Sequence record: PP886230.1 | Direction: 5' to 3' (one strand) | Length of the DNA: 64,000 nt | Part shown: piece by piece, positions 1-64,000 of the stretch | Layout of the letters: every line of letters begins with the position of its first letter | Position numbering within the stretch: position 1 is the stretch's first letter | The notes under the pieces: model-generated | The model's input: the letters and a program-made list of their open reading frames with translations, nothing else | Databases searched by the model: none | Told to the model about the DNA's origin: nothing | Position numbers and translations under genes: made by a program

Positions 1-231
1 TATGTAAAAGATGAGTACTATGAAAGTGTATATTATTTTTTATGGCAACATTACCGTACTATAGTAAGAGATTTATATATAGGAAAATCTATCATATCCA
101 ATGGTGAAAAATGTATCTGTACGGATGTAGTTAGTTTTAATGGTTCTTTAACACTGTGTTTCAGATGCGATAATAATAGTGGGTCATTTTCATTAAACGT
201 ATATCAGTTAGAAGGAATAAATTTTGAATAA
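1..231 (+). CDS. Hypothetical protein, 5'-truncated (small KYIG-motif family)
   Basis: Frame 1 is open from the window edge to TAA at 229-231 and reads ...RDLYIGKSII..., like the neighbouring small paralogs. Confidence 0.6.
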   Translation, partial: YVKDEYYESVYYFLWQHYRTIVRDLYIGKSIISNGEKCICTDVVSFNGSLTLCFRCDNNSGSFSLNVYQLEGINFE

Positions 232-424
232 ATGTCCATATTGTAACAGTACTCAATTAGCTCGTTTCCGTTTAGATTCAGACTGGGCGACTGGTGCTGG
301 TGATTTCTTCCCTATTAATGATGATGCAGAATACACCGAAGAACAGCACAAAGATTTTGATAAATCATGGCGACCTGACATTGAGTGCATTTATTGCCTT
401 AATTGTGAGCGTGTTCATGACTAA
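224..424 (+). CDS. Small Zn-finger-like protein
   Basis: CPYC and CLNC pairs; TTG start after GAAGGA. Confidence 0.6.
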   Translation: MNKCPYCNSTQLARFRLDSDWATGAGDFFPINDDAEYTEEQHKDFDKSWRPDIECIYCLNCERVHD

Positions 425-680
425 AGCTGAACTAATAGTTCATACATATAAAATGATATCAAGTACTGAGTTATCATATAGTGCAGATAATCCAGTACTG
501 GATTATTTTGTTGAATTATTGAAAGAGCATTATATTGGTAAATCACTGATTCTTAATAATATTAATTTCACGGTAAAGGATGTAGCACCTGGAAAAAACG
601 TACTAATAGTATGTGTTACTTCATCTGATAACCCAGTATACCCAATATCAATAATTTTTGAGATATTAGGAGATTTATGA
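417..680 (+). CDS. Hypothetical protein (KYIG family)
   Basis: Start reassigned to ATG 417, overlapping the upstream stop; KEHYIGKSL motif. Confidence 0.6.
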   Translation: MTKAELIVHTYKMISSTELSYSADNPVLDYFVELLKEHYIGKSLILNNINFTVKDVAPGKNVLIVCVTSSDNPVYPISIIFEILGDL

Positions 681-967
681 ATATCATTTTAATGCAGAAA
701 ACATATGCTATATTGGTGAAAGATTATTCCATTACTTTCGATTCACAAGAAAGTGCTCTACATAACCTATACAAAAACGTAACACAAGAATACAGAAATA
801 TGTTTTCTGACTTAGTAGTAGGAAGGTATTTCAGTACTAGAAAATACCCAAAACTTCAAATAGTTGATGTTTCTTTTTATTTCAATGGTCATATTACTAT
901 TCATAGTTTAGACCAAGATTCAACAACGTACTTAAACTTTTCATTTGATGAGGTAACATTTTTATGA
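677..967 (+). CDS. Hypothetical protein
   Basis: GGAG SD; ATGA overlap. Confidence 0.6.
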   Translation: MNIILMQKTYAILVKDYSITFDSQESALHNLYKNVTQEYRNMFSDLVVGRYFSTRKYPKLQIVDVSFYFNGHITIHSLDQDSTTYLNFSFDEVTFL

Positions 968-1140
968 GAACAGTATTTTTTATCTGGAGTCTTTTTTCAT
1001 TGGCAGTACTGACAGTATGTGGGATTTGTTTCCTTTCATCAATTAATACTTGGTATATCAATTTACTATTTCCATTTGTCGGTGTTGGTTTAGGGTTTAC
1101 TTTGCATAGTGTATGTAAGGATTACAATGAGAACAAATGA
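964..1140 (+). CDS. Small two-helix membrane protein (58 aa, not in ORF track)
   Basis: MRTVFFIWSLFSLAVLTVCGICF...LLFPFVGVGLGFTL; GAGG SD; ATGA overlap. Confidence 0.55.
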   Translation: MRTVFFIWSLFSLAVLTVCGICFLSSINTWYINLLFPFVGVGLGFTLHSVCKDYNENK

Positions 1141-1405
1141 AGTACTTATTGCTGAAACAATGAAGATGATTTACAATATCACGTCAGCACAGAATATGCC
1201 CTATCCAACTAAGTCTTTATTGAGGACTGTGTATCTGGGGATAGTACAGGAGTACTACAAATCCAAGCACCGAAGCATTATTAGTGTTTATCGTGATTAT
1301 GAAAGGATTCGTATTTTATTCTGGAACAAGAATCGAGTACGTTCTGAATGTGACCTAGTGGACTTTAAATTAGAGAATCTTTATTGCTATAAACAGGGAC
1401 AATAG
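1127..1405 (+). CDS. Hypothetical protein
   Basis: ATG 1127 after AAGGA. Confidence 0.55.
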   Translation: MRTNEVLIAETMKMIYNITSAQNMPYPTKSLLRTVYLGIVQEYYKSKHRSIISVYRDYERIRILFWNKNRVRSECDLVDFKLENLYCYKQGQ

Positions 1406-1423
1406 TTTAATTCATGATATAAT
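1395..1423 (+). promoter_or_regulatory. GGGAC-class promoter
   Basis: AGGGAC-17 nt-TATAAT with TGA directly before the -10. Confidence 0.65.
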
Positions 1424-1454
1424 AATGGGTAAGGAACAATAATTAACACAAGGA

Positions 1455-2192
1455 GTGTGTGAAATGCTTGACCGTATCCGTTTCGCTACAGAGATGGCGA
1501 ATGAATTAAACATGGCAAATTTCCAAATGTTAACATCAGTAATGGCTGAACATGCATGTGCTTATTCTGTAAGTGGTGTGCAGTGTGGTCAGGAGAATAT
1601 GTTAGCAGATGTTTATAGTGAAGTGCAAAGTAAGCAATATAGTGTAAAGACATATAAGGATAAGTTTGTTAGTCTTTATATGAACGAAGATATTGCCGAA
1701 GACCGTAAATTCACTGATTTTATTATTGAACGCCGAGTATCAGGTGTATCTAATCCTAATGCATCAAGCGAGGAAGTTTTTGCAGAAGTACTGAAAGATA
1801 TATACGAAAATGAATTAAAAAGTAAGAATCATTACAATGTACGTGAAACTAACACAGTGCTCTTGGGATATGATGAAGACGAAGAATACTATTATTTTCG
1901 TATGACTGAAGTTCCTTTTGAATACAAATCTCCATATACAACTACAGTGAAAGAATTTACTGAAAAAAGTAAAAACTTCATGAAGCATGAAGGAAATCGT
2001 TGTAGTATAAATGGTTATGACGAAAATGGCATTCACATTTATGAATGGGTTCACCCAAATTGTCAGACATACACTCGTTGCTTGAAAAAACGTTATAATT
2101 TAGAAGAGCATGAATCATTCTATTTTAAAGTTAAGAAGCAAGGTTACACTCGCCCCGCCGATTCTGAATTGATGGGTATGATATATTTCTAA
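1455..2192 (+). CDS. Hypothetical protein (245 aa)
   Basis: GTG start after AAGGAG, downstream of a promoter. Confidence 0.7.
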   Translation: MCEMLDRIRFATEMANELNMANFQMLTSVMAEHACAYSVSGVQCGQENMLADVYSEVQSKQYSVKTYKDKFVSLYMNEDIAEDRKFTDFIIERRVSGVSNPNASSEEVFAEVLKDIYENELKSKNHYNVRETNTVLLGYDEDEEYYYFRMTEVPFEYKSPYTTTVKEFTEKSKNFMKHEGNRCSINGYDENGIHIYEWVHPNCQTYTRCLKKRYNLEEHESFYFKVKKQGYTRPADSELMGMIYF

Positions 2193-2202
2193 GGAAACTT
2201 CT

Positions 2203-2484
2203 ATGGATTTTTATCTACACACATGGACATACGAACAATATATTACATTATATCTTGAAATTATTAACACAGAACCTAGGTGTGGTTGTTGGTTCGCAGA
2301 TATCATAAAAGAGTATGCTGACGAGTTCGAGTTTGTGTATCTTGGGTCTGATATATTTGTAAAAAGTGTAGGTAAAACCGGACGAATCACTGATATAGAT
2401 TACGACACTGTTAGTGTCAATTTCTATGTTGATTTTCCTGATGCTGGCGTTGATGGTGTATATTGTCTTTATGAAATAATTTAA
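2203..2484 (+). CDS. Hypothetical protein (KYIG-like family)
   Basis: AAGGA SD; FVYLGSDIFV...GRITDI. Confidence 0.6.
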   Translation: MDFYLHTWTYEQYITLYLEIINTEPRCGCWFADIIKEYADEFEFVYLGSDIFVKSVGKTGRITDIDYDTVSVNFYVDFPDAGVDGVYCLYEII

Positions 2485-2490
2485 ATTCTT

Positions 2491-2515
2491 AGGCCAGCGT
2501 TTGCTGGTCTTTTTT
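2491..2515 (+). terminator. Rho-independent terminator
   Basis: AGGCCAGC-GTTT-GCTGGTCT followed by a T-run. Confidence 0.75.
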
Positions 2516-2528
2516 CGCAGGTACAAAG

Positions 2529-2831
2529 ATGTTCAGTATAGATTTAATTAACAGTACTATCAAAATGTTGGCTGATTTGGTGAGACAATCCAATGGAACT
2601 TTATATCCATCAATGTATAAAATGTTTGACCGATACATCAAGGATTGTAACATATCATTATATGGACTTGCTGTTGATATAGACGATTACTATGGAATTA
2701 ATACTTCATATAAAACAGGAATTTTAATTGGTATTAATATAAAGATGGGGTATTTACCTTATTACTGTATAGGATTACCAGATAATACTTTTGTAGAATA
2801 TCCAGCCAGTACTATTAAATTAAGAGGATAA
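2529..2831 (+). CDS. Hypothetical protein
   Basis: ORF in a packed + strand run. Confidence 0.55.
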   Translation: MFSIDLINSTIKMLADLVRQSNGTLYPSMYKMFDRYIKDCNISLYGLAVDIDDYYGINTSYKTGILIGINIKMGYLPYYCIGLPDNTFVEYPASTIKLRG

Positions 2832-2838
2832 AACTAAA

Positions 2839-3417
2839 ATGAATGTATTAGAATTAAGTACTAAGCTGATTAGTATGCGTAATGAGTGGTACGATTGGTT
2901 TTATAATGGTACTGATATGGATTTTTCAAAATATCCATTTATGGAATCAGGATGTGATGCAAGATACCGCTGGTTGAGCAAAGATTGTTCTGGTTTACAT
3001 ATTCTAGTTGACGATAGTGGTCAGGGAATTATAAAAGATTTACTTCAAGTTGAACAACTCGTCCATGATAATTGGTGTGATAACGATCCATACCTTGGAA
3101 ATATGATTTATGTAAGTGAAGATGATTGCATATTCGTTATCCAGCGTCATGGTAATTCTATGTTTTATGTAGCAGATAGCAGTACTCCAGAAGGTGCAGC
3201 AGCCGATGGACTTATGCCTAAGATTGATATATTGGAATTTGGATTACCTGAGCACTTCCAGATTAGTACTTTATACGATATTCCACCACTTGAGTTCTTT
3301 GAAGAATTTAAATTGTACTACAATGATCTTCAAAAATTGAGTACTGATCGACGCATTGAAATAACTGTTAAGTACATGGACGGAACGAAATTAACTGATA
3401 CGGGGATAGAATTTTGA
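2839..3417 (+). CDS. Hypothetical protein (EHFQ-motif family)
   Basis: GAGGA SD; LPEHFQISTLYDIP motif. Confidence 0.65.
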   Translation: MNVLELSTKLISMRNEWYDWFYNGTDMDFSKYPFMESGCDARYRWLSKDCSGLHILVDDSGQGIIKDLLQVEQLVHDNWCDNDPYLGNMIYVSEDDCIFVIQRHGNSMFYVADSSTPEGAAADGLMPKIDILEFGLPEHFQISTLYDIPPLEFFEEFKLYYNDLQKLSTDRRIEITVKYMDGTKLTDTGIEF

Positions 3418-4103
3418 TTAAAGATTTAGATAGAATTTTATATGTACTAAGGGGTGTAATTACATTACATCCACAAATCAATCGAATTGAAAGTACATTT
3501 CAGTTGGAGTCAAGAGAAACTCCATATTCACATATATCAAATGTAGTTGGTTCACTCAGTACTGAAGACTCGTCTTACGATATTTGTGTATGTGAAGTAC
3601 AACCAAGTTCGGATCTTGGATTTGCTATTTTTGATAAAGATCAAAATCTCATTAGTATGTTTCAGTGCAATAATCCTTTTTGGAAAACATGCCTGTATCC
3701 AGAGTGGGCTATGCTTGATCCAACCAAGAGTACCATTAAAGTTTATGACGCTAAAAATGATGAAGTCGTTATTGATTTGGATGAGTCAATGTCAGAGGAA
3801 GAACACTTTCAGCTAATGATGATGCGTGCTATGCCGGAATACAATGCAATGATTAACACTGTGCAATACATTAAGGATACCATGCCAGCGTTGCGTACAC
3901 ATGAGTTTTGTCATCCGGTATTGTATGAACATCTAGATTTAGACTTCAGTACTATTAAATTTAAAGATAGTGTTAAAAAATATATTCAAGAGAATGTTAA
4001 ATTTGATTTTATTAGTACTATGAACAATAATCCAAAAACTAATTTTAGGCATCAGTACAATGAATCTTTGTCTAATGGACGTGATACCAGTTGGTGGAAA
4101 TAA
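3414..4103 (+). CDS. Hypothetical protein (EHFQ-motif family)
   Basis: TTGA overlap; MSEEEHFQLMMM motif. Confidence 0.65.
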   Translation: MIKDLDRILYVLRGVITLHPQINRIESTFQLESRETPYSHISNVVGSLSTEDSSYDICVCEVQPSSDLGFAIFDKDQNLISMFQCNNPFWKTCLYPEWAMLDPTKSTIKVYDAKNDEVVIDLDESMSEEEHFQLMMMRAMPEYNAMINTVQYIKDTMPALRTHEFCHPVLYEHLDLDFSTIKFKDSVKKYIQENVKFDFISTMNNNPKTNFRHQYNESLSNGRDTSWWK

Positions 4104-4104
4104 T

Positions 4105-4368
4105 ATGAATATTCAAGATAGATTACAATTACTGTACACACTTGAACAGGCTGCTTATGATCTTGTTCGAAAAATCTCAGATGAACTACCTAAAGGAACT
4201 AAAGTTCGTGTACGTGAGATGAATTATTTTTCTGGAGTAATTGAAGAACAAGTACTAACAGTGAATAAAGTAACATACTATGAATCTGAGTTGTCTATTC
4301 AGTGTGAATCTGATGATGGATTAATATCATATTATGGAACTGATGTAGATATAGAGGTAATAAAATGA
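4105..4368 (+). CDS. Hypothetical protein
   Basis: Start reassigned to ATG 4105, just after the upstream stop. Confidence 0.6.
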   Translation: MNIQDRLQLLYTLEQAAYDLVRKISDELPKGTKVRVREMNYFSGVIEEQVLTVNKVTYYESELSIQCESDDGLISYYGTDVDIEVIK

Positions 4369-5507
4369 CCCTTTTGCAAATATATGAAGATTTAATGCAC
4401 TTATGTAATACAAACGATGCATTCTTTTATGTGGATCATAAAAGTCCTGCTGGTGGCACGTATCGTGTATTCAGTTATCGTCTAGCATCATACACTGATT
4501 TCATGCAACCAAATGCGTTGGAAACCCGTGGCTCTATGTGGGAAATTGATGAAGAAGGTGAAATGATACGTTGTGCAGCACGTACAATGAAAAAGTTCTT
4601 CAATGCTTACGAGAATCCTGCTACAATGTTCCCTGCTAACACCACATGCGATGACATTGCGGTAGTGATGCCTAAGTTGGATGGTTCGATTATCAGTACT
4701 TACCGTGATAATGATGGTGAGATTCGTTGTAAATCACATACTGCATTGTATTCTGACCATGCGATTAATAGTACTCGACTTATTAACGAGAACCAGAATT
4801 TGTATCAGTACATCGACGAAGCGGAACGTTTAGGTTACACAGTTAATATGGAGTATACAAGCCCAGAGTACCGAATTGTATTACCATATCAGGTAGAACA
4901 ACTGTTTGTACTGAACGTTCGTCATCGTGTGAGTGGTGAGTTGCTATGTGGTAAAGCACTACGTGATAAGTTTCCATGTCTTGCACAGTACAGTACTAAT
5001 ATGACTGGAAAAGATATTCATCACACTTTTCCGGTACGAAATACCTTCCGTGAAAGCGTGGAGGAAGTTCATAAAATGCTTGATATTGAGGGTTTTGTGT
5101 GCATCCTAAATAATGGGACAATGTGTAAAATAAAGACTGACTGGTACAGTTCATTACATCTTACAAAAGATAGTATTATTATTGATTCTCATTTATATGA
5201 AGCAGTATTAAATGGTTCAAGTGATGATTTAAAACAATTGTTCAGTACTGATGAATATGCTATGCAAAAGATATTAAGAATGGAACAATTGGTATTTTCG
5301 TGCTATAATGCATTACAAGATGAAGTAGAAAGCTTCGTCAAGGAACACAAGCACTTGGAGCGAAAGGAATTCGCAATGAAGGTTCAGGAGTGTTTAACTA
5401 ATGAACTGAATCGTCAGGGCTTGGCCTTTGCAATGTATAACAATAAGAAAGTTGATTACAAAGAGACTCTTATAAAATACATGAAAATTGTACTAAAGGA
5501 TTTTTAG
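4365..5507 (+). CDS. rnlA: RNA ligase 1 (T4 gp63/RnlA-like)
   Basis: Nucleotidyltransferase motif I PKLDGS; FSYRLASYTDF...ALETRG; KFFN; EGFV and KIKTDWY motifs; 380 aa. Confidence 0.93.
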   Translation: MTLLQIYEDLMHLCNTNDAFFYVDHKSPAGGTYRVFSYRLASYTDFMQPNALETRGSMWEIDEEGEMIRCAARTMKKFFNAYENPATMFPANTTCDDIAVVMPKLDGSIISTYRDNDGEIRCKSHTALYSDHAINSTRLINENQNLYQYIDEAERLGYTVNMEYTSPEYRIVLPYQVEQLFVLNVRHRVSGELLCGKALRDKFPCLAQYSTNMTGKDIHHTFPVRNTFRESVEEVHKMLDIEGFVCILNNGTMCKIKTDWYSSLHLTKDSIIIDSHLYEAVLNGSSDDLKQLFSTDEYAMQKILRMEQLVFSCYNALQDEVESFVKEHKHLERKEFAMKVQECLTNELNRQGLAFAMYNNKKVDYKETLIKYMKIVLKDF

Positions 5508-5537
5508 TACTATCTAGCCTAAGCACAAGGAGAAGTG

Positions 5538-5792
5538 ATGGCTAAACCTAAGTATAAAAATGACGGTTCCCTTTCTCCGACTGAGTTCAGGAAAATACAA
5601 GAAGAAATCGATGAATTACAGCACAAACGCTCAATGAAAGGTGTGAAGATAAGTAAGAAACGAATCGAGAATACCTTCGGATGTAGTAGTACTGAATACA
5701 AGAAGAAAAGGAAACCAAAAGGTGTTAAGCCGAGAATACATGATGTAACTCGCTATACATCGAAACGTGAAAATAAATTTGATCCACTATAA
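5538..5792 (+). CDS. Basic hypothetical protein
   Basis: AAGGAG SD; Lys/Arg-rich. Confidence 0.65.
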   Translation: MAKPKYKNDGSLSPTEFRKIQEEIDELQHKRSMKGVKISKKRIENTFGCSSTEYKKKRKPKGVKPRIHDVTRYTSKRENKFDPL

Positions 5793-5801
5793 GGAGTTCA
5801 T

Positions 5802-6032
5802 ATGAAAGTTGAAGTTCAGCATAGTATTGTTCAGGATATGTCAGTAGTTAAATTTCTTTCTCTGAAAGATTACTTCAGATGTATCAAGTTCCTAGAAGAA
5901 TCTCAATTACAGTGGACCCCATTAAAGTACAGTTCATCCAATGATACTGCTAGTATTCGTTGTGATGAATCTGTACTTGTGAAAATCTCCAAGCGATTTG
6001 GAGTAGGAAAAGTTAATGAGCACAGTAAGTGA
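5802..6032 (+). CDS. Hypothetical protein
   Basis: AAGGAG SD. Confidence 0.65.
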   Translation: MKVEVQHSIVQDMSVVKFLSLKDYFRCIKFLEESQLQWTPLKYSSSNDTASIRCDESVLVKISKRFGVGKVNEHSK

Positions 6033-6270
6033 CCTAAAATACTACAACAAAACTGCGGATACGTTTATTACTCATTTATATGAAGAATTTAGTCGTATCC
6101 GTGAGGAATATACAGGTAAATGTATTTTATATAGTTCTTATCATAGTGGTGGAATTGAAAGTGCTTACATTACTAAAGTGAAGTTTTCTGATGACTATCA
6201 ATTACTCTTTGAATTAGATGATTGTTTCGTTATTGAAGCTTGTTTGATAGTGGATGTTCTAGATAATTGA
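6016..6270 (+). CDS. Hypothetical protein (KYIG family)
   Basis: REEYTGKCILY...YITKVKF. Confidence 0.6.
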   Translation: MSTVSDLKYYNKTADTFITHLYEEFSRIREEYTGKCILYSSYHSGGIESAYITKVKFSDDYQLLFELDDCFVIEACLIVDVLDN

Positions 6271-6276
6271 GGACAT

Positions 6277-6591
6277 ATGAATAAAGAACTTGCATTTGAG
6301 AGGATCGAAAAGTTAAAGTACATTGAAAAGGAACTAATAGAATCTGTCGAATCAATGGTCGAAGATTACGTTTTCGATTTTAAGAAAACATTGATTGGAT
6401 GTAAAGTTAAATGCTGGGATCATACAATCAGAGAATGGTTCAGTACTATAATTCTTGATGTTAAAGTATCGCGTACTGCTATTGGTAATTTAGTAAATGG
6501 TGAATGCTTTGTATACACTGAATACAATAACGGAACAAGAAACCTTTCAAGAGGATGGCACAAACTCGAAGATGTAGAATTCATTGAGTAA
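6277..6591 (+). CDS. Hypothetical protein (KYIG family)
   Basis: GAGGA SD; KKTLIGCKVKC. Confidence 0.65.
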   Translation: MNKELAFERIEKLKYIEKELIESVESMVEDYVFDFKKTLIGCKVKCWDHTIREWFSTIILDVKVSRTAIGNLVNGECFVYTEYNNGTRNLSRGWHKLEDVEFIE

Positions 6592-6603
6592 CAAGGAGTA
6601 ATA

Positions 6604-7536
6604 ATGCCAACTATTACACTAACAGTTGGATTACCTGGGTGTGGTAAAACCACATGGGCAGTTCAAGAAATTAAAAATGCCAAATCCAAGACTATCAACA
6701 TCAACCGTGATGATATTCGTGAATCTATGGCTGGGTCACATGATGCTTACAAATTCAACGATGCTAATGAGCAGTACGTAACTAATTTACAGTTCAGTGC
6801 AGCAAATTCAGCAGCAGAGAATGGTTGGAACATCATCATATCCGATACAAACCTTAAACAACATTTCCGTAATCTCTGGAAAGTATGGGCTAAAGATAAT
6901 GGTTATGATTACAAAGAAAAGAACTTCTATGATGATTTTGTACCTAATGAAGACCGTGGTGCAGATGTTCATGAATTCTTTAAGATTAAAGAGTTCGTAA
7001 AACTTTGTAAGAAATATAACCTCCAGCGTGAGCGTTCAGTACAAGATGATATCATTGACACAATGGCAGATACGTACTATTATAGTAAGGCATTGCACAT
7101 TGGTTACTATGGTAATTCACGAGAAGCTGCTATTATCGTTGATATTGACGGTACTCTTGCTCATAAATGGGGTCGTAATCCTTACGATGAAAGTACTGTT
7201 CTTCAGGATACACCTGATGAAGAAGTTATTTTGTCTATTATCGCTGAAGCAGTTTTTCATAAACGCAAGATTATCGTCATGAGTGGGCGTACTGAAGGGT
7301 GTCGTGCTGATACCGAACAGTGGCTTAAGAATTGGGGTGTTCCTTACGATGCATTGTTTATGCGAGATATCGATGATAAACGTCCTGATGATGTTGTAAA
7401 ATTCGACCTGTACATGAAAAATGTGGTTGATCATTACGATGTTAAAAAGGTATATGATGACCGAGCACAAGTCGTATTCATGTGGCGTAAGCTACTTGGC
7501 TTGAAAGTTTTTCAAGTTGCAGAAGGAAATTTCTAA
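6604..7536 (+). CDS. pseT: Polynucleotide 5'-kinase/3'-phosphatase (T4 PseT-like)
   Basis: N-terminal P-loop GLPGCGKT and INRDDIRE; HAD motif DIDGT; YDDRAQVVFMWR; 310 aa. Confidence 0.95.
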   Translation: MPTITLTVGLPGCGKTTWAVQEIKNAKSKTININRDDIRESMAGSHDAYKFNDANEQYVTNLQFSAANSAAENGWNIIISDTNLKQHFRNLWKVWAKDNGYDYKEKNFYDDFVPNEDRGADVHEFFKIKEFVKLCKKYNLQRERSVQDDIIDTMADTYYYSKALHIGYYGNSREAAIIVDIDGTLAHKWGRNPYDESTVLQDTPDEEVILSIIAEAVFHKRKIIVMSGRTEGCRADTEQWLKNWGVPYDALFMRDIDDKRPDDVVKFDLYMKNVVDHYDVKKVYDDRAQVVFMWRKLLGLKVFQVAEGNF

Positions 7537-7541
7537 TACAA

Positions 7542-7567
7542 AAGGGATCATATGTTGGTCCCTTTTT
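7542..7567 (+). terminator. Rho-independent terminator
   Basis: AAGGGATCA-TATGT-TGGTCCCTT plus T-run. Confidence 0.75.
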
Positions 7568-7585
7568 CTTTTAAGGAATATTATA

Positions 7586-7762
7586 ATGAATGTAAAAACA
7601 CAGATGTTATTACAAAAAGAATACTTAGAAAATATAGAAATGTTCTATAGATTGTCTTTATACGAAAATAAACATAAAAAATATAGCTTTTCTAAACATC
7701 TAAACACAAGTACTGATGATTATCTATTTTCATCAATGTTTTATGTGAGAGGTTTATTATAA
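7586..7762 (+). CDS. Hypothetical protein
   Basis: ATG 7586 after AAGGA. Confidence 0.5.
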   Translation: MNVKTQMLLQKEYLENIEMFYRLSLYENKHKKYSFSKHLNTSTDDYLFSSMFYVRGLL

Positions 7763-8022
7763 TGGATAAATTTCACACAGATATAACACAGATAGGTAAT
7801 CTTATCAATAGTCTAATTACTGATTTAGAAGAAAAGTATTTAGGTCGAAATGTATACGTAGAAATGTATGAAACATATGGTGTTATTGATATGATTTATT
7901 ACAGTGCATTGAAGTGTGAAATACGTTTAACAGTATGTTTGTTTGAAAAAAATACATTCAACAGAAGTACTGCAATTCGCCAAGTTGGAGTTGATGATAT
8001 AGAATTATACGAGGAACAATGA
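7762..8022 (+). CDS. Hypothetical protein (KYIG family)
   Basis: DLEEKYLGRNVYV. Confidence 0.6.
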   Translation: MDKFHTDITQIGNLINSLITDLEEKYLGRNVYVEMYETYGVIDMIYYSALKCEIRLTVCLFEKNTFNRSTAIRQVGVDDIELYEEQ

Positions 8023-8273
8023 TGTTTGAGCAGGACTTAGAGATATTCAAAAGTCATATTGATTACTTGACTATATTAGAAAATGATTTAACTACAAAGT
8101 ACAAAGGTATTCGTGTTCTGTGCTGGTATGATGATTGGGATTATAAACGTGAACTCACGATTGATCGAATTTATTTCAGTGACGGTGTACTAAATGTACA
8201 TGGTGTAAATGATTTTGGTCATTCATATACATATTCTAATAATGCTAAATTTAAAAGGATCTACAATGAATGA
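8019..8273 (+). CDS. Hypothetical protein (KYIG family)
   Basis: DLTTKYKGIRV...LTIDRIYF. Confidence 0.6.
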   Translation: MMFEQDLEIFKSHIDYLTILENDLTTKYKGIRVLCWYDDWDYKRELTIDRIYFSDGVLNVHGVNDFGHSYTYSNNAKFKRIYNE

Positions 8274-8568
8274 ATATTATCATAATTTATTCGATTACAT
8301 AAAACTAATAGATGATCTTTCTTTTGAATTTCTCAGTACTGAAAAAGTTCTTGAACCTCTCTATTATGATTGTATTAGTTCACTATGTTTAGATGAAAAA
8401 GAGATATTAGCAAACAACTTACCATCCACGGTCTGTACAATCAATGGTTCCAAGGCATTAGTGTGCGAGGTTAATTTTCATAAATCACTTAATACAATTG
8501 TTTACAAGTTCGATAACACTTGGGTAAATCATGTAACCAGTAATATTAAATCTGTGAGATTTTTATGA
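8266..8568 (+). CDS. Hypothetical protein
   Basis: ATG 8266 after AAGGA. Confidence 0.55.
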   Translation: MNEYYHNLFDYIKLIDDLSFEFLSTEKVLEPLYYDCISSLCLDEKEILANNLPSTVCTINGSKALVCEVNFHKSLNTIVYKFDNTWVNHVTSNIKSVRFL

Positions 8569-8861
8569 ATATAAAAAAATTATTTGAACAAGTAAATTTA
8601 TTGTACTGGTGTTCAGACGGTTCAGATAAGGAATATAGTGAAGTTTATTTAGAAATGTTTAGAACTGAAATTCATCAAATTCGAAGATACCTAATTGATA
8701 ACAAAACTAAAGTACAAGTAAGATACCATAACGGTACTTTAAAGAATGGTGTAATTATTGGATTGATAGTTACACGAATGTCTAATAATATTAAAGTTGC
8801 AGTTAGATTAATGACTGATGATGGTGTCTACACAATAGAAGCTAGTGAGATTATATATTAA
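8565..8861 (+). CDS. Hypothetical protein
   Basis: ATGA overlap. Confidence 0.55.
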   Translation: MNIKKLFEQVNLLYWCSDGSDKEYSEVYLEMFRTEIHQIRRYLIDNKTKVQVRYHNGTLKNGVIIGLIVTRMSNNIKVAVRLMTDDGVYTIEASEIIY

Positions 8862-9167
8862 ATGGATATACAAACATTCAATAAACTTAAGTACTATGAT
8901 GATGGTTTTGCATTAATAATTAACGAACTTGATGGAATACCATACGAATATCATAATCAAGTAATGAAGATAATAAAATGTATATGTGAAGAATTAAAAA
9001 GTATATTTAAAAATGAATATGTTTATGATTTAGGTAATAATAGCAAAAAACTATACATAAAGAAATTCTGGGGAACGCATTGCGGTTTGATGGTCGATTT
9101 AGGTTTAAGTTTAGACGATAATTCTGAATCATGTTCATTATATATAGATGAAATGCGAATATCATGA
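8862..9167 (+). CDS. Hypothetical protein
   Basis: Abuts the upstream stop. Confidence 0.55.
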   Translation: MDIQTFNKLKYYDDGFALIINELDGIPYEYHNQVMKIIKCICEELKSIFKNEYVYDLGNNSKKLYIKKFWGTHCGLMVDLGLSLDDNSESCSLYIDEMRIS

Positions 9168-9193
9168 GACGTATCAGAATTCGGTGATATAAT
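9165..9193 (+). promoter_or_regulatory. GGGAC-class promoter (variant)
   Basis: TGAGAC-17 nt-TATAAT with TGA extension. Confidence 0.55.
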
Positions 9194-9224
9194 TTGATTA
9201 CATCACCAATAGGGAGAAGTTGAA

Positions 9225-9551
9225 GTGAATGGTTCGTTTTTAACAATATTAGAAAAGACAACCGAGATGCTTTCTAGCTCGTTAATGCAGATTTTCAGTA
9301 CTAATAATTTATACAATACCCAGGTGTTAGATTCAATTAATAATAACTATGTGGTAAGTATATCTGATGAAATATGTCCATTTAACGCGTATTCAATTTA
9401 TAGTGTAGAAGAGTTTCATATATCCGAGATTCGATGTGGTTTTGGTGCTTGGTTAGTTCTAAATGAACGTTCAGGGTTGTCTTTATACATCGAAGAAGTT
9501 AGTAAATTTATATACAAAGGAGTAGAATATGTTAACCCCAATTATTCTTAG
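9225..9551 (+). CDS. Hypothetical protein
   Basis: GTG start after GGGAG. Confidence 0.55.
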   Translation: MNGSFLTILEKTTEMLSSSLMQIFSTNNLYNTQVLDSINNNYVVSISDEICPFNAYSIYSVEEFHISEIRCGFGAWLVLNERSGLSLYIEEVSKFIYKGVEYVNPNYS

Positions 9552-10158
9552 CAGTGCATATGTAATCGGTATTATTATTTCTGGTATGCTTGCATATAAC
9601 TATAACCGAAGTGTTCTAGGTTATGTAGTACTTGGTACAGTACTAAGTCCAGTGATTGCCATTGGTCTTCTTGTTATGCTAGGTGAGAAAAATACAAGCT
9701 TCTTTATTACTAAAGAACTTGATAAAATCACTCCAGCACCAGAAACAGTTATTCCAGAAGTTAAAGAAGAAGTTAAAGAAGTTGAAGTTCAAATGCAAGT
9801 TAAAGTGTATAATACACTTGAAGAAACTGATCCTAAAGTTGTAGTGAATGTAGTTCCAGTCGTTGAAGATGTGAAACCAAAAGCTCCTAAAGTACAGAAA
9901 AATACTAAAACTGCAAAGAAAGCTCGTTACACTAAAGGTAAGAACAAAGGTAAATCTAAGGATGAACCACAACTAGGTGTTCATGACCATACTGCACAAA
10001 TTGCAACGGCAGCGACCGCAGCAGCAATCGTAACATCACCAATCTACAACAATGATGATTACAGTGATTATAGCCGTCACAGCAGTTCTTCCTCTGATTC
10101 TTGTTCCTATGATAGCTCTAGTTCTGATTCAAGTTCATCGTCTGGAAGTTGTGATTAA
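9529..10158 (+). CDS. Membrane protein with a Ser/Asp-rich C-terminal tail
   Basis: Two N-terminal hydrophobic helices, a Lys-rich linker and the C-terminus SSSSSDSCSYDSSSSDSSSSSGSCD; AAGGAG SD. Confidence 0.7.
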   Translation: MLTPIILSSAYVIGIIISGMLAYNYNRSVLGYVVLGTVLSPVIAIGLLVMLGEKNTSFFITKELDKITPAPETVIPEVKEEVKEVEVQMQVKVYNTLEETDPKVVVNVVPVVEDVKPKAPKVQKNTKTAKKARYTKGKNKGKSKDEPQLGVHDHTAQIATAATAAAIVTSPIYNNDDYSDYSRHSSSSSDSCSYDSSSSDSSSSSGSCD

Positions 10159-10487
10159 TGTCAATGAAACCACTAATTCAACATAATATTTTTTATAGGT
10201 CATTATTCAAAATTCAAGATGATTTTTATCAGACGTTGAGTAATGATCTTATAGGTAAAACTGTACGATATTCGGAACAATACATCAAACGTATGACAAG
10301 TGAGTATATTGACCCTGAATACGAATACGACATTGAACACATTAATCCCAATACTAGAATGAAAATCATTGAGATATTTAAGAATGGGAGAACTATAGGT
10401 GCTGAAATTGAGTACTTGAATTGTGATTGTTACATAGATACCGAGTTAAGTTTGGATTATCTTGTTTTAGTGGATGATGAGGAATAA
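10158..10487 (+). CDS. Hypothetical protein (KYIG family)
   Basis: LSNDLIGKTVRY; TAATG overlap. Confidence 0.6.
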   Translation: MSMKPLIQHNIFYRSLFKIQDDFYQTLSNDLIGKTVRYSEQYIKRMTSEYIDPEYEYDIEHINPNTRMKIIEIFKNGRTIGAEIEYLNCDCYIDTELSLDYLVLVDDEE

Positions 10488-10489
10488 TT

Positions 10490-10705
10490 ATGATAACATT
10501 TTTTGCAATATATGGTTTTGTAGCATTTGTTACATTTATAACCAACTTTCTAGTACTTAATTGGGGTTGTTTTAAAGATGAAATCATGATTATCATGAAT
10601 CTCCAAACAGCAGCACTGATGGCTATTATTTGGCCTGTAACATTAGTATATATTTTTATTTCACTTACCCAAGATATTATTAACAAATATAAGAGAAAGA
10701 AATAA
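10490..10705 (+). CDS. Small membrane protein
   Basis: Two hydrophobic segments, IIWPV motif, basic tail. Confidence 0.6.
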   Translation: MITFFAIYGFVAFVTFITNFLVLNWGCFKDEIMIIMNLQTAALMAIIWPVTLVYIFISLTQDIINKYKRKK

Positions 10706-10956
10706 TGTTCAACACTGACTTATCACATTTGCGATATCTTATGTCTTTGGCTGATGATTTTATAAATGATCTGAAGCCAAAATATATTGGTCAAGAAGTA
10801 CGATTAATAAACTCCAGAGGGTATGGAAAGTATATTATTACTGATATGTATATTAGTGGTGGTGAATGGCGTTTTAAAATTAATACTTATCTTAAAGATG
10901 GTTCTTTTGCTGGAACACAAGTTACTAAACACACTAATATTATATGGTTGGAGTAA
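10705..10956 (+). CDS. Hypothetical protein (KYIG family)
   Basis: DLKPKYIGQEVRL. Confidence 0.6.
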   Translation: MFNTDLSHLRYLMSLADDFINDLKPKYIGQEVRLINSRGYGKYIITDMYISGGEWRFKINTYLKDGSFAGTQVTKHTNIIWLE

Positions 10957-10958
10957 TA

Positions 10959-11702
10959 ATGAAACACTTCTTAGAAGTAACTGTACCTGATGATAAAGAT
11001 TTATACATTGTAGGTGATTTGCATGGTAATGGTAAACTATGGGATGCTACAGTGAAAGAATTTGGTATTACACACAATGATTATGTTTTCAGTGTAGGTG
11101 ATATTATCGACCGTGGAGAACAAAATTCAAAGCTCCTTTTTGAATTTTTGTTCGGAGAAAATCGTTACATGATTGCGGGTAATCATGAGATGATGTGCGT
11201 TGATTCGGAAACACTTCGAGATTGGTATCATTGTTGGATAAGTAATGGTGGTGATAAATTCCTTGATGAAGTTGGAGGAACAGGCATTCAATTCTTTCGT
11301 CAGTACTTAAAGGATCTCCCTATGATTATCCAAATCAATCACCGAGGATTGAAGATTGGGTTAGTTCATGCTGGAGTTCCGTTGGAATATACAACATGGG
11401 AACGATTTGTTAATGGGACAAAATCACTTAGTGCTGATATAATTGATAAGTGCTTGTGGGATAGAAAAACATTCGATTATTGTAGAACTAATAATACATA
11501 TTATGCACCTAAGTTAGATGGAGTGCATTGTGTCTTTAGTGGACATACAGCAGTTACAGACCCACTCATTTACGGTAATCGCATTTGGATTGATAGTCAG
11601 TTCTTGACGGGTGACTTAACTCTCGCTACTCCACAAAGTGGTGGAATGAGATATTTACGTAAAGAAAAAGATGAGTACTCATTCAATCGTTTCAAAAGGT
11701 AA
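10959..11702 (+). CDS. Ser/Thr protein phosphatase-like metallophosphoesterase (NinI/PphA family)
   Basis: GDLHG, GDIIDRG, GNHE, HAG and GHT motifs. Confidence 0.9.
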   Translation: MKHFLEVTVPDDKDLYIVGDLHGNGKLWDATVKEFGITHNDYVFSVGDIIDRGEQNSKLLFEFLFGENRYMIAGNHEMMCVDSETLRDWYHCWISNGGDKFLDEVGGTGIQFFRQYLKDLPMIIQINHRGLKIGLVHAGVPLEYTTWERFVNGTKSLSADIIDKCLWDRKTFDYCRTNNTYYAPKLDGVHCVFSGHTAVTDPLIYGNRIWIDSQFLTGDLTLATPQSGGMRYLRKEKDEYSFNRFKR

Positions 11703-11707
11703 TAATT

Positions 11708-11977
11708 ATGCATGATGTAGTTAAAAAATATTTGAATGATAGATATATTATGAAAAAATCTATTAATTCTATCCTAAAAGACCATGCTAATCAAATACGT
11801 GAGATTCTATCAAATAAACTTATTGGTTGTTCAGTTGAGTTCAACTACAAAAAGAATGTCGTGAAGGTTGGAGTTATTAAACGTGTAGTTGCTGTTTATG
11901 ACCAAGATGTATATGTTGAAATAGAATATGATGGTAAATTATCACAATTAAGTACTGAAGATTTAACATTTTTATAA
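11708..11977 (+). CDS. Hypothetical protein (KYIG family)
   Basis: LSNKLIGCSVEF...GVIKRV. Confidence 0.6.
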   Translation: MHDVVKKYLNDRYIMKKSINSILKDHANQIREILSNKLIGCSVEFNYKKNVVKVGVIKRVVAVYDQDVYVEIEYDGKLSQLSTEDLTFL

Positions 11978-11987
11978 GGAAATAGAA

Positions 11988-12215
11988 ATGAAAGTAATTC
12001 AAGTTATGGTAGAAAAATACCAAACTGAAGATGGTCGTATTTTTGATTCAGCTAAACAAGCTGAACACCATGAACGTATTATTTCGGGTGCACGTAAAGT
12101 ATGTCCTACATGTAATGGAACACAACAAGTACCGTCAGAAGATTACCGCAGCTTTTATGCTTGTCCACACTGTGATGGGAAAGGCTACGTAGAAAAACAA
12201 GAGGTATGGAAATGA
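11988..12215 (+). CDS. Small protein with a DnaJ-type Zn finger
   Basis: CPTCNGT and CPHCDGKG (CxxCxGxG repeats). Confidence 0.7.
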   Translation: MKVIQVMVEKYQTEDGRIFDSAKQAEHHERIISGARKVCPTCNGTQQVPSEDYRSFYACPHCDGKGYVEKQEVWK

Positions 12216-12625
12216 AATTGTATTGCTTAACTAATATGTACTGCCAAGGTGTCCAAGCTGGTATTCAAGCATTCCATGCTGGTGTTAAACTAATTAAAGA
12301 ATATGAAGGTACTGCTTTCAGTACTATTATTGATGAATGGTACTATGAACACGAAACTATTGTAGTACTAAATGCTGGTGGACATGATAAGTTAAATTCT
12401 TATTATAACAACCTTAGCAAACAGGGAAAAGTTCCGTTTGCCAAATTCAATGAAGCTGGATTGAATGATGCTATTACCTGTGTGGCAGTACTGTGTACGT
12501 CTGAAATGATTGAAGACATGGCTGTTATGCGTATGAATCTTCCTGCTGGTGATCAACTAATGCAAGTAAAATATGGTGCATTGTTTGACACATTAAAAGC
12601 AATCAGCACAATGAGGACTATTTGA
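12212..12625 (+). CDS. Peptidyl-tRNA hydrolase 2 (PTH2)-like protein
   Basis: GVQAGIQAFHA (cf. GKxAAQxxHA), WxxxxxTIVVLN, FNEAGLNDAITCVAV. Confidence 0.55.
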   Translation: MKLYCLTNMYCQGVQAGIQAFHAGVKLIKEYEGTAFSTIIDEWYYEHETIVVLNAGGHDKLNSYYNNLSKQGKVPFAKFNEAGLNDAITCVAVLCTSEMIEDMAVMRMNLPAGDQLMQVKYGALFDTLKAISTMRTI

Positions 12626-13824
12626 TGGATTTTCCAGAGAAGTTATTTGTTGCACGTTCCTATGTAAACCACAACCAAGTTGATGGTTTTATTATCGATG
12701 CAACAAAATCACATACAAAAGCGTTTGAAACAAAGAAAGAGAGAGCAGAGTACTGGGCAAAGAAGAACAATCTTCCATCGTTATATATTGACAACGTTCC
12801 AACTACGGGATTTTGTGTAGTTGATAAATTAACAACTCATGCACGAGAAACATATTTCACGATCCGTCACCCAGAAGGATTTGAATTTATGATTAGTGCC
12901 AAAAACATGAATGATTTAATTATCAATAACGATATAATCAAAGGTGTTTTTGTAGACCCAATGTTTTTCAACAATAACTTAGAATTAATTAATGGTAAAA
13001 CAAAAACGTTTGCTAAGTTAGTTGAAAAAGAAAATAAAAAAGAACAACAAAAAGAAACAGTAGCAGGTCTTAAAGTTGGTGATGGTTTCACTTATCTTAA
13101 AGAAGATTACTATTACTGCGGTAAAGTACATGCAATTTGTATAAAGAAAACTAAAGAATTTGCATATCCCGACAAAAGTTCAGTTTATCATTTACTTTTT
13201 AACAGTACTCGTGGAACTTATGCATTGAATCAACGTTTGGATAATTACAATCTTGAACCTCGTGCACTCTTGAATAAGAAGACTACGGCAGATGAAGAAA
13301 TTAAACTTGCTAATGATTTTTGGCAAAGCTATAGAACAAACAGACATAACCCATTAGGTGAATCTAACATTCCAGTACTGGTACACAATAAATCATTTAA
13401 AGCAAAAGACCTAAAAATTAAATATGAAGAAATAAATGTTGATGATCTTATGAATAATGGACGTTTCAACGAGAACGTACCATTTATGACTAAAGATAAT
13501 GAACAAACATATCGCGTATTTTTTGGTGTAAGTAATAATACAACGCGTAGTTATTATGGGCGTAGTGGAGATTATAATATCCATTATAATGATAAATTTG
13601 AACGCTTTAGTGCATATCCAGTTCAAATTGATGATAATGGGATTATGGTAATGGATGTTGATATTAATGAACACTCATCATTTAGTACATGGAATGGCTA
13701 TCGTTCCCCATTCTTCCCACCAAATGAACGCAAAACATCAAGTACTCGTTACTACCAAGACAAACCATGCCACGTTCAATTATCAATTAGTAATCCACTT
13801 TACATTGGAAAGTATTATCTATAA
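12622..13824 (+). CDS. Hypothetical protein (400 aa)
   Basis: Long ORF, GAGGA SD; no recognised motif. Confidence 0.75.
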   Translation: MMDFPEKLFVARSYVNHNQVDGFIIDATKSHTKAFETKKERAEYWAKKNNLPSLYIDNVPTTGFCVVDKLTTHARETYFTIRHPEGFEFMISAKNMNDLIINNDIIKGVFVDPMFFNNNLELINGKTKTFAKLVEKENKKEQQKETVAGLKVGDGFTYLKEDYYYCGKVHAICIKKTKEFAYPDKSSVYHLLFNSTRGTYALNQRLDNYNLEPRALLNKKTTADEEIKLANDFWQSYRTNRHNPLGESNIPVLVHNKSFKAKDLKIKYEEINVDDLMNNGRFNENVPFMTKDNEQTYRVFFGVSNNTTRSYYGRSGDYNIHYNDKFERFSAYPVQIDDNGIMVMDVDINEHSSFSTWNGYRSPFFPPNERKTSSTRYYQDKPCHVQLSISNPLYIGKYYL

Positions 13825-13835
13825 AGGAATATACA

Positions 13836-15254
13836 ATGAGCATTTTAGCAATTCTAGAAAGCATTAAAAATACTAGCAGTACACTAGGCAAAAAAGCTAT
13901 TCTTGAACAAAATAAAGATAATGTAACTTTACAAAAAGTACTGAAATATACTCTAGACCCTTCTATCGTTAGTGGCTATAAGAAGCTCCCTGCCGCTGAT
14001 GACGTATATCAACATATGACGTTAGATGAAGCAATTGATAAGCTAGAATGCATTTACAAGCGTGATGTGACAGGAAATGCGGGGCGTGATTTCATTGCTT
14101 CAGTACTGGGTTCAGTATCAGAAGATGATCAAGAAGTTCTCCGTAAAATGCTTACTAAAAACCTTGATTGTGGTATTCAAGAAAAGAACTGCAATGATGT
14201 ATTTGGTAAAGGCTTTATTAAAGACGAACCATATATGCGTTGTTCTTTGATTGACAAAAAGACTGCAAAGAACATTAACTTCAAAGATTATGGTTATGCT
14301 ATATCAGAAGTGAAAATGGATGGTCAGTACTTGAACCACGTTGTCATTAATGGTTCATTAACTTCTACATCCCGTAATGGTAAACTATACGACTTCCTGG
14401 GTTGTCGAGATGGTGAGATGGCAGGTCTTGCTCACATCATCCAAAGTAAAGATGAACGTTTTAGTAGTGGTGTAGTCTTTATGGGTGAAGGTGTAGTACT
14501 GGACAATGATGGGGAAACAATTCTCCCACGCACTACTGGCAACGGTATAATTCAGAAAGCTGGAAAAGATAGCATCAGTCAGAATGAAGCAATGCGTACT
14601 GTATTCGTTCTATGGGATGTTGTTCCATATGATGCATTTTGTGAAGGTGTATGGGATGTAAAACGTAAAGAACGTCGCGAGATCTTAGTAGATGCAATTA
14701 ACGAACTCAATAGTGATTTTGTTCGTATGGTTGGATTCCGTAAAGTTCTAAACATCAAAGAAGCATTTGAGTACAATAGTGAACTAATGAACGAAGGTGA
14801 AGAGGGTTCAGTACTGAAATGTGAAGATGGTATCTGGAAATCTCACACTTCTCCGAAGCAGTTGAAAATGAAATTGAAAATGCAACTAGACTTGCGTATT
14901 GTTGGTTTCAATGAAGGTGAAGGTAAACGTAAAGGAAGCCTAGGTTCTTTACAACTGGAAAGTGCTTGTGGTTCATTGAAAGTTAATGTGGGTACTGGTA
15001 TCAAAGAGAAAGATGCTGAATGGACATTTAAAACCATTTGGGAAAGAATGCAAGAACTTATTGGTAAAGTGGTTACAGTTGAGTGTAATGACATTGTATT
15101 CGAGAAGCGTACTGGTGAGCCATCACTGTTCTTACCAGTGTTTATTGAATTTAGATTTGACAAAAACACTTGTGACGACTATACTCGTATTTTAGAAATT
15201 CGTGATAGTGCTGTTGAGGTGTTCTCAAACAGTATCATTGAATCACTTGGCTAA
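13836..15254 (+). CDS. lig: ATP-dependent DNA ligase (T4 gp30-like)
   Basis: N-terminal STLGKKAILE DNA-binding domain; motif I EVKMDG; EGSVLK; C-terminal OB fold with SLFLPVFIEFRFDK. Confidence 0.95.
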   Translation: MSILAILESIKNTSSTLGKKAILEQNKDNVTLQKVLKYTLDPSIVSGYKKLPAADDVYQHMTLDEAIDKLECIYKRDVTGNAGRDFIASVLGSVSEDDQEVLRKMLTKNLDCGIQEKNCNDVFGKGFIKDEPYMRCSLIDKKTAKNINFKDYGYAISEVKMDGQYLNHVVINGSLTSTSRNGKLYDFLGCRDGEMAGLAHIIQSKDERFSSGVVFMGEGVVLDNDGETILPRTTGNGIIQKAGKDSISQNEAMRTVFVLWDVVPYDAFCEGVWDVKRKERREILVDAINELNSDFVRMVGFRKVLNIKEAFEYNSELMNEGEEGSVLKCEDGIWKSHTSPKQLKMKLKMQLDLRIVGFNEGEGKRKGSLGSLQLESACGSLKVNVGTGIKEKDAEWTFKTIWERMQELIGKVVTVECNDIVFEKRTGEPSLFLPVFIEFRFDKNTCDDYTRILEIRDSAVEVFSNSIIESLG

Positions 15255-15273
15255 ACACTTATAGGAGGTAATT

Positions 15274-16065
15274 ATGAAATTTGTTGTAACGTCTGACGTA
15301 CACGGTGGTACTGATTACCTCCATAGTGGTGATTACAGTGATACAGTACTGATTATTGCTGGGGACTTCGATGAAGTTAAACGCAGTCGTTACCGTACTG
15401 GTATAGAATCACTATGTAAGCAGTTTAAGAATGTAGTACTGGTTCCTGGCAATCATGAATATTATGGTTCCAATATCCACAAAACGCATAAAGTACTGTC
15501 CGATATGCAAGATGAGATTCCTAATTTCATCTTTTTGCAAAACAAATTTGTATGGCTGGATGGAGTACTGCTTGTTGGTAGTACTCTGTGGACAGACTTC
15601 GATAAAGGTAATTCTTTGACGAAGTTTGATGCTCGTCTGAAGATGAACGATTACAAACATATCCGTCATGGAACAACATCAGAGCCTTGGCGTAAGAAAC
15701 TGACACCAGATGATACTGAGTTTATGCATCACAAAGATAAACAATTTATCAAAAATTCTATTGACACAGTTCGCTTTATGCATGATAATGATTTCAAGGT
15801 CATCGTGGTTACCCATCACGCACCAAGTTATCAAAGTGTTTCACCAAAATATAAAAATGATTCACTGAATGGTTGTTACTGTTCCGATATGGATCAGTAC
15901 ATTGAAGATTTGGGTGCTGATGTTTGGATTCATGGTCATGTTCATAGTAGTTTTGACTACCACATTGGTAAGACACGTATCATTTGTAATCCACGAGGCT
16001 ATGAATCATACAGTGGAGCTTGTGAGAATTTTGATTACAATCCTAAATTTGTATTTGAAATTTAA
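15274..16065 (+). CDS. Calcineurin-like metallophosphoesterase
   Basis: SDVH, AGD, PGNHEYY, THHAPS, WIHGHVH and NPRGY motifs. Confidence 0.9.
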   Translation: MKFVVTSDVHGGTDYLHSGDYSDTVLIIAGDFDEVKRSRYRTGIESLCKQFKNVVLVPGNHEYYGSNIHKTHKVLSDMQDEIPNFIFLQNKFVWLDGVLLVGSTLWTDFDKGNSLTKFDARLKMNDYKHIRHGTTSEPWRKKLTPDDTEFMHHKDKQFIKNSIDTVRFMHDNDFKVIVVTHHAPSYQSVSPKYKNDSLNGCYCSDMDQYIEDLGADVWIHGHVHSSFDYHIGKTRIICNPRGYESYSGACENFDYNPKFVFEI

Positions 16066-16077
16066 TGAGAGGATATT

Positions 16078-16461
16078 GTGTCATTAATTTATTTTGAACT
16101 ACCAGAATATACCAATTATCCAAGCCGAGTTATTTGCTCAGTTTATAGTAATGCATATCATCACTTGTTAGTGAATAGTAATAAAGCTGTGCATTATTAT
16201 CGAAATAAAGAACCACGTACATTAAAGAATCGTTATGGGTTTGACCCAACTAACACTGAAGTTGAACTCTGTGATCTGTTCGGGGAAGTAATGGTGGTGT
16301 TGAAACGAGATATTCATCTTTTCCATACATACAAACTTAATCAGTACTTTATGGAAACACTGTCTATACGTTCCCATGCTCCGATGATTAAAGTTGATTT
16401 GAATTATGTTGATGATAAATTGAAATATGATTTCATTAATTCACTTGTTTATTTGGAGTAA
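16078..16461 (+). CDS. Hypothetical protein
   Basis: GTG start after GAGGA. Confidence 0.55.
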   Translation: MSLIYFELPEYTNYPSRVICSVYSNAYHHLLVNSNKAVHYYRNKEPRTLKNRYGFDPTNTEVELCDLFGEVMVVLKRDIHLFHTYKLNQYFMETLSIRSHAPMIKVDLNYVDDKLKYDFINSLVYLE

Positions 16462-16462
16462 T

Positions 16463-16867
16463 ATGAATATACGTTCAGTACGAATATTTTCATTTGTTGA
16501 TATGAATAAAAAACACTCTTATGTGTTTGAAAATGTCAATAAGTTAAATCCTCATACGGCAAAAATGATTGAAACCATGAAGAACTTGAGTTTACATATA
16601 GAAGTTTACTATCTTCATGACGATTCTGTTTATGTATATGATGATGGATGGTATGACGGTGTGTTTTATGATGACATTAGCACTACTGCTGATTACTACT
16701 TTCTAGTGAGTAATCCACTATTCAGTACTAAAACTTTGTTTGACATTACCGATACAAGCGTGTATGATACAATTCATGTTGAGTTACTTAAGTTTGATCC
16801 AGTATTATTCAACAAAGAGACGGCGTATTGGATGACTGATTTCTTTTCAAATATTCCAGTAAAATAG
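16463..16867 (+). CDS. Hypothetical protein
   Basis: ATG 16463 after GGAG. Confidence 0.6.
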   Translation: MNIRSVRIFSFVDMNKKHSYVFENVNKLNPHTAKMIETMKNLSLHIEVYYLHDDSVYVYDDGWYDGVFYDDISTTADYYFLVSNPLFSTKTLFDITDTSVYDTIHVELLKFDPVLFNKETAYWMTDFFSNIPVK

Positions 16868-16868
16868 T

Positions 16869-16897
16869 TTGGACATTTTAAATCTTAGTGATATAAT
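16869..16897 (+). promoter_or_regulatory. GGGAC-class promoter upstream of clpP
   Basis: TTGGAC-17 nt-TATAAT with TGA extension. Confidence 0.7.
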
Positions 16898-16931
16898 ACT
16901 CACAACAACGAAATAATAGAGGAAATTAATA

Positions 16932-17627
16932 ATGGTTGAACAATTCATGTTTGGTGGTTATGCTAATGGCGAAGTACGTAACATTTCTATTCCTTACGTA
17001 GTTGAGAAAGTTAATGGTTCAGAACGTACATATGATCTAGCATCTCGTATGATGCAAGACCGTATCATTTTCCTTGATACTGATTTCAATGATCAAATGG
17101 CACATATCATCAAACAACAATTGGTATGGTTAGACTCACAAGGTGATTCCCCTATTACATTCTACATTAGTTCACCGGGTGGTTCAGTACACGCAGGTTT
17201 GGGTATTGCAGATGTTGCTAAGTCTTGTATTTCGCCAATTCGCACTGTAGTAATGGGCTATGCAGCATCAATGGGTTGCTATACACAATCTGTTATTGGG
17301 ACTAAAGGTTTCCGTTTAGGTGGTAAACGCTCATACTTCATGTGTCACCAAGTAAGTTCTGGTACACAAGGTCTAATTACAGACCAGAAGATTTCCCTAC
17401 AACATTCTGATGCACTGAATACATTGTTGACCAAAGAAATTGCAGAAGCTGTAGGTGTATCACATGAACAATTACTAAAAGATGCTGACCGCGATTTGTG
17501 GTTAAATGCAGAAGAAGCACTTGAATATGGTGAACATGGTTTCATTGATGGTATTATTCTTGGTCCACGTAACGAAGAAGGCAAGTACTTAGTTAAGCGT
17601 CGCGGTGGTGTAGAAGAGTGGGTGTAA
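16932..17627 (+). CDS. clpP: ATP-dependent Clp protease proteolytic subunit
   Basis: DRIIFL, YISSPGGSV, catalytic Ser in AASMG, His in MCHQ, DRDLWLNAEEALEYG. Confidence 0.93.
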   Translation: MVEQFMFGGYANGEVRNISIPYVVEKVNGSERTYDLASRMMQDRIIFLDTDFNDQMAHIIKQQLVWLDSQGDSPITFYISSPGGSVHAGLGIADVAKSCISPIRTVVMGYAASMGCYTQSVIGTKGFRLGGKRSYFMCHQVSSGTQGLITDQKISLQHSDALNTLLTKEIAEAVGVSHEQLLKDADRDLWLNAEEALEYGEHGFIDGIILGPRNEEGKYLVKRRGGVEEWV

Positions 17628-17675
17628 GATAGATTTTGATGCCTCAATATGGGGCATCATCTTTGTGGAGATTAT

Positions 17676-17966
17676 ATGAAAGTACTAGTACGTAATAATA
17701 CGGAAGTAGCAAATGTATTAGAAGATTCCGATTTTATTAATGTTGCGTTCGATCAAATTAGTGCAGTAGCACTTGAATTAAAAAATGTAGATGAATCTGA
17801 GCGTGTGCTGAATGGTTTTGCAATTGTACTTGAATTAATGAATGAAGTACTAATTAAAAAGAACATTAATCCAGTTGATGCGGTTCAACATGCAGAAGCT
17901 GTGCGTAAAGAACACGGTACATTCTCTGACAAAAAATACATTCAAACTGATGAGGTAAAAGAATAA
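17676..17966 (+). CDS. Hypothetical protein
   Basis: ATG 17676 after GGAG. Confidence 0.65.
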   Translation: MKVLVRNNTEVANVLEDSDFINVAFDQISAVALELKNVDESERVLNGFAIVLELMNEVLIKKNINPVDAVQHAEAVRKEHGTFSDKKYIQTDEVKE

Positions 17967-17967
17967 T

Positions 17968-18414
17968 ATGTCCAATGCACAATATAAAGATGGTTATGAC
18001 GCATACAAAGCAAAAGTAGTTCTAAGTGCTGAACAGCTAAAAATGCAGCATCCATTATATCGTCAGGGCTATCGTGCAGCACAAGCAGAAGCAATGAAGA
18101 AAAATAATGTAACTTTCCCTACTACACTATATGATATTCCAAAACGTCCACACATTTTTAAAGCTGAATGGACTGATATTATGGCAGCGACAAAGCGTCC
18201 ACGCTTTGCTAAATTACACACCGATGAAGGTCGCTGGTTGCTAATGGGGATTATGAAAGCAGTTGAGAATCAATCTCATAAGATTGTTCGTTATAAAGAT
18301 GTTGTTGCTATGGTTGATAAAGCATTTGACCTTGTACTTCAATATGGTTATGATGAAGGTGTTCTAACTGTCGCTGATTGTGAAAAATATCAGTACACCC
18401 CATATCAAAAATAA
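17968..18414 (+). CDS. Hypothetical protein
   Basis: ORF followed by a terminator. Confidence 0.65.
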   Translation: MSNAQYKDGYDAYKAKVVLSAEQLKMQHPLYRQGYRAAQAEAMKKNNVTFPTTLYDIPKRPHIFKAEWTDIMAATKRPRFAKLHTDEGRWLLMGIMKAVENQSHKIVRYKDVVAMVDKAFDLVLQYGYDEGVLTVADCEKYQYTPYQK

Positions 18415-18425
18415 TATTGTGAAAA

Positions 18426-18453
18426 GGAATCCTATCATGGGATTCCTATTTTT
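18426..18453 (+). terminator. Rho-independent terminator
   Basis: GGAATCCT-ATCAT-GGGATTCC then A and a T-run. Confidence 0.7.
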
Positions 18454-18534
18454 ATTGCTGTATATCAATTTTCCATTGATCATATTTTGATCTATATGAG
18501 CTAAATACCCAAGGAATCATTGTTACTAGGGTAG

Positions 18535-19089
18535 GTGAATATGCAGCAATATAATTTAACTGAAGAACAAAGTGATATTTTTTACCATCATATGTTTTTA
18601 ATTGATGAATTTGCTTTAAAAATTAATTCTGAAGCAATTGATATATTGAAGAAATGGTATAGTTGTTATAATAAAAACAAAAAGTGGTATTGGTTTAATA
18701 GAAATATAAAATCATTTCTAAAAACAATCACACACACTGATAGTATTGAGTTAATACATAGTTCTATTGGATATAGTTACTTAACTAAACACAACAGTAC
18801 TATGATGTTATCAGGGTTTAAAGTTGAAAGAATTTCCAAGTTAACAGGTTTGTCATTAGAAACAATTCTATATGATATTGAGAAAATTTGGAAAACTATA
18901 GAATTAATGCATAAAAATATGTCATTCATATATAGAAATTATGATATATTCACTGATGTACGACAATATCATAATAAACCGTATGTATTGGATGAAAAGT
19001 ACTATAATCATATGGAAGTTTGTTCTAAACTCGTTGATGATTGGAATCTAGAGGGACATAATGAAATACACACACCTAAGTATAGATGA
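18535..19089 (+). CDS. Hypothetical protein
   Basis: AT-rich ORF; possible paralog of the next gene. Confidence 0.6.
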   Translation: MNMQQYNLTEEQSDIFYHHMFLIDEFALKINSEAIDILKKWYSCYNKNKKWYWFNRNIKSFLKTITHTDSIELIHSSIGYSYLTKHNSTMMLSGFKVERISKLTGLSLETILYDIEKIWKTIELMHKNMSFIYRNYDIFTDVRQYHNKPYVLDEKYYNHMEVCSKLVDDWNLEGHNEIHTPKYR

Positions 19090-19585
19090 TACTAATATCT
19101 GGTTAGATAACATAATCAAGACATTAGAATTAATTAAACTTACATTACAAAAAACTACTGATATTGAAATTAAAATTAAACAAGAAATATTAAACTATTA
19201 TCATAGAAACAAATATAGCACGTTTATCTCTAAATTAATTTATGGATTATATGATATTGAAGATATTTGCATCGGTTACAGTACTGGTATTTGCTTCACA
19301 GTTAATGGTTTAAAAAATGATTTAAATTTCAGACTTTCCGATGAAGAGCAAGATTTTCGTAGATTTTGTGATAATATTATGGATACAGATAAAATTACAT
19401 TTGTTATTGAATTAAATCAAACGTGGTCTACATATGCAGATAAACCATTTGAAATTAATGAAACAGATGTGTTAAACTATATTCGAGTTATGAAAATTCA
19501 TGATTTGTGTAAAAACGCATTGTTAAGTATTGGAGCTTATAATGAAACATACGACTTGGTTGAAGATAGCAGAAGTAGTTGCTGA
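19061..19585 (+). CDS. Hypothetical protein
   Basis: GAGGGA SD; shares the YxxKP(Y/F)xxxE motif with the previous gene. Confidence 0.6.
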   Translation: MKYTHLSIDDTNIWLDNIIKTLELIKLTLQKTTDIEIKIKQEILNYYHRNKYSTFISKLIYGLYDIEDICIGYSTGICFTVNGLKNDLNFRLSDEEQDFRRFCDNIMDTDKITFVIELNQTWSTYADKPFEINETDVLNYIRVMKIHDLCKNALLSIGAYNETYDLVEDSRSSC

Positions 19586-20021
19586 GGAAAGTAAATGTAT
19601 TTCACAAAAAGTTGGTTGTGTTATTGTCAAAAATAATCGAGTATTGAGTACTGGATACAATGGTACTCCATCAAAACAACCAAATTGTTGTGATGTGAAT
19701 CAACACTTAGTCAATGATGGACGTTTTCAAGACTGGGTTAGTGATGAAGCAAAGCATGAACATCATGAGTGGAGTAATATTCATGAAATCCATGCTGAAA
19801 TGAACGCTTTACTCTATAGTTCTCCTACTGAACGTCAAGGTGCTACTCTTTACACAACACTACAACCATGTTATACTTGTTCTAAGTTGATCGCAGGTAG
19901 TGGGATTTCACGTGTAATTTATCTCAAAAATTATCCTCGTACACCACCAGAAGCTATTAAAGTACTGGAAGATGCTGGAATTATTGTTAATTGCATTTAT
20001 GATAAGGGTCTTGATAAATGA
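19542..20021 (+). CDS. cd: dCMP deaminase
   Basis: KVGCVIV, STGYNGTPS, HAEMNAL and PCYTC Zn motifs. Confidence 0.93.
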   Translation: MKHTTWLKIAEVVAEESKCISQKVGCVIVKNNRVLSTGYNGTPSKQPNCCDVNQHLVNDGRFQDWVSDEAKHEHHEWSNIHEIHAEMNALLYSSPTERQGATLYTTLQPCYTCSKLIAGSGISRVIYLKNYPRTPPEAIKVLEDAGIIVNCIYDKGLDK

Positions 20022-20275
20022 CAGTAATAATTATTATTGCTTTTCTAATAACAGTGTTTTTCATTTTTATGTTATATATAGTTGCTATGGATGAACCTAA
20101 TACTTCTTTTCGAAATTATGAAGTTCGTTTTTCTGCACAAAATAATAAGTACTATATTGTAAACTGTATACACCGTAGTGAGAAAAGGGTAACAAGTAGA
20201 TTTGGATTTACCATTTATTATAAAGACCGAGTAGAAGCTGATATGATTTGTCAGAAGCTTAATACGGTAGAATAA
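20018..20275 (+). CDS. Membrane-anchored hypothetical protein
   Basis: N-terminal hydrophobic helix; ATGA overlap. Confidence 0.6.
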   Translation: MTVIIIIAFLITVFFIFMLYIVAMDEPNTSFRNYEVRFSAQNNKYYIVNCIHRSEKRVTSRFGFTIYYKDRVEADMICQKLNTVE

Positions 20276-20305
20276 AAAAAAAGGAGCCATAAGGCTCCTT
20301 TTTTG
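20273..20305. terminator. Bidirectional terminator between convergent genes
   Basis: A-run-GGAGCC-ATAA-GGCTCC-T-run. Confidence 0.85.
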
Positions 20306-20683
20306 TTAACCAGGGAGGTTGCAATAATACAAATCCCAAGGGTGATATTTCATCGCACCAGTACTCAATTTAATTTTATGAAACTGGAATGATTCGGCAA
20401 ATGCACTATCGTCAATCTTAATACAAAAAGTGTTTTTGGCTAGAGTTGGTGCAATTTCCAATGCTGTTTTAGATGCATCTAATCTAATTTTATCTTTATC
20501 ATAACTAGTGATAGTTACAAAACGATAAACATTAAAATCAGTATCAATGAGATCGTAAACACAACTAGAACGTTGATTAAAGATGTTCAAGTTATATTTC
20601 AATTCACCGTTTATATTAGCTGCGGTTACACAAAACCCGCCGATATTGAATGGTAGTTTACCTTGTGCTGCGATAGCTTTCAT
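20306..20683 (-). CDS. Hypothetical protein; the only supported minus-strand gene
   Basis: AAAAAGGAAA SD on the - strand; ends at the bidirectional terminator; no competing + strand ORF. Confidence 0.75.
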   Translation of the reverse strand: MKAIAAQGKLPFNIGGFCVTAANINGELKYNLNIFNQRSSCVYDLIDTDFNVYRFVTITSYDKDKIRLDASKTALEIAPTLAKNTFCIKIDDSAFAESFQFHKIKLSTGAMKYHPWDLYYCNLPG

Positions 20684-20753
20684 ATTTTATTTCCTTTTTT
20701 AAATATAAGTATGAAATATATTTGTTTTTTACATCAGATGCACCATGAACTAG

Positions 20754-20782
20754 TTGACAAAACATCAGTGGTATGATATGAT
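20754..20782 (+). promoter_or_regulatory. Sigma70-type promoter
   Basis: TTGACA-17-TATGAT with TGA extension. Confidence 0.65.
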
Positions 20783-20844
20783 CTGTTATAAACTGTACAC
20801 CTTAAGTTTTATTTTTAAAAATTTGAGTTAAGTACAGAAAAAGT

Positions 20845-20873
20845 TTGACTTAAGTGTTTAAGTACTATATTAT
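20845..20873 (+). promoter_or_regulatory. Sigma70-type promoter
   Basis: TTGACT-17-TATTAT. Confidence 0.55.
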
Positions 20874-20908
20874 TTATATCTTCCTAAACAAAATTGAGGA
20901 CTTGTTAT

Positions 20909-21517
20909 ATGAAAAGACTATGGCTTGAAGTGATACAAGCAGCGATGTTTCTATTGTTAATAAATTTTCCAGCCAGTGCTGGTATTGAAAGTAAAAATGT
21001 GATAAAGTATAATCCTGAAACCCGAAATGTATATTTCATATCAGATATTACAGATGGGTCACTCAAGAGAATGATAGAGTTGTATGATAAAGAACACTAT
21101 GATACCATCACAATTACATCTCCTGGTGGTGATTTTGATGCAGGTATTCGAATGGCAAACTTTGTTAGAGACAATGGGATAAATTTAATTGTTTCTAGGT
21201 ATTGCAATTCAGCATGTACTGTGGTATTCTTTAGTGTATCTCCCGAAAAGCGATATATGACAAATCGCTCAGTACTGGGTCTTCATAACATTTCGATTAA
21301 AAGTAATGTTACTGATGGTGATAATTCATTTGTGTCTGTAAGACAGCTATCAACTTTTACCGAAGAAATGGCAACAAAGGTAGGTTTCCTTTTTTCACTA
21401 TATGCAGCAAATGGAATCCCACCAGAAGTTCTATTTAGAGTTAGTCGTTCTCGTGGTGAAGATGTTGTAATATTAACAAAACCAGAACTGGTTTTTTACG
21501 GTTCAGTCAAACAATAA
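20909..21517 (+). CDS. Exported ClpP/crotonase-like serine peptidase
   Basis: Signal peptide-like N-terminus ending ASA; ITSPGGDF, CNSAC (putative Ser nucleophile) and LGLHN. Confidence 0.65.
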   Translation: MKRLWLEVIQAAMFLLLINFPASAGIESKNVIKYNPETRNVYFISDITDGSLKRMIELYDKEHYDTITITSPGGDFDAGIRMANFVRDNGINLIVSRYCNSACTVVFFSVSPEKRYMTNRSVLGLHNISIKSNVTDGDNSFVSVRQLSTFTEEMATKVGFLFSLYAANGIPPEVLFRVSRSRGEDVVILTKPELVFYGSVKQ

Positions 21518-21587
21518 AAATAATTAAAATAACAGGATGATTATGATGTACTTCCTTTGTTATTAATTATATTGAGATTATATAACT

Positions 21588-21848
21588 ATGACAAACATCC
21601 AAAACTTGACATCTATTATTTTTTATGCTACTGTAGTAATGTATGCTACAGTTATTTTTCTAACAGTTTTCATTTACAAAGATTATCGTAATGGCTTTAT
21701 TGATCCAACTACAATGAAGTTCAATTCAAAATTCGAAGCAATAATTTATTATGTACTATCAACTTCATACTTGGTGTGCCTAATGTTGTTAGGAGCACTA
21801 ATTTATATCTTATACACAACATTATTTGCAATTGGAGCTATTTTATGA
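21588..21848 (+). CDS. Two-helix membrane protein
   Basis: Two long hydrophobic segments. Confidence 0.6.
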   Translation: MTNIQNLTSIIFYATVVMYATVIFLTVFIYKDYRNGFIDPTTMKFNSKFEAIIYYVLSTSYLVCLMLLGALIYILYTTLFAIGAIL

Positions 21849-22438
21849 CCTGTATTATTGCACACACTGACGGAGTAAGTTCTTTTATTGCTGGGGATAA
21901 GTTAGGAAGCAATGGATTTACAAAAACTGTTCAAACTGAGCCAAAGGTATTCGAGAAAGAATTTATCAAGTTACATGATGATGGACTAACTAGAACTAAA
22001 GAAGTAATGGCATTGGGTTATACTACATCATTTCGTATGGGTCAGTTGTTAAATTATAACCTTAATTTACCTGAACAAGATGCTAGTCAAACATTTTCAC
22101 AATATTTGGTTCTTAAAGTTATTCCAATCATTCGTCAAATGTTTAAAGAAGAATGGGGTGCACGAGATGCATCACAAGATGTAGGTGGTGGACAATTTAT
22201 CATTCTCCACAATCATACAATCTATGAAGTTCAAGAAGACTTTTCAGTACTACAACCTAAAACAAGAATTACCGCAGTAGGTAGTGGGACATATCATGCA
22301 ATTGCAGCAATGCAAGCATATATTGAAGTTGAGAACGAATCTAAAAAACCACTACACGAACGTATCAAATCAATTTTTAAAATTGTTAGTGATAATGTAA
22401 CAAGCGTAAGCGAAGAGTTTGATGTTTTAAAATATTAA
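21845..22438 (+). CDS. HslV/proteasome-beta-like Ntn threonine protease
   Basis: True start ATG 21845 (ATGA overlap, GGAG SD) gives M-T1-CIIA; FIAGD, Lys near position 32 (EPKVF) and AVGSG match the HslV catalytic layout. Confidence 0.75.
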   Translation: MTCIIAHTDGVSSFIAGDKLGSNGFTKTVQTEPKVFEKEFIKLHDDGLTRTKEVMALGYTTSFRMGQLLNYNLNLPEQDASQTFSQYLVLKVIPIIRQMFKEEWGARDASQDVGGGQFIILHNHTIYEVQEDFSVLQPKTRITAVGSGTYHAIAAMQAYIEVENESKKPLHERIKSIFKIVSDNVTSVSEEFDVLKY

Positions 22439-22465
22439 AAGTACTAATATTATAAGAGAGAATAG

Positions 22466-22660
22466 ATGATGGCATACACAATTTATGAATGGGTTTTGAG
22501 TTTTTTTATAGTTTTTTCTATTGTTGTAATTTATAACAATGCTAAATGCTTATATAGGGACTTGAAATCCAATGGTTATCACAAAGATAATAATTTTATG
22601 TATGCCTATCATATTGGAATCATTCTGTTATTATCAATATATTTAATTGTTTTTTTATAA
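22466..22660 (+). CDS. Small membrane protein
   Basis: Two hydrophobic segments. Confidence 0.5.
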   Translation: MMAYTIYEWVLSFFIVFSIVVIYNNAKCLYRDLKSNGYHKDNNFMYAYHIGIILLLSIYLIVFL

Positions 22661-22669
22661 GGATTGAAT

Positions 22670-23422
22670 ATGATATCAGAAAAATTTATAAGCAATGAAG
22701 GTAAAAAGCGATTACTGATTATATCAGGTGCAGGACTTTCTGTTGAAAGTGGTATGGAACCTTTTCGATTTGATGATGGTTTGTGGGATACATTTAAAAT
22801 TAATGATGTATGTAACATTGCTAGTTTAACTACGAAATATCACGTTGTTCATTCCTTCTATAATACATTACGTGTAAAATTGGGTCAATGCAAACCCAAT
22901 GCAATGCATTATTTTATAAAATCGTTAGAAGATCAATATGGTGATTGCTTCCTTCATATGACTTCTAACATGGACGATCTTTATACTCGTATTGGTGGTC
23001 ATGAGCTTAAACTTCATGGAAACTTGTGCGAAGTTATTGAAAATTATAGTATCAATTCCGATGATTATAATGTTATTAACTGCGGATACGAACCATACAT
23101 ACCAAAACATGATGTTTTTGCCAAACCAAATGTAGTAATGATTGGAGAATATCATCGTTATGTTGATGGTATTCGCTTACCAATTTACGAAGAACGAAAT
23201 AATGTGTTGAAATCTCTTAATGAAAATGATACAGTTATTGTAATTGGTAGTAGCGATACAGTACTGGTATGGTCGAGATTAGCAGCAGCATTACCATGTT
23301 ATAGTGTTAATGTTAACATTCGTAAAAATGATAATGATTTTTTGTTTAATGAAAAAGTTATCAAGCCAGCAACCAAAGCAATACCGCATCTAGAGACTAT
23401 AATTAAGGAACGTATGAAATGA
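22670..23422 (+). CDS. Sir2/CobB-family NAD-dependent deacylase
   Basis: ISGAGLSVESG, FR...GLW, PNAMH, TSNMDDL, LHG, KPNVVMIGE, IGSS. Confidence 0.9.
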   Translation: MISEKFISNEGKKRLLIISGAGLSVESGMEPFRFDDGLWDTFKINDVCNIASLTTKYHVVHSFYNTLRVKLGQCKPNAMHYFIKSLEDQYGDCFLHMTSNMDDLYTRIGGHELKLHGNLCEVIENYSINSDDYNVINCGYEPYIPKHDVFAKPNVVMIGEYHRYVDGIRLPIYEERNNVLKSLNENDTVIVIGSSDTVLVWSRLAAALPCYSVNVNIRKNDNDFLFNEKVIKPATKAIPHLETIIKERMK

Positions 23423-23970
23423 GTGTTAAAGAAGTTCCCTTTGGTGAATATGGCACACGTGCAAATTTTGTATTTTGTTATTTCTTTGCAAGAAAATGCA
23501 ACCCTTACAAAAACTATGAGTTGAATGATATACCAGAAGTAAATTTAGTATTACTGCAATTACGATGGGATGGTCTTCTTGGTGGATGTGGTGGAACCGT
23601 AGAAAGTACTGATATCTCACTAGAAGATGCGTTGCGTCGTGAAGTTCAAGAAGAAATGGATTACAATATTTTTGTTTCCCATCTTCGACCACTCAAAACT
23701 TTTGAAATTTACCCAGGTGCAAACAGTCACAGTTTTAGCTATGAAGTAACCTATGACGAGTTGAAACACATTAGAGATGGATACACTAATGCTAAACATG
23801 CAAGTGCAGAAGTTGCTGGTGTAAATTTATGTCATATTTCGCGTTATTCTAAGGGACAAAATCGAGAAGCGGGATATAATAATCTTATGACACAGAACTT
23901 CATCGGTACAGCAAAACAAGAATTGGAGTATCTTGTTCAAAAAGAAAACTTACTAATTAGTTATCTATAG
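23419..23970 (+). CDS. Nudix hydrolase, NUDT16-like
   Basis: LQLRWDGLLGGCGGTVE, LEDALRREVQEEM (Nudix box), AKHASAEVAG and QNFIGTAKQEL parallel NUDT16 segments recalled from memory. Confidence 0.75.
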   Translation: MSVKEVPFGEYGTRANFVFCYFFARKCNPYKNYELNDIPEVNLVLLQLRWDGLLGGCGGTVESTDISLEDALRREVQEEMDYNIFVSHLRPLKTFEIYPGANSHSFSYEVTYDELKHIRDGYTNAKHASAEVAGVNLCHISRYSKGQNREAGYNNLMTQNFIGTAKQELEYLVQKENLLISYL

Positions 23971-23979
23971 GAGTTTAAC

Positions 23980-24300
23980 ATGTCTTACTCAATGTTTTTG
24001 GATGATATTCGTGATGCAAATCTATATTATCCAAACCAAGATATGGTGGTATGTCGTGACTTTAAAAGTGCATGTGAATATGTTATTGAAAATGGAATTC
24101 CAGCATTTGTATCATTCGACCATGACTTGGGTGATGTGAGCGAAGACGAAAAGACTGGATATTCTTTTGCTAAGTTTCTTATTGATTATATGTTTGATAA
24201 TAATATTAAAGAACCGTTTGAGTACTTTGTTCACAGTAGTAATCCTGTTGGTAAAATTAATATTGAAACATACTTAAACAATGGATTTAACTCATTATGA
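23980..24300 (+). CDS. Cyclic-phosphate-processing receiver-like domain protein
   Basis: FLDDIR, SFDHDLG, GYSFAKFL and VHSSNPVG motifs. Confidence 0.7.
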   Translation: MSYSMFLDDIRDANLYYPNQDMVVCRDFKSACEYVIENGIPAFVSFDHDLGDVSEDEKTGYSFAKFLIDYMFDNNIKEPFEYFVHSSNPVGKINIETYLNNGFNSL

Positions 24301-24599
24301 TTCAAACACACATCAAAAGTCTTATTTGTACTGTTCTGTTAGGTGCAGGAGTTCTTTGGTTCGGACAGTATCACGAGAACACTAAGCGTACCAACATTCA
24401 CTACAATACCGCAGAAGTTGTTAGTTTAGGACAATGTAGCGAGTCCAAATGTTCATTTATGTATAAAACCCAAAGTGGTGAAGTACGTAATGGACTATCA
24501 AGAGAACCAGTTTCAATTGGTCAACTTGTTTACCAGGAGTGCTGGGAAGAAAAGGTTCGAGGTTCACGTTGCTATGTTGAATACGAACCAAATATGTAA
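24297..24599 (+). CDS. Membrane-anchored Cys-containing protein
   Basis: N-terminal TM segment and several Cys in the soluble part. Confidence 0.6.
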   Translation: MIQTHIKSLICTVLLGAGVLWFGQYHENTKRTNIHYNTAEVVSLGQCSESKCSFMYKTQSGEVRNGLSREPVSIGQLVYQECWEEKVRGSRCYVEYEPNM

Positions 24600-24659
24600 T
24601 AATCCGAGTCAATAACATTAGTCGAGTACAAGGATGTACTCATAACTCAAGGATGTTTT

Positions 24660-26099
24660 ATGAAAAAATATACAATTGACACAAACGTACTACTATCTGA
24701 CCCTAATGCATCTATTGCTTTTGATGGTGCTGCAATCATTCTACCATTTACAGTACTGGAAGAATTGGATTCAATTAAGAGTCGTAATGTAGATGTTTCA
24801 CGCGATGCTCGTGTTGCTATTCGTAACATTGAAGCAATTATTGCAGATGCATCACATGATGAGATTAGTAGTACTGGTGTTAATATTGCTGATGTTCATA
24901 CCAATATGAATCCTGATAGCAAATTGTTTGTTATTACAAACGAAGAAGCTGAAGCACTAATTCGTACTAAAGGTTCAGAAGAGAAAGTTCAAACCCTTCT
25001 CAAAAGCACAGTACCTGATGATAAAATCATTCTGGTAGCTTTAGCAACAGAATCAGTACTGGTAACTCGTGATATCAACATGCGTATCAAAGCACTAAGT
25101 TATGGTGTCGAGGTACAAGATTATCGCCATGATATTGTTATTGGTGATAGTGATTTGATTCACATTGGTCAACACCATTTGGAAATTAATTTTTGGGAAG
25201 TATATAGCAACTTATCCAATACTAATATTCAATCCGAACAAGTTGGTCGTCGTTTGTATCATTACATTTCTAAAAGCTTGATTGAACATTTGCTTCCACA
25301 AAATCTATGCATCGGTGATTATCTATATGATGATGCAGACGTATTATTTGTGTACGAAGGTCAATCAGCAATTGAGGAAGATGATGGAACACTAACACCA
25401 GAAGATATTTTGGTATTCCAAGATATTGGACAATCAGTAGCTTTACGTGCTAAAGTATGGGATATTAAAGCAAAGAATATCCAACAAGCACTCGCCATCA
25501 ACAGTATTCTCGATCCTGATGTACATCTAACAGTACTGCTAGGTTCTGCTGGTACTGGTAAAACACTAATTACGATTGCTACTGCATTAGAATTAGTACT
25601 GGAAAAACGTAAATACGACCGAATCATCTTCTCTAAAACTCAAGACTCACAGTTTGAAGATATTGGTTTCTTGCCAGGTTCAGAAGCAGAAAAAGTGATT
25701 CCATTCTGTGGAGCCGCAATTGACGCGTTAGAGTTTCTTCATAAAGATGATGCTAACCCTCAAGGTAGTATTGAAGAGATTATGAAACGTAATGTTATTC
25801 AATTTAAAGCACTAAACTTTGTACGTGGACGTTCATTCACCAACACTATTCTAGTAGTTGATGAATTCCAAAACATTACACCTGCACAAGCTAAAACAAT
25901 CTTGACACGAGCAGGATTAAACTGTAAAGTAGTAATTATGGGTAACTTGAGTCAGATTGACAGTAAGTTTATTAGTCCTGTTAACAGTGGTTTGACATAT
26001 GTAACTGAGAAGTTTAAAGATTGGGCAGGTTGTCGTGTCATCGAACTAGAAGGTGTTGTTCGTTCACCACTTGCAGAATTTGCTGAAGAAAATATGTAA
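24660..26099 (+). CDS. phoH: PIN domain-PhoH ATPase fusion
   Basis: PIN motif IDTNVLL...VLEELD...DDKI...TRDINMR; Walker A GSAGTGKT; RGRSF; VDEFQN; GNLSQID. Confidence 0.93.
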   Translation: MKKYTIDTNVLLSDPNASIAFDGAAIILPFTVLEELDSIKSRNVDVSRDARVAIRNIEAIIADASHDEISSTGVNIADVHTNMNPDSKLFVITNEEAEALIRTKGSEEKVQTLLKSTVPDDKIILVALATESVLVTRDINMRIKALSYGVEVQDYRHDIVIGDSDLIHIGQHHLEINFWEVYSNLSNTNIQSEQVGRRLYHYISKSLIEHLLPQNLCIGDYLYDDADVLFVYEGQSAIEEDDGTLTPEDILVFQDIGQSVALRAKVWDIKAKNIQQALAINSILDPDVHLTVLLGSAGTGKTLITIATALELVLEKRKYDRIIFSKTQDSQFEDIGFLPGSEAEKVIPFCGAAIDALEFLHKDDANPQGSIEEIMKRNVIQFKALNFVRGRSFTNTILVVDEFQNITPAQAKTILTRAGLNCKVVIMGNLSQIDSKFISPVNSGLTYVTEKFKDWAGCRVIELEGVVRSPLAEFAEENM

Positions 26100-26104
26100 T
26101 ATTG

Positions 26105-26136
26105 TATGGGACATTATGTCCCATACATGATATAAT
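26105..26136 (+). promoter_or_regulatory. GGGAC-class promoter inside an inverted repeat
   Basis: TATGGGACA-TTA-TGTCCCATA hairpin; TGGGAC-18-TATAAT with TGA extension. Confidence 0.65.
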
Positions 26137-26167
26137 GTTGTTATCATAATACAGAAGGAGATATAAA

Positions 26168-26356
26168 ATGGCTAAACAACCTAAGAAAAAAGAACCAGTA
26201 GCAAAAGTTAAGAAAGAGAAAGTTATTCAATCTAAAGAACAACGTATGTACGAACAACGTAAGAGTGAAACCCTATCCGGTCTTCAAGCTCTACGCAAAC
26301 AAGGTGTACTAACTCGTGCACAGTACCGTGAACTAGTAGCTCAGAAAGGTTTTTGA
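26168..26356 (+). CDS. Small basic protein
   Basis: AAGGAG SD; Lys/Arg/Gln-rich. Confidence 0.7.
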   Translation: MAKQPKKKEPVAKVKKEKVIQSKEQRMYEQRKSETLSGLQALRKQGVLTRAQYRELVAQKGF

Positions 26357-26460
26357 TTCATTTGAAGACATATTGTGGAGTTCTTAATAAATACTTTTAT
26401 AAGAATAATAATACTTTTTATTAAATTAAAAAGAACTCCATGTGTTATTTCAGTTTTTCG

Positions 26461-26486
26461 TCCCTGTCTTTTGGCAGGGATTTTTT
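26461..26486 (+). terminator. Rho-independent terminator
   Basis: TCCCTGTC-TTTT-GGCAGGGA-T6. Confidence 0.8.
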
Positions 26487-26582
26487 ATATCTATATCTTG
26501 ACAAAAGGAACAAATCATGAGAACATGTATTAAAGGAAGAATGACTTTCCATTAGGTTATTTTAACTTAAAGGAGATTTCAT

Positions 26583-27140
26583 ATGTTTTTTGACCAAACA
26601 TTTACGTTGTATCACGATTCTGGTAAAGTTGAGATTATTGATAATCTGTTAGAGTACATTGCGGAACATGACGGTATAGACCGTTTCCACAGTAAGATGA
26701 AATTCGATTTAGCTGAATTCAACAAAAAGAATCGTGAAACATTTTGGAAGAACCGTTTCTATTACGAAATGTTTCCAGAAAAGTTTGTGGGTTATTATCT
26801 TTGTACTGAAAAAGGATTACTTGTATCTCCTGATTTACTTATGGGTGAATACATGATACTCTATAATGAGTACTGGGAACATAAACGTAAAGCTCGTGAT
26901 ACGGAATGGCGACATAAGCGTTCGTATATGTACAAACATAACCACTCCCGATACAAGCGTCCTAAGACACAACAAGAGCGTCGTATGGCTTGTGCAGTAC
27001 TGAAGGATGAGGGGGAACCTGATATACGTGGAAGACGTAAGATGCGTTCATTACCATCGTATTGGGACGATATCAGAACAAGACATAGTACTGGCTGGAA
27101 ATACAGTACTAAACGTAAACATCAATACAAAGGGAGCTAA
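26583..27140 (+). CDS. Hypothetical protein with a basic C-terminus
   Basis: AAGGAG SD; YKRPKTQQERR...LPSYWDD. Confidence 0.7.
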   Translation: MFFDQTFTLYHDSGKVEIIDNLLEYIAEHDGIDRFHSKMKFDLAEFNKKNRETFWKNRFYYEMFPEKFVGYYLCTEKGLLVSPDLLMGEYMILYNEYWEHKRKARDTEWRHKRSYMYKHNHSRYKRPKTQQERRMACAVLKDEGEPDIRGRRKMRSLPSYWDDIRTRHSTGWKYSTKRKHQYKGS

Positions 27141-27154
27141 TGCTCCCTAATTTT
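27131..27154 (+). terminator. Probable terminator/hairpin
   Basis: AGGGAGC-TAAT-GCTCCCT followed by AATTTT. Confidence 0.5.
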
Positions 27155-27158
27155 ATAG

Positions 27159-27497
27159 GTGAACTTTATGAACAAAATTGACGTTACTGTAGTGATTGGT
27201 TATATTGAAATTGAACCGTGTGGCATTGATACCTTTATTGACACTCTTAATAAGTATCGTGCTGAATATAACGGTCACATTAGTCTTTCACCAGACAGTG
27301 GGTACGGCGGTTTTCATGGATACAATGTAATTTGGACCAGAGAAGAAACTGACGAAGAATATAATACACGAATTGAAGCTGAATCTAAAAGATGTGAAGA
27401 AATTGAACGTCAAGAAATGAAACACTTAATGAACAAGAAATCATTAAGTACCGAAGAGAAATCTAAACTGCTAAAATACATCAAGGATTACATGTAA
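27159..27497 (+). CDS. Hypothetical protein
   Basis: ORF; REETDEEY motif. Confidence 0.6.
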   Translation: MNFMNKIDVTVVIGYIEIEPCGIDTFIDTLNKYRAEYNGHISLSPDSGYGGFHGYNVIWTREETDEEYNTRIEAESKRCEEIERQEMKHLMNKKSLSTEEKSKLLKYIKDYM

Positions 27498-28147
27498 TGA
27501 AAAATGTAACTCAAGAAAAGATTCTGTACCTTGCAAAGTACAATGGTGGTTTCAATATCATTAGCCGTGAGTACAGTGGTAATTTGGCTAAGTTGATTGA
27601 CAGTTTGTTAGAATTTGATTTCATTAAATGGGAAACTAATGAACTTTGGTACGAATATGCTGGTCAGAAATGGGAAAGTGATTATGATAATGCAATACAT
27701 TCATACACTATCACCAAAGCAGGTGAAGTTCGATTAGCCATTATGCGTTGTGCATATACTTACAAAAATCATAAAGGTGAAGAAAAACATATTCGCAGAA
27801 ATGAAGAGCTATTACTTCTCATGGAAGCAGCAAAAGTTACAATGCATGATTTGTTCCACCACCCACGTTGGTATGAAAATCTAACAAAAGCAGAGTACAA
27901 AGCTTTACGTTACATTGATGAACAAAACAACAACCCAGTTGAAGTTGATGATGTTAGTGATGATGAACTAAGCCTCAAAAATGTATTTGAAAGTACCAGT
28001 ACTGAAAGTATTACAGACATTTCTGTACAGATGGCACTAAAAGCAATGGAACTTTTCAAGACACAATATGAAGGACACAGTGCTGAAGAAGTAGAGCGTG
28101 AGTTCATTACACGCGTACAGATTGCATTGTTCCAATCGAAAAAGTAG
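27497..28147 (+). CDS. Hypothetical protein
   Basis: TAATG overlap, AAGGA SD. Confidence 0.7.
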   Translation: MKNVTQEKILYLAKYNGGFNIISREYSGNLAKLIDSLLEFDFIKWETNELWYEYAGQKWESDYDNAIHSYTITKAGEVRLAIMRCAYTYKNHKGEEKHIRRNEELLLLMEAAKVTMHDLFHHPRWYENLTKAEYKALRYIDEQNNNPVEVDDVSDDELSLKNVFESTSTESITDISVQMALKAMELFKTQYEGHSAEEVEREFITRVQIALFQSKK

Positions 28148-28153
28148 GATGAT

Positions 28154-28333
28154 ATGAAATTTTTACTTGTACTAATCGCAGTTCTTATGGTATTATCTTG
28201 TTCAGTTAGTAATGGTTCATACATTTACGTATCAGTATTTGAAGAAGCTCCCGACAACTGTGTATTAACTCACACTGGAATTGTGTTAGTTAATGGTAAA
28301 CCATCAATCGAGTACTTATGTATAGGTGATTAA
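28154..28333 (+). CDS. Small predicted lipoprotein (59 aa, not in ORF track)
   Basis: MKFLLVLIAVLMVLSC lipobox-like signal; TAGGA SD. Confidence 0.55.
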   Translation: MKFLLVLIAVLMVLSCSVSNGSYIYVSVFEEAPDNCVLTHTGIVLVNGKPSIEYLCIGD

Positions 28334-28336
28334 ATT

Positions 28337-28567
28337 ATGAAATTATTATATATTTTTATTATTTCTTCTATTGTATTTCTGAGTGGATGTGCTCCTAAAG
28401 TTGATGAGATGGATGCTGAAATCATCCGTCAAGGTTTAACAAAACTAAATCACCAAGGAACACTATACGCATGTCATACTATGCGTCATGGGCAAGATCT
28501 TAATCTCATGTGCAGGAAGATTGTGAATCGCAAACGTCTTAATACTGTTCCGAAGGATGCACAATGA
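28337..28567 (+). CDS. Small predicted lipoprotein
   Basis: Lipobox FLSGC. Confidence 0.65.
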   Translation: MKLLYIFIISSIVFLSGCAPKVDEMDAEIIRQGLTKLNHQGTLYACHTMRHGQDLNLMCRKIVNRKRLNTVPKDAQ

Positions 28568-28734
28568 AAGAAGTAATTGACTACAAATGTAAAAATTGTG
28601 GCAAAGATAAGGGTAAGCATTCAGTACAAGGGATGGCTTGCCCGAATCCAGGTCGTGGTAATTTCAGAGGGTTTAGTACTGAAAAGTCTTACGAACCGGA
28701 TCATACCAAACCTGTAATGGGTTATAAATTATGA
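28564..28734 (+). CDS. Small Zn-binding protein (56 aa, not in ORF track)
   Basis: CKNCG...KH...CP; ATGA overlaps at both ends. Confidence 0.55.
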   Translation: MKEVIDYKCKNCGKDKGKHSVQGMACPNPGRGNFRGFSTEKSYEPDHTKPVMGYKL

Positions 28735-29090
28735 GTGATTATGTAGCATTTCTTCATCGCTTTGGAGAAGCTAAAGAAAAACATATTATCCGTATGCCAT
28801 TATATGGTGAAAAAGACTGGTACAAAAGTACTATCAGTGTAGGTGCATTTCGTGACCGTGAAGCTGGATTCTTTCTGGGTAAGAAACATGAACGAGAGGT
28901 ACTTTGCTCACTGTGGCGTTTGGATGAATGGGATAGTGAGAACGTAAGAACTGCTGAATCAATGCTGGCTATTGTTGGTATTGCGAACTATCAGCATCCA
29001 TATGACCTATTACCTACATTTGAACATGCTTCTTTGTTTGACTTTTACAAAGCAGTAGGGTATGATTATAAAAAGAAACGTTACATTTAA
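28731..29090 (+). CDS. Hypothetical protein
   Basis: ATGA overlap. Confidence 0.65.
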   Translation: MSDYVAFLHRFGEAKEKHIIRMPLYGEKDWYKSTISVGAFRDREAGFFLGKKHEREVLCSLWRLDEWDSENVRTAESMLAIVGIANYQHPYDLLPTFEHASLFDFYKAVGYDYKKKRYI

Positions 29091-29135
29091 TATCAGTACT
29101 GTCATAATGGCAGTACTTTTTAATTGGAGATTACT

Positions 29136-29750
29136 ATGACTACATCGGAAAAGTACTGGTGGATTTTGGCTCATCCTAAATTCATAAACAAAGATATGGT
29201 TCCAGCTAGGATTGATATAGAACCTCATGATGTGTGTCCAATGACAAATCGAATTGAAGATTTCAAAGCATTGAATACAAAGACTCAATTTTGGGTAGAA
29301 TTTCTTTCACCAATGTATATTGAGCAAGACGACGAATGGGTACAAGCACATGATTATCAATTGGATTGTGGTGGTGATACGTATGAAGAGGCGATTGATA
29401 AATTATACAAAAATGTGCTAAACACATATGGTGATTACACCCAACAAGAAGCAGATAACACATTTAATAAGATCCATGCATTCAAATCTACTCCATCAAT
29501 TTTTAATCCTACTAAAACTGTTTGGGAGGAACGACACAGTTGGAGTTCATGTGTAATCGATGAAGAAACCAAAGAAAAAATCATCGATGATATAAAAAAT
29601 TTAAAAAATACGATAGAAGCCTTGCGTGAATTCATAATGTCTTGTACAATAGAACAACAGAAAGAGGCAAAGATACATTTGGAGAGTGAAGAATGTAAAC
29701 TTTGGGTTCTAGAGAAATCTATTGAAAAGGGTATAGACTTAGACTTATGA
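29136..29750 (+). CDS. Hypothetical protein
   Basis: ATG after GGAG. Confidence 0.65.
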   Translation: MTTSEKYWWILAHPKFINKDMVPARIDIEPHDVCPMTNRIEDFKALNTKTQFWVEFLSPMYIEQDDEWVQAHDYQLDCGGDTYEEAIDKLYKNVLNTYGDYTQQEADNTFNKIHAFKSTPSIFNPTKTVWEERHSWSSCVIDEETKEKIIDDIKNLKNTIEALREFIMSCTIEQQKEAKIHLESEECKLWVLEKSIEKGIDLDL

Positions 29751-30115
29751 ATAGTAAATTGAAGAAACTAATCGAAGAATTACGCCAGATGCCACCTATT
29801 GAACAAGTAGGAAATTACAAACGGTATCGTGTTATTGCTCGTGCACTTGATAAAAAAGGTAGAGTACTGGCAACTCGCACAAATTCTTATACACAGACTC
29901 ACCCAGTACAGAAGGGTTTCGCCATTCGTGCTGGGCGACCGCAAGGTGAGTTTCTTCATGCTGAAATTTCATGTTTACTGGCTGCTCGTACTGATGTTCA
30001 TACTTTACTGATTGCACGGATAAGTAAAGATGGAATTCCTGTTCCGGCTAAACCATGTGAAATTTGCTCATTAGCAATAAAAGAATATGGGGTGAAAGAG
30101 ATTATCCACACATGA
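29747..30115 (+). CDS. Cytidine/deoxycytidylate deaminase-fold protein
   Basis: LHAEISCL and KPCEIC Zn motifs; only 122 aa. Confidence 0.75.
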   Translation: MNSKLKKLIEELRQMPPIEQVGNYKRYRVIARALDKKGRVLATRTNSYTQTHPVQKGFAIRAGRPQGEFLHAEISCLLAARTDVHTLLIARISKDGIPVPAKPCEICSLAIKEYGVKEIIHT

Positions 30116-30333
30116 AAATTGAAAGATATGCTAAGCATACTGTTGGGTGTGTAAATGATATATTCTATTATTATATTTTTGCACCTGAACTACGTTTTCA
30201 AATCACAACATACAATGATGGCAGATTTAAAGATACAAACTTCCTCATAACCGACTTAGCAAAGTATGCGAATACAGAACATTTTAATCATTTAGTATTT
30301 GTGTACTGTATACCAAACCCAAATAAAAAGTAG
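30112..30333 (+). CDS. Hypothetical protein
   Basis: ATGA overlap at 30112. Confidence 0.5.
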   Translation: MKIERYAKHTVGCVNDIFYYYIFAPELRFQITTYNDGRFKDTNFLITDLAKYANTEHFNHLVFVYCIPNPNKK

Positions 30334-30343
30334 GAGATTAAAA

Positions 30344-30703
30344 ATGGCTAAAACAATTTCTTTAAAAAATGAAAATGTAGGACAACGCAAAGATGGTTTC
30401 TTTGGTTTTTCTTGGACAACATTATTCTTTGGACCGTTCCCTGCATTGTTTCGTGGTGACTTTATTACGTTCATCGGTGCATTTGTAATTTACTTCATCC
30501 TCAACGCAGTGTCATTTTGGATTGTGGGTACAATTGCAATGGTTGTATGGGCATTTCTTTATAATAAGTACTACACCGTGAATCTCATCAAGAATGGGTA
30601 TAAATTCAATGGCACACATGAAGAAAATGCTGAAGCTGCAATGGCTTTGCAAATTGATTTGAATAAAAACAACACAGTTGATAAAAATAAAGATCCTGAA
30701 TAA
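30344..30703 (+). CDS. Membrane protein (DUF2628-like)
   Basis: GFSWTTLFFGPFPALFRGD; YNKYYTVNLIKNGY; TAGGAG SD. Confidence 0.65.
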   Translation: MAKTISLKNENVGQRKDGFFGFSWTTLFFGPFPALFRGDFITFIGAFVIYFILNAVSFWIVGTIAMVVWAFLYNKYYTVNLIKNGYKFNGTHEENAEAAMALQIDLNKNNTVDKNKDPE

Positions 30704-30922
30704 ATGGAAAAATACGATATAATTTACGATTATTATGGTAAGGCTTATATGAAGTGTGGGCGTTATGTTGAACTCTCTAATAGAGAATCAATAGATCCCC
30801 ACACTCTTATAACAATTCATAATTCGTACTATAAAAAAGTTACAATAGCTAATTTTGCAACATACGTAAATAATCCTTTATTTCCTTACATTATTCAGTA
30901 CTACTGTAGAGTTATCAAATAA
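30704..30922 (+). CDS. Hypothetical protein
   Basis: Abuts the upstream stop. Confidence 0.5.
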   Translation: MEKYDIIYDYYGKAYMKCGRYVELSNRESIDPHTLITIHNSYYKKVTIANFATYVNNPLFPYIIQYYCRVIK

Positions 30923-30933
30923 GGTAAAAAGAA

Positions 30934-31344
30934 ATGTTAGCTGATGAATTTATGTCACTAAGTATCAAGATATTTGATATACTAGGTGATGAAACAGATT
31001 TCAATCTAAGCGACAAAGATATTCCATTGGAAGATGGTGGATACTTTTTTGCGATTGGAACTACGTATAATCTGGATCTTTCAAAGCCTATCAGTGATGA
31101 TAGTGATTATAATGCAACAACATATTTTGATTTCCAGCTTGATGGACATAAAGAGCGTTTACTAACGTACAGACGTAAAGGTAGTTTCAATAGAACCGAG
31201 ATTACAATAATGGATTTTGAAAAACGCATTGAACTAGCTAAGAAACATCCATTCATCAGTACTCATACATTTAATAGACTAATCGATCTATTAGATAATT
31301 ATCCATATACAATCCGAGGGTCGTTACGTTTAAATGCAGAATGA
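30934..31344 (+). CDS. Hypothetical protein
   Basis: AAGG SD. Confidence 0.6.
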   Translation: MLADEFMSLSIKIFDILGDETDFNLSDKDIPLEDGGYFFAIGTTYNLDLSKPISDDSDYNATTYFDFQLDGHKERLLTYRRKGSFNRTEITIMDFEKRIELAKKHPFISTHTFNRLIDLLDNYPYTIRGSLRLNAE

Positions 31345-31519
31345 AATCTTCAAAAAAGAATACGATGGTGAAAGTCTCTATGATATTCAAAGAGACGTAC
31401 ATGAAGCATTCGATTCAAGATTTAACCCATTAGCTGAACAAATCCCACAAGATGAGTTTGGTTTTCAGGAAGGCACTTTCACAGTGACTATTACATGGAG
31501 TCCAGATGAGACTAGCTAA
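31334..31519 (+). CDS. Small acidic protein
   Basis: Overlapping ORF in a packed run. Confidence 0.55.
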   Translation: MQNEIFKKEYDGESLYDIQRDVHEAFDSRFNPLAEQIPQDEFGFQEGTFTVTITWSPDETS

Positions 31520-31622
31520 ACTTGTCATAGGTTGTAGTGCACTTGCTGCATATATGCTTTTTTCCGCACCAACCAATGTATTACTGTTAATTTGGGCAGT
31601 TGTTATATTAGCAGTACTTTAA
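31506..31622 (+). CDS. Small hydrophobic protein (38 aa, not in ORF track)
   Basis: MRLAKLVIGCSALAAYMLFSAPTNVLLLIWAVVILAVL; GGAG SD; stop directly precedes a terminator. Confidence 0.5.
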   Translation: MRLAKLVIGCSALAAYMLFSAPTNVLLLIWAVVILAVL

Positions 31623-31643
31623 AGCACCCTAGTGGTGCTTTTT
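31621..31643 (+). terminator. Rho-independent terminator
   Basis: AAAGCACC-CTAGT-GGTGCTTT-TT. Confidence 0.75.
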
Positions 31644-31781
31644 CTATTTGTGCAAATAAAAACCAATGTGACTTTTCCTTGATATAGGTCAAGAGAAATA
31701 ACCTGTTCTGACGCTATAATGTTGTCTGGTGATATTAAATATCTTCACCCCCAGATGATTTCAAAATACAAGGAATGTACA

Positions 31782-33587
31782 ATGCAATTAGATAAATTAT
31801 ATACTGACGTAACGAATTTCCTCAATCAGAGCAATACTGATCTTACCAACGAAAATGCGAACAAAGATGCGAAATGCGTCAATACACACAGGGATTTACT
31901 TGCAGGTATCCTATCTAAGCATTATTCACAAGATGTTATTCCAAATGAGCTAATGCAGTGGCATAATGATGGTTATGGTCATATTCATGATTTAGACTAC
32001 TATATCAGCCCATTAACCAACTGTTGCTTAGTTAACTACCCAGATATGCTAAAAAATGGATTTACCATTGGTTGTGCCAAAATTGAAGAACCAAAGAGTT
32101 TTAGTGTAGCATGTACAGTACTGACACAGATTGTACAAGCTGTAGCTAGTTCCCAATACGGCGGTCAATCGTTGGCTCACATTGATGTCGGTTTAGAACC
32201 TTACGTTCAAAAGTCATGGGATAAGCTGTTAGAAAAACAAAAGAAATATAATCTAAGTGATGAGTTCATTGAAGAAGAATTACGAAAAGAAGTATACGAT
32301 GGATGTCAAACATTACTTTACCAGACTAATTCAATGATTAGCACTAATGGACAAGCTGCATTCATTTCTCTTAGTTTAGGGCTTAATACTTCTAAATTTG
32401 GTAAATTAATCACTGAACAGTACTTAAAAGTTCATGAGAATGGTTTAGGTAAAGATAAGATTACTCCAGTGTTTCCTAAAGTAATTTTCTTTTTACAAGA
32501 TGGTATAAACATGAATACCAATGATAGTAATTATGACCTTAAACAGTTAGCTATGCGTTGTGCATCAAAACGAATCTACCCAGACTTTGTTTCAGTTCCA
32601 TTAAATCACAAAGTGACGGGAAGTAGTAGTACTGCTGTAACACCGATGGGATGTCGTTCATTCTTAGGAAAATGGGAAGATTCAAATGGAAATGAACAAT
32701 ACAACGGTCGTTTCAATTTAGGTGTGGTTTCTATCAATTTACCTCTAATTGCTCTTGAGAGTGATTCTGATGGAGAGTTTTTTGATAAGATAGACGAGCA
32801 TATGAATATTGCATATCGTGCTCAGATGAACCGTGTGGAGCGTTTAAAAGGCACTAAAGCGAAGCAGAATCCAATTTTGTTCATGGAAGGTGCATTAGCA
32901 CGTTTAGGTGCAGAAGAAACCATTGACAAGCTATTTTACAATGGTTATGCTAGTATTAGTATTGGTTATGTTGGTCTTGTTGAATGTTCAGAAATCCTCA
33001 CTGGTTCTATCAGTAAGGAGTTTTGTATGTCAGTACTGAATTATATGAAAGTAAAATGTGATGAGTTCAAAAAAGAAAGTAATATTGCTTTTAGTCTATA
33101 TGGAACTCCAGCAGAGTCGCTTTGTTATAAATTTGCACGTTGCATTGAAGCAAAATATCCTTCAGTACTAAAACGTGATTACATCACAAATTCCTTCCAT
33201 CAACCAGTATGGGTAGAAAGTTCTCCATTTGATAAATGGAGTTATGAAGAAGGGTTTGCTTACCTAAGTAACGGTGGAAACATCAGTTATGTTGAATCTC
33301 CAAACTTAGCAAACAACATTCAAGCACTTGAAACATTAGTTAACTATGCGTACACTAAGATACCATATTTTGGTATTAACCAACCAGTTGACCATTGTTA
33401 TGAATGTGGATTCCAGGGTGAGTTCAGTGTAGATAAACATGGTTTCCACTGTCCTGTATGTGATAATCGTAATGAGAAGACAATCTCAGTGATTCGTCGT
33501 GTTTCTGGGTACTTGGGTAATCCTTCTTCGCGTGGCTTCAATAAAGGCAAGCAACAAGAGTGTTGTGAGCGTATTCAGCACAAATAA
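31782..33587 (+). CDS. nrdD: Anaerobic (class III) ribonucleotide reductase large subunit, without ATP cone
   Basis: ENANKD, HIHDLDY, TNCCL, TPMGCRS, GRFNLGVVSINLP, CxxC-CxxC Zn site and glycyl-radical loop RRVSGYL; start ATG 31782 after AAGGA. Confidence 0.96.
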   Translation: MQLDKLYTDVTNFLNQSNTDLTNENANKDAKCVNTHRDLLAGILSKHYSQDVIPNELMQWHNDGYGHIHDLDYYISPLTNCCLVNYPDMLKNGFTIGCAKIEEPKSFSVACTVLTQIVQAVASSQYGGQSLAHIDVGLEPYVQKSWDKLLEKQKKYNLSDEFIEEELRKEVYDGCQTLLYQTNSMISTNGQAAFISLSLGLNTSKFGKLITEQYLKVHENGLGKDKITPVFPKVIFFLQDGINMNTNDSNYDLKQLAMRCASKRIYPDFVSVPLNHKVTGSSSTAVTPMGCRSFLGKWEDSNGNEQYNGRFNLGVVSINLPLIALESDSDGEFFDKIDEHMNIAYRAQMNRVERLKGTKAKQNPILFMEGALARLGAEETIDKLFYNGYASISIGYVGLVECSEILTGSISKEFCMSVLNYMKVKCDEFKKESNIAFSLYGTPAESLCYKFARCIEAKYPSVLKRDYITNSFHQPVWVESSPFDKWSYEEGFAYLSNGGNISYVESPNLANNIQALETLVNYAYTKIPYFGINQPVDHCYECGFQGEFSVDKHGFHCPVCDNRNEKTISVIRRVSGYLGNPSSRGFNKGKQQECCERIQHK

Positions 33588-33595
33588 GGTAAATT

Positions 33596-33928
33596 ATGGA
33601 TTTAAAGCCAATTGTGGTTAACAAATACAAAGAACCGTATGATGTGTATATTGGACGTGGGTCTAAATGGGGAAACCCATTTACCCATATTAAAGATAAA
33701 CAAACCAAAGCCGAGTTCATTGTTAGTACAAGAGAAGAATCAATTGAAAAATTCAGAGAATACATTATTGAACGTATTTCTTGTGGAGAAGTTAAGATTG
33801 ATGAATTACTTGAACTCGCAGGGAAACGCCTTGGTTGTTTCTGTAAACCAAAATCATGTCACGGCGATGTTCTTGTCGAAATAGTGAGTGCAATATTAGA
33901 TGAATTACCAGACGATAATCAAGGATGA
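33596..33928 (+). CDS. DUF4326-family protein
   Basis: YDVYIGRGSKWGNPF...LGCFCKPKSCHGDVL. Confidence 0.8.
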   Translation: MDLKPIVVNKYKEPYDVYIGRGSKWGNPFTHIKDKQTKAEFIVSTREESIEKFREYIIERISCGEVKIDELLELAGKRLGCFCKPKSCHGDVLVEIVSAILDELPDDNQG

Positions 33929-34370
33929 TTTAGTAAATGGAGAGGGCGTTCGCTGCTCTTTATTTGTTAGTGGGTGTTCGCACGGATGTGATGGTTGCTT
34001 CAATGAAGAAGCATGGGATTACAGAAGTGGTCAATTGTTCAGTACTGAAACAGTTGAGATTATACTACAGGAACTAAAAAAACCATATGTTAGTGGTTTG
34101 TCACTTCTAGGCGGCGATCCATTAATGAAAAAGAATATAGATGAAGTTTTAAATCTATGCAAAGTAGTTAAAGAAACTTATCCTAGTAAAACTATTTGGT
34201 GCTGGAGTGGGTATACTTTAGATGAGATTATGAAAAATCATGCTAAAGATATACTTCAGTACTTAGATGTATTAGTTGATGGTAAGTTTATTGAGTCCGA
34301 AAAGAATTTAAAATTACCTTTTCGTGGTTCAAATAATCAAAGAATACTATATAAAAATAAAGATTTTTAG
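33900..34370 (+). CDS. nrdG: Anaerobic RNR activase (radical SAM)
   Basis: DLVNGEGVR, CSHGCDGC (CxxxCxxC), LLGGDP, FRGSNNQ. Confidence 0.95.
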   Translation: MNYQTIIKDDLVNGEGVRCSLFVSGCSHGCDGCFNEEAWDYRSGQLFSTETVEIILQELKKPYVSGLSLLGGDPLMKKNIDEVLNLCKVVKETYPSKTIWCWSGYTLDEIMKNHAKDILQYLDVLVDGKFIESEKNLKLPFRGSNNQRILYKNKDF

Positions 34371-34373
34371 CAT

Positions 34374-34396
34374 AAGCACCCGTTGGGTGCTTTTTT
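34374..34396 (+). terminator. Rho-independent terminator
   Basis: AAGCACCC-GTT-GGGTGCTT-TTTT. Confidence 0.8.
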
Positions 34397-34404
34397 ATTA
34401 TGTA

Positions 34405-34412
34405 TATAAATA
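34405..34412 (+). promoter_or_regulatory. T4-type late promoter
   Basis: Exact TATAAATA ~35 nt before a structural gene. Confidence 0.7.
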
Positions 34413-34446
34413 CATTAACTAATATCTAATTTATAAGGGATATATA

Positions 34447-37143
34447 ATGTCAAAGAAAATATATGGTGGCTTAGATGTCACACATAATGTGACAGTTAAT
34501 GGTAAAAGAACAATTCAAGGAATAAATGAACAAGTTTTTGATTCCAACGGTAACTTGGAATTAGATACTTATTCCAGAGATGAAGTACTAGATATAGTAA
34601 GTATGATGCCAATCTCCCATTATGGTTCACAAAACTATCTACCTGCGGGTGTTTCTGGGGATTTCAATGGTGCATCAGAAAACCAGTCACAACGTAGAAA
34701 TAAAATTTTATTAGAAAACGATGGTACACTAGTGCTTTTACGTAGTGGGACAAACGGTAGTGTTGAGGGATTATTTTATTCATATTTGGCTAACGCATTA
34801 TCAGTTGATGACATGAGCCGTACAATTAACACCAGTCGTCAATACAAGCCTGGGTTTTTTGGTTCAAATAGAGTTGCGATTGGTTTATACAATACTGATC
34901 CAAATATTTTACTCGGTAGATATATTGATACTTCTAACAGTACTAATGGTTTGTTCATATCAATTACCAATGGTACATTAGATGATAAATTGCATACTGG
35001 TTTTTTCGTTAACCAAGCAGATATATCACCGGAAGGTGGTATTGAATATGCTATGATGGCAGAAGATGGTTCTATATATGTTTTTAACGTACTTAATGAA
35101 AATAACCAACTACAATTAGTTGTTGTTAAAGTTGTTTATAATATAAGCAATGGTACTTATACTGCAACTCGAATTACTGGATGGACTACTAAAACATTTT
35201 ATAACACGACATATTCTGCACAAAATAATATGGTTATTACTAATCAGGTAACATCAACAAATATTGCTGATAAACCTTATGCTTATGTCCCACAAAATCT
35301 ACGCGGTATTGGGATTTACATGACATCAATTGATTTATATGTTGCACAGCAGCCAGGAACGCAGAATTTCCGCTTTAGAATGAACGGGGATGCTTGGTTT
35401 ACAATGGCAACATATAATACACGTCCACAGCATAGTTACAGTTTTGTGTTCAATATGAGTACTAAACAATGTACATTAGATGCGGGTAATGATATTGGTT
35501 CATACCAAGCACCATTAGTTATAACGGATACAGGTTCAGCATTAGTTCCTACTGGTAACGTTTTAAATAACGATCCATTGTATAACCATGCAAATGCAAG
35601 GAACATTTACAGTTCTTATTTTTATTTAAATTCAGGTGAAGCATTTTGTACTGCATGTCCAAACTTAGCAGAACCATTACTTATGCAAAAAGCTAAGTTT
35701 CCTATTCAAATAGTTTATAGTATGCTGAATGTCCGTGCTGTACTTTCTACTGACTTCAAAGGTGGCATAGTTCGCCCGTCTTTTGGTTCAGCGGTTGGTT
35801 CATTTATTAATGGTGTAGAATTACTACCAGATAACAGTACTAAACAATATTCACGTGCATCAGGTAGTGGTGGATTTAGACCATCATATGCAGTTCATAA
35901 AAGTACTCCTAATTTTACATTTAAATCATTATCTTTAGGAACAATACAAGGTTATGAACCTACAGTTGAACGTGCTAATGTTGATGATAATGCAAATAAT
36001 AGAATTTTTATTAGTAGTATTTCTGGGTCAACTGTCACAACCAATGGTGGTATTTTTATGGTTGGGCAACGTTATTCACAATCATTATCCTATGATAAAA
36101 ACTTAAATGGCACAGGAATTATAAGCGTTACACAATCAGTACTGGACAATTTTAGAAATACTGAATATGCCAAAGTTCTAAGTGATTGGAATTTATCAGC
36201 ACAAGCATACCGTGATATGACACTATTTGTTCCACAACAAACAGACATTCCAGCTTTTGTTATGTTGAGTACAATTACTAATGATTATAGAAACTATATT
36301 AGAATTGCTGAAGTTAATGTCAATACTAGAGTTGGTAATATTACATCTATTACATTTAAGCGTTTAGTACTTGAGAATACGTATGGTGATAACTTTACAC
36401 CAACTGGGAATGGTTCGATTGCATCTTCTTCTGTTGGTTTGACAATATATGATGGTGGTTCATTCTACTTCATTGGTGGTTCTGACCCATTATCACATCC
36501 AACAATAGGTAATACTGCAACTCATCAATTTAGAGCATATGTAACTAAATCAACTGCACAATTTACAAGTTTTATAATTACTGGATCTCATGCCAGTTAT
36601 GAACAAGGAAGTCAACCAGCAGCATTACCTGGTATTGGTTTTGGAATTTTTGAACCAATGGATTACTCAAATAAAATGACATTCAAAAAATATGGAACAA
36701 CGATTGCAGACTATAATAACTGGACTGCACAAGGTAGCCCAATTAACGTAGTATCCCAGGACGTTGCTCAAGGGTTTATTGTATATTTTACAGAGGAAAC
36801 ACCAGTTATTCTTTCAGGTAAGTCATTTTCACTACCAGTTTCAAATATTGATTTGAGAACTATTAAGTCTAATCCAGCAAATACAACATTTTATGTATAT
36901 GTTAAATTGGAACAAGGATTGGCAAACTATTACATAACTACTGATGTTATTTCTGAAACAGGGACAACTGCATATAATATTTTTTGGATAGGTACAATTC
37001 AAACTAATGCAATTCAAATCGAAACAATTAATATACAAAAACGTTCCCGTTTAGATATATTTGGTGCTTCACTTGAATCAGCAGGTTCATCGTTCCCAGT
37101 TAGCTACGGTCTACCATCACAAACAGGAACCATAAACTGGTAA
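34447..37143 (+). CDS. Virion/tail structural protein (paralog 1, 898 aa)
   Basis: S/T/G/N-rich beta composition; late promoter; N- and C-terminal domains shared with the next two genes. Confidence 0.6.
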   Translation: MSKKIYGGLDVTHNVTVNGKRTIQGINEQVFDSNGNLELDTYSRDEVLDIVSMMPISHYGSQNYLPAGVSGDFNGASENQSQRRNKILLENDGTLVLLRSGTNGSVEGLFYSYLANALSVDDMSRTINTSRQYKPGFFGSNRVAIGLYNTDPNILLGRYIDTSNSTNGLFISITNGTLDDKLHTGFFVNQADISPEGGIEYAMMAEDGSIYVFNVLNENNQLQLVVVKVVYNISNGTYTATRITGWTTKTFYNTTYSAQNNMVITNQVTSTNIADKPYAYVPQNLRGIGIYMTSIDLYVAQQPGTQNFRFRMNGDAWFTMATYNTRPQHSYSFVFNMSTKQCTLDAGNDIGSYQAPLVITDTGSALVPTGNVLNNDPLYNHANARNIYSSYFYLNSGEAFCTACPNLAEPLLMQKAKFPIQIVYSMLNVRAVLSTDFKGGIVRPSFGSAVGSFINGVELLPDNSTKQYSRASGSGGFRPSYAVHKSTPNFTFKSLSLGTIQGYEPTVERANVDDNANNRIFISSISGSTVTTNGGIFMVGQRYSQSLSYDKNLNGTGIISVTQSVLDNFRNTEYAKVLSDWNLSAQAYRDMTLFVPQQTDIPAFVMLSTITNDYRNYIRIAEVNVNTRVGNITSITFKRLVLENTYGDNFTPTGNGSIASSSVGLTIYDGGSFYFIGGSDPLSHPTIGNTATHQFRAYVTKSTAQFTSFIITGSHASYEQGSQPAALPGIGFGIFEPMDYSNKMTFKKYGTTIADYNNWTAQGSPINVVSQDVAQGFIVYFTEETPVILSGKSFSLPVSNIDLRTIKSNPANTTFYVYVKLEQGLANYYITTDVISETGTTAYNIFWIGTIQTNAIQIETINIQKRSRLDIFGASLESAGSSFPVSYGLPSQTGTINW

Positions 37144-37154
37144 AGGATTACATA

Positions 37155-37742
37155 ATGGCATATAAAATAAGAGCAGACCTTAAGGCAATGCAACAAGTTA
37201 CAGTTCAGGGTAAAAGTACTGGTCTTGGTGTATTAGGTAATAATATGACTTATTACCCAACAAATTCAAATGGGGAATGTACATTCCCCTCTATTACCAA
37301 AGATGAAGTTAACTTTATTGTCAATGGATTACCACTTACACAATACGGAGAATTGTATGATGACGCTAGTCTAAATATTACTTCATCAGGCTATAGTCTT
37401 ACATTTAATAGACAGATACCATCATTTATTGGTGGTTATCTTTATAAATTTCCAGCAGTTTCTATTTTTGCTTCAACTGTTTCATCTGGAACACAAACAC
37501 AATACGTATATGCAACGTTAGTTCTCGGTGAACCAATTTATAAAATATCACCAACACAAATACAAGAATCTGAAATTATAATGTTTATTGGAACACTGAC
37601 CGTTGGTACAAGTGGTATTACAAATATAAACATTAATAAAGTATCCAGATTTAGTACATATAGACCTAGTGTTACACAAAAAGGTTCTTCATTCCCAGTC
37701 AGTACTGGAAAACCATCAGAAACTGGTACAATTGGTTGGTAA
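37155..37742 (+). CDS. Virion/tail structural protein (short paralog, 195 aa)
   Basis: C-terminus ...KVSRFSTYRPSVTQKGSSFPVSTGKPSETGTIGW matches the long paralogs. Confidence 0.6.
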   Translation: MAYKIRADLKAMQQVTVQGKSTGLGVLGNNMTYYPTNSNGECTFPSITKDEVNFIVNGLPLTQYGELYDDASLNITSSGYSLTFNRQIPSFIGGYLYKFPAVSIFASTVSSGTQTQYVYATLVLGEPIYKISPTQIQESEIIMFIGTLTVGTSGITNININKVSRFSTYRPSVTQKGSSFPVSTGKPSETGTIGW

Positions 37743-37758
37743 ATTAAGGAAAAGAAAG

Positions 37759-40488
37759 ATGTCATCAAAACGAATTATAGGAAGTGCCGAGATCCTTGGG
37801 AACTTGGCAATTGGACAAAGGTACGCTATGCGTACTTTTAATGGAACCTCACCGAATGCCAATACTGGAATTGTTCAATATCCAATATATAAGCGTTCAG
37901 AAGTTCAAAGTATTTTAGATATGTTGCCTATATCACGTGTAGGAGAAATGGATTACTTACCATTAAACGTAAGTGGATCGTATGAAGGTGCTACACCTAT
38001 GTCAAGTGACCAAGTAGTTCAGCCAACAATTATTGAAGATGATGGAACCGCCGTTGTTCTGCGTAGCGGAACCAATGGTAGTACTAAAGGTTTTTATTAT
38101 TCATTTATACGAGATCTCCGAAATATAACTATGATTTCACAAGAAAGTGTTATTTCAACCAATTCAATGTATAAACCTTCAATTATGAGTAGTACTGAAA
38201 ATATTAAGTATTTTATTGGCTCTAATGGTTATGAGATGCTTGGATGTTTAAGTACTGAAGATAATTATATTTTTACTATAACCAATGGCACATTTAACGA
38301 AATATCACATATTCATGCTAAAGTGCCAAGTACTTCTTTTGGTAATGATATGCCAATATATACACATATTGTTGGGACAAAGGTTTATATTTGGTGTAAA
38401 GATAAAAGTGTTTCTAATTTAGGATTAGCACTTTCAATTTATACAGTAGAGCTAAGTGATGTGAAAGCAAGCTCAATGGCATCATTAACAAAAGTTACTG
38501 GGTTATCAGGTCAAACTGTTCGAAACACAAGTTATTCTGCATCTAATAACATAAGAGTGTTCGATAAATTATATAGTGTTGGTACTAGCTCGGATTCATT
38601 ATTCGAAGTTACATCACCAGTATCACGTGTAGAATTTTCAGACTATACAGACTTTAACATTCAAGCCAACGTTAGTCCTGATTTATCAAAAATACGTGTA
38701 ACTTTATATCCAACACATCGAATGGTTACACCTTTGTATATTTCAACAGTTTATGGTACTGGAATAAGTTTTGTTTATAATATAAACTCAAAATCTATGT
38801 CACTAGATGGTAGTGCTCGTGCACCTGCAACTGTTTCATATAATAATGGGTTTCAAGTTTCTAACCCATTTGAAATTAATATGGTCAACTTCACAGGGAC
38901 AACTGCTGCTGGTGTATTAGGAAACGCAGGTGGTTTATGTCAAACTAAAGATGGTTTGGTATTTGCATCTAAATTTAGATGGAGTTCAACTGAATTTTAT
39001 GGTCTACAACGATATAAGGTTAGTGGTACACCGTTTGATTCATGGGTTGCCAGTACTAGAACCGCAAGTAACGTTATAAATGCAAACGTTTTACCAGTTT
39101 TTGGTAGTGCTGTTGGTGCAAACCTTTTAGGTGTACGTTTCATCGATAATAGAAAAATATTATTAGCATGTTCTGGTACGTATGATGATGTAACATATAA
39201 TTATAATAATACTGTTTTTTCTGAAATAGGTTCACAACCAACATATCAATATAACTCAGTTCAAAATAATACTACATTAAATGGTTTTGCACCACAATCT
39301 AATCGTAAACAAATAGGCGATGATTTTACATACACTGCTATGATTTCTCTTGTTGATACCGATGGTAGTGTTAGATGCTATGGAACATCATTCATTGAAG
39401 GTGTATATAAAACAAGTGGTGGATTATTAAATCCAGATACTTTAGAATTTGATGAAACATATACAATAGAACCAACGGTATTAGAATCATTAAAACAAGA
39501 TATTTTTGCTAATATAGGAAACTCTGGCATTGTTGGTACACTATCTGGACAAATTGTATTATATTATGTACCTGATAATACTTTTTCTAAATCCATCGCA
39601 GTAGTTTCAGCATATAATCTTAACAATAACCAAGGTTATGCAATCTATGCCGAAGTTGATGTTGTATTATCTGGAACTAACATAACTTCAGCTACATTGG
39701 TGAGTACTAGATATGAAACACTGAGTTCTGTTACAGGAATTATTACTGAAGCATATATGAAACGTTGTACTGGTCTAACAGTTGCAAAATATTCAGGATT
39801 TGGTTACATTGGTGTTGATGCTGTTCATCAATTTTCACAACCAGGTAATGCACAATTTAAGATGATGATAGCTAAAACAGTAGATGGTGTCATAACATCA
39901 AATCGTTTTTTATCATCTAGTTACATCCAACTTGGTGCAGCATATCAACATGGTGTTATTCCTGGTGTTGGTTTTGGATATTACAATTTTCAAGATTCTG
40001 ACTATCAAACCAAATCTGTATTCAGCGTTTTTGGTACAACATCTGCTGAAATGGATGGTTTAATTAGCGGAAATGGTAGCATTAAAGAAAAGATTGTGGT
40101 AGTATCACAAGACGTTGCACAAGGATTCTCAGTGTACTTTACACGTGAAGTTCCGGTGTTTTTAGGTGGAATTTTCGACAAACTACCTATACAAAGTGTT
40201 GATTTAAGTACTGTAAAAAGTAACCCAGCTAATACTACGTTCTATTTGTATATACAAATGAACAGGAATACTAAGAAAGCGTCATATGTTATTAGTACTG
40301 AAACAATTGATGAATCTTTAACTAGCACTTACATTGGTAAGATAGTTACTGGAACTTCAGGAATAACTTCAATTGATACAGAAAAAGTAACTCGTTTTTT
40401 GACATATCGTCCAAGTACAACGAAACGTGGTTCAGCGATACCTGCCAGTACTGGTGTACCATCAGGTCCAGGTACACGTTGGAAATAA
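37759..40488 (+). CDS. Virion/tail structural protein (paralog 3, ~909 aa)
   Basis: Start ATG 37759 after AAGGA; VVSQDVAQGF.VYFT motif shared with paralog 1. Confidence 0.6.
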   Translation: MSSKRIIGSAEILGNLAIGQRYAMRTFNGTSPNANTGIVQYPIYKRSEVQSILDMLPISRVGEMDYLPLNVSGSYEGATPMSSDQVVQPTIIEDDGTAVVLRSGTNGSTKGFYYSFIRDLRNITMISQESVISTNSMYKPSIMSSTENIKYFIGSNGYEMLGCLSTEDNYIFTITNGTFNEISHIHAKVPSTSFGNDMPIYTHIVGTKVYIWCKDKSVSNLGLALSIYTVELSDVKASSMASLTKVTGLSGQTVRNTSYSASNNIRVFDKLYSVGTSSDSLFEVTSPVSRVEFSDYTDFNIQANVSPDLSKIRVTLYPTHRMVTPLYISTVYGTGISFVYNINSKSMSLDGSARAPATVSYNNGFQVSNPFEINMVNFTGTTAAGVLGNAGGLCQTKDGLVFASKFRWSSTEFYGLQRYKVSGTPFDSWVASTRTASNVINANVLPVFGSAVGANLLGVRFIDNRKILLACSGTYDDVTYNYNNTVFSEIGSQPTYQYNSVQNNTTLNGFAPQSNRKQIGDDFTYTAMISLVDTDGSVRCYGTSFIEGVYKTSGGLLNPDTLEFDETYTIEPTVLESLKQDIFANIGNSGIVGTLSGQIVLYYVPDNTFSKSIAVVSAYNLNNNQGYAIYAEVDVVLSGTNITSATLVSTRYETLSSVTGIITEAYMKRCTGLTVAKYSGFGYIGVDAVHQFSQPGNAQFKMMIAKTVDGVITSNRFLSSSYIQLGAAYQHGVIPGVGFGYYNFQDSDYQTKSVFSVFGTTSAEMDGLISGNGSIKEKIVVVSQDVAQGFSVYFTREVPVFLGGIFDKLPIQSVDLSTVKSNPANTTFYLYIQMNRNTKKASYVISTETIDESLTSTYIGKIVTGTSGITSIDTEKVTRFLTYRPSTTKRGSAIPASTGVPSGPGTRWK

Positions 40489-40492
40489 ATTT

Positions 40493-40533
40493 AAAGCTCG
40501 TCTATTGACGGGCTTTTCTTTTATGTGTATAAT
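40493..40533 (+). promoter_or_regulatory. Terminator hairpin fused with a sigma70 promoter
   Basis: AAAGCTCGTC-TATT-GACGGGCTTT plus T-run; TTGACG (40505)-17-TATAAT (40528). Confidence 0.75.
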
Positions 40534-40555
40534 TGAATAAAAATAGGAGGAAATT

Positions 40556-41122
40556 ATGGTCAAATCTTTATTACCGCCACCAAAACGTCACAAAATCAAA
40601 GAAATGAAAGAACAACGTACATTAAAGATGTACAACAATTTAGTTAAGTTACTGTGTAAAAGTCCATCGCTCAAAGCAGAGTTTAAAACTGATGATGACC
40701 GCAAAGCACTAATTGAGATGAAGTATATGCTCAGTAAAATGTCCTTTTACAAATTTGTAAAAGAATACGCATCTGACCCATTTAGTCCTCGTTGGAGAGC
40801 CAAACCAAGAGAGTATTTTTACGGTGGTTCATATACAGATCGCATTCAAGACACAGTGATGGGAGTTGAATTTGAAATCGATTATGAGCCGAATGGTGAG
40901 GAAATCTTGCAGATTGAGAAACGTTTACCAAGTGAAGAAGAAATTTATGTTTATGCAAGAAAACTTTCAACTTACAGTTCAAGAATTACTCTAGGCAATT
41001 TAGATTCATTAATTATTTTCTATACACGTGTTGGTGTAGATAAGATGGTAACTAAACTCAATGAACTTTCATTACAACAAAAACAGATTAATGCATACAA
41101 AGACATTACTGATTTATACTAA
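40556..41122 (+). CDS. Hypothetical protein (tandem family, copy 1)
   Basis: TAGGAGG SD; DDDRKALIEMKYMLSK. Confidence 0.7.
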   Translation: MVKSLLPPPKRHKIKEMKEQRTLKMYNNLVKLLCKSPSLKAEFKTDDDRKALIEMKYMLSKMSFYKFVKEYASDPFSPRWRAKPREYFYGGSYTDRIQDTVMGVEFEIDYEPNGEEILQIEKRLPSEEEIYVYARKLSTYSSRITLGNLDSLIIFYTRVGVDKMVTKLNELSLQQKQINAYKDITDLY

Positions 41123-41128
41123 TGAGGA

Positions 41129-41650
41129 ATGGATATGTTTTTTGGATCAGTTGGAAAACAAAACAGTACTTTAATTTGGCATGAAATTATCTTTAAAATT
41201 ATATCTAAAAGCTACTCACTAAAGGATATTATCACCACAGATAATGATAGACGTATCCTGTTAGATGCAAAATATAAATTGAGCAAACACCCTTTACTTT
41301 CTTTAATCATTGATTACGTTAATGATTATGAATCTAGTCGTTGGAAGTGGGAAGACGGCGGTTTATTTCGTGGAAAAACATTCTACGGTGCGGAACGATA
41401 TGTTTTCAGTGATGCATCAAATGGCGTTAAGTTTGTTATTAGAAACTTTAACTCCAAAGAAAATGATTATCTTGAAAGTGGAGTGAAAGTATATATCGAT
41501 AATAATAGCAATGTCCTAACATATGACGAATCACTAATTATGTTACAAATAATGCGTGGTGTTGAAGGTGTAAGAAACAACCTTACTAAATTGAAAATCC
41601 AGCAAAATGATATACATAATAGACAGAAAATTAAGGGTTTATATAAATGA
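41129..41650 (+). CDS. Hypothetical protein (tandem family, copy 2)
   Basis: DNDRRILLDAKYKLSK. Confidence 0.7.
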   Translation: MDMFFGSVGKQNSTLIWHEIIFKIISKSYSLKDIITTDNDRRILLDAKYKLSKHPLLSLIIDYVNDYESSRWKWEDGGLFRGKTFYGAERYVFSDASNGVKFVIRNFNSKENDYLESGVKVYIDNNSNVLTYDESLIMLQIMRGVEGVRNNLTKLKIQQNDIHNRQKIKGLYK

Positions 41651-42156
41651 TTTCATTTTTCAAAAAGAAACAAAAAGTTGATGAAACAGGATTAGAATCG
41701 TTTCTATGGACTCTTATCATCAAAAAAAGTCCATTGATAAAAGAATATGCTATCAATGATGCTAATAGAAAAACTATCATTGAATACAAATACGAATTAT
41801 CAAAATGTGATCCAATCGTTTATCACTTTGCGAAGTACTGTTCAAAAAATTTATCGGATATCACAATAGACCATGAGTCAGTTCCAATGAGCTTTCCTTA
41901 TGGTGATTGGGTAGATACTTTTGATATTTTTGATGGGTCCAATGGATTCAGTTTCTTTTACTCGTCAAATAAAGCAAATGTTCGTATTAAAACAGAGATA
42001 GGTTGGGCACAGCATAGCTCAAATAAAGAAGATTATAATTTACTAGCTGACGTATACCGAAGTGTGAAGAATTCAAAGGATATTGATGAAAGAATTAAAA
42101 AGCAAAATCGTATTTCTTTATCACTTGAAACATACAAGTCAAAGTATGGTGGTTAA
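41647..42156 (+). CDS. Hypothetical protein (tandem family, copy 3)
   Basis: DANRKTIIEYKYELSK. Confidence 0.7.
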   Translation: MISFFKKKQKVDETGLESFLWTLIIKKSPLIKEYAINDANRKTIIEYKYELSKCDPIVYHFAKYCSKNLSDITIDHESVPMSFPYGDWVDTFDIFDGSNGFSFFYSSNKANVRIKTEIGWAQHSSNKEDYNLLADVYRSVKNSKDIDERIKKQNRISLSLETYKSKYGG

Positions 42157-42158
42157 CG

Positions 42159-42560
42159 ATGACTACAGTTGATGATATCTACAGCACTATACGCAATATG
42201 AGTACAGATAGAAAAGTATTTGGTGATAAAGAAAAATCTAAGTGTTATGGTATTGATTCTTTTGATATAATTTCTTATGAGTACAACACGAGTGGAAATA
42301 GTTCACTGAATATCGTCTGCCCTCGTGACCCAGAAAATAATTTTATGTATGTTGAAATTAATAATGATGGAATATTTTTTACAAAAGTTTTTAAAGGTGG
42401 AATTAATTACGAACCAATTGAATGTATGAATGAAGAAACTTTCTTTCAAGAAGATACAATTATCAATTTAGGTTTTAGTTTTGATGATTATAAAACATTA
42501 GAACATGACTTTAATCGTTATTATAACGGTTTCTTAAAGGAGTTAACAATTTATCTATGA
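42159..42560 (+). CDS. Hypothetical protein (EHFQ-motif family)
   Basis: MNEETFFQEDTIINLG. Confidence 0.6.
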   Translation: MTTVDDIYSTIRNMSTDRKVFGDKEKSKCYGIDSFDIISYEYNTSGNSSLNIVCPRDPENNFMYVEINNDGIFFTKVFKGGINYEPIECMNEETFFQEDTIINLGFSFDDYKTLEHDFNRYYNGFLKELTIYL

Positions 42561-43789
42561 ATAACCAATATGTTGAACAAACAATAGTGAAACACTTGGC
42601 TGGGTCACAAGCCTACGGAACCAGTACACCTGAAAGTGATACTGATTATCGTGGTATTTTTCTTGCTAATAAAGAATTTATTCTTACGCCATTCTATAAG
42701 GTCAAAGAAGTAGCTGATAAAAATGAAGAAGATACTAAATTCTATGAGTTAAATCAGTATTTAAAATTATACACTGAAGCCAACCCTAATATATTGGAAT
42801 CACTATGGGTCGATCCAGAACACATTGTAGAAAGTACTGAGATTTATGACTATCTTCGTTCATTTAACCAAAAACTTCTTAGTTCCAAGATTGCATTTTC
42901 ATACACTGGATATGCATATAATCAGATTAAGCGTATGACAAATCATCACGGTTGGATGGATAAAGAGCGTATTGCTGAAAAACGATTAAATGAGATTTTA
43001 GAAGAACACCCTGTCGATGAGGTTCTTGCGTGGATGTATGATTCATTCCCACAGTATCTTGTTGAACGTTTAGATACATCCAACTTACATCCATTTAATG
43101 CTAAAAAGATTGATTTTGAAAAATATATGCGTGATACGTCATTGCAGTTAGTTTCGAAAAATCCATTAAAGCAATATCATTTTGTAAGATTAGTGCATAA
43201 CTACACTACTGAAAAAATTCTTGATCGTGATTTCAATTTATTGAATTTTAATAATGGTTATGAACTAATTCATTACGGAGAAAACATTTTTGCGATTATT
43301 AAAAATCCGAATGAAAGCACTATCAACGGTGATGGATCATTGCGTTATTTTTCTAAAGAGCGTAGTACTGAAGAGTTGAAAACCAAACCAGAACTAATTG
43401 TCAAATTTAACGAAAAAGAATATCAGGAAAATAGTGAGAATAGGAAAAGTTATCATAAATGGAAAGAAAATCGTAATGCCAAACGTGCTATTTTAGAATC
43501 ACAACACGGATACGATTGTAAACATGCTATGCACACAATCCGACTTTTGAATAGTGCAGAAGAAGCATTACAAAGTGGAATTATTCAAGTTAAACGACCA
43601 GATGCACAAATGTTGATGGATATTCGTAATGGTAAATGGAAGTATGAAGAAGTATTAGAATATTTCGATGATAAAGTACAATACATTCGTGATGTTCTAT
43701 ATAAGAAATCAGTACTTCCTAAAAAACCAAACATCAAGTTAGCATCAAAAATTATCATTGATATTAGAGAAATGCAATGGTATAAGTAA
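42557..43789 (+). CDS. Pol-beta-superfamily nucleotidyltransferase (RlaP/YcgL-like)
   Basis: GSQAYGTSTPESDTDYRG (GS...DxD); ANPNILESLW; GYDCKHAMHTIRLL. Confidence 0.8.
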   Translation: MNNQYVEQTIVKHLAGSQAYGTSTPESDTDYRGIFLANKEFILTPFYKVKEVADKNEEDTKFYELNQYLKLYTEANPNILESLWVDPEHIVESTEIYDYLRSFNQKLLSSKIAFSYTGYAYNQIKRMTNHHGWMDKERIAEKRLNEILEEHPVDEVLAWMYDSFPQYLVERLDTSNLHPFNAKKIDFEKYMRDTSLQLVSKNPLKQYHFVRLVHNYTTEKILDRDFNLLNFNNGYELIHYGENIFAIIKNPNESTINGDGSLRYFSKERSTEELKTKPELIVKFNEKEYQENSENRKSYHKWKENRNAKRAILESQHGYDCKHAMHTIRLLNSAEEALQSGIIQVKRPDAQMLMDIRNGKWKYEEVLEYFDDKVQYIRDVLYKKSVLPKKPNIKLASKIIIDIREMQWYK

Positions 43790-43830
43790 CATATACAAGT
43801 GTAATGGTACTAAAAATGCCATTACACTCA

Positions 43831-43850
43831 ATAAATACTCAATATAAATT
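43831..43850 (+). promoter_or_regulatory. Late-promoter-like elements
   Basis: ATAAATA (43831) and TATAAATT (43843) before ATG 43867. Confidence 0.45.
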
Positions 43851-43866
43851 AACACAAGGATTAAGT

Positions 43867-44494
43867 ATGGCACAACAAATTTTCACAGATATCCACACTA
43901 CCGGAGTTATTAAATTTCAAAATAATTTTTCAGGTGCAACTGGTGTAGACATTAAAAATGATGGTTTTAACATTGTCAGTACTCGGATCTATTGATGGTG
44001 AAGATAGTTCTCTTAGTGATTCTGTGATTGCATCATTCGGAACTAATAAAAACAGTTCTTTTATTATATCTGGATGGACTGGAATGACTGATTCTGAAAA
44101 TAATGTTAAGATAAAAGCTAAAGCTACTAACGAGAATCATGAAACAGAATGGGTAACATTATATGATAGTGCAAGTAATAAGTTATATAATGTATTAAGT
44201 TCTAATAATATTTTAATTAATCCACTGTCGGGCAATGCTGTTTTTAATATTAATTTATCTGATAGAAATACTACTATTTCGATTGGTGCGGCTCCTACTG
44301 AAGTTTATTCAATTACCATCATATTAACACAACAAACAGGTTCAAACCTAGTTAATTGGGGTTCTAATGTTAAATGGTCATATAACAGACCAGTTGTTCT
44401 TTCTTATGAAATTGGTGAAAAAGATATTATTTCATTAGAAACATATGATAAAGGAGTTACATGGTACGGTGCATTAATTAGAGCAGGAGTATGA
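43867..44494 (+). pseudogene. Tail-associated protein split by an apparent +1 frameshift near 43960-43995
   Basis: ATG 43867 has an AAGGA SD but stops at 43995; the +1 frame continues to ...VNWGSNVKW...DIISLETYDKGVTWYG, a tail-fibre-type C-terminal motif. Confidence 0.5.
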
Positions 44495-44495
44495 T

Positions 44496-47285
44496 ATGTT
44501 AAACAATAATATTGATAATATTGTACAACTTCTTTATGGGCATCACAAATTTATTGAAAGAAATACTGGTGATACAATAGACCCAACAGTACAACATTAT
44601 GTGGTGAATAATCAGGGTGTTTTGGCGAACAACCGTCATTTTATTAACTATTCTGCAATGGAAGGTCAACCAAACGGTGACGGGACAACAGAAGGTCAAA
44701 GTCTATTAATTTTAGGATACATTTATGCGTATCTGGCAACAAATGATCCAATGTTTTTAGATAAAGCCAAATGGTACTGGGATGCATATCATCAGTACTT
44801 TTATGCTGGACGTGAATTACCAGATCCACCTACACCACTACAATGTAACTGGATAGTTAATGCCAAAGAACCTATATTGGCTAACTGGCCTTTAGCTGAT
44901 GATGGATGGCCTACACATGGTGGTTTCAAGGGTGTAGAATTTACATTTACAAATGGACAATGTAAAATACCACATGGTGCACCTTATTATGGTCAGTTCT
45001 TGGATAAAGTAACATTTGCATTCAAAGGTGCTTTAGCATGGAACCAAATAAATGCGTCAGTAAAAGCATTATTACCAGATGGTAGTGTTGATTGGGATAC
45101 ACCAGGTGAACAATATGATGTTGACTGGATTATCGATTTCATGGGTAGAAAAATCGACTGGGATGGTAATATTTTAGCAGAAGGTTTTGACGAATCTGAA
45201 AAAGGAACTGTTCAATTAAAGAATACAACAATTAATGGTGTATATAAATTAAATTTTGCAAATCGTCAACCAGTAGAATATGGTGGTGTGATAATTCAAC
45301 GAAATGAAATGCAACACAACCGCCCACTTCATGTTCCAATTGATTTGGAATTTGCGGATAACGCATCAGATGCAGAATTGTGGTTTAGTGATGCTTCTTA
45401 TTTGTTATATAAAATAACAAAAGAAAGAAAACATTATTTGGGTTGGAAATGTTCACTACTAACGTGTTATGCTTATGGTGATATTGACTCCAGAGATAAA
45501 TTTTTCAGACAAAGTACAATTGTAACCACACCATTCACTGATGGTATTTCCTATGAATATTTTTATCCAAGTGATGCTATTGCTAAGTTTGGTAGAAATT
45601 CTCTAGGATATATTACTATCAGGCAAGACCAAAGTGCACAAAGTACAATGGAACAACAAGCTATTTGGTTCAGGGTCAATGCTGATTCTAAATTACTTGT
45701 AGACTATGGTGGTGTATGTGATGATGGTAAGCCGTTATCATTTAAACCAGTACTTGAATTGTCAAAAACAAAAAATGACCATGATGTTGTTCGTTATCGT
45801 TGTGGCTTACCGGAAAGTAAAGACCAAAATATCACACATTCATTAACACCTTTAAGTGCATTTGTTAGAGAAAAGAAAGCAGATGGTTCCCCTTATATAA
45901 TTGCTGATAGTAGAATTGTTGTTCCTTATGGTGCAGCTACGTCCGAAATGATATATAGTACTGATATATTAGTTACACGCCGCGATACCATTAATCAGTT
46001 AGTTTGTGGTGAAGATGATGGTGCTGTTATTGGATTTTGGCTATTAGCAACAAATAAGTCTGAAGTTAAATCTTTTACCTATCGTTCATATGAAGATGAT
46101 TACAATATAAGAATTGTAGATGATAATGGTTGGAGATGGTGGTGGATGATTCCTGCAACACACGGGGAATGGACTACAATCACACTAAGTCCCGATACAT
46201 TACGTTTATCTGGGTATCAGCCAAATCATCCAAGTTCTGACCCAAGACCAGATGCACCAGTTTATAGTGAACTAGAAGATATTACTATTTTACCTGATAC
46301 AACCCCAGTAGATGGTGTTGCTGCAATAATTGATTGGTATTGTATTAATGACATTCCAGAATTATACACGGATGCTGACGGTGATGACTATACTATGACA
46401 TTTTCAATAACAATTGCAGGTGAATCACCATATACTGCACAGTTAGGGGATTGTGTAATCAAAGATTATTTGTTAAACTCATTGCATTACACACCAGGAA
46501 CAATACCATTTTCTAACATCACTGACCCGTATGCGAACCAGTATTCAGGATGGCGTGGTTTACCGTATCCAGGTTATCAATATCCTGTGATATATTGTTT
46601 TAAAGACCAGCCAGTAGATAACACACGCTTAGGAAACATGTTAAGCTTTATGAAAGATTCCCAAACATGGTTTACTCAACAATTCGGTACTGTTGGTCCG
46701 TGTGCACAAGCATATGTTTGGAACCGCTGGGATAACTTAAAATATGGTGAACCAGATACATTTACTATGCTACATTGGGGTGATCAAGCATGGAGTGGGT
46801 ATGAACCACGTGCGTTCTTTGGGGCTGCCAGAGCATGGCAAGAACTCGCAGAGAGAGGAATTGAACCACCAGCAGATCTTGTTGAATTTTGTGAGAATTG
46901 GATTCACTTTTTAATTCAATTTCAAAAAGATAATGATGGTCGTTCACCAACAATCTTCAATAAAGATGGCACAGTTGAAGGTCCAGATTGGGACTTTACA
47001 GGTCATATGTGTGGGTTGTGGTTAGCTGGGGCTTGTGCTGCTGGATTGGCTGGATGTAAAATAGAAGGTCTAACAACACTCGCTGATAACTTAGTTCTCG
47101 AACTTCAAAAGAATTATGTTATTGTAAATCCAGGTTCACCAATGAATGGTTCATGGAGTCCAGCAGTTAGAGAAGGTACTGATAATGGTATGTTTTTTGG
47201 TTTCTGGGCAGGTGAGATTATGCGTGGATTGGGATTATACTCAATGTACCGCTTAAACACACCAAATCGTTTCCGTGATTTATAA
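44496..47285 (+). CDS. Large virion-associated protein with a GH8-like (alpha/alpha)6 glycosidase domain
   Basis: DGTTEGQSLL (cf. BcsZ TTSEGQSY) and DNASDAELW (cf. NSASDGDVW); Trp-rich beta inserts; GGAG SD. Confidence 0.6.
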   Translation: MLNNNIDNIVQLLYGHHKFIERNTGDTIDPTVQHYVVNNQGVLANNRHFINYSAMEGQPNGDGTTEGQSLLILGYIYAYLATNDPMFLDKAKWYWDAYHQYFYAGRELPDPPTPLQCNWIVNAKEPILANWPLADDGWPTHGGFKGVEFTFTNGQCKIPHGAPYYGQFLDKVTFAFKGALAWNQINASVKALLPDGSVDWDTPGEQYDVDWIIDFMGRKIDWDGNILAEGFDESEKGTVQLKNTTINGVYKLNFANRQPVEYGGVIIQRNEMQHNRPLHVPIDLEFADNASDAELWFSDASYLLYKITKERKHYLGWKCSLLTCYAYGDIDSRDKFFRQSTIVTTPFTDGISYEYFYPSDAIAKFGRNSLGYITIRQDQSAQSTMEQQAIWFRVNADSKLLVDYGGVCDDGKPLSFKPVLELSKTKNDHDVVRYRCGLPESKDQNITHSLTPLSAFVREKKADGSPYIIADSRIVVPYGAATSEMIYSTDILVTRRDTINQLVCGEDDGAVIGFWLLATNKSEVKSFTYRSYEDDYNIRIVDDNGWRWWWMIPATHGEWTTITLSPDTLRLSGYQPNHPSSDPRPDAPVYSELEDITILPDTTPVDGVAAIIDWYCINDIPELYTDADGDDYTMTFSITIAGESPYTAQLGDCVIKDYLLNSLHYTPGTIPFSNITDPYANQYSGWRGLPYPGYQYPVIYCFKDQPVDNTRLGNMLSFMKDSQTWFTQQFGTVGPCAQAYVWNRWDNLKYGEPDTFTMLHWGDQAWSGYEPRAFFGAARAWQELAERGIEPPADLVEFCENWIHFLIQFQKDNDGRSPTIFNKDGTVEGPDWDFTGHMCGLWLAGACAAGLAGCKIEGLTTLADNLVLELQKNYVIVNPGSPMNGSWSPAVREGTDNGMFFGFWAGEIMRGLGLYSMYRLNTPNRFRDL

Positions 47286-47286
47286 C

Positions 47287-47315
47287 TTGACATAGAAAAA
47301 GTAATTATGTATAAT
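47287..47315 (+). promoter_or_regulatory. Consensus sigma70 promoter
   Basis: TTGACA-17-TATAAT exact. Confidence 0.85.
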
Positions 47316-47316
47316 C

Positions 47317-47346
47317 AGAGAACTTCATATGGAGTTCTCTTTTTTT
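47317..47346 (+). terminator. Rho-independent terminator overlapping that promoter's start site
   Basis: AGAGAACTTC-ATAT-GGAGTTCTCT-T6. Confidence 0.8.
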
Positions 47347-47359
47347 ATAAGGTGATAAA

Positions 47360-47779
47360 ATGTTAAATGAACGTATTAAAAATGCACTACATGTATTGAA
47401 CCAAGAAGTAAATTCTATTGATAAAAGTACTGACCGTTATAAAGTAATGCATGAAATCAAACAAGAATTGGAATCTATTAATAAGGGAGAATGGTGGTAT
47501 CTTCAGCCCGAATATCAAACTCGTGAATTAAACGATGTTGAAAAAGAAATTGTCAAATTCATCACTACTCGTTACTGTGATACATCAGAGAATGAGGTAT
47601 CAGCGAACTTCAATCTTACTAAATTGGAAGTCGAAGAAAAATTCAATTTTGATTGGCTTGATTGGATTGAAATGGTCATGGAACTAGAAGAAAAATTCAA
47701 TGTTGAAGTTGATGAAAAGTTCGAGAATAATGAAACGAAGCTGTATGAACTAGTAGAACATATTCAAAAAATGTTGTAA
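47360..47779 (+). CDS. Acyl-carrier-protein-like protein lacking the phosphopantetheine Ser
   Basis: C-terminal ~80 aa align with AcpP; DWLDWIEMVMELEEKFNVEV vs [20 protein letters not shown]. Confidence 0.75.
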   Translation: MLNERIKNALHVLNQEVNSIDKSTDRYKVMHEIKQELESINKGEWWYLQPEYQTRELNDVEKEIVKFITTRYCDTSENEVSANFNLTKLEVEEKFNFDWLDWIEMVMELEEKFNVEVDEKFENNETKLYELVEHIQKML

Positions 47780-47798
47780 AACTATACAATTGTATACT

Positions 47799-47805
47799 CT
47801 AAATA
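47799..47805 (+). promoter_or_regulatory. Late-promoter-like CTAAATA
   Basis: Lies ~28 nt before the spanin operon. Confidence 0.55.
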
Positions 47806-47832
47806 ATATCATCAACTATAGGAGATATTATT

Positions 47833-48207
47833 ATGAGTATGTTAGAAATAATTGTTTCAAAAATTCTGATTCCATTTTGGAAACCAATTTCTTTTGTATT
47901 ATTGATTGGCGGTTCAGCTTATGCTGGTTGGGAAGCTAATACTTATTACAGTGGCTATCAACAAAGCATAGAGCAACAAATAGCTAAAAAAGTTGATACC
48001 GCCTTGGATAAAATGCAACAAGAAAATGCAAAAAATTACCTTGAAACGAAAAAAATCATGGAAGATAATGCTAAAGTTATTGAAACAAAGGTTCCTTTTA
48101 TTGTAGAACGTGAAGTTTATAAGAATGTATGTTTAGATGAAGATGGTGTAAAAGTACTGAATGAACTAAAACAAAATTCTCAAGCTGCGAGGAATAAATT
48201 CAAATGA
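47833..48207 (+). CDS. Inner-membrane spanin (Rz-like)
   Basis: N-terminal TM, coiled coil and C-terminal Cys (YKNVCLD); coupled to a lipoprotein gene. Confidence 0.7.
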   Translation: MSMLEIIVSKILIPFWKPISFVLLIGGSAYAGWEANTYYSGYQQSIEQQIAKKVDTALDKMQQENAKNYLETKKIMEDNAKVIETKVPFIVEREVYKNVCLDEDGVKVLNELKQNSQAARNKFK

Positions 48208-48512
48208 AAAAATTATTAGTTCCGTTTATTTCTTTTTTAATTATAAGTGGATGTGCCGAACAAGTAAAACTACAATCCCCTGCACCAATTAAACAAGAAA
48301 TTCTGTTAGAAAGATGTGATGATGATACACCTCTACCACAAAAAATTATGATTGACAAAAATGGTTTTAAAGGTTATGATGGTGCAGAAATTCTTAAAGT
48401 ACTTACTCGTTGGGATGCAGTCTACAATGAATGTGCTTTAAAACACGACGCATTGATTAAAACTATTCGTGATTTACAAGGTAAAGATATTAAAATCAAT
48501 ATCAAGGAATAA
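48204..48512 (+). CDS. Outer-membrane spanin lipoprotein (Rz1-like)
   Basis: Lipobox ISGC; LERCDDDTPLP; YNECALKHDALI; ATGA overlap with the i-spanin. Confidence 0.7.
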   Translation: MKKLLVPFISFLIISGCAEQVKLQSPAPIKQEILLERCDDDTPLPQKIMIDKNGFKGYDGAEILKVLTRWDAVYNECALKHDALIKTIRDLQGKDIKINIKE

Positions 48513-48513
48513 A

Positions 48514-49125
48514 ATGAACAAATATCATGTTTACTATACGACAAAATTATCACTTCTTGAAGAATTAAATCAACGAAGTACTAAGATGAAACGCTACACT
48601 TTAAATGGTATTACTTTTCGATATTTCCCACAAAAAGTTCTTACTTTTGTTAAGAATCCAAAATGCGTGGCATGTGGGATTGAAGCTACTGAAGTACGCA
48701 TTGAACGTTCATTATGTTCTGATCCAGTATATGGTAAACCACATTTAAATGTATATGCTGTATGTGGTCTTTATGAAGTTTTAATGACAGTTGACCATAA
48801 TCATCTGGCATCTAAGGGTGGACCTGATTTAGAGTCAAACTTTAATACTATGTGCTCCAGATGTAATCAACTACGTTCGAATAAAACTGAAACAGTTGAT
48901 GAGTTTCTTGAGAAAGTTAAAGGTCGTAATCTTCTCCAAGAACATATGAATAATTTCTTTAATGTACAAAAAAAGAAAAATAACATTGACAAGTCGAAAC
49001 TACTAGAAGAACGTAGGTTACGTCAAGAATTATGGGAAACTGATCATCTATGGCATGTTCGAGAGTTTGGTCGTCATATGAAAGCTTTGAAAAAAGAACA
49101 GAAGAAATTGAATAAACATGATTGA
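48514..49125 (+). CDS. HNH endonuclease-domain protein
   Basis: CVACG; MTVDH...SKGG...NFNTMCSRCN. Confidence 0.75.
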   Translation: MNKYHVYYTTKLSLLEELNQRSTKMKRYTLNGITFRYFPQKVLTFVKNPKCVACGIEATEVRIERSLCSDPVYGKPHLNVYAVCGLYEVLMTVDHNHLASKGGPDLESNFNTMCSRCNQLRSNKTETVDEFLEKVKGRNLLQEHMNNFFNVQKKKNNIDKSKLLEERRLRQELWETDHLWHVREFGRHMKALKKEQKKLNKHD

Positions 49126-49137
49126 TATGATATTATA

Positions 49138-49167
49138 GGGACTTGAGTATTCAAGTCCTTTTTTTTT
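49138..49167 (+). terminator. Rho-independent terminator
   Basis: GGACTTGA-GTAT-TCAAGTCC-T9. Confidence 0.85.
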
Positions 49168-49178
49168 GGAGAAAATAA

Positions 49179-49535
49179 ATGAAATCTAAAATCTTTTTAC
49201 CACAATTAATGTGGCATCTAGCAGAGTTAGATGAAAATGATGAATATACGGACTATGGTGCATGGGATGACAGTACTGAAACTTTTAAACCAGATGTAAA
49301 ATATAAAATCATCTGCAATGAAAGCAAAGGACACAAAAGGTGGACTGAAGAATTTGATCTCGTATTTCTTGACATGAGCACAAATAAGTTTTATCATTGT
49401 ACTTATGAACGAGGTTTAACAGAAGATAGACCAGTACAACCATTCAGTACTGAAACTGATGGTGTTAAGTGCAATGAAGTTTCTGTTACCAGAGAAGAAA
49501 TTATCACTTATCGAACTTTGTGGAAATATTTGTAA
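49179..49535 (+). CDS. Hypothetical protein
   Basis: GGAG SD. Confidence 0.6.
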   Translation: MKSKIFLPQLMWHLAELDENDEYTDYGAWDDSTETFKPDVKYKIICNESKGHKRWTEEFDLVFLDMSTNKFYHCTYERGLTEDRPVQPFSTETDGVKCNEVSVTREEIITYRTLWKYL

Positions 49536-49536
49536 A

Positions 49537-49935
49537 ATGCTTAAAGAATTAGATTTTTCAAACTTAGAAATTATCAGTGCTGTAAAAAACATTTCCGATA
49601 TGGGAGATGAGAAAGCAGTTCTTGTTACTATTACTTTTGTAAAAGAAAAAGATAGCTATAGCCATTTAACTGGTATTGAAGAACTAATTCATAAAACCAA
49701 TCTTGAGAATGATGGTAAACTCATCAAGCTTCAGGCTTCATATACGCAAAAAACGTCAAATTTTATAGACCTAAATAATGTAGTCAAGGTGGTATACAAT
49801 CATCCTGAACACACATATAGGAACACGACAAGAAATGAAAATGTTGCTAACGATTCGAATATTATCGAAGATGTTGAATTCATAAACACAATTTTTGATC
49901 GTTGTTCTAAGGATTTAAAAAAAGTATACATGTAA
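49537..49935 (+). CDS. Hypothetical protein
   Basis: ATG 49537 just after the upstream stop. Confidence 0.55.
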   Translation: MLKELDFSNLEIISAVKNISDMGDEKAVLVTITFVKEKDSYSHLTGIEELIHKTNLENDGKLIKLQASYTQKTSNFIDLNNVVKVVYNHPEHTYRNTTRNENVANDSNIIEDVEFINTIFDRCSKDLKKVYM

Positions 49936-49964
49936 TGGGACATTATATGTTCCAATGATATAAT
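49936..49964 (+). promoter_or_regulatory. GGGAC-class promoter
   Basis: TGGGAC-17-TATAAT with TGA extension; also an imperfect TGGGACA/TGTTCCA hairpin. Confidence 0.7.
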
Positions 49965-50241
49965 GTATATAGAAAATGACAACGGACATTGAAAAATGGA
50001 CACTGAGAACCTACTTCTCTTGAAAATGTAAAGGATAGATGAGCTTTACCGTTGTAGCGAACAGCAGAAGAAACCTGTTAGAGTACTGGCATTCAAACAA
50101 ACACGATGTAAGACCACGAATCACGGCGACACGGCTGTATAAAGAACTCCGATAAGCATACAGAGAGTTCCTAGATAGATGTATAAGGTTCGCACCTTAC
50201 CAGATTTGCTAAGGGAGTTCAAGGATAGCGGACGCAATTTT

Positions 50242-50423
50242 TACAAGAAAGTTGCGTCCAAAATTTGAGAACAAGTACTACTTTGATCGAATAGAGTTAG
50301 TACTGAGTGCTGTTGATGAAAAGACCAGCGACCGTTGCATATGACTGCGATAGAGAGAAACCGAGCAACCCGCTTTCGCTCTCTAAATTTTGGTACAAGA
50401 AAGATCCGTCCAAAATTTGAGAA
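50242..50423 (+). repeat. 30-nt direct repeat (2 copies, 28/30 identical)
   Basis: TACAAGAAAGTTGCGTCCAAAATTTGAGAA (50242-50271) and TACAAGAAAGATCCGTCCAAAATTTGAGAA (50394-50423). Confidence 0.9.
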
Positions 50424-50462
50424 ATTCGCAATTCGATAATATCCGATGCCATCATCGTCAAG

Positions 50463-50485
50463 AGAGACTTAATTGTCTCTTTTTT
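50463..50485 (+). terminator. Rho-independent terminator
   Basis: AGAGAC-TTAATT-GTCTCT-T5. Confidence 0.7.
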
Positions 50486-50625
50486 ATTACCTTCATTCCC
50501 CTGCGGGGGGATGTAATAGTCCTCAACAAATCCCGTCAAGTTTTTAAAGTACATTATCATTTTCAGAAGGAACTAGTTTACGAAGTAAACGCAGTGACTT
50601 CTTGAGTTACGAGAGAACGAAGTGA

Positions 50626-51054
50626 ATGAGTAACCCAACGAAAATATCCGATAAATCCGAATTAACACAAATGTTATTCAAAGAATATTTTGAGTTTCAG
50701 ATAAAAGACGAACATCAATTACCACAGCAATATTTGAAAAGAATTAAAGATCCGTCAGTAATTACTAAAGAAACTAATTTTTATAATAGTATTTTGGATT
50801 TCGTTAAATCAGTTCATACAACAAGACCTATTGTAGTTTTGTTTTTTGATAAATCTATTCCTTTAGTAGTTCCTGAAAATGTATTTTTTATTTCAGAAAC
50901 TGATTTAAATAATCAAAGTACTGTAAGTAGATTAAGAAATTGCTTACTTGTAGTATGTGATTCTTCTTTGTATAATAACAGAATACTATGGGATAGAAGT
51001 AAACGCAATGCAGTTTCTGAAATGAATCCTGAAATTACCTTTATTATTAACTAA
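50626..51054 (+). CDS. Hypothetical protein
   Basis: 142-aa ORF; weak SD. Confidence 0.6.
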   Translation: MSNPTKISDKSELTQMLFKEYFEFQIKDEHQLPQQYLKRIKDPSVITKETNFYNSILDFVKSVHTTRPIVVLFFDKSIPLVVPENVFFISETDLNNQSTVSRLRNCLLVVCDSSLYNNRILWDRSKRNAVSEMNPEITFIIN

Positions 51055-51057
51055 ATA
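51051..51057 (+). promoter_or_regulatory. Late-promoter-like CTAAATA
   Basis: 30 nt before the Dps-like gene. Confidence 0.5.
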
Positions 51058-51086
51058 ATAAGAGAATAACTCTAAGGAGAGATATT

Positions 51087-51527
51087 ATGGAAGATATTAA
51101 TGATTTACGACACGTAATGGACTTTATCGGAAGTACTGAAGAAGATAATTCATATGATGAAGTACTATTAACTTTTATTGAAAATAGTTTGTTTTTAAGT
51201 TCTGCTGCACATAACTGGCACTTACAATGTCATTTTTATACAAAGCATTTACAATTAGATGAACTATATAAAGAATTACCAGAATATGTAGACGCATTTG
51301 TTGAAGGTATCATGAATAATCGTGGTGCTTTACAAGTTGGAACTGGTAATAGTTACCGTTTTACACCAATTGAAGATTGTGTACCAATTCTTGAAGAATA
51401 TGTTGAGCAATGTAGAGCAATTCATGATATGCTTGAAGAATCAGGTGATTACGGCAGTGTAAACACATTAGAAGATATTATGAGTTTTGTTGAAGGAACA
51501 CTTTACAAACTTAAAGTTTTACAATAA
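51087..51527 (+). CDS. Dps/ferritin-like four-helix-bundle protein
   Basis: AHNWHLQ...KHLQLDELYKEL...DAFVEG; AAGGAG SD. Confidence 0.7.
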   Translation: MEDINDLRHVMDFIGSTEEDNSYDEVLLTFIENSLFLSSAAHNWHLQCHFYTKHLQLDELYKELPEYVDAFVEGIMNNRGALQVGTGNSYRFTPIEDCVPILEEYVEQCRAIHDMLEESGDYGSVNTLEDIMSFVEGTLYKLKVLQ

Positions 51528-51534
51528 AATATAT

Positions 51535-51563
51535 GGAGAGTCATTGTGACTCTCCTTTTCTTT
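51535..51563 (+). terminator. Rho-independent terminator
   Basis: GGAGAGTCA-TTG-TGACTCTCC-TTTT. Confidence 0.85.
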
Positions 51564-51575
51564 TGGAGAAATAAA

Positions 51576-52193
51576 ATGAAATCTCATGATTTAGCAAAAT
51601 TACTACTATCTCAACCAAATCTAGAAATTTATCATTATGATGCAGAGAGTGACTTGCATTATCAGAATTTTGATAATAAATTAATGGTCACCCCATCTGG
51701 CATTTTCACAACGGTAAAACCCACATCAGTTTCTGAAAATGTACTTACACCATACGAAACCCCGCTCTTGGGTCATGTACAAATTTTCTTTAAGGATGGT
51801 ACTATTACTCCAAAATTGGAGGGTTCATCTATTCAAACTGTTCTTAACTTAGAATCTGGGTTGATATTTAACATTCCTTATGAAAAGCCAATTGTTTTAT
51901 TAGGTAAAAATCAATCAGCACCATCAGGGAATCAAAATGCTGTTTGGTATACACCCGATGATATTGATTTCATTTCTGTACTGACAGAATATGAACCTAA
52001 TACTTGGCATGGAACATGGGAAACTATGTCGTATGATGAAGCAATTGAATGTGGTAAAAATTTAGTTAAAATGTTATTTCCACAAAAAGAAGAACTTTCA
52101 CAAGAACAAATTGATTCATTTTCTAAAGATTTTCCTGATTCTGAATTCAATGTAAAAGTATCACCTTCTATGATTGATAAAATTAAAAAATAA
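51576..52193 (+). CDS. Hypothetical protein (paralog of 52929-53513)
   Basis: MKSHDLAKLLLSQPNLEIYH; TPSGIF; WYTPDD. Confidence 0.7.
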   Translation: MKSHDLAKLLLSQPNLEIYHYDAESDLHYQNFDNKLMVTPSGIFTTVKPTSVSENVLTPYETPLLGHVQIFFKDGTITPKLEGSSIQTVLNLESGLIFNIPYEKPIVLLGKNQSAPSGNQNAVWYTPDDIDFISVLTEYEPNTWHGTWETMSYDEAIECGKNLVKMLFPQKEELSQEQIDSFSKDFPDSEFNVKVSPSMIDKIKK

Positions 52194-52205
52194 AAGAGGT
52201 TGAAC

Positions 52206-52559
52206 ATGAGTGATTACCGCGTAACATCTGGACTAATGGCACGTCTTATTGAAGCAGTTCCTGAAGATGATTATGAAGCTATTTCAGATCGTCTTTTTGA
52301 CGCAGATTCTAAACTCCATATTACATATGATGGTGCATTGATTTACAGTACTGATATTGATATGTCTAGTTATGAATTTGAGATTTCTTTTGGTAACAAA
52401 CTAACTACTGAAGAATTCGCTCGAAAATGTGAGCGTGAAGGATTCTGTATTGATATTAGTTCAGTTCAGCCATATACATCACTGTGGTATGATGGTGCTG
52501 ATAGTCCAATGTCTACTACATCTTTACAGGATTTTCTAAATGCAAATCAAAAAGATTAA
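52206..52559 (+). CDS. Hypothetical acidic protein
   Basis: GAGG SD. Confidence 0.65.
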   Translation: MSDYRVTSGLMARLIEAVPEDDYEAISDRLFDADSKLHITYDGALIYSTDIDMSSYEFEISFGNKLTTEEFARKCEREGFCIDISSVQPYTSLWYDGADSPMSTTSLQDFLNANQKD

Positions 52560-52932
52560 ATTCCACCAGCATTGTTCTATACATGAATGTGATGATTGTG
52601 GTATACAAATGAGTGACATTTATACAGTTTCCTGTAAAGGTTTCAAATTCACTCACGGTGAACCTGCTTATTGTTATGGTACAGAAGAAGGTGATATCGA
52701 AGTAGTACTGAAAGAATTGTTCCAGTACTTGCAAAGTGTAGGTCATGATGTTACAATACCCACATATTATGAAGATGATTATGATGCACATGTAGAAGAA
52801 AATACATATTATAATCAATTCGTTTATGGTAATGGTTTTATCACATATCTACATGAGAATGGTATTGAGGTAAAAACTAAGTACACCAGTGATGATTATG
52901 ATGATGATAATTCTATGGAGATTGAAGATTGA
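52540..52932 (+). CDS. Hypothetical acidic protein with a CxxC motif
   Basis: HECDDCG; HGEPAYC. Confidence 0.6.
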   Translation: MQIKKIKFHQHCSIHECDDCGIQMSDIYTVSCKGFKFTHGEPAYCYGTEEGDIEVVLKELFQYLQSVGHDVTIPTYYEDDYDAHVEENTYYNQFVYGNGFITYLHENGIEVKTKYTSDDYDDDNSMEIED

Positions 52933-53513
52933 AAGCAAAAGACTTAGCAGCACTGTTGTTGCAGAATCCTGAAATGGAAGTGTATCATGAGCACATGCAC
53001 ATTGATGACATGTGTGACGCTTACTATTCACCAGAAAATGTGTCTGGTATTGAAATTACCCCTAGTGGCGTATTCATCAGTACTGAACGTATTGATTATA
53101 ATTCCCAGCAAGAAATCAAAACTCCACATAATAAACCTCGCATTGGTGCTATTGACCTAGTATTTCATCAGGACCGTTTGGTAGAATATGATGAAGAAGA
53201 TGGTACTACCCGAACTGATGTTGAGAATGTAGTTTTTCGTTTTTATAATGCATACGAAGACCCAACTACTGGAGAAGATTTCTTCCGTGAGCTATTAGAG
53301 GATGGAGAAGTTTATGGTCAGGATGGTACGGTTTTTGTACTGGACCCTAACTATGAGCCAGATCACAATACATGGCAATTCTATACACCAGAAGATGTAA
53401 TGGAAGTTAAAGTACTTACTGATCTTGACGATAAATGGAATCCTATGTATACTTCAATGACATATGAAGAAGCCAAAGAATACTTCGTTTCTAAACTAAA
53501 CATTACAAAATAA
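52929..53513 (+). CDS. Hypothetical protein (paralog of 51576-52193)
   Basis: MKAKDLAALLLQNPEMEVYH; TPSGVF; FYTPED. Confidence 0.7.
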   Translation: MKAKDLAALLLQNPEMEVYHEHMHIDDMCDAYYSPENVSGIEITPSGVFISTERIDYNSQQEIKTPHNKPRIGAIDLVFHQDRLVEYDEEDGTTRTDVENVVFRFYNAYEDPTTGEDFFRELLEDGEVYGQDGTVFVLDPNYEPDHNTWQFYTPEDVMEVKVLTDLDDKWNPMYTSMTYEEAKEYFVSKLNITK

Positions 53514-53530
53514 TAAGGATTCACAAATTT

Positions 53531-53812
53531 ATGAAAATTGTTGCAAGTGCATGGATGAAACTACCAGATGGTACAACTGCTTTTGAAGAATATGGCTTTG
53601 TTGAAAGTGTCGATGAATTAAAGCGTTTCAAGAGTGAAAATGATGATGATGTTTTTGATATTGTATTTGTATATCATCATATTCCTAATGATACTGATTA
53701 TGAACATTATTATTATCATCCTGATTTGTTGGAAACACTTGTATGCGACAACTATCATGAAATTGATGAAAATACAGCTTTACTAATGTTGAGTACCGTA
53801 TCTCCGGTATAA
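53531..53812 (+). CDS. Hypothetical protein
   Basis: AAGGA SD. Confidence 0.6.
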   Translation: MKIVASAWMKLPDGTTAFEEYGFVESVDELKRFKSENDDDVFDIVFVYHHIPNDTDYEHYYYHPDLLETLVCDNYHEIDENTALLMLSTVSPV

Positions 53813-53820
53813 GGAGTAAT

Positions 53821-54300
53821 ATGTATAATCTTATAATTATCCGCGAACCATATGAATCTGACAACAGTTCAACTGATGGTGAGGTTTTAGTATATCAAAG
53901 TTATGAACAAAGTGGCATTGAACATGAATTAAAAGATTATTTACGTCAACATATATATCTATATCGTACCGAACCACGTGAACAGTATGGAGATATAATG
54001 TTTATCGTAACTCATAATGGTGCAGTAATTGAACATGTAAATATGACAAATAACATGTATTTTCATAATTACACTGACACGTCTAAAGAATTAGGAAACG
54101 ATTTCAAGTCTGTTTTCGATGCATTGCGTATCAATTTTTTTAAAAATGACAAATTCTGTACTGATATTAGATTAGAAGAAGCAAATACAAAAAAGAAACT
54201 TTCTCGAAAATACGAGAGTGATAGAAAAAAAGAACAAGAGATTCAGCGTTTGCATGAATTGATGAAAAAATACCCTAATGAGGTACAACATGGCTCTTAG
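53821..54300 (+). CDS. Hypothetical protein
   Basis: AAGGAG SD. Confidence 0.65.
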   Translation: MYNLIIIREPYESDNSSTDGEVLVYQSYEQSGIEHELKDYLRQHIYLYRTEPREQYGDIMFIVTHNGAVIEHVNMTNNMYFHNYTDTSKELGNDFKSVFDALRINFFKNDKFCTDIRLEEANTKKKLSRKYESDRKKEQEIQRLHELMKKYPNEVQHGS

Positions 54301-54628
54301 AGGTTCAAATCAATATAAATGTATTGCAGAGATCAGGAAGAAAGATGGAACACTTGTAGACCGAGCATTGAAGCAAGAATATAAAGAATTACGTGATGTG
54401 GTACATAATGATAGTTATGGTGGGATGCGTCGTCAAAAAATTTATGAATATCTAAAGAAAGGTTTAGAAATTCAGGTTAATGGTCTTCATTGCATTCAAA
54501 CAAAAAACGATCCTGATATTCTACGTTTGTTGAAAGAAGATAAGATTGAAATGTTTAATGTTCCTATTTCATTCTATGGTAATAAACTAAAATGTAAGCA
54601 TACTTTCTTGAGGATTAAAAATGGTTGA
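54290..54628 (+). CDS. Hypothetical basic protein
   Basis: ATG 54290 after GAGG. Confidence 0.6.
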   Translation: MALRGSNQYKCIAEIRKKDGTLVDRALKQEYKELRDVVHNDSYGGMRRQKIYEYLKKGLEIQVNGLHCIQTKNDPDILRLLKEDKIEMFNVPISFYGNKLKCKHTFLRIKNG

Positions 54629-54845
54629 TTCATTTATGAAAAAAATCTTTAAAAAATTACTATCTGGATTTGAAAAAGCAGTAAGTCTTATTTTCAGTTC
54701 AGTTGTAATGGTTATTACAGTACTGGCGTTTTCTCTAGTACTGCATTTTGTACCATTCTGGTTAATCTTTATTGTACTTATTGCTCTGCTAGGTGCACAT
54801 GTTTATTATGTTTACCGTGACGCATTGGATGATGATAACGATTAA
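54621..54845 (+). CDS. Small two-helix membrane protein
   Basis: Hydrophobic hairpin with an acidic tail; GAGGA SD. Confidence 0.65.
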   Translation: MVDSFMKKIFKKLLSGFEKAVSLIFSSVVMVITVLAFSLVLHFVPFWLIFIVLIALLGAHVYYVYRDALDDDND

Positions 54846-54853
54846 ATGTATTT

Positions 54854-54878
54854 GACCTCACTATGTGGGGTCTTTTTT
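54854..54878 (+). terminator. Rho-independent terminator
   Basis: GACCTCAC-TAT-GTGGGGTC-T6. Confidence 0.75.
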
Positions 54879-54890
54879 AAGGAAAATTAT

Positions 54891-55343
54891 ATGCTTATAG
54901 AAACAGAAACATTTAAGCGTTTTATTGACGTATGTCGTGATACGTGTTTTTGTTATCTTTCATCACAAGAACAGTTCGATGCAATGAGTGATGTGTTAGG
55001 TTATCGCCGTTCGGTATTGATGTATTTTGATGGTCCTTTGATTGAAGTTCATGATGATGTGTATTCCCTACAATATGTATCAATTAACAATGCGTTCATT
55101 TTTATTGCTGACTCGTACTCAATTGTAGTTGAGGAACGTGGTAAAGGTATACCAACAACACACTATATTGATTGTCAAAGAACTGATTGTGTTTATAGTT
55201 CTGGACTAATACAAACACCAATTCCATATCCTAGCATTTATATAAACACACTCCATCAAGAAATTATTGAGTACTGTAATAGTATTTCTGATACAGATAC
55301 ACAGTATTTTCCTATTGTATTATTGAAAGGAGTTAGAACATGA
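54891..55343 (+). CDS. Hypothetical protein
   Basis: ATG 54891 after AAGGA, downstream of the terminator. Confidence 0.6.
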   Translation: MLIETETFKRFIDVCRDTCFCYLSSQEQFDAMSDVLGYRRSVLMYFDGPLIEVHDDVYSLQYVSINNAFIFIADSYSIVVEERGKGIPTTHYIDCQRTDCVYSSGLIQTPIPYPSIYINTLHQEIIEYCNSISDTDTQYFPIVLLKGVRT

Positions 55344-55729
55344 GATGGCGTAAACGACACGTAAAAAGATTTGATAAAATAATCAAAAAATATTACTCAC
55401 ATAAGTTAGATCCAATCATACTTCAACTAAGAAGTAGTATGTTTGATAGACGTTTTCCACAGTGTTTAGAATCGTACAGTCGTAAACGTTACAAGAATGA
55501 ATACCTGGTATATCGTTATGATTTATCAGAATTCTTTTTGAATACTCGTGTATCTGTACCCATCAGACTGTACTCAAGGGTAAAACGAAGTAGGGTTCAA
55601 GATATTACATATGGATATCTTATGATTGAAATCGACGACCTCAATGAAAAAACTGGCAGAAATTACAGTACTTTATGTCTGGAAAACCATGATTCAATAA
55701 AAAGAATCATAGAAGAGTTGGGAAAGTGA
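55340..55729 (+). CDS. Hypothetical basic protein
   Basis: AAGGAG SD; ATGA overlap. Confidence 0.6.
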   Translation: MRWRKRHVKRFDKIIKKYYSHKLDPIILQLRSSMFDRRFPQCLESYSRKRYKNEYLVYRYDLSEFFLNTRVSVPIRLYSRVKRSRVQDITYGYLMIEIDDLNEKTGRNYSTLCLENHDSIKRIIEELGK

Positions 55730-55752
55730 GATTTTTAGTGCTATAATTGGAG

Positions 55753-56103
55753 ATGAGTATGAAATACATCGATAAAGGTACAGTGGAGACACAGTACTGG
55801 AATATCCATATTGCTGGTGATATTCAAACAGCAAGAGAATACACAAGAAAATTTGCGTTTAAGCATGGCTTTTGTGTACAATTAATTCCCTGTGAATATA
55901 TCTACACTGGTGGTCTTGAAAGTGGGATGTGTGCTCGTATTATTCAGTACCCACGCTTTCCAAAAGAAGAAGTATATCTCAACCGAGATGTATTAAACTA
56001 TGCAAAGGGTTTAGCTGAAGAGTTGTGTCAAAAGAGCTTTACTATAGAGCGAAATAATGATACAATTTATTATGAAAGTGATGAACCTTTACACAAGAAA
56101 TAA
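55753..56103 (+). CDS. Hypothetical protein
   Basis: YIYTGGLESG...IIQYPRFP; extended -10 TGCTATAAT upstream. Confidence 0.7.
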   Translation: MSMKYIDKGTVETQYWNIHIAGDIQTAREYTRKFAFKHGFCVQLIPCEYIYTGGLESGMCARIIQYPRFPKEEVYLNRDVLNYAKGLAEELCQKSFTIERNNDTIYYESDEPLHKK

Positions 56104-56114
56104 AAGGAAAATAT

Positions 56115-56246
56115 ATGAATGGACTAAAGAAATTTGGTAAAGATTTTCTAAAATGTATACGCTATACATATGATGCAAACCCAGAAATGACTGCTATTGT
56201 GGGTGTGTTTATTACACTTGTTGTATTAAGTTTTATTGTGGTGTAA
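56115..56246 (+). CDS. Small C-terminally anchored membrane protein (43 aa, not in ORF track)
   Basis: AAGGA SD; TAIVGVFITLVVLSFIVV. Confidence 0.5.
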   Translation: MNGLKKFGKDFLKCIRYTYDANPEMTAIVGVFITLVVLSFIVV

Positions 56247-56250
56247 AAGT

Positions 56251-56454
56251 ATGATTGAAATCAATGCTGATATCTATTGTAGTGCAGCACCAAATTACTT
56301 CATTTATGCTTTGAGTACATTTGGTGAAACTGACGGTGAAACTTTTGTTTTAGTAGATAATACTACATGGTACAAAACAAGTAATAAAATTCCTAAAGAC
56401 GTTTTGGAAACATATGTTCGTATTGAAAATAAAAACATATATGTAAATTTATAG
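56251..56454 (+). CDS. Hypothetical protein
   Basis: ATG 56251 after the upstream stop. Confidence 0.5.
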   Translation: MIEINADIYCSAAPNYFIYALSTFGETDGETFVLVDNTTWYKTSNKIPKDVLETYVRIENKNIYVNL

Positions 56455-56461
56455 GTAAAAT

Positions 56462-56872
56462 ATGATTGAAATGGAAGGAACTCTGGTGTATGATCCAGAC
56501 CGTGGCACTATGAAAAAGAAGAAGGACTTCTGGTTAGTACTACAACTTCCATTACAGTTGGTTCGATACTACCAGTACTTCATCAGAACTGACTTACATA
56601 TTGATATTAAAGACCCACAATGGGGAGCACATGTCAGTATCGTTCGTGGTGAAGTGCCACCAAATCCAGAGTACTGGAAAAAGTACGATGGAATGAAAGT
56701 AAAGATAAAGTTCAATCCTTGTATTGAGATAGTAAAAGATAAAAAGAATCCAGGTTCATTCTTTATCATTGAATTTGAAGATGATTTCATCACACATATT
56801 AGAAATGAACTAGGACTACCAACCAAGTACTTTAAATATCACATCACTGTAGGTAGAACCTACTACGATTAA
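56462..56872 (+). CDS. 2H phosphoesterase-like protein
   Basis: Two Hx(S/T) motifs about 70 aa apart: GAHVSIV and YHITVG. Confidence 0.6.
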   Translation: MIEMEGTLVYDPDRGTMKKKKDFWLVLQLPLQLVRYYQYFIRTDLHIDIKDPQWGAHVSIVRGEVPPNPEYWKKYDGMKVKIKFNPCIEIVKDKKNPGSFFIIEFEDDFITHIRNELGLPTKYFKYHITVGRTYYD

Positions 56873-56896
56873 TGTGGTTTTTATGGTAAATATATC

Positions 56897-56924
56897 TTGT
56901 AATAAAATAAAAATATGCTATACT
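56897..56924 (+). promoter_or_regulatory. Sigma70-type promoter, extended -10
   Basis: TTGTAA-16-TATACT preceded by TGC. Confidence 0.55.
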
Positions 56925-57040
56925 ACTTAAACATTTGAAAAGAACGTTTTTGTACTGTAGAAAGTCCGATGAGGCTTTTGCAAATGGCCTCTTTGCCATC
57001 TTTGTGATTGCCCATCTTAACAATCAACAAAGGAGGCGTT

Positions 57041-57967
57041 TTGAAACAAGCGAAAAAAGCACTGAAAACTAAGACTACTTATGGTGTTCTAGTTTGCACA
57101 GTACTTGTCGCTGCGATTGGATTTTATGGTTTTTCTCAAAATGATCGTGTATCATCATCGGACGAAAGTCAGGTACACAATTTAAAACCACAAGTTACGC
57201 AAATTCAAAAGCAGGAATTACCAAAGGTAGAAATATCAAAGGATGTTCCACGCGGCGAGAAGCATTATACGGTTCAACCTGGTGATAGTTATTATTCTAT
57301 TGCTAAAAAGTTTAAACCTAAAAATGTACAACTTGAAGAGTATGTTATTTTGTTGAAAAATATCAATTTAAATGCTACTCTTCATACTTCTCAGGGTATC
57401 TTTATCCCAACAAAAGAGGATTTGAAGAACGTATTGTTACCAGATGTGACTGTACTGTTTGATTATAATGATCCAGAAATTGTCAATCACATCAAAGAAG
57501 CTGAAGGTTCAATTGAATTTCAGTCCAAGAACAAACGCCGTTTACTTGGTGGGAAAGTCGGAGTTCCTTTCCACAATTCTAAATTTCATCCCTACAAGGA
57601 CATGAAAGGTAATTATACAATAGGTTATGGGCATTATTTGGGTAGAAAAGAATCTGATGCAATTAAGTACAGAAACGGTATTACCAAAGCTCAAGCCAAT
57701 AAACTTTTAATGCAAGATATGAAAAGAACATATAATGACTTTTTATTATTGATGCAGAAAAAAGAAGCAGTAAATCTGACCAAAGAACAACAACGTATTC
57801 TTTATGAAATGTCCTATACAATGGGTGTTGATAAATTAGCAACGTTTAATAAACTTTGGAAAAGTGTGAAAAATGATAACCCTAAGAAATTTAAAAAAGA
57901 AATTATGAATTCCTTATGGTATCGTCAAGTTACAAACCGAGCAGATTTGTTGTTAAGTTCACTCTAA
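57041..57967 (+). CDS. Membrane-anchored LysM + T4-type lysozyme (GH24-like)
   Basis: TTG start after a perfect AGGAGG; N-terminal TM; LysM HYTVQPGDSYYSIAKKF; IKEAEG...YKDMKGNYTIGYGH; SLWYRQVTNRA. Confidence 0.85.
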   Translation: MKQAKKALKTKTTYGVLVCTVLVAAIGFYGFSQNDRVSSSDESQVHNLKPQVTQIQKQELPKVEISKDVPRGEKHYTVQPGDSYYSIAKKFKPKNVQLEEYVILLKNINLNATLHTSQGIFIPTKEDLKNVLLPDVTVLFDYNDPEIVNHIKEAEGSIEFQSKNKRRLLGGKVGVPFHNSKFHPYKDMKGNYTIGYGHYLGRKESDAIKYRNGITKAQANKLLMQDMKRTYNDFLLLMQKKEAVNLTKEQQRILYEMSYTMGVDKLATFNKLWKSVKNDNPKKFKKEIMNSLWYRQVTNRADLLLSSL

Positions 57968-57983
57968 AAAAGGAAGGTGAAGT

Positions 57984-58316
57984 ATGCTAAATCTAAATAT
58001 TCAAGGCAACGTTGATATCACTCCAGCAATCCAAGATGCTATTTACAATGAAGCAAAAAGTCTGGATAAGTACCGTACTTCTTCAGTACTAGACATTGGT
58101 GTTCATGTTAAGAAAGAGCATAAAACTCAATATGCTGTAACTTTAACTGCTGGTAGTAAATCAGTAACTGCTGATGATGCTGATTTGTATAAAGCAATTG
58201 TTGAATCTTTTGATAAGATGGAAACTGTATTCAGTAAAGACAAAAGCATTAAATTACACCGCCGAAACCATCCAGAACACCCAGTTCTTGATGATTTGAC
58301 AGAAAACGAAGAGTAA
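57984..58316 (+). CDS. hpf: Ribosome hibernation promoting factor (HPF/RaiA-like)
   Basis: LNIQGNVDITPAIQ (cf. LNITGNNVEITEALR); DADLYKAIVESFDKME...K (cf. GQDMYAAIDGLIDKL). Confidence 0.8.
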   Translation: MLNLNIQGNVDITPAIQDAIYNEAKSLDKYRTSSVLDIGVHVKKEHKTQYAVTLTAGSKSVTADDADLYKAIVESFDKMETVFSKDKSIKLHRRNHPEHPVLDDLTENEE

Positions 58317-58326
58317 TATATATACT

Positions 58327-58354
58327 AAAGGGACAGATTAATTCTGTCCCTTTT
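58327..58354 (+). terminator. Rho-independent terminator
   Basis: AAGGGACAGA-TTAAT-TCTGTCCCTT-TT. Confidence 0.85.
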
Positions 58355-58371
58355 CTTATGGAGTTTTAATT

Positions 58372-58767
58372 ATGAATTATTCCTGGATGGAAATTGTAAA
58401 ATCTCTAATATCAACACATGATATGGACTTACCTGAACACCTAGTTATTAATAGATGGTACTATCCATATCCAGATAACCGTTGTGTTGGGATTGGATTT
58501 TTTATTAATGAAAAATCTCAATATATTGGATTAATTGAAGATTATACAAAAACAAACATTGCGTTCTCTATTGAGTTGAATGTAGATCACATAAAATACT
58601 ACACCAATAAAATGGACGAAGACGATGGTGATGTTATAATTCCAGCAGAAATAGACGAAGCTTCATTTTTTCAGTTATCATTAATTCATGATGTATCTGA
58701 TATTACTTATGATAATGTGAAAGACCTTTTTATATTGTACAATAAACTGTATAATTACTTTTTGTAA
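58372..58767 (+). CDS. Hypothetical protein (EHFQ-motif family)
   Basis: EIDEASFFQLSLIHD. Confidence 0.6.
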   Translation: MNYSWMEIVKSLISTHDMDLPEHLVINRWYYPYPDNRCVGIGFFINEKSQYIGLIEDYTKTNIAFSIELNVDHIKYYTNKMDEDDGDVIIPAEIDEASFFQLSLIHDVSDITYDNVKDLFILYNKLYNYFL

Positions 58768-58780
58768 TGGAGATAAATTT

Positions 58781-58966
58781 ATGGAATATACAATATGTAT
58801 AGTTATATGTATCATATCCTTACTAGTCGGGGTTGGTGTGATGATTTATTGTGATGCAGAACCCAGTACTGAAGTAGGAACAACAATAACACTTAAACCT
58901 GGTGTTAAAGTTAATGATAATTATTGCTATGATCCAAACACAAACCGTTATGAGATTTGTTTATGA
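58781..58966 (+). CDS. Small membrane-anchored protein
   Basis: N-terminal TM; GGAG SD. Confidence 0.55.
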   Translation: MEYTICIVICIISLLVGVGVMIYCDAEPSTEVGTTITLKPGVKVNDNYCYDPNTNRYEICL

Positions 58967-59367
58967 AAACATTCAACATTGTTCATATAATTGAACCGAT
59001 TGCAGAACATATTAAAAACATAAGTAAGAACGAGTCAGGTTTTTTCTTCGATTTAGACAAACTTCATCGCACCAATGTATCTAGTTTTAATCGTACTAAG
59101 AGACTTTACATCCGTATACACAACCTATGGTACAGTGACGATACGTTGATGATAGATATCACGGTTGATGAAGACATAACATTAAGATACATTGACGATT
59201 TTAAATCAGATGATATTCGTTCTGGCTCATTACCAATTGATGCTTCATATGAAGAATATATGCAATATCAGTTCATTGATGACACATTTGGATTTGACTT
59301 TGATCTATATAATAGTATAATGAACGTATACCATATATACGAAAGGAATTTGAATGGACATTCGTAA
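58963..59367 (+). CDS. Hypothetical protein (paralog of next gene)
   Basis: GSLPIDASYEEYMQYQFIDDTFG. Confidence 0.6.
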   Translation: MKTFNIVHIIEPIAEHIKNISKNESGFFFDLDKLHRTNVSSFNRTKRLYIRIHNLWYSDDTLMIDITVDEDITLRYIDDFKSDDIRSGSLPIDASYEEYMQYQFIDDTFGFDFDLYNSIMNVYHIYERNLNGHS

Positions 59368-59776
59368 AATACCAAATTTCCACAATACATTAAGGTTCTT
59401 TTCTGAACAAGAAATCAGTACTGAAATACGAGGCATAATTTCGTATAATCAATATAGAGTACTAACCACTAATAAATTTCAGGGTACTGTACGTATAAAA
59501 ATACGAAACTCGTTAGTAGAGAATGATGAATTATTAATTACACTTAGAAAAAGTAAGATAGAATTAACATACGCAATTTTCGATACTACATATGAGTTGA
59601 TGTGGAACACACTGTCAAAAAAAGAAGGTTCATTGCCAGTTGTTGATAATGGTCCTGAAACACTTGATCAGTACATGTTCATTGATGATACATTTAGTAT
59701 TGACTATCCATCATTTCAGTGTATACTAGATATACACGAAAAATATTACGACCGTCTACGTGACAGATTAATTTAA
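59354..59776 (+). CDS. Hypothetical protein (paralog of previous gene)
   Basis: GSLPVVD...DQYMFIDDTFS. Confidence 0.6.
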   Translation: MDIRKIPNFHNTLRFFSEQEISTEIRGIISYNQYRVLTTNKFQGTVRIKIRNSLVENDELLITLRKSKIELTYAIFDTTYELMWNTLSKKEGSLPVVDNGPETLDQYMFIDDTFSIDYPSFQCILDIHEKYYDRLRDRLI

Positions 59777-59787
59777 TTGGAGGCATT

Positions 59788-59910
59788 ATGATTGCTATAT
59801 TAGAAGAAGATTGGGGTGTTTCCGAGCAAGGCACTGATGAATATGAATACCCAGAATATAAGCCCAAAGGCTTCTGGGAACGTTTGCGTGATTGGTTGAT
59901 GGGGGAATAA
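59788..59910 (+). CDS. Small protein (40 aa, not in ORF track)
   Basis: GGAGG SD; MIAILEEDWG...KGFWERLRDWLMGE. Confidence 0.55.
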   Translation: MIAILEEDWGVSEQGTDEYEYPEYKPKGFWERLRDWLMGE

Positions 59911-59911
59911 T

Positions 59912-61024
59912 ATGAAAAAGTATTTGGTTGGTGGCTACGTCCGTGACCGTTTAATGGGTCTTCGTGCAAAAGACAAAGATTATGTCATTGTCGGAGCAAC
60001 TGAATCTGATATTAAGTACTTGCAAAGTATTGGCTATAAGCAAGTAGGTAAGGATTTCCCTGTATATCTAAGTCCAGAAGGTAATGAACACGCATTAGCC
60101 CGTACTGAGCGTAAAACTGGTACTGGATATGGTGGCTTTGAAGTGGATACAAAAGGCGTAACACTCGAACAAGATTTGTATCGCCGTGACCTAACAATAA
60201 ATGCAATTTCGTATGATCCAGTACTACAAATTCATATCGATCCATACGGTGGTAAAGCTGATATCAAGAACAAGGTACTACGTCATGTTTCTGACCATTT
60301 TAAAGAAGATCCATTACGTGTGTTACGTCTTGCTCGATTTGCTACTCGTTATTCTGACTTTACTATCCATGAAAGCACTGAGGAACTCGCTATTGGAATG
60401 GTCAATAGTGGTGAGTTAAATCATCTTGTTCCTGACCGTGTTTTTGTGGAATTCGAAAAAGCATTTTCCGAAGAAAAGCCTGCAAAGTTCCTTAAGACGC
60501 TAAGTAAATTTGGTTATTACGAAAAGGTGTTTAATACATCTTTGACCAAAAAGAATTTAGACCTTATTGATTATATTGCAGAGAACTGTACGGATGTATA
60601 TAAACCATATTTTCTGTGGTCTATTCTTCTTGAAAATGAAGAAGTAAATAATGATTCAGTACTTAACGGTGCTATTAAAGTTCCAGTTAAGTATGTTAAA
60701 TTTAGTAATTATATCAAACGTTTCCGTGATGATATCAAAACATTCCGTAAAAAGACCCCTATTGAAATGGGTAATATTTTATTGGATATGAATATTAAAA
60801 ATAACGGAGGTGAAGAATTCCTTTATAAAGTTTTGGAATACTTCATTTTGCGAAAAGAAATTGATTTAGAACTTGAAGATCTAATTATTAAAGTTTATGA
60901 TCGTTATACTGATGTTGAATTGCCTGATATTCAGCAAATGGTCAAAGATGGTGAACTTGAAACGTCAGAAATTCGTGATTTTGTTTGTGAACTTCGTTAC
61001 GAAGCAATCAAACAAATGTTCTAA
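59912..61024 (+). CDS. cca: tRNA nucleotidyltransferase (class II CCA-adding enzyme)
   Basis: YLVGGYVRD, DKDYV, VGKDFPV, ALARTERKTG, DLYRRDLTINA, EDPLRVLRLARFA. Confidence 0.93.
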   Translation: MKKYLVGGYVRDRLMGLRAKDKDYVIVGATESDIKYLQSIGYKQVGKDFPVYLSPEGNEHALARTERKTGTGYGGFEVDTKGVTLEQDLYRRDLTINAISYDPVLQIHIDPYGGKADIKNKVLRHVSDHFKEDPLRVLRLARFATRYSDFTIHESTEELAIGMVNSGELNHLVPDRVFVEFEKAFSEEKPAKFLKTLSKFGYYEKVFNTSLTKKNLDLIDYIAENCTDVYKPYFLWSILLENEEVNNDSVLNGAIKVPVKYVKFSNYIKRFRDDIKTFRKKTPIEMGNILLDMNIKNNGGEEFLYKVLEYFILRKEIDLELEDLIIKVYDRYTDVELPDIQQMVKDGELETSEIRDFVCELRYEAIKQMF

Positions 61025-61030
61025 AAATAG

Positions 61031-61059
61031 TGGGACAAAAAACCAATAACTGATATAAT
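61031..61059 (+). promoter_or_regulatory. GGGAC-class promoter
   Basis: TGGGAC-17-TATAAT with TGA extension. Confidence 0.7.
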
Positions 61060-61100
61060 TATTAGTATCTGAACATCGATTGATGACAAAGAGATAAGAT

Positions 61101-61533
61101 ATGCGTTATAGTTGTGGTATAATATTTTATCGTGATGGTCAGATACTTATCGGACATACAACACGGACAGAATCATTGGGATTTACCTAAAGGGAAAGCT
61201 GAGGGTAATGAAACTTTCAAAGAAGCTGCTGTACGTGAATGTTTCGAAGAGACAGGATACGAAATCGATGAAGATGATCTTCTGTTTCTTGGTGATGTAT
61301 CCTATAGAAAGGGAAAAAGGTTAGTACTTTTCTTTTATACTGCCAAAGACAAACCAATACCAGATGAATTAGTTTGTAAAAGTACTTACACTAATAGATA
61401 TGGTAAGAGTCATCCAGAATTGGATAAGTTCATGTACATTGATGTACGAGAATGTCAAAAGTATTTGACTGAACGAATGTGTAACAGTATTATTAAAGCT
61501 GTTAAAGCTTTTCAAAGAAATAGAAGGAAATAA
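61101..61533 (+). pseudogene. NudE-like Nudix hydrolase with an apparent +1 frameshift at ~61164
   Basis: ATG 61101 reads MRYSCGIIFYRDGQILIGHTT; the +1 frame continues GQNHWDLPKGK...AAVRECFEETG (Nudix box). Removing one base gives a T4 NudE-like protein. Confidence 0.75.
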
Positions 61534-61534
61534 C

Positions 61535-61783
61535 ATGAAAGTTAAAATTTATGGTCGCAAGACTGGTTGTAAATTTTGCGACACTGCAAAAGCTGTATGT
61601 GAACAAAATAAATTTGAAATGGAGTTTGTAGATATTGTTGCTGAAGGTATCGATGGTTCAAAACTGTCTGAAATTTGTGGTGAACCAGTTCGTCAAGTTC
61701 CTCAAATTTTCGTAAATGACATTTATGTACCAGGTGGTTGTACTGGGTTTATTGAAGGTCTTAAAGAAGGTCGTTGGAACTAA
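61535..61783 (+). CDS. Glutaredoxin (NrdC/NrdH-like)
   Basis: KIYGRKTGCKFC; VRQVPQIFVND...GG. Confidence 0.9.
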   Translation: MKVKIYGRKTGCKFCDTAKAVCEQNKFEMEFVDIVAEGIDGSKLSEICGEPVRQVPQIFVNDIYVPGGCTGFIEGLKEGRWN

Positions 61784-62025
61784 TGGATATTGAAAAAGTA
61801 TCATCTCGTGCAAAACAACTAGCTGATACGTTGGGAGTAGAGTTCAAAATTCCTGATATTTCAATAGCTAAAGAAAAAGCCCAGATTAAAATTAACAAGA
61901 TGAAAGAATATCTATCTAAACAAGAACAGTATGATTCCGCTGTCGAATTTATTGTAAAATCTTTTAGTAAAGATGATATTTTGGCATTTATCAAACATGT
62001 GAAGGTTTCTGGCAACCCTAAATAA
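61783..62025 (+). CDS. Hypothetical protein
   Basis: TAATG overlap. Confidence 0.6.
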   Translation: MDIEKVSSRAKQLADTLGVEFKIPDISIAKEKAQIKINKMKEYLSKQEQYDSAVEFIVKSFSKDDILAFIKHVKVSGNPK

Positions 62026-62071
62026 ATGTGAAGAACAAAAAGTTCTTCTTAACAATTTGGGAGATACTATT

Positions 62072-62314
62072 ATGCTCAGTTTTCGTGAACAATTAGCAAA
62101 AGGTCAATTTCAGGCTAAAGCTCAAACTAATATTCCTAAAAAATCTGCATTTTTAGGAACAATTACGGAAGATGGATTTTGTGATTATGATGCACCAGAA
62201 GATTCATGGTACATTACAAAAGACACAAAACGCAGTAATAGACTTCACAAAAGTACAATAGCTAGAAAGCATCGAAAAGAATTAAAGAAAATCCGTTTCG
62301 GTGAAGAAGAATAA
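62072..62314 (+). CDS. Hypothetical basic protein
   Basis: ATG 62072 after GGGAG. Confidence 0.6.
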   Translation: MLSFREQLAKGQFQAKAQTNIPKKSAFLGTITEDGFCDYDAPEDSWYITKDTKRSNRLHKSTIARKHRKELKKIRFGEEE

Positions 62315-62322
62315 TTTAAAAT

Positions 62323-62351
62323 AAGGACTCTGACCACAGAGTCCTTTCTTT
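62323..62351 (+). terminator. Rho-independent terminator
   Basis: AAGGACTCTG-ACCA-CAGAGTCCTT-TCTTTT. Confidence 0.8.
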
Positions 62352-62363
62352 TCGGAGAATATA

Positions 62364-62840
62364 ATGATTCATGAACACCGAGGTAATCTGTTTGAATTAT
62401 TCAGTACTGTAACAGATGATAAAACAGCAATACATATAATTGCTCATGGTTGTAACGCACAGGGTAAAATGGGTTCAGGTTTTGCAAAAGAGCTAAGAAA
62501 TCGTTACCCAATGGCATATGATGATTATAAAGCATATGAAAAGGAAATGGGATTTCTTAGAATTGGACAAATTGCATATTCAGCAATTAACGATAATTTG
62601 ATTATTGCAAACTGTATTACCCAAAAAATGTACGGTAATGACGGTGCTAAATATGTCAGTTATGATGCAATCGACGATGTGTTCAAACATCTAAATTATT
62701 TTTGTAAAGTTGATCGAGATGTTCATGTACACTTCCCGAAAATTGGAGCCGATTTGGGCGGCGGTAACTGGAACGTTATCAAAGAAATCATTGATCACCG
62801 ACTGGTCAATGCAGAAAAACACTTATACATTCTAAAATAA
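62364..62840 (+). CDS. Macrodomain protein (ADP-ribose binding/hydrolysis; T4 Tk.4-like)
   Basis: GNLF, IAHGCNAQGKMGSGFA, IANCITQ, FPKIGADLGGGNW. Confidence 0.88.
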   Translation: MIHEHRGNLFELFSTVTDDKTAIHIIAHGCNAQGKMGSGFAKELRNRYPMAYDDYKAYEKEMGFLRIGQIAYSAINDNLIIANCITQKMYGNDGAKYVSYDAIDDVFKHLNYFCKVDRDVHVHFPKIGADLGGGNWNVIKEIIDHRLVNAEKHLYILK

Positions 62841-62850
62841 ACAAAAGGAC

Positions 62851-63168
62851 TTGACAAAAATGACTATGACCGTTAAACTACTAAACATCAATAACATTGG
62901 CCCAGTACTAGCAGTTCTTCAAACCGATTCTGCTGAAGCTGTTGTAGTTAACTACCCAGCACAACTAGGGACTGACGAAAATGGTGAAATCATTCTTCGT
63001 GATTATCTAGAGTTTGTTAGTATGGAGAAAAATGTTATTTTTTATAAATCCAACATTATTAGTGTTAGTGATGCAAACCCTGCATTAGTTGATGCTTATG
63101 TTGATGCTATTAAAGCAATCGAAAACACTCCAAAAGTTTTCGTTCCTGAGAATAAAATCATTCTATAA
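62851..63168 (+). CDS. Hypothetical protein
   Basis: AAGGA SD; ends in ENKIIL. Confidence 0.65.
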   Translation: MTKMTMTVKLLNINNIGPVLAVLQTDSAEAVVVNYPAQLGTDENGEIILRDYLEFVSMEKNVIFYKSNIISVSDANPALVDAYVDAIKAIENTPKVFVPENKIIL

Positions 63169-63180
63169 TAGAGGTATATA

Positions 63181-63558
63181 ATGGCTGCTAATGACGTTAA
63201 AGTAAAAACTATCCAAGCTATCGTAGTACTGAAAGATTCTACACCATCCCCTAAAGAATTAGTAATGGCTGGGATGACTATGTTACATCAATACAACCCT
63301 GAATCACCTAACTATGTTCAAGAATACGAAGCTAAGAAGTTTAAAGAACATTGGCAGTCATGGATTAAAGATAATGAAATGGAGCAGGTAGTATATGCTG
63401 CTGATGACATTTTCGAACTGGAACAAATTGAATATCTAGCTGGTCAACAATCAGTGCCATTGAGCATTTTCGGAAATGGTGAAGAAGTTCTGGTATTGGG
63501 ACCATTCACTGCTGATGATATCATTCACTTACTGAGTAATTGTAAGAAAATTGAATAA
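63181..63558 (+). CDS. Divergent PTH2-fold-like protein
   Basis: IQAIVV...W...EQVVY...VLVLGPFTADDI..LL resembles PTH2 ends, but the QxxHA motif is absent. Confidence 0.35.
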   Translation: MAANDVKVKTIQAIVVLKDSTPSPKELVMAGMTMLHQYNPESPNYVQEYEAKKFKEHWQSWIKDNEMEQVVYAADDIFELEQIEYLAGQQSVPLSIFGNGEEVLVLGPFTADDIIHLLSNCKKIE

Positions 63559-63769
63559 AAATTCAAAACTATCAGGTTACCGTAACAACACGTTGAAGTA
63601 CAATGATATTAAGTACTGGGTTGATCCTTACTTAAATAAATCATTGTTAATGTACAGAGATAAATCACGAGATCTATATGGAATATATGTTACTCAGTTA
63701 ATATATATAATAGATTCCGAACATTTTACTCCATTGGTATACCTGTACTGCTTGTATAATTCAAAATAA
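63551..63769 (+). CDS. Hypothetical protein
   Basis: Overlapping ORF in a packed run; TTG start. Confidence 0.4.
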   Translation: MNKNSKLSGYRNNTLKYNDIKYWVDPYLNKSLLMYRDKSRDLYGIYVTQLIYIIDSEHFTPLVYLYCLYNSK

Positions 63770-63774
63770 CTATT

Positions 63775-63819
63775 AGCACCTCTAAATAATGTATATAAAC
63801 ATTAATGAGGTGCTTTTTT
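63775..63819 (+). promoter_or_regulatory. Hairpin enclosing a late promoter and occluding the neck-gene SD
   Basis: AGCACCTC (63775-82)/GAGGTGCT (63807-14) stem; CTAAATA at 63782-88; T-run follows. Confidence 0.65.
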
Positions 63820-64000
63820 ATGTCTTACGATTATATGGGTGGAAACCCTGATGCTCCTAACTTTGACCATCGTGAAAAACTGAAAGATGTTATCACTCAA
63901 ATGTTGGGTGCTGGGGCCGTTGAGGTAGAAATTACTGATGGTCAATTAGAAATTGCAATTGATAATGCGGTATCGAATTACAGAGCGTGGAGTTCTGCTT
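63820..64000 (+). CDS. Neck protein (T4 gp13-like), 3'-truncated
   Basis: Translates MSYDYMGGNPDAPNFDHREKLKDVITQMLGAGAVEVEITDGQLEIAIDNAV, cf. T4 gp13 [25 protein letters not shown]. Confidence 0.75.
   Translation, partial: MSYDYMGGNPDAPNFDHREKLKDVITQMLGAGAVEVEITDGQLEIAIDNAVSNYRAWSSA

Follow-up and report, generated by a model that had tools for sequence, protein, structure and literature searches.

Chi (GCTGGTGG in E. coli), KOPS, and the DUS/USS words are short exact sequences that occur far more often than chance predicts, in coding and noncoding DNA alike. Words of the Chi type are selected for a function in DNA processing, turn over at single sites while their density is kept, and are rare in foreign DNA, so that they can serve as markers of self; Chi and KOPS are asymmetric and biased in orientation, with a known translocase as the reader of each. 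In the Enterobacterales, the palindrome GATC, the word of Dam, SeqA, and MutH, recurs every few hundred base pairs, evenly through genes, with clusters at special loci and copies within some promoters, and is read via its methylation state. In Bacillus phage SPO1, which has hydroxymethyluracil DNA, the abundant phage protein TF1 binds SPO1 DNA preferentially and turns off early transcription, with favored sites in the strong early promoters of the SPO1 terminal redundancy. Short palindromes are typically avoided by phages, and the targets of ScaI-type enzymes are normally among those avoided.

The word analyzed here, AGTACT, is likewise an exact sequence far above chance in coding and noncoding DNA, is rare in foreign DNA, and turns over at a constant density, and we infer that it too is selected for a DNA-processing function; its over-representation is genome-wide and maintained by selection, as is that of Chi and KOPS. 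It differs from those two in being a palindrome, ~10 times denser (1 per 360 bp), phage-borne, and embedded in promoters. The even spacing through genes, the clustering at special loci, and the presence in some promoters are shared with GATC; however, GATC, as a tetramer, occurs about as often as chance predicts and needs no enrichment, whereas AGTACT is a hexamer enriched eightfold. With the TF1 sites of SPO1 it shares a genome geography, namely, a dense terminal repeat and promoter-embedded sites, although TF1 recognizes a modified base and loose sequence features rather than an exact hexamer. Finally, AGTACT is the very palindrome that ScaI and Eco255I cleave, and it is set apart with the single-base discrimination typical of such enzymes, yet it is the commonest hexamer of the phage described below, so that a function other than classical restriction is needed. 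No cognate ScaI/Eco255I-type enzyme pair was found, nor was an HU-like or other reader found in RaK2-like phages.

The window, a stretch of 64,000 nucleotides from the 368-kb genome of the RaK2-like jumbo phage Escherichia phage vB_EcoM_E9.1 (PP886230.1), contains exactly 170 AGTACT sites, one per 376 bp. The original prediction, a hand tally, had put the number at about 170 against ~22 expected by chance, and both figures proved accurate: base composition gives 21.5 (at a GC content of 33.4% rather than the ~31% first estimated), and dinucleotide-preserving shuffles give 17.3 ± 4.1, with a maximum of 28 and none of 100 shuffles reaching 170. AGTACT is the most frequent hexamer both in the window and in the whole E9.1 genome, where it occurs 1,030 times, and it stands at ~8 times its chance frequency throughout the DNA of E9.1 and its lineage of giant (~350-kb) phages of enteric bacteria. 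Under a maximal-order Markov model, the observed/expected ratio in the window is 1.21, but this null is circular, the signal being present already in the pentamers AGTAC and GTACT. Site counts per 2 kb are under-dispersed in the window (chi-square of 17.9, 31 df, lower-tail p = 0.03).

Positions 1 to 64000, no strand: the carpet of 170 AGTACT sites, the first at 14 to 19 and the last at 63612 to 63617

Coding sequence holds 162 of the 170 sites, and the codons AGT, ACT, GTA, and TAC are fairly common. The codon-preserving shuffle suggested with the prediction was run, and the excess stayed: shuffling synonymous codons within genes yielded 42.1 ± 5.5 AGTACT against 164 observed (z = 22), and codon permutation yielded 23.2 ± 4.8 (z = 30), ratios that are not near 1. 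Under both nulls, AGTACT has the highest z-score of all 4,096 hexamers. The word had been said to occur in all three frames (76, 56, and 30 sites, by our count), and the alternative of an excess limited to one frame or amino acid pair fails, every frame being in excess: about 76 to 77 sites versus 17.7 expected as AGT-ACT (Ser-Thr), about 56 to 57 versus 11.7 as xxA-GTA-CTx (Val-Leu), and 30 versus 4.2 as xAG-TAC-Txx (Tyr). In each frame, the excess combines synonymous choice (4- to 7-fold) with over-used permissive amino acid pairs (1.3- to 1.6-fold). The reverse-order pair ACT-AGT occurs once versus 10.7 times expected. An artifact of codon or dicodon usage was thus rejected, the z of 22 being obtained with protein and codon usage fixed and all three frames contributing. 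Intergenic DNA takes part as had been claimed, with 7 sites in 2,573 bases, a density equal to that of coding DNA. Over gene bodies the distribution is flat, at 2.3 to 2.9 sites per kb whatever the gene length.

The selected word is sharply bounded. With codon usage controlled, the 18 one-mismatch neighbors of AGTACT have z-scores from −2.2 to +3.0, and in every genus they stay near baseline while the core is 8- to 13-fold over-represented, with drift in the flanks only. The near matches AGTACA and TGTACT, which had looked common to the eye, are not enriched after this control (z = 0.6 and 2.0, respectively), and the pentamer AGTAC alone is likewise unenriched, AGTACA, AGTACC, and AGTACG all being at baseline. 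Flanking bases are nevertheless preferred: C precedes the word at 78 of the 170 window sites and G follows it at 80, each departing from background at p < 1e−19. This preference is strong on both sides and roughly strand symmetric, yet 133 of the 134 window genes lie on one strand. The predicted extension to the octamer CAGTACTG holds, with 34 copies in the window versus 0.6 expected from composition. The unique genome contains the 12-bp perfect palindrome TTCAGTACTGAA 14 times, and 6 of these occurrences fall in the terminal repeat.

Positions 493 to 62409, no strand: the 34 octamers CAGTACTG (composition-based expectation, 0.6)
Octamer starts, first half: 493, 1004, 3557, 5243, 8334, 12486, 13373, 14101, 14809, 15344, 19279, 21270, 23259, 24751, 25054, 25531, 26995
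Octamer starts, second half: 27997, 29094, 32116, 33031, 34040, 36137, 37700, 40446, 49271, 49445, 52346, 53078, 54718, 55792, 58864, 59416, 62402
Positions 14807 to 14818, 34038 to 34049, and 49443 to 49454, no strand: the three window copies of the 12-bp perfect palindrome TTCAGTACTGAA

High AGTACT is a trait of the RaK2-like lineage. The word is 6- to 13-fold enriched in all four RaK2-like genera sampled, the enterobacterial Asteriusvirus, Alcyoneusvirus, Eneladusvirus, and Mimasvirus, and in uncultivated relatives, and it ranks first or second among hexamers in six genomes from the four genera. It is depleted in PA5oct (1 versus 17 expected) and Atu_ph07 (3 versus 17), the next relatives of the RaK2-like phages, and also in phAPEC8 (3 versus 14), T4 (7 versus 17), and E. 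coli (3 versus 12); phage DNA carries ~45 times as many sites per unit length as 50 kb of sampled host sequence. Between aligned orthologues of ~59% identity, AGTACT numbers are equal (42/41, 45/43, and 46/44), with only 5 to 11 sites shared, and amino acid differences coincide with more than half of the lineage-specific sites. The number per kb is thus held steady while single sites turn over. Sites are also conserved above their surroundings, 67% being shared versus 40% for a local same-frame control (p = 3e−8) and, in a second comparison, 51% versus 21% (p = 3e−10). Taken together, the codon-fixed excess, intergenic parity, symmetric flanks, site conservation, and presence in four genera uphold the original conclusion that the excess reflects DNA-level selection for a dispersed cis-signal, and this selection acts on the exact duplex hexamer independently of coding. 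The candidate functions offered with that conclusion, a protein-binding site, a signal like Chi, KOPS, or matS, and a methylation mark, are reasonable ones.

The terminal repeat, which lies outside the window, contains 6.6 AGTACT per kb versus 1.7 to 3.4 elsewhere, making it about three times denser, and its first 1.7 kb, mostly noncoding, contains 9 to 10 per kb. It carries sigma70-type early promoters, and in two genera these promoters have two AGTACT, 20 to 22 bp apart, that bracket the −35 element and abut the −10 element. In both E9.1 and CBB, a minority of sites adjoin the −35 element and lie 0 to 2 nt upstream of the −10 element, and the commonest distance between paired AGTACT is 20 bp in E9.1 and 21 bp in CBB. 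In line with a promoter link, AGTACTTGCAA occurs 13 times on the plus strand and once on the minus strand, and AGTACTGTATAAT occurs 15 and 2 times, respectively. In the window, the sites at 20861, 22440, 29095, and 52724 hold a fixed position relative to −35/−10. These and the other intergenic or paired sites of note are as follows.

Positions 20843 to 20873, plus strand, intergenic: promoter-type site with TTGACT, a 17-nt spacer containing AGTACT (20861 to 20866), and TATTAT
Positions 22440 to 22453, plus strand, intergenic: AGTACT followed after 2 nt by the −10-like TATTAT, ahead of a coding sequence starting at 22466
Positions 29095 to 29117, plus strand, intergenic: AGTACT pair 17 bp apart (29095 and 29112), AGTACTgtCATAATggcAGTACT
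Positions 50274 to 50304, no strand, intergenic: AGTACT pair 25 bp apart (50274 and 50299)
Positions 52704 to 52757, plus strand, inside the coding sequence at 52540 to 52932: AGTACT pair 20 bp apart
Positions 63612 to 63617, no strand, intergenic: lone AGTACT between a coding sequence ending at 63558 and one at 63650 to 63769, with the adaptor gene starting at 63820

The site at 20843 to 20873 lies upstream of a protease gene (start at 20909), and its AGTACT, 1 nt upstream of the −10-like hexamer, reproduces the architecture of the terminal-repeat early promoters. The pair at 29095 to 29117 is followed by a ribosome-binding site and then an ATG at 29136. Within the coding sequence at 52540 to 52932, the second site of the pair forms a sigma70-like internal promoter module (AGTACTTGCAA, 17 nt, TACAAT; genome coordinate 114704). 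A promoter-only role was rejected: 162 of the 170 window sites are in coding sequence, the distance from AGTACT to the next start codon is indistinguishable from uniform (p = 0.67), and by this test the sites are not concentrated upstream of genes. Since window sites bear no relation to gene starts, a regulatory role covers only a minority of them.

One 7.7-kb block outside the window excludes AGTACT and is enriched in strand-specific AGTACA, with 41 copies on the plus strand and none on the minus strand (no TGTACT). GTACT occurs once on its plus strand versus ~7 times expected, and the sixth position calls for A in particular rather than for non-T bases in general (A:C:G = 41:2:1). The pattern is kept in 121Q and Turkey3, with ongoing turnover of the block sites. 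The main word, being palindromic, has no orientation, and only this Asteriusvirus block is oriented.

The lineage-wide excess points to an undescribed protein or enzyme that recognizes phage DNA as self through AGTACT. Our best guess, offered tentatively, is that early promoters are gated, and phage DNA is marked as self, by a sequence-specific reader of duplex DNA. A clade-specific factor, most probably a symmetric dimer, would recognize duplex AGTACT with the sharpness of a restriction enzyme; the palindromic word, the flank bias on both sides, and the baseline pentamer all support symmetric duplex reading. Candidates are a phage-encoded protein, possibly delivered with the virion, or an enzyme together with a reader of its mark. 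Bound at roughly 900 places in each genome, the factor would label phage DNA as self, a label that could serve to compact or organize the 350-kb genome or to protect it from the phage's own host-directed nucleases. Bound at the two sites bracketing −35 and abutting −10, it would gate early transcription, much as TF1 favors SPO1 DNA and the early promoters in it. Counting against such a reader, ~900 sites per genome in many genome copies would demand a very abundant protein, and so sharply defined a hexamer resembles a restriction or modification target more than a transcription factor site, sites of the latter kind usually tolerating variation. No recognizable DNA-binding domain was found in the phage sigma factor neighbors or the AGTACA-block proteins, and the strand-specific block, which would not be expected of a simple symmetric dimer, is unaccounted for by this reading. 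More speculatively, RaK2-like jumbo phages could run a private, sequence-based system for marking self DNA, whose clade-specific reader would both tell phage from host DNA and time the early promoters. The ~900 AGTACT would then be kept at the expense of protein sequence and despite the exposure to ScaI-type enzymes that they bring, and AGTACA would be a second, strand-specific dialect of the Asteriusvirus group governing one 7.7-kb gene block. If true, this would to our knowledge be the first genomic signal word of the Chi/GATC class in a virus, with a new reader protein or enzyme.

Unlikely, but the most substantial of the rivals, is an epigenetic mark, in which a phage DNA methyltransferase, or another base modification, acts on AGTACT and the resulting methylation state is read, as in a private analogue of GATC and Dam; it could distinguish parental from new DNA or phage from host, time the early promoters that contain the word, guide nicking or repair, or license packaging. 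An exact 6-bp palindrome of restriction-grade sharpness that is itself the ScaI site (the cognate ScaI methylase is an N4-cytosine enzyme) fits this role, as do the orphan methyltransferases that these phages encode, the position of AGTACT beside −35 and −10, like that of GATC in Dam-regulated promoters, the low level of host-type GATC throughout the clade (0.43 to 0.75 of expectation), and an even spread at a few hundred base pairs with turnover at constant density, as suits a strand-discrimination mark. However, no plausible methyltransferase is common to all of the enriched genera: a PF01555 N4/N6 enzyme is present in Mimasvirus and Eneladusvirus only, the 286-amino-acid enzyme of E9.1 is an unrelated C5 methylase (PF00145), and the sole type found in all genera is a generic Dam-family enzyme (PF05869) widespread in unrelated phages. 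Methylase targets are not normally enriched eightfold, so that a reader would still be needed, and symmetric methylation is impossible at AGTACA. The block, all on the plus strand (41:0) and kept in 121Q and Turkey3, suits an oriented signal that a machine travelling along one strand would read, with the palindrome serving both strands at once; this could be a primase on the lagging-strand template or a helicase-nuclease with a Chi-like switch. Spacing of ~400 bp independent of genes, a peak density at the DNA ends where exonucleases enter, and rarity in host DNA, as befits a nuclease self-marker, agree with this, and CAGTACTG ends in CTG, the start triplet of E. coli DnaG. We nevertheless consider a single-strand signal quite unlikely: outside the block, AGTAC is unenriched when the next base is A, C, or G, and it is the whole palindrome that is selected there; the block's sixth base is specifically A; the fixed promoter positions go unexplained; and we know of no phage with a 6-bp word of the primase or Chi type.

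Restriction-like sharpness would also suit a phage endonuclease (e.g., HNH) that nicks AGTACT for recombination-dependent replication or T5-like virion interruptions, and the genome contains T4-type recombination genes along with several genes for HNH or other endonucleases, of which one lies at 48514 to 49125 in the window. Nicking of the palindrome on both strands would, however, break the duplex every 360 bp, none of the enzymes can be matched to the activity, and the promoter positions are again unexplained, making programmed cleavage improbable. Hardly credible is an origin without function, through very-short-patch-like biased repair that makes AGTACT, much as Dcm/Vsr repair inflates CCWGG in E. 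coli, or through codon or dipeptide usage. AGTATT is slightly low (z = −2.2), and the component codons are fairly common, but no neighbor is depleted enough to supply an eightfold excess, and on this ground a Dcm/Vsr-like origin was rejected. Single sites kept above the local control, equal intergenic and coding densities, an excess that survives codon-preserving nulls in every frame, the scarcity of ACT-AGT, and a conserved block that excludes AGTACT altogether all argue against it as well. The enriched phages all infect Enterobacterales, whereas the nonenriched relatives PA5oct and Atu_ph07 infect Pseudomonas and Agrobacterium, a distribution that would fit a site or decoy for an Enterobacterales protein such as SlmA, by which phage DNA would block host division. 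The SlmA site (GTGAGTACTCAC) shares with AGTACT a host order and its 6-bp core; it is a 12-bp palindrome whose positions 1, 2, 4, and 5 need G, T, A, and G, with a purine at position 3 (PMC3020112). No match to GTR-AGTACT-YAC exists among 897 sites genome-wide, the window's 170 included, half-flanks are 2- to 3-fold depleted (10 versus 27 and 13 versus 23 expected), and a preceding G (−1) and a following C (+1) are avoided throughout the genera; the relaxed site GTRAGYRCTYAC occurs nowhere in the E9.1 genome. AGTACT is thus not of the SlmA-site family, SlmA-site mimicry was rejected in silico, and a host-factor decoy is very improbable.

A lineage of the largest coliphages therefore keeps, by selection, a restriction-type palindrome as the commonest word of its genome, a carpet that implies a sequence reader with a genome-wide role. 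Such a reader would bear on the means by which a 350-kb phage whose cytosine is unmodified distinguishes self from host DNA, on how early promoters are switched off, and on how so much DNA is organized and protected, and it might prove to be a new sequence-specific DNA-binding or DNA-modifying protein. AGTACT-specific restriction systems are predicted to hit these therapeutic-candidate phages hard, unless the sites are modified. AGTACT density also provides a simple signature of RaK2-like fragments in metagenomes, and in IMG/VR the promoter module is found almost only in RaK2-like contigs of 345 to 378 kb.

The window corresponds exactly to bases 62,001-126,000 of the 367,851-bp genome of Escherichia phage vB_EcoM_E9.1 (E9.1), which is a RaK2-like jumbo myovirus (Asteriusvirus; PBECO4/121Q/G17 group). 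Its PP886230.1 annotation comprises 134 CDSs, 133 of them on the plus strand, with 96% of the sequence coding. The genes have early and middle functions, and the products include RNA ligase, polynucleotide kinase, DNA ligase, NrdD/NrdG, PhoH, Sir2, Nudix hydrolases, two dCMP deaminases, and tail proteins. AGTACT, the most frequent hexamer, occurs exactly 170 times against 21.5 expected from base composition, in close agreement with the original tally of about 170 sites against about 22. Dinucleotide-preserving shuffles gave 17.3 ± 4.1 copies and never more than 28. Cytosine precedes the word at 78 of the 170 sites and guanine follows it at 80. The extended form that had been proposed, CAGTACTG, is likewise real (34 occurrences against 0.6 expected), and longer extensions occur at nine sites (TCAGTACTGA) and three sites (TTCAGTACTGAA).

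Codon usage and dipeptide frequencies do not account for this excess. Shuffling synonymous codons within each gene, with proteins and codon usage held fixed, left 42.1 ± 5.5 copies against the 164 found in CDSs (z = 22), and permuting whole codons left 23.2 ± 4.8 (z = 30). Under both null models AGTACT ranked first among all hexamers, followed only by shifted versions of itself. All three frames contributed: AGT-ACT (Ser-Thr; 77 against 17.7 expected), xxA-GTA-CTx (57 against 11.7), and xAG-TAC-Txx (30 against 4.2). The permissive amino acid pairs were themselves in excess (Ser-Thr, 127 against 83; Val-Leu, 171 against 107.5), and the reversed control pair, ACT-AGT, occurred once against 10.7 expected. 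Intergenic DNA is as dense in sites as coding DNA (7 sites in 2,573 bp). A maximal-order Markov model returned an observed/expected ratio of 1.21 in the window, which we discounted as circular, since the AGTACT signal is already contained in the 5-mers.

The 18 one-mismatch neighbors of AGTACT had z scores of only −2.2 to +3.0 in the window; therefore, the signal is the exact hexamer, and the suggested abundance of AGTACA and TGTACT is not borne out there. A repair or mutation drive of the Dcm/Vsr type would deplete precursor words and is not supported, since the precursors of AGTACT are not depleted. The preference at the ±1 flanks is strong on both sides and roughly strand symmetric while almost all genes run in the same direction, which argues for recognition of duplex DNA rather than mRNA. 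Taken together, these results show that an exact duplex hexamer is under strong selection, bearing out the earlier inference that selection acts at the DNA level.

Within the window, the sites are spread uniformly. The distance from a site to the next start codon did not differ from uniform (P = 0.67), density was flat over gene bodies and amounted to 2.3 to 2.9 sites per kb at every gene length, and counts per 2 kb varied somewhat less than a Poisson distribution predicts (variance/mean, 0.56; P = 0.03). Outside promoters, spacing showed only the codon period of 3, with no helical phasing at 10 to 11 or 21 bp. A role confined to promoters was rejected, the window sites having no positional tie to gene starts.

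The word was then counted in 42- to 50-kb samples of six RaK2-like phages and in more distant genomes, including two jumbo phages, PA5oct and Atu_ph07, that are cited as relatives in the literature.

AGTACT in samples of other genomes
Turkey5 and WPEC5, divergent Asteriusvirus-like: enriched
Klebsiella phage RaK2, Alcyoneusvirus: enriched
Yersinia phage fHe-Yen9-04 and Erwinia phage pEa_SNUABM_47, Eneladusvirus: enriched
Pectobacterium phage CBB, Mimasvirus: enriched
Pseudomonas phage PA5oct: 1 observed, 17 expected
Agrobacterium phage Atu_ph07: 3 observed, 17 expected
Coliphage phAPEC8, unrelated: 3 observed, 14 expected
T4: 7 observed, 17 expected
E. coli K-12, 50 kb: 3 observed, 12 expected

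AGTACT was the first- or second-ranked hexamer in all six RaK2-like samples (5.6- to 8.9-fold), so that the excess is present in all four genera, and it reached 13-fold in pooled sets that included early regions. It was depleted in the distant relatives and controls, and the phage is about 45-fold richer in the word than the host DNA sample. Enrichment is a trait of the whole clade, in which density is held constant. Across genera the core is invariant and the flanks drift, C..G being preferred in Asteriusvirus and Alcyoneusvirus and A..T in Eneladusvirus and Mimasvirus. G..C flanks are avoided in every genus; GAGTACTC occurs 0 to 3 times per sample (the window and the six genus samples).

We followed individual sites through codon alignments of orthologues, with a local same-frame control. 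In WPEC5 (82% nucleotide identity), 69 of 103 window sites are kept, compared with 40% in the control (P = 3e-8), and in Turkey5 (71.5% identity) 47 of 92, compared with 21% (P = 3e-10). At about 59% identity just 5 to 11 of about 45 sites are shared, and aligned blocks carry equal numbers in each genome (42/41, 45/43, and 46/44). More than half of the lineage-specific sites coincide with amino acid differences. The dynamics are those of purifying selection on single sites combined with stabilizing selection on density.

For genome-wide counts, the whole E9.1 record was assembled from annotated stretches. AGTACT is its commonest hexamer, with 1,030 copies (8.3-fold over expectation), at 6.6 per kb in the terminal repeat, 2.7 in the window, and 1.7 in the structural and replication core.

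Terminal repeat and promoter-associated sites
E9.1 genome 1-20,107, repeated at 347,745-367,851: direct terminal repeat of 20,107 bp, packed with small early genes
CBB, L022:1-22456: counterpart of the E9.1 terminal repeat
Window 20861, 22440, and 29095: intergenic AGTACT beside a −10-like hexamer
Window 52729-52757: TTGCAA-N17-TACAAT, a good sigma70-like promoter inside CDS 52540-52932, begun by AGTACT at 52724

The first 1.7 kb at the physical genome end is mostly noncoding and holds 17 copies in E9.1 and 15 in CBB (9 to 10 per kb). Many sites in the repeat are parts of sigma70-type early promoters: each of the small early genes is preceded by a sigma70-like promoter with two copies, often paired 20 to 22 bp apart. 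One copy directly adjoins the −35 hexamer (AGTACTTGCAA; plus strand 13, minus strand 1), and the other lies 0 to 2 nt upstream of the −10 hexamer (AGTACTGTATAAT; 15 plus, 2 minus). The module in CBB is alike, with aaaAGTACTTGCAA or TTGACA followed by N9-10 and then AGTACTtTATAAT, and a peak in pair spacing at 21 bp. AGTACT thus holds fixed positions in early promoters and is especially dense at the genome ends. In the CBB paper the promoters of that phage are called RpoD-like, with an UP-like element; the hexamer and its genome-wide excess go unmentioned there. When IMG/VR was scanned for the module, the matches were almost only RaK2-like contigs of 345 to 378 kb, among them at least seven uncultivated ones, each with a 9- to 23-fold local excess of AGTACT. 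In the window, TTGCAA-N17-TACAAT follows two copies and so probably acts as an internal promoter of the gene that comes next.

Two stretches of E9.1 that lie just inside the left repeat lack AGTACT; no gap longer than 1.9 kb occurs in any other sampled locus.

AGTACT-free stretches and a TGTACT-rich array
E9.1 genome 27,196-34,904 (L013:27196-34904): AGTACA block, 7.7 kb, 22 small genes, no AGTACT
121Q, L020:8001-15719, and Turkey3, L021:8001-16457: the same block in relatives
E9.1 genome 19,971-24,751 (L013): second stretch, 4.8 kb, directly after the terminal repeat, an array of roughly 70-aa paralogous genes
E9.1 genome 328,462-342,576 (L018), minus strand: array of about 13 paralogous RCC1-repeat genes

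AGTACA occurs 41 times in the block (2.7 expected), every time on the plus strand, and its complement TGTACT does not occur. The copies lie in all three frames and in unique contexts, with C at −1 in 19 and G at +1 in 16, as for AGTACT. Paralogue repetition was ruled out by these unique contexts and by synonymous shuffling, which gave 15 ± 3. The base after AGTAC is specifically A (41:2:1 for A:C:G; P = 5e-7). The pattern is not an assembly or base-calling artifact, because in 121Q and Turkey3 (82% identity) AGTACT is likewise excluded and replaced by AGTACA. Sites in the block are conserved at 58% against a 43.5% background, with gains in each lineage, and no aligned nonconserved position reads AGTACT in the other genome. 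In one gene block, therefore, the Asteriusvirus group keeps a second dialect of the word, one that is oriented. With its preferred flanks, AGTACA forms a direct repeat (CAG-TA-CAG), whereas AGTACT forms an inverted repeat (CAG-TA-CTG). The 22 small genes, which have no assigned function, had no homologues among the sampled loci from other genera, and Pfam and PHROGs gave no functional hints for their proteins. The second stretch has 9 copies of TGTACT (1.1 expected), some of them within paralogous sequence; in the RCC1-repeat array this word is raised, at 16 to 17 per 10 kb, perhaps again owing to paralogy.

We found no earlier mention of the motif in the literature searched, which included papers on RaK2, CBB, phAPEC6, and jumbo phages generally. 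Genomes are known to carry signal words in excess (Chi, KOPS, DUS, and GATC); we found no report of a palindromic, restriction-type hexamer that is a viral genome's commonest word, is conserved across four genera, sits in promoters, and has a strand-specific variant block.

What might read the word? A PF01555 N4/N6 methyltransferase lies within the synteny block in the CBB, Erwinia, and Yersinia phages and is absent from the window (locus comparison, window 42159-43789 with L004:36310-37170, L005:36164-37024, and L006:36006-36866). Its gene is located just upstream of a nucleotidyltransferase gene in the Yersinia, Erwinia, and Pectobacterium phages, and the Escherichia group lacks it. Only 18 records contain close homologues, and the Escherichia group is not among them; since that group is equally enriched, we rejected the enzyme as the cause of the excess. 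The E9.1 enzyme of the same length (286 aa) is an unrelated C5 methylase. A small Dam-family enzyme of E9.1 is syntenic with CBB_72, and the family (PF05869) was ruled out as a diagnostic marker, being widespread in unrelated phages. Among the E9.1 products is also a sigma factor of the sigma70 family that has regions 2 to 4; its neighbors have no recognizable domain and drew no hint from Pfam or PHROGs. No reader could be named from the methyltransferases, the sigma factor, or its neighbors.

The E. coli nucleoid occlusion factor SlmA binds GTGAGTACTCAC, which has AGTACT as its core, and its site needs G, T, A, and G at positions 1, 2, 4, and 5 and a purine at position 3 (PMC3020112). None of the 897 AGTACT sites of the unique E9.1 genome has these flanks, half-flanks are depleted (10 versus 27 and 13 versus 23), and not even a relaxed site occurs in the entire genome. 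The phage sites are thus not SlmA sites, and mimicry was rejected. AGTACT also resembles the half-sites of LexA (TACTG/CAGTA) and TrpR (GTACT/AGTAC), a likeness that we set aside because the half-site arrangement is inverted and overlapping.

Our preferred reading is a tentative one: a clade-specific factor may read AGTACT with restriction-like sharpness, its occupancy would mark phage DNA as self, and it would also gate early promoters. Such a reader would work much as TF1 of SPO1 does, which acts on its own phage DNA and on early promoters. A methylation mark with its own reader, a private analogue of GATC/Dam, is a lesser possibility that could coexist with this model; the RaK2 paper describes cytosine methylation in the CpG context and partial restriction resistance and gives no AGTACT data, and the PF01555 enzyme does not follow the enrichment. 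It seems unlikely that the word is an oriented signal on single strands, read by a primase or by a nuclease switch of the Chi type; only the AGTACA block and the dense genome ends favor this. The block, which none of the proposed models predicts, is a hint of machinery that can, at least in part, read a single strand or a single orientation.

Programmed nicks at AGTACT we consider improbable, and binding by a host factor other than SlmA highly improbable. That AGTACT has no function is scarcely credible for a word with single sites under purifying selection.

Other words in the window deviate in the opposite sense to AGTACT. GATC is scarce (96 against 194 expected), as in RaK2-like relatives (0.43 to 0.75 of expectation), a deficit reminiscent of the avoidance of GATC by some enterobacterial phages. 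The rare codon pair ACT-AGT contains CTAG, and the Thr-Ser dipeptide is normal (77 occurrences). Relative to synonymous shuffles, CDSs also avoid TATTTA (13 against 51), TAAATA (17 against 42), and AAAAAA (74 against 144). The first two resemble ATAAATA, which has been reported as the late-promoter word of CBB and GAP32; selection may thus act against stray late promoters within genes. Finally, the gene at window 51087-51527 is annotated as a starvation-inducible (Dps-like) DNA-binding protein and matches DUF5856 in Pfam; its product is possibly a general DNA-coating protein of the phage.

What the first reader, a model, noticed from the sequence alone, without database searches (positions are those of the whole stretch)
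21845..24300. Coupled operon: HslV-like protease, Sir2, NUDT16-like Nudix and cyclic-phosphate receiver
Seen: Sir2 (22670-23422) overlaps the Nudix gene by ATGA, and the receiver-like gene follows 9 nt later. The Nudix matches eukaryotic NUDT16 outside the Nudix box: LQLRWDGLLG vs MQMRFDGRLG; AKHASAEVAG vs AKDHGLEVLG; QNFIGTAKQEL vs NSFIGSAREQL (NUDT16 recalled from memory). Established: NUDT16 decaps RNA and cleaves protein-linked ADP-ribose; sirtuins consume NAD+ and yield acyl-ADP-ribose or transfer ADP-ribose. Inference: a writer/eraser or clean-up module acting on ADP-ribosylated proteins or RNA, NAD-capped RNA, or ADPR-derived immune signals. This could be an undescribed counter-defence system.
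Basis: partly seen in the sequence, partly recalled or inferred. Interest (0 to 1): 0.75.

Follow-up and report, generated by a model that had tools for sequence, protein, structure and literature searches.

The report
Jumbo-phage sirtuin, NUDT16-like Nudix, cREC module
A giant E. coli phage carries a tightly packed gene block (an NAD-consuming sirtuin, a Nudix enzyme of the human NUDT16 family, a small "cREC" phosphoesterase and an RNA nuclease/helicase); the same block was already predicted from genome comparisons to process RNA ends or ADP-ribose derivatives, and no one has tested it.

Summary
In this Asteriusvirus window (100% identical to phage vB_EcoM_E9.1), Sir2 (22670-23422) overlaps the Nudix gene (23419-23970) by ATGA. 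cREC (23980-24300) follows after 9 nt.

The Nudix belongs to the NUDT16 family:
- Pfam Nudt16-like scores 68.6 bits.
- PDB sequence hits reach 3e-12, against 0.05 for generic Nudix enzymes.
- The AlphaFold model's 39 best PDB matches are all NUDT16, X29 or TIRR/syndesmos (TM 0.8).

Sir2-Nudix-cREC-membrane protein-PIN/PhoH is conserved in six Rak2-like genera, and Nudix and cREC are fused in three of the phages examined. The HslV-like gene is not a conserved member.

"Undescribed" is wrong. Iyer et al. 2022 (PMC9503650) described this neighbourhood and predicted NAD+-dependent RNA repair, with the sirtuin acting like Tpt1/KptA. I found no experimental work on it.

- The Nudix has NUDT16 affinity.
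- The phage sirtuin clade lacks the zinc Cys4 motif.
- The "2H" partner in relatives is of the Acb1 family and lies beside NAD+ salvage genes. This phage lacks both at this locus.
- SIR2 is the commonest neighbour of cREC in bacterial genomes.

Best reading: the sirtuin makes an ADP-ribose derivative that cREC and the Nudix dismantle. The target, RNA ends most likely, is not settled. This is a new member of a known but untested kind.

The parts
20909..21517 (+). ClpP/NfeD-like protease with a hydrophobic N-terminus. It is the left neighbour of the block, not a core member.
   Evidence: Pfam CLP_protease 0.0043 and PHROG 26024. A ClpP-like gene sits at the same left border in Hallingskeid, L011-13 and L024.
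21588..21848 (+). 86-aa membrane ORF, ATGA-coupled to the HslV-like gene.
   Evidence: Hydrophobic segments are visible in the translation. The overlap was read. No family hit.
21845..22438 (+). Remote HslV/proteasome-beta-like protein (Met-Thr N-terminus). Lineage-specific insert, not a conserved member of the module.
   Evidence: PHROG 1040 4e-24. NCBIfam HslV 5e-4 over residues 119-170 only. PDB HslV E about 1. Adjacent to the module only here; 67% homologue nearby in Munch. Found in 198 phage records, about 10 kb from Sir2 in the three Epseptimavirus records compared.
22466..22660 (+). 64-aa membrane ORF.
   Evidence: Two hydrophobic segments in the translation. No family hit.
22670..23422 (+). 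Sirtuin of a phage clade. It is CobB/class III-like, keeps the catalytic residues and lacks a conserved Zn Cys4.
   Evidence: PF02146 4e-20. PDB CobB 5e-22. The GAGxS, N/D, His and FYNxxR motifs are kept in 10 phage sirtuins, and no Cys is conserved in the small domain. No PADLOC defence-SIR2 hit. Found in 975 phage records.
23419..23970 (+). NUDT16-family Nudix hydrolase.
   Evidence: PF22327 68.6 bits. PDB NUDT16/X29 3e-12 with the single sequence and 1e-26 with the family profile. AF2 pLDDT 95.5, and the Foldseek top 39 matches are all NUDT16 family (TM 0.8). Metal and phosphate ligands are kept.
23980..24300 (+). cREC (cyclic-phosphate-processing receiver-like) domain protein.
   Evidence: PF20274 80.5 bits. 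D8, D9, R11, D47, H48, D49, S86 and N88 are invariant in 59/59 rows. AF2 pLDDT 96.8 with a four-stranded fold. The match to REC domains is only weak (E 2e-3, TM 0.5-0.59). Fused to the Nudix in BF, GAP32 and Yen9-04.
24297..24599 (+). 100-aa membrane protein (one TM segment, four Cys). Conserved directly after cREC; role unexplained.
   Evidence: PHROG 14661 4e-44. 39-50% identical at the same position in six relatives.
24660..26099 (+). PIN + PhoH (PhoH2-like RNA nuclease/helicase). The most conserved member of the block.
   Evidence: PIN_4 7e-20 and PhoH 7e-44. NCBIfam PhoH2 2e-44, below its cut-off. 68-80% identity in relatives. Kept next to Nudix-cREC even in the distant contigs L011-13 and L024.
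20754..20782 (+). Best sigma-70-like site upstream of the block. Weak evidence.
   Evidence: 11/12 match with an extended -10 TG. Promoter-like sites in the region are not above the shuffled expectation.
26460..26481 (+). The only + strand terminator-like hairpin downstream of the PIN-PhoH gene in the scanned region; an earlier + strand one lies at 21630-21652. Weak evidence.
   Evidence: Nine-pair stem followed by a T run.

Best explanation
This is the Asteriusvirus version of a conserved jumbo-phage NAD+-utilisation module.

Proposed pathway:
1. The sirtuin attacks NAD+, releases nicotinamide and transfers the ADP-ribosyl group onto an oxygen nucleophile of its substrate.
2. The resulting ADP-ribose derivative carries a phosphate, cyclic phosphate or ester on its distal ribose. 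The next two gene products take it apart.
3. cREC opens or removes that distal group, using a receiver/HAD-like Asp-Asp / Asp-His-Asp / His-Ser site.
4. The NUDT16-family Nudix cuts the pyrophosphate, giving AMP and a ribose phosphate.

The favoured substrate is RNA ends. Here the sirtuin would act like Tpt1/KptA on 2'-phosphate or cyclic-phosphate termini left by host ribonucleases, producing ADP-ribose 1''-2'' cyclic phosphate. The PIN-PhoH2 nuclease/helicase would act on the same RNAs.

Shown here: the gene order, its conservation, the Nudix-cREC fusion, family memberships and intact catalytic residues.

Inferred: every chemical step and the identity of the substrate.

I put about 0.6 on 'the sirtuin makes an ADPr derivative that cREC and the Nudix process'. 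I put about 0.3 on the RNA-end target specifically. The stated confidence is for the combined statement.
For: 1. Conserved order. Sir2-Nudix-cREC-TM-PIN/PhoH is found in BF, Yen9-04, GAP32, RaK2, Munch and Hallingskeid. Identities are Sir2 43-62%, Nudix 46-55%, cREC 61-66% and PhoH 68-80%. The metagenomic jumbo phage L024 has the same order.
2. Fusion. Nudix and cREC form one 301-302-aa protein in BF, GAP32 and Yen9-04 and in protein P0013.
3. The Sir2-cREC link recurs independently.
   - rV5-like phages have Rnl1-cREC-Sir2, with a kinase and a metallophosphoesterase beside them.
   - In bacterial genomes SIR2 is the commonest Pfam family among 110 dereplicated proteins within two genes of cREC (7 members). 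Sir2-cREC(-Sir2) is directly adjacent in L113, L118, L124 and L146, and L146 adds a SLOG (YAcAr) gene.
4. RNA links.
   - T5-like phages couple Sir2 to a HAD_SAK_2 'RNA repair' phosphatase.
   - PhoH2 combines a PIN RNase with an RNA helicase domain.
   - The window also encodes Rnl1, Pnkp, an RlaP nucleotidyltransferase and a CCA-adding enzyme.
5. The enzymes look active.
   - The sirtuin keeps its NAD+-binding and catalytic His/Asn/Asp residues and the class III Tyr-x-x-Arg anion-binding pair. It lacks the Zn Cys4 of canonical protein deacylases.
   - The Nudix keeps E75/E78/E79/E131 and R49 (84/84 or 82/84 rows). These match the metal and alpha-phosphate ligands of human NUDT16 in its ADP-ribose complex (PMC6459841, PMC4485890).
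6. NUDT16 cuts the ADPr pyrophosphate whatever the ADPr is attached to (PMC12879935, PMC8883491).
7. This model was proposed independently from comparative genomics (PMC9503650, section 3.7.3).
Against: - No sirtuin is known to act on RNA.
- By sequence the protein is closest to CobB, a protein deacylase.
- The phage's own T4-type Pnkp + Rnl1 pathway should leave no 2'-phosphate to remove (established knowledge of T4 Pnkp).
- PIN nucleases leave 5'-phosphate/3'-OH ends, not cyclic phosphates.
- Outside Rak2-like phages, only 13 of 50 dereplicated viral cREC loci have an end-healing or sealing gene within 5 kb, and 6 within three genes. I had no control for this count. Immediate neighbours are heterogeneous.
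- Bacterial Sir2-cREC pairs sit in defence-island-like settings (WYL, PLD, Fic, restriction-type nucleases, GmrSD) without RNA ligases.
- The '2H' partner in relatives is of the Acb1 (anti-CBASS) family.
- The conserved membrane protein after cREC has no place in the model.
- L011-13 keep Nudix-cREC-PhoH with no detectable sirtuin.
Confidence: 0.4

Rival explanations
1. Protein-directed sirtuin. The enzyme deacylates (acetyl, succinyl) or ADP-ribosylates host or phage proteins during takeover, as CobB and SirTM-type sirtuins do. The Nudix and cREC only dispose of O-acyl-ADP-ribose, or reverse protein-linked ADP-ribose, taking the place of the Macro domain found in other sirtuin operons.
For: The best solved relatives are CobB and SIRT5 (5e-22), with the Tyr-x-x-Arg pair that binds acidic acyl groups. 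NUDT16 removes protein-linked ADPr (PMC8883491, PMC6459841). The F61-equivalent at the active-site mouth is Thr in the window protein; the paper reports that the human F61S mutant processed PARylated PARP1 faster (PMC6459841). cREC has invariant Ser, His and Asp residues that could serve as an esterase site. Bacterial Sir2-cREC pairs resemble sirtuin-Macro writer/eraser pairs.
Against: The clade lacks the Zn Cys4 module of canonical deacylases. It falls far below the NCBIfam CobB cut-offs (85.8 bits against 320). The recurrent RNA-enzyme neighbours (Rnl1, HAD_SAK_2, PIN-PhoH2) are not explained.
Confidence: 0.2
2. Counter-defence by signal destruction. The Nudix and cREC degrade host NAD+-derived or cyclic-nucleotide immune messengers (cADPR isomers, ADPr cyclic phosphate, ADPr-1''-phosphate and the like). 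The locus would be part of an anti-defence island.
For: In BF, Yen9-04, GAP32, Munch, Hallingskeid and L024, an Acb1-family gene lies immediately or closely upstream of Sir2 (PF23474, 56-61 bits scored for BF and Munch; a precomputed Pfam hit in L024). The NadM-Nudix and Nampt genes of a NARP2-type NAD+ salvage pathway lie upstream too; in RaK2, Nampt is confirmed upstream and NadM was not verified. Iyer et al. argue that phage Nudix and Macro domains mainly counter soluble ADPr derivatives (PMC9503650). In bacteria cREC sits among defence-type genes.
Against: An NAD+-consuming sirtuin has no role in this model. This window lacks the Acb1-like gene, Nampt and NadM, yet keeps the block intact. 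Tight linkage to PIN-PhoH2 is unexplained. No window protein hits a known defence-related model in PADLOC beyond weak P-loop matches. Gene adjacency in phage early regions is weak evidence.
Confidence: 0.2
3. RNA 5'-end decapping and decay. The NUDT16-like Nudix removes NAD, ADP-ribose or other nucleotide caps (or pyrophosphate) from RNA 5' ends. This licenses degradation by the PIN-PhoH2 5'-3' helicase/nuclease. The sirtuin and cREC would modulate the cap.
For: X29 and NUDT16 are RNA-decapping enzymes, and NUDT16 binds FAD caps (PDB 6x7u among the top fold matches). Nudix-cREC-PIN/PhoH is the deepest conserved trio. Tpt1-type enzymes can cap 5'-phosphate RNA with ADPr (PMC8883491).
Against: There is no evidence for the sirtuin as a capping enzyme. 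The fusion to cREC points to a small-molecule or phospho-ribose step rather than to RNA binding. The prokaryotic family differs from NUDT16 at base-contacting positions: the Q170-equivalent is Glu in 79/84 rows, and the F57-equivalent is Gly in this protein.
Confidence: 0.1
4. The Nudix works independently of its neighbours to clean the nucleotide pool. It would hydrolyse IDP/ITP (the best-known small-molecule substrates of NUDT16), for instance against ATP-deaminating defences. The neighbours would be unrelated auxiliary genes.
For: NUDT16 is an (deoxy)inosine diphosphatase (PMC4485890). One family member is fused to a Ham1/ITPase domain and lies among purine-synthesis genes. ATP-to-ITP deaminase defences exist (PMC11645235).
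Against: This does not explain the conserved order or the fusion to cREC. In the window protein the Phe of the NUDT16 'GFP' motif is replaced by Gly; that paper ties the motif to the preference for a 6-oxo purine, the contact itself being through the backbone amide (PMC4485890).
Confidence: 0.05

Closest known systems
Sirtuin-centred predicted RNA-repair neighbourhood, type 1 (Serratia phage BF), of Iyer, Burroughs, Anantharaman and Aravind 2022 (PMC9503650)
   Same: Same phage group and same sirtuin clade. The same Nudix, cREC and PIN-domain genes occur in the same order.
   Different: Nudix and cREC are separate genes here. The 2H (Acb1-family) gene and the adjacent NAD+ salvage genes are missing. 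An HslV-like gene and two small membrane ORFs lie upstream instead. That paper does not mention the NUDT16 affinity of the Nudix.
Tpt1/KptA pathway for RNA 2'-phosphate removal, with its cyclic phosphodiesterase (2H) and Macro (Poa1) steps that dispose of ADP-ribose 1''-2'' cyclic phosphate
   Same: The proposed logic is the same: an NAD+-dependent transfer onto a phosphate oxygen, followed by enzymes that open the cyclic phosphate and degrade the ADPr product (PMC8883491, PMC9503650).
   Different: Every catalyst has a different fold: a sirtuin in place of the ART-fold Tpt1, cREC in place of 2H or Macro, and a Nudix added. The analogy is untested.
Eukaryotic NUDT16 / Xenopus X29 (RNA decapping, IDP/ITP, and free and conjugated ADP-ribose)
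   Same: Same fold (TM 0.8) and same family profile. The Nudix-box glutamates, R50, D52, E136, I164 and the S166-equivalent (Thr) are kept.
   Different: About 25-27% identity. In this protein the F57 position of 'GFP' is Gly and F61 is Thr. D132 is His in 59/84 family rows and Q170 is Glu in 79/84. The His24 position could not be aligned. The genomic setting is different.
CobB / SIRT5 (class III sirtuins)
   Same: Best sequence match. The NAD+-binding motifs, the catalytic His and the Tyr-x-x-Arg pair are kept.
   Different: No conserved Zn-binding Cys4. A clade-specific Cys-Asn-Ile motif is present. The scores are far below the CobB equivalog cut-offs.
Sirtuin-Macro (SirTM) writer/eraser operons, and bacterial SLOG-SIR2 NAD+ conflict systems
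   Same: A sirtuin is paired with an enzyme expected to act on its ADPr product. Bacterial Sir2-cREC and YAcAr-Sir2-cREC arrays were found here.
   Different: cREC replaces Macro. The phage block adds a Nudix and PhoH2.
Phage anti-defence genes Acb1 and NARP2 (Nampt + NMNAT-Nudix)
   Same: They are immediate upstream neighbours of the block in related genera.
   Different: They are not present in this window. No gene of the block itself belongs to these families.

Membership tests
NUDT16 family (Pfam PF22327 Nudt16-like) | Score above the family's gathering threshold and above generic NUDIX | tested here: met
   68.6 bits against a cut-off of 27. Generic NUDIX scores 30.3 bits.
NUDT16 family (Pfam PF22327 Nudt16-like) | Nudix-box catalytic glutamates, plus the extra metal ligand E136 and the phosphate-binding R50/D52 | tested here: met
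   E75, E78, E79, E131, R49 and D51 align to those positions. They are present in 76 to 84 of 84 rows. Residue roles come from PMC4485890 and PMC6459841.
NUDT16 family (Pfam PF22327 Nudt16-like) | Base-pocket residues of vertebrate NUDT16 (F57 of 'GFP', Q170, I164, S166, H24) | tested here: inconclusive
   I162 is kept and T164 replaces Ser. The F57-equivalent is Gly here (Phe in 64/84 rows). The Q170-equivalent is Glu (79/84). H24 was not alignable by HMMER.
NUDT16 family (Pfam PF22327 Nudt16-like) | NUDT16-type fold rather than a generic Nudix fold | tested here: met
   Model pLDDT 95.5. The Foldseek top 39 PDB matches are all NUDT16, X29, TIRR or syndesmos (E down to 8.6e-15, TM about 0.8). 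The next Nudix scores 4.7e-7 with TM below 0.6.
NUDT16 family (Pfam PF22327 Nudt16-like) | Hydrolysis of IDP, ADP-ribose or RNA caps | not testable with these tools
   No activity data found.
Sirtuin (Pfam SIR2), class III / CobB-like | NAD+-binding Rossmann motifs and the catalytic His, Asn and Asp | tested here: met
   PF02146 72.9 bits. The motifs are conserved in 10 phage sirtuins.
Sirtuin (Pfam SIR2), class III / CobB-like | Tyr-x-x-Arg pair of class III | tested here: met
   FYNxxR is present in all 10 aligned phage sequences.
Sirtuin (Pfam SIR2), class III / CobB-like | Cys4 zinc-binding module | tested here: not met
   No conserved Cys in the small domain of the phage clade. Bacterial CobB-like neighbours of cREC do keep CxxC...CxxC.
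Sirtuin (Pfam SIR2), class III / CobB-like | NCBIfam CobB equivalog cut-off | tested here: not met
   85.8 bits against a cut-off of 320. It is a Sir2-family member, not a CobB equivalog.
cREC (Pfam PF20274) | Score above the gathering threshold, and the conserved acidic/His/Ser positions | tested here: met
   80.5 bits against 27. D8, D9, R11, D47, H48, D49, S86 and N88 are present in 59/59 rows.
cREC (Pfam PF20274) | Receiver-like fold | tested here: inconclusive
   The model is confident (pLDDT 96.8) but has four strands. The best PDB matches are all REC domains, but they are weak (E 2e-3, TM 0.5-0.59).
cREC (Pfam PF20274) | Cyclic-phosphate or ADPr-derivative phosphoesterase activity | not testable with these tools
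   Predicted only (PMC7824862, PMC9503650).
HslV / proteasome-beta Ntn hydrolase | N-terminal Thr nucleophile after Met | tested here: met
   The translation starts Met-Thr.
HslV / proteasome-beta Ntn hydrolase | Curated family thresholds (Pfam Proteasome, NCBIfam HslV) | tested here: not met
   No Pfam hit. NCBIfam scores 19.9 bits against 137. PDB HslV has E about 1. Only PHROG 1040 matches, at 4e-24.
Sirtuin-centred predicted RNA-repair neighbourhood, type 1 (PMC9503650) | Sirtuin of the phage clade linked to Nudix, cREC and a PIN endoRNase | tested here: met
   Genes at 22670-26099 in the same order as in Serratia phage BF.
Sirtuin-centred predicted RNA-repair neighbourhood, type 1 (PMC9503650) | Linked 2H phosphoesterase | tested here: not met
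   No homologue of the BF or Munch 2H (Acb1-family) gene in the 64-kb window. Escherichia is not among the listed host genera of the 325 phage records that match it.
PhoH2 (PIN + PhoH RNA helicase/nuclease) | PIN and PhoH domains in one protein | tested here: met
   PIN_4 72 bits and PhoH 150 bits. The NCBIfam PhoH2 equivalog cut-off is not reached (152 against 680).

The most novel reading that the evidence does not exclude
The phage sirtuin is a nucleic-acid enzyme. It would be a non-ART, Tpt1-like NAD+-dependent RNA 2'-phosphotransferase or RNA ADP-ribosyltransferase. The receiver-fold cREC would be a new class of hydrolase acting on its ADP-ribose (cyclic) phosphate product. The NUDT16-like Nudix would complete a self-contained pathway that bacteria also use in Sir2-cREC conflict systems.
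Probability: 0.27. Interest if true: 0.8.

Novelty: new member of a known kind. Interest (0 to 1): 0.36.

Why it matters
If the model holds, sirtuins would join Tpt1 as enzymes that use NAD+ on RNA, and the receiver fold would gain a catalytic role outside two-component signalling. It would also show how large phages keep translation running, or manage NAD+-derived molecules, under host attack.

As it stands, the locus is a clean, compact example of a module found in many jumbo phages. Its Sir2-cREC core also occurs in several bacterial phyla. The module has a published prediction and no experimental test. The NUDT16 affinity of its Nudix gives a solved-structure framework for reasoning about substrates.

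The finding itself is not a discovery. The genes are already annotated in GenBank (Sir2, nudix hydrolase, HslV family peptidase) and the neighbourhood is in the literature.

Tried and rejected
Searches that led nowhere:
- The search for related loci with the broad Nudix alignment failed because no stretch was conserved enough. With the narrow alignment it returned only 121Q and RaK2.
- The first genome scan with the broad cREC alignment failed in the same way. A narrower alignment worked.
- The listing of cluster members gave no names or taxa for ten Nudt16-like representatives.
- The word-indexed protein search for the Nudix found only close relatives.
- The promoter scan was not above shuffled expectation.
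- There are no tRNA genes and no Rfam matches in the window.
- PADLOC gave nothing for the core genes.
- The 248-aa protein upstream of the Nudix in L011-13 is not a detectable sirtuin.
- Pfam on the immediate viral neighbours of cREC showed no dominant family.
- Literature searches found no experimental study of the phage sirtuin, the Nudt16-like Nudix or cREC in the held library. The NARP3 paper is unrelated.

Ideas rejected:
- That the HslV-like gene is a core member.
- That the sirtuin is a defence-type SIR2 NADase (its catalytic His and deacylase-type motifs are kept).
- That ATGA overlap by itself shows functional coupling (the base rate is about 17%).

Not settled: whether Asteriusviruses encode any Nampt elsewhere. 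None appears among the best 45 hits, which reach down to 36% identity.

Full report
**Identity of the window.** The region 21500-24700 is 100% identical to Escherichia phage vB_EcoM_E9.1. It is 94-99.8% identical to PBECO4, 121Q and other Asteriusvirus jumbo phages of about 350 kb. GC content is about 33% and nearly all genes are on the + strand.

**The observation.** ORF listing and direct reading confirm every coordinate.
- The genes are the HslV-like gene (21845-22438), Sir2 (22670-23422), Nudix (23419-23970) and cREC (23980-24300).
- Sir2 and Nudix share ATGA. Nine nucleotides separate Nudix from cREC.
- Two more ATGA overlaps extend the chain. An 86-aa membrane ORF runs into the HslV-like gene at 21845, and cREC runs into a 100-aa membrane ORF at 24297.
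- The chain is followed by a PIN + PhoH gene (24660-26099).
- ATGA overlaps are frequent in this genome, at about 23 of 133 annotated junctions by hand count. The overlap alone therefore says little.

**Family assignments.**
- Pfam gives SIR2 (4e-20), Nudt16-like (8e-19, ahead of generic NUDIX at 5e-7), cREC_REC (1.5e-22), and PIN_4 + PhoH.
- Against solved structures the Nudix matches human NUDT16 and Xenopus X29 at 3e-12 to 9e-12, and TIRR/syndesmos at 1e-7. Ordinary Nudix enzymes score 0.05 or worse.
- A profile of 84 family members raises the NUDT16/X29 match to 1e-26, against 4e-11 for the next Nudix.
- The AlphaFold model (pLDDT 95.5) has NUDT16, X29, TIRR or syndesmos as its 39 best PDB matches (E down to 8.6e-15, TM about 0.8). 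The first generic Nudix follows at 4.7e-7.

**Active-site residues of the Nudix.** I mapped the residues described for human NUDT16 (PMC4485890, PMC6459841) onto the alignment and counted columns in the family.
- Kept: the metal ligands (E75, E78, E79 and E131, each 84/84), the alpha-phosphate Arg (R49, 82/84) and its Asp partner.
- Changed in this protein: the Phe of the 'GFP' motif is Gly (Phe in 64/84 rows) and the mouth residue F61 is Thr.
- Changed in the family: Q170 is Glu in 79/84 rows.
- The family is small, with 476 representatives at E of 1e-3 or better among 1.84 billion proteins.
- Its members are fused to cREC, Ham1/ITPase, HD and NMNAT-like domains.

**The sirtuin.**
- It is closest to CobB (5e-22).
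- An alignment of ten phage sirtuins shows all NAD+-binding and catalytic motifs and the class III Tyr-x-x-Arg pair. It shows no conserved zinc-binding cysteines.
- It matches no defence-type SIR2 model and falls far below the CobB equivalog cut-offs.
- Relatives occur in 975 phage records.

**cREC.**
- It has no solved relative by sequence.
- Its confident model (pLDDT 96.8) is a four-stranded alpha/beta domain that resembles receiver domains only weakly.
- Eight positions (D8, D9, R11, D47, H48, D49, S86, N88) are invariant in 59 diverse homologues.

**The HslV-like protein.** The likeness is remote. PHROG 1040 matches at 4e-24, the NCBIfam HslV match is far below its cut-off, and Pfam gives no hit.

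**Conservation.**
- Sir2-Nudix-cREC-membrane protein-PIN/PhoH is kept in the same order in Serratia phage BF, Yersinia phage Yen9-04, Cronobacter phage GAP32, Klebsiella phage RaK2, Salmonella phage Munch and Erwinia phage Hallingskeid. Protein identities range from 43% to 80%. A metagenomic jumbo phage, L024, has the same order.
- Nudix and cREC are one fused protein in BF, Yen9-04 and GAP32.
- More distant contigs (L011-13) keep Nudix-cREC-PIN/PhoH without a detectable sirtuin.
- The HslV-like gene is next to the block only in Asteriusvirus. It lies a few genes away in Munch and is absent from the locus elsewhere. In the three Epseptimavirus records compared it lies about 10 kb from the sirtuin.

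**What lies upstream in relatives.**
- In BF, Yen9-04, GAP32 and Hallingskeid the upstream genes are a NadM-type NMNAT-Nudix, Nampt and a 148-aa 2H protein. In Munch and RaK2, Nampt is seen upstream, and Munch also has the 2H protein.
- The 2H proteins of BF and Munch score above threshold for the Pfam Acb1 (anti-CBASS) family.
- None of these is in the 64-kb window. No Asteriusvirus appears among the best 45 Nampt matches.

**Prior description.**
- Iyer et al. 2021 named cREC (PMC7824862).
- Iyer et al. [quoted passage not shown] They also described two other sirtuin contexts, with T4-type RNA ligase + cREC + kinase, and with a Swiss-army-knife HAD phosphatase.
- They proposed that the sirtuin acts like KptA/Tpt1 on RNA 2'-phosphates, with the partners resolving cyclic phosphates or degrading ADP-ribose cyclic phosphate (PMC9503650).
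- I verified the other two contexts. rV5-like phages have Rnl1-cREC-Sir2 with a kinase and a metallophosphoesterase beside them. T5-like phages have Sir2-HAD_SAK_2.
- I found no experimental work on these proteins.

**New contextual evidence.**
- cREC is abundant in viral contigs, with at least 565 loci.
- Of 50 dereplicated loci, 13 have an RNA end-healing or sealing gene within 5 kb and 6 have one within three genes. I had no control for this count. Immediate neighbours are heterogeneous.
- cREC occurs in bacterial genomes of Campylobacterota, Hymenobacter, Paraburkholderia and others.
- There, SIR2 is the commonest Pfam family among 110 dereplicated proteins within two genes of cREC (7 members). 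WYL regulators, PLD nucleases, Fic and restriction-type nucleases follow.
- Sir2-cREC(-Sir2) is directly adjacent in four loci and involves two sirtuin classes. One locus reads SLOG (YAcAr)-Sir2-cREC near a GmrSD gene.
- The Sir2-cREC partnership is therefore general. This supports the idea that cREC handles a sirtuin-made ADP-ribose derivative, whatever the sirtuin's target.

**Mechanism.**
- I commit to a module in which the sirtuin consumes NAD+ and produces an ADP-ribose derivative. cREC and the NUDT16-like Nudix then dismantle it to AMP and ribose phosphate.
- In relatives, the neighbouring Nampt and NMNAT-Nudix genes could close the cycle back to NAD+. That step is inference.
- RNA ends are the favoured target. 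The reasons are the recurrent RNA-enzyme neighbours, the PIN-PhoH2 partner and the atypical sirtuin.
- The case is weak on several points. No sirtuin is known to act on RNA. The phage's own Pnkp + Rnl1 should not leave 2'-phosphates. Bacterial contexts look like conflict systems without ligases. The conserved membrane protein is unexplained.
- The rivals remain open: a protein-directed sirtuin with by-product clean-up, destruction of immune signals, RNA decapping feeding PhoH2, and inosine-nucleotide sanitation.

**Verdict.** This is a new member of a known, computationally predicted and experimentally untested kind. Interest is moderate to low for the finding as such. It would be high only if the sirtuin-on-RNA reading proved true.

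Noticed in passing
window 28154-28376 (compare L001 12652-14179): Relative to PBECO4, the window lacks about 1.5 kb carrying a WGR-domain gene and its neighbour. About 220 bp of different sequence stands in its place. WGR is a PARP-associated domain, so this is another NAD+/ADPr-themed gene that varies among Asteriusviruses.
   Followed up: partly
window 4365-5507, 6604-7536, 12212-12625, 42557-43789, 59912-61024: RNA-repair and tRNA-maintenance genes are scattered through the window: T4-type RNA ligase 1, polynucleotide kinase, a PTH2-like hydrolase (2e-5), an RlaP 'RNA repair pathway' nucleotidyltransferase (3e-16) and a CCA-adding enzyme. No tRNA genes or Rfam matches occur in the window itself.
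   Followed up: partly
window 61135-61533 and 62364-62840: A second, generic Nudix (PF00293, 1e-12). Close by lies a gene annotated as 'phosphatase' with a sub-threshold Macro-domain match (E 0.009, 16.4 bits against a cut-off of 22).
   Followed up: no
window 24297-24599: A 100-aa protein with one N-terminal membrane segment and four cysteines. It is conserved directly after cREC in all six related genera (39-50% identity) and is often start/stop-coupled to it. It has no place in any cytoplasmic nucleotide or RNA model.
   Followed up: partly
L004 3507-3953, L007 3407-3853, L024 4366-4815: The '2H / RNA ligase' gene just upstream of Sir2 in related jumbo phages scores above threshold for the Pfam Acb1 (anti-CBASS) family. 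It scores below threshold for 2'-5' RNA ligase. This bears on whether the published RNA-repair reading of that gene is right.
   Followed up: partly
L146 2704-4309; L113, L118, L124: Bacterial arrays of SLOG (YAcAr)-Sir2-cREC and Sir2-cREC-Sir2 lie in defence-island-like surroundings (GmrSD, DUF1643). Two different sirtuin classes flank cREC.
   Followed up: partly
L121 2906-4309; L119 4001-4777: Bacterial proteins of 467 and 258 aa carry a cREC domain, C-terminal in the first and N-terminal in the second. The rest of each protein has no Pfam match.
   Followed up: no
L026 4001-5176: A Ham1/ITPase-Nudt16-like fusion protein lies among purine-biosynthesis genes (adenylosuccinate synthase, SAICAR synthase). 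This suggests an inosine-nucleotide cleaning role for some cellular family members.
   Followed up: no
L018 5294-5806: In a T5-like record, the gene after Sir2 is annotated as a second 'Sir2'. It is in fact a HAD_SAK_2 phosphatase domain protein (4e-20), so the public record is mis-annotated.
   Followed up: yes
phage records MH494197 (CMSTMSU) and KR296694 (Salmonella phage 40): The Nudix match is split into two pieces in the first record and three in the second. This suggests one and two reading-frame breaks, or sequencing errors, in those deposited sequences.
   Followed up: no
window 20277-20304: A perfect 12-bp GC-containing hairpin flanked by A and T runs lies between convergent genes (20018-20275 on +, 20306-20683 on -). 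It looks like a bidirectional terminator.
   Followed up: no

Follow-up and report, generated by a model that had tools for sequence, protein, structure and literature searches.

Why would a bacteriophage maintain a gene for an acyl carrier protein (ACP) in which the serine that accepts phosphopantetheine has been replaced by tryptophan? The question is raised by the locus in Table 1, which holds the only ACP-like open reading frame (ORF) in the window, that is, in the whole 64-kb stretch of DNA analyzed here. The window comes from an Asteriusvirus jumbo phage of the PBECO4/121Q group with E. coli as the host; it is 100% identical to jumbo coliphage vB_EcoM_E9.1 over the stretch compared and 98.7 to 99.6% identical to the PBECO4/121Q/phAPEC6 group (genus Asteriusvirus). 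A first-pass annotation, made from the sequence alone, had proposed an early-expressed ACP mimic that cannot be modified and that might titrate ACP-dependent enzymes, with the tryptophan perhaps imitating an acyl cargo. Our analysis supports the ACP fold and the loss of the acceptor but not the special role of the tryptophan, and we put the probability that the product is a non-carrier, ACP-fold binding protein at about 0.9.

Table 1. Features of the ACP-like locus, with positions counted from the first nucleotide of the window
Feature	Position	Strand	Basis or remark
Candidate sigma70 promoter, TTGACA-17 nt-TATAAT	47287..47315	+	Consensus match; function inferred
10-bp hairpin plus T7 run, intrinsic-terminator-like	47317..47347	+	Starts one base past the -10 hexamer
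Ribosome-binding site, AAGGTGA	47349..47355	+	4 nt 5' of the ATG; direct sequence reading
ACP-like coding sequence, 139 aa, pI 4.6	47360..47779	+	PHROG 18343, core protein of RaK2-like jumbo phages
N-terminal extension, residues 1-56	47360..47527	+	Two long helices: 4-18 and 23-41
Four-helix ACP-fold domain, residues 57-139	47528..47776	+	Profile and predicted structure
Helix II (recognition helix), residues 98-113	47651..47698	+	Conservation over 17 lineages
TGG, Trp99, at the AcpP Ser36 position (phosphopantetheine-accepting Ser)	47654..47656	+	Codon reading and alignment
TGG, Trp102, at the AcpP Thr39 position	47663..47665	+	Alignment
i-spanin/o-spanin pair	47833-48512		Immediately 3' of the ACP-like gene

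The similarity of the product to ACPs is well above chance. Residues 2 to 139 match positions 1 to 138 of the 138-position profile phrog_18343 (E = 2.6e-61), the PHROG families of phage ACPs are hit at E values of 1e-7 and 3e-6, and a search of the PDB with the family profile recovers E. coli-type AcpP chains at 8e-8, with F-D-x-L-D-W of the family lying over A-D-S-L-D-T of AcpP and Trp99 on Ser36. All curated family cut-offs were missed (TIGR00517, 25.2 bits and E = 1e-5 against a cut-off of 70.45; PF00550, 12.1 bits against 20.8; PF14573, 17.9 bits against 32), and the protein is therefore a divergent homolog and not an AcpP equivalog. The identity to AcpP is about 25% overall and 10 of 16 residues in helix II (AcpP residues 35 to 50, counted from the profile alignment), where the equivalents of D35, D38, E41 and E47/E48 are all present as D98, D101, E104, E110 and E111. 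The alignments of helices I and II that had been proposed at first reading are the same as those obtained with HMMER. The codons at 47651-47665 read GAT TGG CTT GAT TGG, which confirms a tryptophan in the place of the invariant serine, and phosphopantetheinylation at the canonical site is excluded.

The predicted structure agrees with the profiles. In the AF2 model (pLDDT 85.8), the four-helix domain follows the two helices of the extension, bearing out the helical extension of about 58 residues described earlier, and Foldseek places residues 55 to 139 on solved ACPs with TM scores of 0.72 to 0.76 (normalized to the ACP) and on SwissProt ACP models with scores of up to 0.81. In a VIA fold search, carrier proteins made up 50 of 50 among the matches listed, with Z scores of 6.3 to 8.8, and the ESM Atlas, searched by feature and by structure, offered no useful lead beyond generic ACP clusters and unnamed bacterial proteins 130 to 170 residues long. 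The N-terminal hairpin gave no match in Foldseek searches of the PDB, SwissProt and BFVD, in the wide VIA search or in Pfam. Full-length fold matches were phage homologs only, and the orientation of the two parts is poorly defined, differing between the predicted models of homologs by an rmsd of 15 to 19 Å over the full length.

What the family conserves is the surface by which ACPs are recognized. Over 17 representative lineages, the equivalents of AcpP D35 and D38 (D98 and D101) are invariant, E104 (AcpP E41) is glutamate or aspartate in all 17 and E110 (AcpP E47) is kept in 15. Helix II has a mean pairwise identity of 52%, the highest of any segment (15 to 33% elsewhere), so the recognition surface noted in the first-pass annotation is indeed retained. 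In AcpP, D35, E41 and E47/E48 make the ion-pair contacts with E. coli AcpS (bioRxiv 10.1101/2025.01.28.635281), and D35 and D38 are required for the binding of IscS (PMC13343975). Next in conservation comes the N-terminal hairpin: tyrosine 27 is found in 17/17 lineages, serine or threonine at position 23 in 17/17 and arginine 26 in 14/17. The window protein has this S/T-x-x-R-Y motif as S23, R26 and Y27, together with D98 and D101.

The acceptor position behaves very differently from the helix around it. When 5.8 billion and 1.8 billion proteins and the GenBank phages were searched, the family proved small and limited to RaK2-like jumbo phages, and among 44 aligned members, all intact and full length, the acceptor position holds W, S, T, D, E, N or R. 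On a maximum-likelihood tree built without the acceptor column, Ser is the residue of the outgroup CBB, of P0015 and of the Asteriusvirus lineages at the base (A4, ph0011 and P0008-10); four further outgroup phages outside the tree (GAP32, XbC2, BF and Munch) also have D-S-L-D. Six state changes are needed at the site, and as judged from the tree, Ser is ancestral and has been replaced independently at least five times (by W, T, D, E and N/R). Where Trp occurs, it is nested among Ser-bearing Asteriusviruses, with a support for monophyly of 79/71, and is present in two sub-clades that are about 29% apart. A dN/dS of 0.205 (at a dS of 0.82) between the window and vB_Ec-M-J, which represent these two sub-clades, indicates that the gene has been under purifying selection after the loss of Ser, and dN/dS was 0.12 to 0.40 across all comparisons made.

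Trp99 is thus neither a private mutation nor a sequencing error, since it was read directly in three genomes (the window, phAPEC6 and vB_Ec-M-J) and in six protein clusters from both sub-clades, in a gene under purifying selection. By identity, about 30 phage records are of these two Trp types; an exact-pattern scan of IMG/VR with the W-type helix II DNA returned phage 121Q alone. The concern raised at first reading, that homologs might mostly retain Ser, proved half right: Trp is shared by two sub-clades, but Ser is kept in the sister Asteriusviruses and in all outgroup genera. Because relatives carry S, T, D, E, N or R and because Ser is ancestral and still present in sister phages, we conclude, from comparison of the sequences, that the acceptor position is free to vary and has not been selected as Trp. 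A fixed docking helix combined with a freely varying prosthetic site is, as far as such patterns can be read, the signature of an ACP-like binder without a need for carriage, and since the carrier serine has been lost repeatedly while the docking residues stayed fixed, the family probably acts by binding a partner and not by carrying fatty acids.

In spite of its fixed helix, the ACP-like gene is the most divergent of its block in every comparison with the window. It is 65% identical in ph0011 (neighboring genes, 85 to 98%), 37% in Turkey5 (53 to 87%) and 32% in RaK2 (44 to 74%). The ph0011 values mean that Ser-type and Trp-type alleles are both in circulation among E. coli phages that otherwise resemble each other closely. 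The fast divergence would fit either a relaxed constraint outside helix II after the loss of the acyl pocket or co-evolution with a variable partner.

In the window, the gene has a candidate promoter of its own, which starts 2 nt past the stop codon of an upstream gene for a tail fiber protein of 929 residues. The perfect sigma70 consensus pointed out in the first-pass annotation is present and is the sole perfect match in the window; at least one perfect match was also obtained in 22 of 100 shuffles, and the lone match is therefore not significant. Sigma70-like sites with at most one mismatch are sixfold enriched (12 versus 2 expected), with 11 of them on the coding strand, and a near-consensus site at 40505-40533 lies just 5' of the run of ORFs that leads to the nucleotidyltransferase. 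Across four diverged lineages (ph0011, A4, Turkey5 and phAPEC6), the -35 hexamer does not vary, while the -10 hexamer reads TATAAT, TATAGT or TAAACT. The hairpin that follows, which the first-pass annotation had not mentioned, is kept in four lineages, with differences only in the loop and at the top of the stem, and probably serves the upstream tail fiber transcript as a terminator. The predicted transcription start at about 47322, some 7 nt past the -10 hexamer, falls inside the 5' arm and leaves a stem of 5 bp, with a folding energy of -4.5 kcal/mol for RNA from 47322 compared to -13 kcal/mol for the full hairpin. From this we infer that the hairpin can stop tail fiber transcripts and yet let the transcript of the new promoter pass.

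The promoter-plus-hairpin cassette is conserved in the Asteriusviruses that have the tail fiber insertion (43958-47285 in the window), and in ph0011 it is retained beside a remnant of the 3' end of the tail fiber gene. No such promoter precedes the gene in vB_Ec-M-J, RaK2, CBB, BF or Munch, where the ORF upstream is the last of the equivalent nucleotidyltransferase run. The earlier statement that the gene is expressed early had only the consensus promoter as its basis and is not supported as it stands. Early expression is plausible by analogy with CBB, for which RpoD-like early promoters and an ATAAATA late motif have been described in the CBB paper.

If the protein acts by binding, the main issue is what it binds. 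ACP is among the most connected proteins of E. coli, and the reading that we favor, tentatively and at somewhat less than even odds, is that the phage protein is a non-modifiable, apo-ACP-like competitor for a host client of ACP. The function conserved in the family would be docking through helix II, much as ACP itself engages basic patches on its client enzymes, and would not involve acyl carriage. The competitor would be expressed ahead of the late genes, from promoters for the host sigma70, and would occupy the ACP-binding site of a host client, with the N-terminal hairpin adding a second contact, and the outcome would be that host lipid and envelope synthesis is damped or redirected during infection.

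Published work on ACP narrows the choice of clients. Apo-ACP potently inhibits glycerol-3-phosphate acyltransferase and arrests growth but is not bound by SpoT (PMC3896788), and ACP S36T is not bound by IscS (PMC13343975). Arm-dependent clients, such as SpoT (one of the targets first proposed) and IscS, are for this reason poor candidates. The best candidates would be PlsB (the glycerol-3-phosphate acyltransferase) and AcpS, which accept or are inhibited by apo-ACP. They are plausible targets since the acyltransferase is inhibited by apo-ACP and since the contact residues for AcpS are kept in the phage protein while the acceptor is missing.

Several observations favor such a competitor. The phAPEC6 ortholog (gp313) is absent from the virion proteome, in which the neighbor gp314 is present, the sigma70 promoter is conserved in the genus, a motif like a late promoter sets the gene apart from the spanin genes, and no ACP-using enzyme is encoded nearby. 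The linked nucleotidyltransferase is of the RlaP type, and Pfam searches of ten neighboring ORFs gave only RlaP and HNH, with no adenylating enzyme, acyltransferase or phosphopantetheinyl transferase. Other observations point the other way. The identity to AcpP is low and no curated ACP cut-off is reached, competition as such gives the conserved N-terminal hairpin nothing to do, and an Eneladusvirus ortholog has been detected in virion preparations by LC-MS/MS (PMC7760394). The fastest divergence of the block is also odd for a protein with conserved host targets, although release of the acyl pocket could explain it, and alleles with Ser, which host AcpS may modify, could behave differently. 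More specific, and in our view doubtful, is the proposal that a virus-encoded ACP mimic jams or re-routes the synthesis of phospholipid or lipid A (by way of PlsB, LpxA/LpxD or AcpS) or blocks a defense that requires ACP, the loss of Ser marking the shift from carrier to decoy. In a variant of this proposal, the R26/Y27 hairpin and the W99/W102 patch would form a self-contained unit resembling an LYR-ACP pair.

Nearly as likely as competition for a host client, though still an unproven minority view on our estimate, is that the partner is encoded by the phage and that the protein is an internal adaptor or subunit. Mitochondrial ACP binds LYR-motif proteins, and in the phage protein the hairpin (with Y27 and R26) could join such an interface or pair intramolecularly with the W99/W102 patch. 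This reading draws on the status of the gene as a core gene with a fixed position in five jumbo-phage lineages and on the conservation of the hairpin, and the greatest divergence in the block would be accounted for by fast co-evolution with a partner encoded by the phage. There is also a precedent in which an aromatic residue replaces Ser and aids partner binding (PMC8547962), and the virion-associated Eneladusvirus ortholog is in line with an internal role, although the phAPEC6 protein was not found in virions. The stop codon of the upstream ORF is overlapped in most genera (the ACP-like gene overlaps its upstream ORF in RaK2, CBB, BF and Munch and abuts the nucleotidyltransferase in vB_Ec-M-J), which suggests coupled translation; however, the overlapping ORFs of RaK2, CBB and BF have no homolog in the window, and a constant partner next door can be rejected. 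Further points against an adaptor are that the N-terminal part has no LYR-type signal in Pfam and that the relative orientation of the two parts varies among models by 15 to 19 Å.

A third explanation is the one suggested at first reading, that the adaptive change that matters is Trp99 itself, as a mimic of the acyl or pantetheine cargo. Trp is fixed in two sub-clades, and TCA to TGG takes two nucleotide changes (relatives have TCA for Ser, ACA for Thr and AAC for Asn). Trp102 is invariant in the clade on the Asteriusvirus/Alcyoneusvirus side, where Ser has repeatedly been lost, and is Y, L, M, E or V in the outgroup genera; aromatic residues recur at 99 or 100 beside it (D-W-L-D-W, D-T-W-D-W and D-S-W-D-W). 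Phe113 of the Plasmodium protein is a precedent (PMC8547962). We nevertheless consider a cargo mimic improbable. Relatives with T, D, E, N, R or S are equally conserved, Ser is ancestral and is found in sister Asteriusviruses and outgroups, Ser and Trp alleles occur in near-identical E. coli phages and the support for Trp monophyly is modest at 79/71. Moreover, judging from ACP structures in general, a side chain at the N terminus of helix II cannot reach the acyl pocket, which is served by an arm of about 18 Å.

It is still less probable that the gene is a neutral or decaying relic of a phage carrier protein that once worked and that the losses of Ser reflect a loss of function. The gene does diverge faster than any other in the block, and its ACP profile score (TIGR00517) falls from 47 to 49 bits in CBB and BF to 25 bits in the window protein. 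Against decay, dN/dS is 0.12 to 0.40 in all comparisons, the gene is intact in the 44 aligned sequences and, by tblastn coverage, full length in about 60 isolate records from five lineages, D98, D101 and Y27 are invariant, and the gene has a dedicated conserved promoter.

The position of the gene could suggest a lysis factor that works with the adjacent spanin pair, for example in lipoprotein maturation, but we give this very little weight. The gene lies directly 5' of the spanin genes in every lineage, an adjacency already noted in the literature (PMC7760394), and the order is the same in Asteriusvirus, Alcyoneusvirus, Mimasvirus, Eneladusvirus, Munch-like phages and two metagenomic contigs. 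This adjacency is not specific, since the whole block from the nucleotidyltransferase to a Dps-like gene is syntenic. In every lineage, the gene and the spanins are separated by a TAAATA motif similar to a T4 late promoter. Ahead of this motif, Mimasvirus, Eneladusvirus and Munch have a GC-rich hairpin followed by a run of Ts, for which the Munch record gives a terminator annotation. The arrangement speaks against a transcription unit shared with the lysis genes. Lipoprotein acylation, furthermore, is generally known to use phospholipid donors and not acyl-ACP. Equally remote are a carrier modified at another residue, for which the conserved S/T23 of the N-terminal loop could be cited but where the context differs from the helix II N terminus at which phosphopantetheinyl transferases act, and an acidic DNA mimic or anti-restriction protein built on the ACP fold, for which the acidity (pI 4.6, net charge of about -15) could be cited, although this is inherited from ACP and PADLOC found no match to any defense or anti-defense model.

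Phage proteins labeled as ACPs are not new in themselves, as GenBank already annotates them, including this one in Sharanji and phAPEC6. The labels "acyl carrier protein," "acpP" and "D-alanyl carrier protein" are wrong, however, for the alleles that lack Ser. The papers on phAPEC6 and PA5oct do not mention an ACP, that on phAPEC6 being silent also on promoters and the timing of expression, and a comparative review of jumbo phages makes no mention of ACP. In the literature searched, we found no account of a viral ACP family that has repeatedly lost the acceptor Ser, or of a function for this family, and we know of no viral protein that exploits the docking surface of ACP. The family is in effect a natural experiment: the recognition helix is otherwise fixed, but its prosthetic-group site is Ser in some phages and Trp, Thr, Asp, Glu, Asn or Arg in close relatives. 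This variety makes it directly testable which functions of ACP need the protein surface only. If the protein is a decoy, it would reveal an ACP client that is worth shutting down during infection and would offer a compact scaffold for an inhibitor.

Several known systems come close to the phage protein. The Ser-bearing proteins of jumbo phages (CBB gp163, GAP32_159, Serratia phage BF gp158, XbC2_157, Munch_181, A4_505 and that of ph0011) are true homologs, which share its length, the S/T-x-x-R-Y hairpin and the place 5' of the spanins but keep D-S-L-D, score higher against the ACP profile (47 to 49 bits) and may be phosphopantetheinylated. Of these, A4 and ph0011 have Trp102, which the Ser-bearing outgroup genera lack. 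AcpP itself (PF00550, TIGR00517) has the same four-helix fold and strong acidity and, in helix II, the residues D35, L37, D38, E41, E47, E48 and F50 that have equivalents in the phage protein; the phage protein differs in having Trp for the acceptor Ser and an extra N-terminal hairpin of 56 residues and in being encoded without linked fatty-acid or polyketide enzymes. The apo and S36T forms of E. coli ACP present the ACP surface without the arm and are the functional model for a decoy, but they are laboratory or transient host forms and not the product of a dedicated viral gene. That S36T does not bind IscS and that apo-ACP does not bind SpoT implies that such a decoy could reach some ACP clients but not all of them.

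ACPs that work without phosphopantetheine are already known from apicomplexan mitochondria (PMC8547962). In the mitochondrial ACP of Plasmodium falciparum, Ser is replaced by Phe, and the protein binds the Isd11-Nfs1 complex independently of phosphopantetheine, with the acidic contacts of helix II preserved and with the substituted Phe113 contributing to the binding of Isd11 (PMC8547962). The phage protein shares with it the ACP fold, an aromatic residue in place of Ser and retention under selection (dN/dS of 0.2 in the phages). The Plasmodium protein is eukaryotic and organellar, of independent origin and without an N-terminal hairpin, and its partner has been identified; in the phage family, by contrast, the site is not fixed as an aromatic residue but is occupied by any of seven.

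Comparison of the window with ph0011, another Asteriusvirus, shows a local mosaic at the ACP-like gene (47360-47779). The ACP-like proteins of the two phages share only 65% identity (dS 0.51), whereas the proteins encoded upstream are 97 to 98% identical and those downstream 85 to 95%. From this pattern of sequence identity, recombination would appear to have replaced the allele at this gene alone. Orthologues with Trp at the acceptor position (OR545507.1, MK817115.1, PP777464.1 and OQ718158.1) carry the GenBank names "acpP acyl carrier protein," "acyl carrier protein" or "D-alanyl carrier protein 1," and where the acceptor Ser is missing from an allele, a carrier-protein name of this kind misleads.

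The table gives the coordinates of other features in the window. The tail-fibre pair is an indel among Asteriusviruses, being present in the window, A4 and Turkey5 and absent from vB_Ec-M-J; it is also missing from ph0011, where an apparent short remnant of its 3' end lies next to the promoter cassette. No Pfam match was found for the 929-aa tail-fibre protein. The HNH gene follows the o-spanin gene in Asteriusvirus, RaK2 and Munch-like phages, with none at this position in CBB, GAP32, BF and XbC2, and it is probably a mobile insertion. The RlaP-type protein is conserved and linked to the ACP-like gene block in every lineage, and the annotation of the window also has, at other positions, an RNA ligase and a polynucleotide kinase.

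Coordinates of features in the window
Feature	Position	Strand	Remark
RNA ligase	4365-5507		
Polynucleotide kinase	6604-7536		
"Nucleotidyltransferase," 410 aa	42557-43789		RlaP-type (RNA repair pathway, Pol beta family)
Tail-fibre pair	43958-47285		178 aa + 929 aa
HNH endonuclease gene	48514-49125		directly 3' of o-spanin
Second stop-promoter-hairpin cassette	49108-49167		between HNH gene and ORF 49179
Sigma70-like sites (examples)	15157, 15761, 16740, 20754, 40505, 48352, 49369, 53221	+	

The second cassette has a promoter with a TG extension (TTGAAT-17-TATTAT) and a 10-bp hairpin (49137-49160) followed by a T run, a layout that matches that of the cassette 5' of the ACP-like gene. The likeness of the two suggests that an overlapping terminator and restart promoter is a recurring arrangement in this phage. 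Across the whole window, sigma70-like promoter sites that deviate from the consensus at no more than one base number 12, where about 2 would be expected. All but one are on the coding strand, and some (48352, 49369) lie within ORFs.

A different type of motif precedes the i-spanin gene. CTAAATA/TTAAATA is conserved at 47799-47805 and at the equivalent sites in the related phage loci compared (L004-L014), and in all five phage lineages it is located 25 to 45 nt 5' of the i-spanin ATG. The motif resembles the T4-type late promoter (TATAAATA), and a GC-rich, terminator-like hairpin precedes it in Mimasvirus, Eneladusvirus and Munch.
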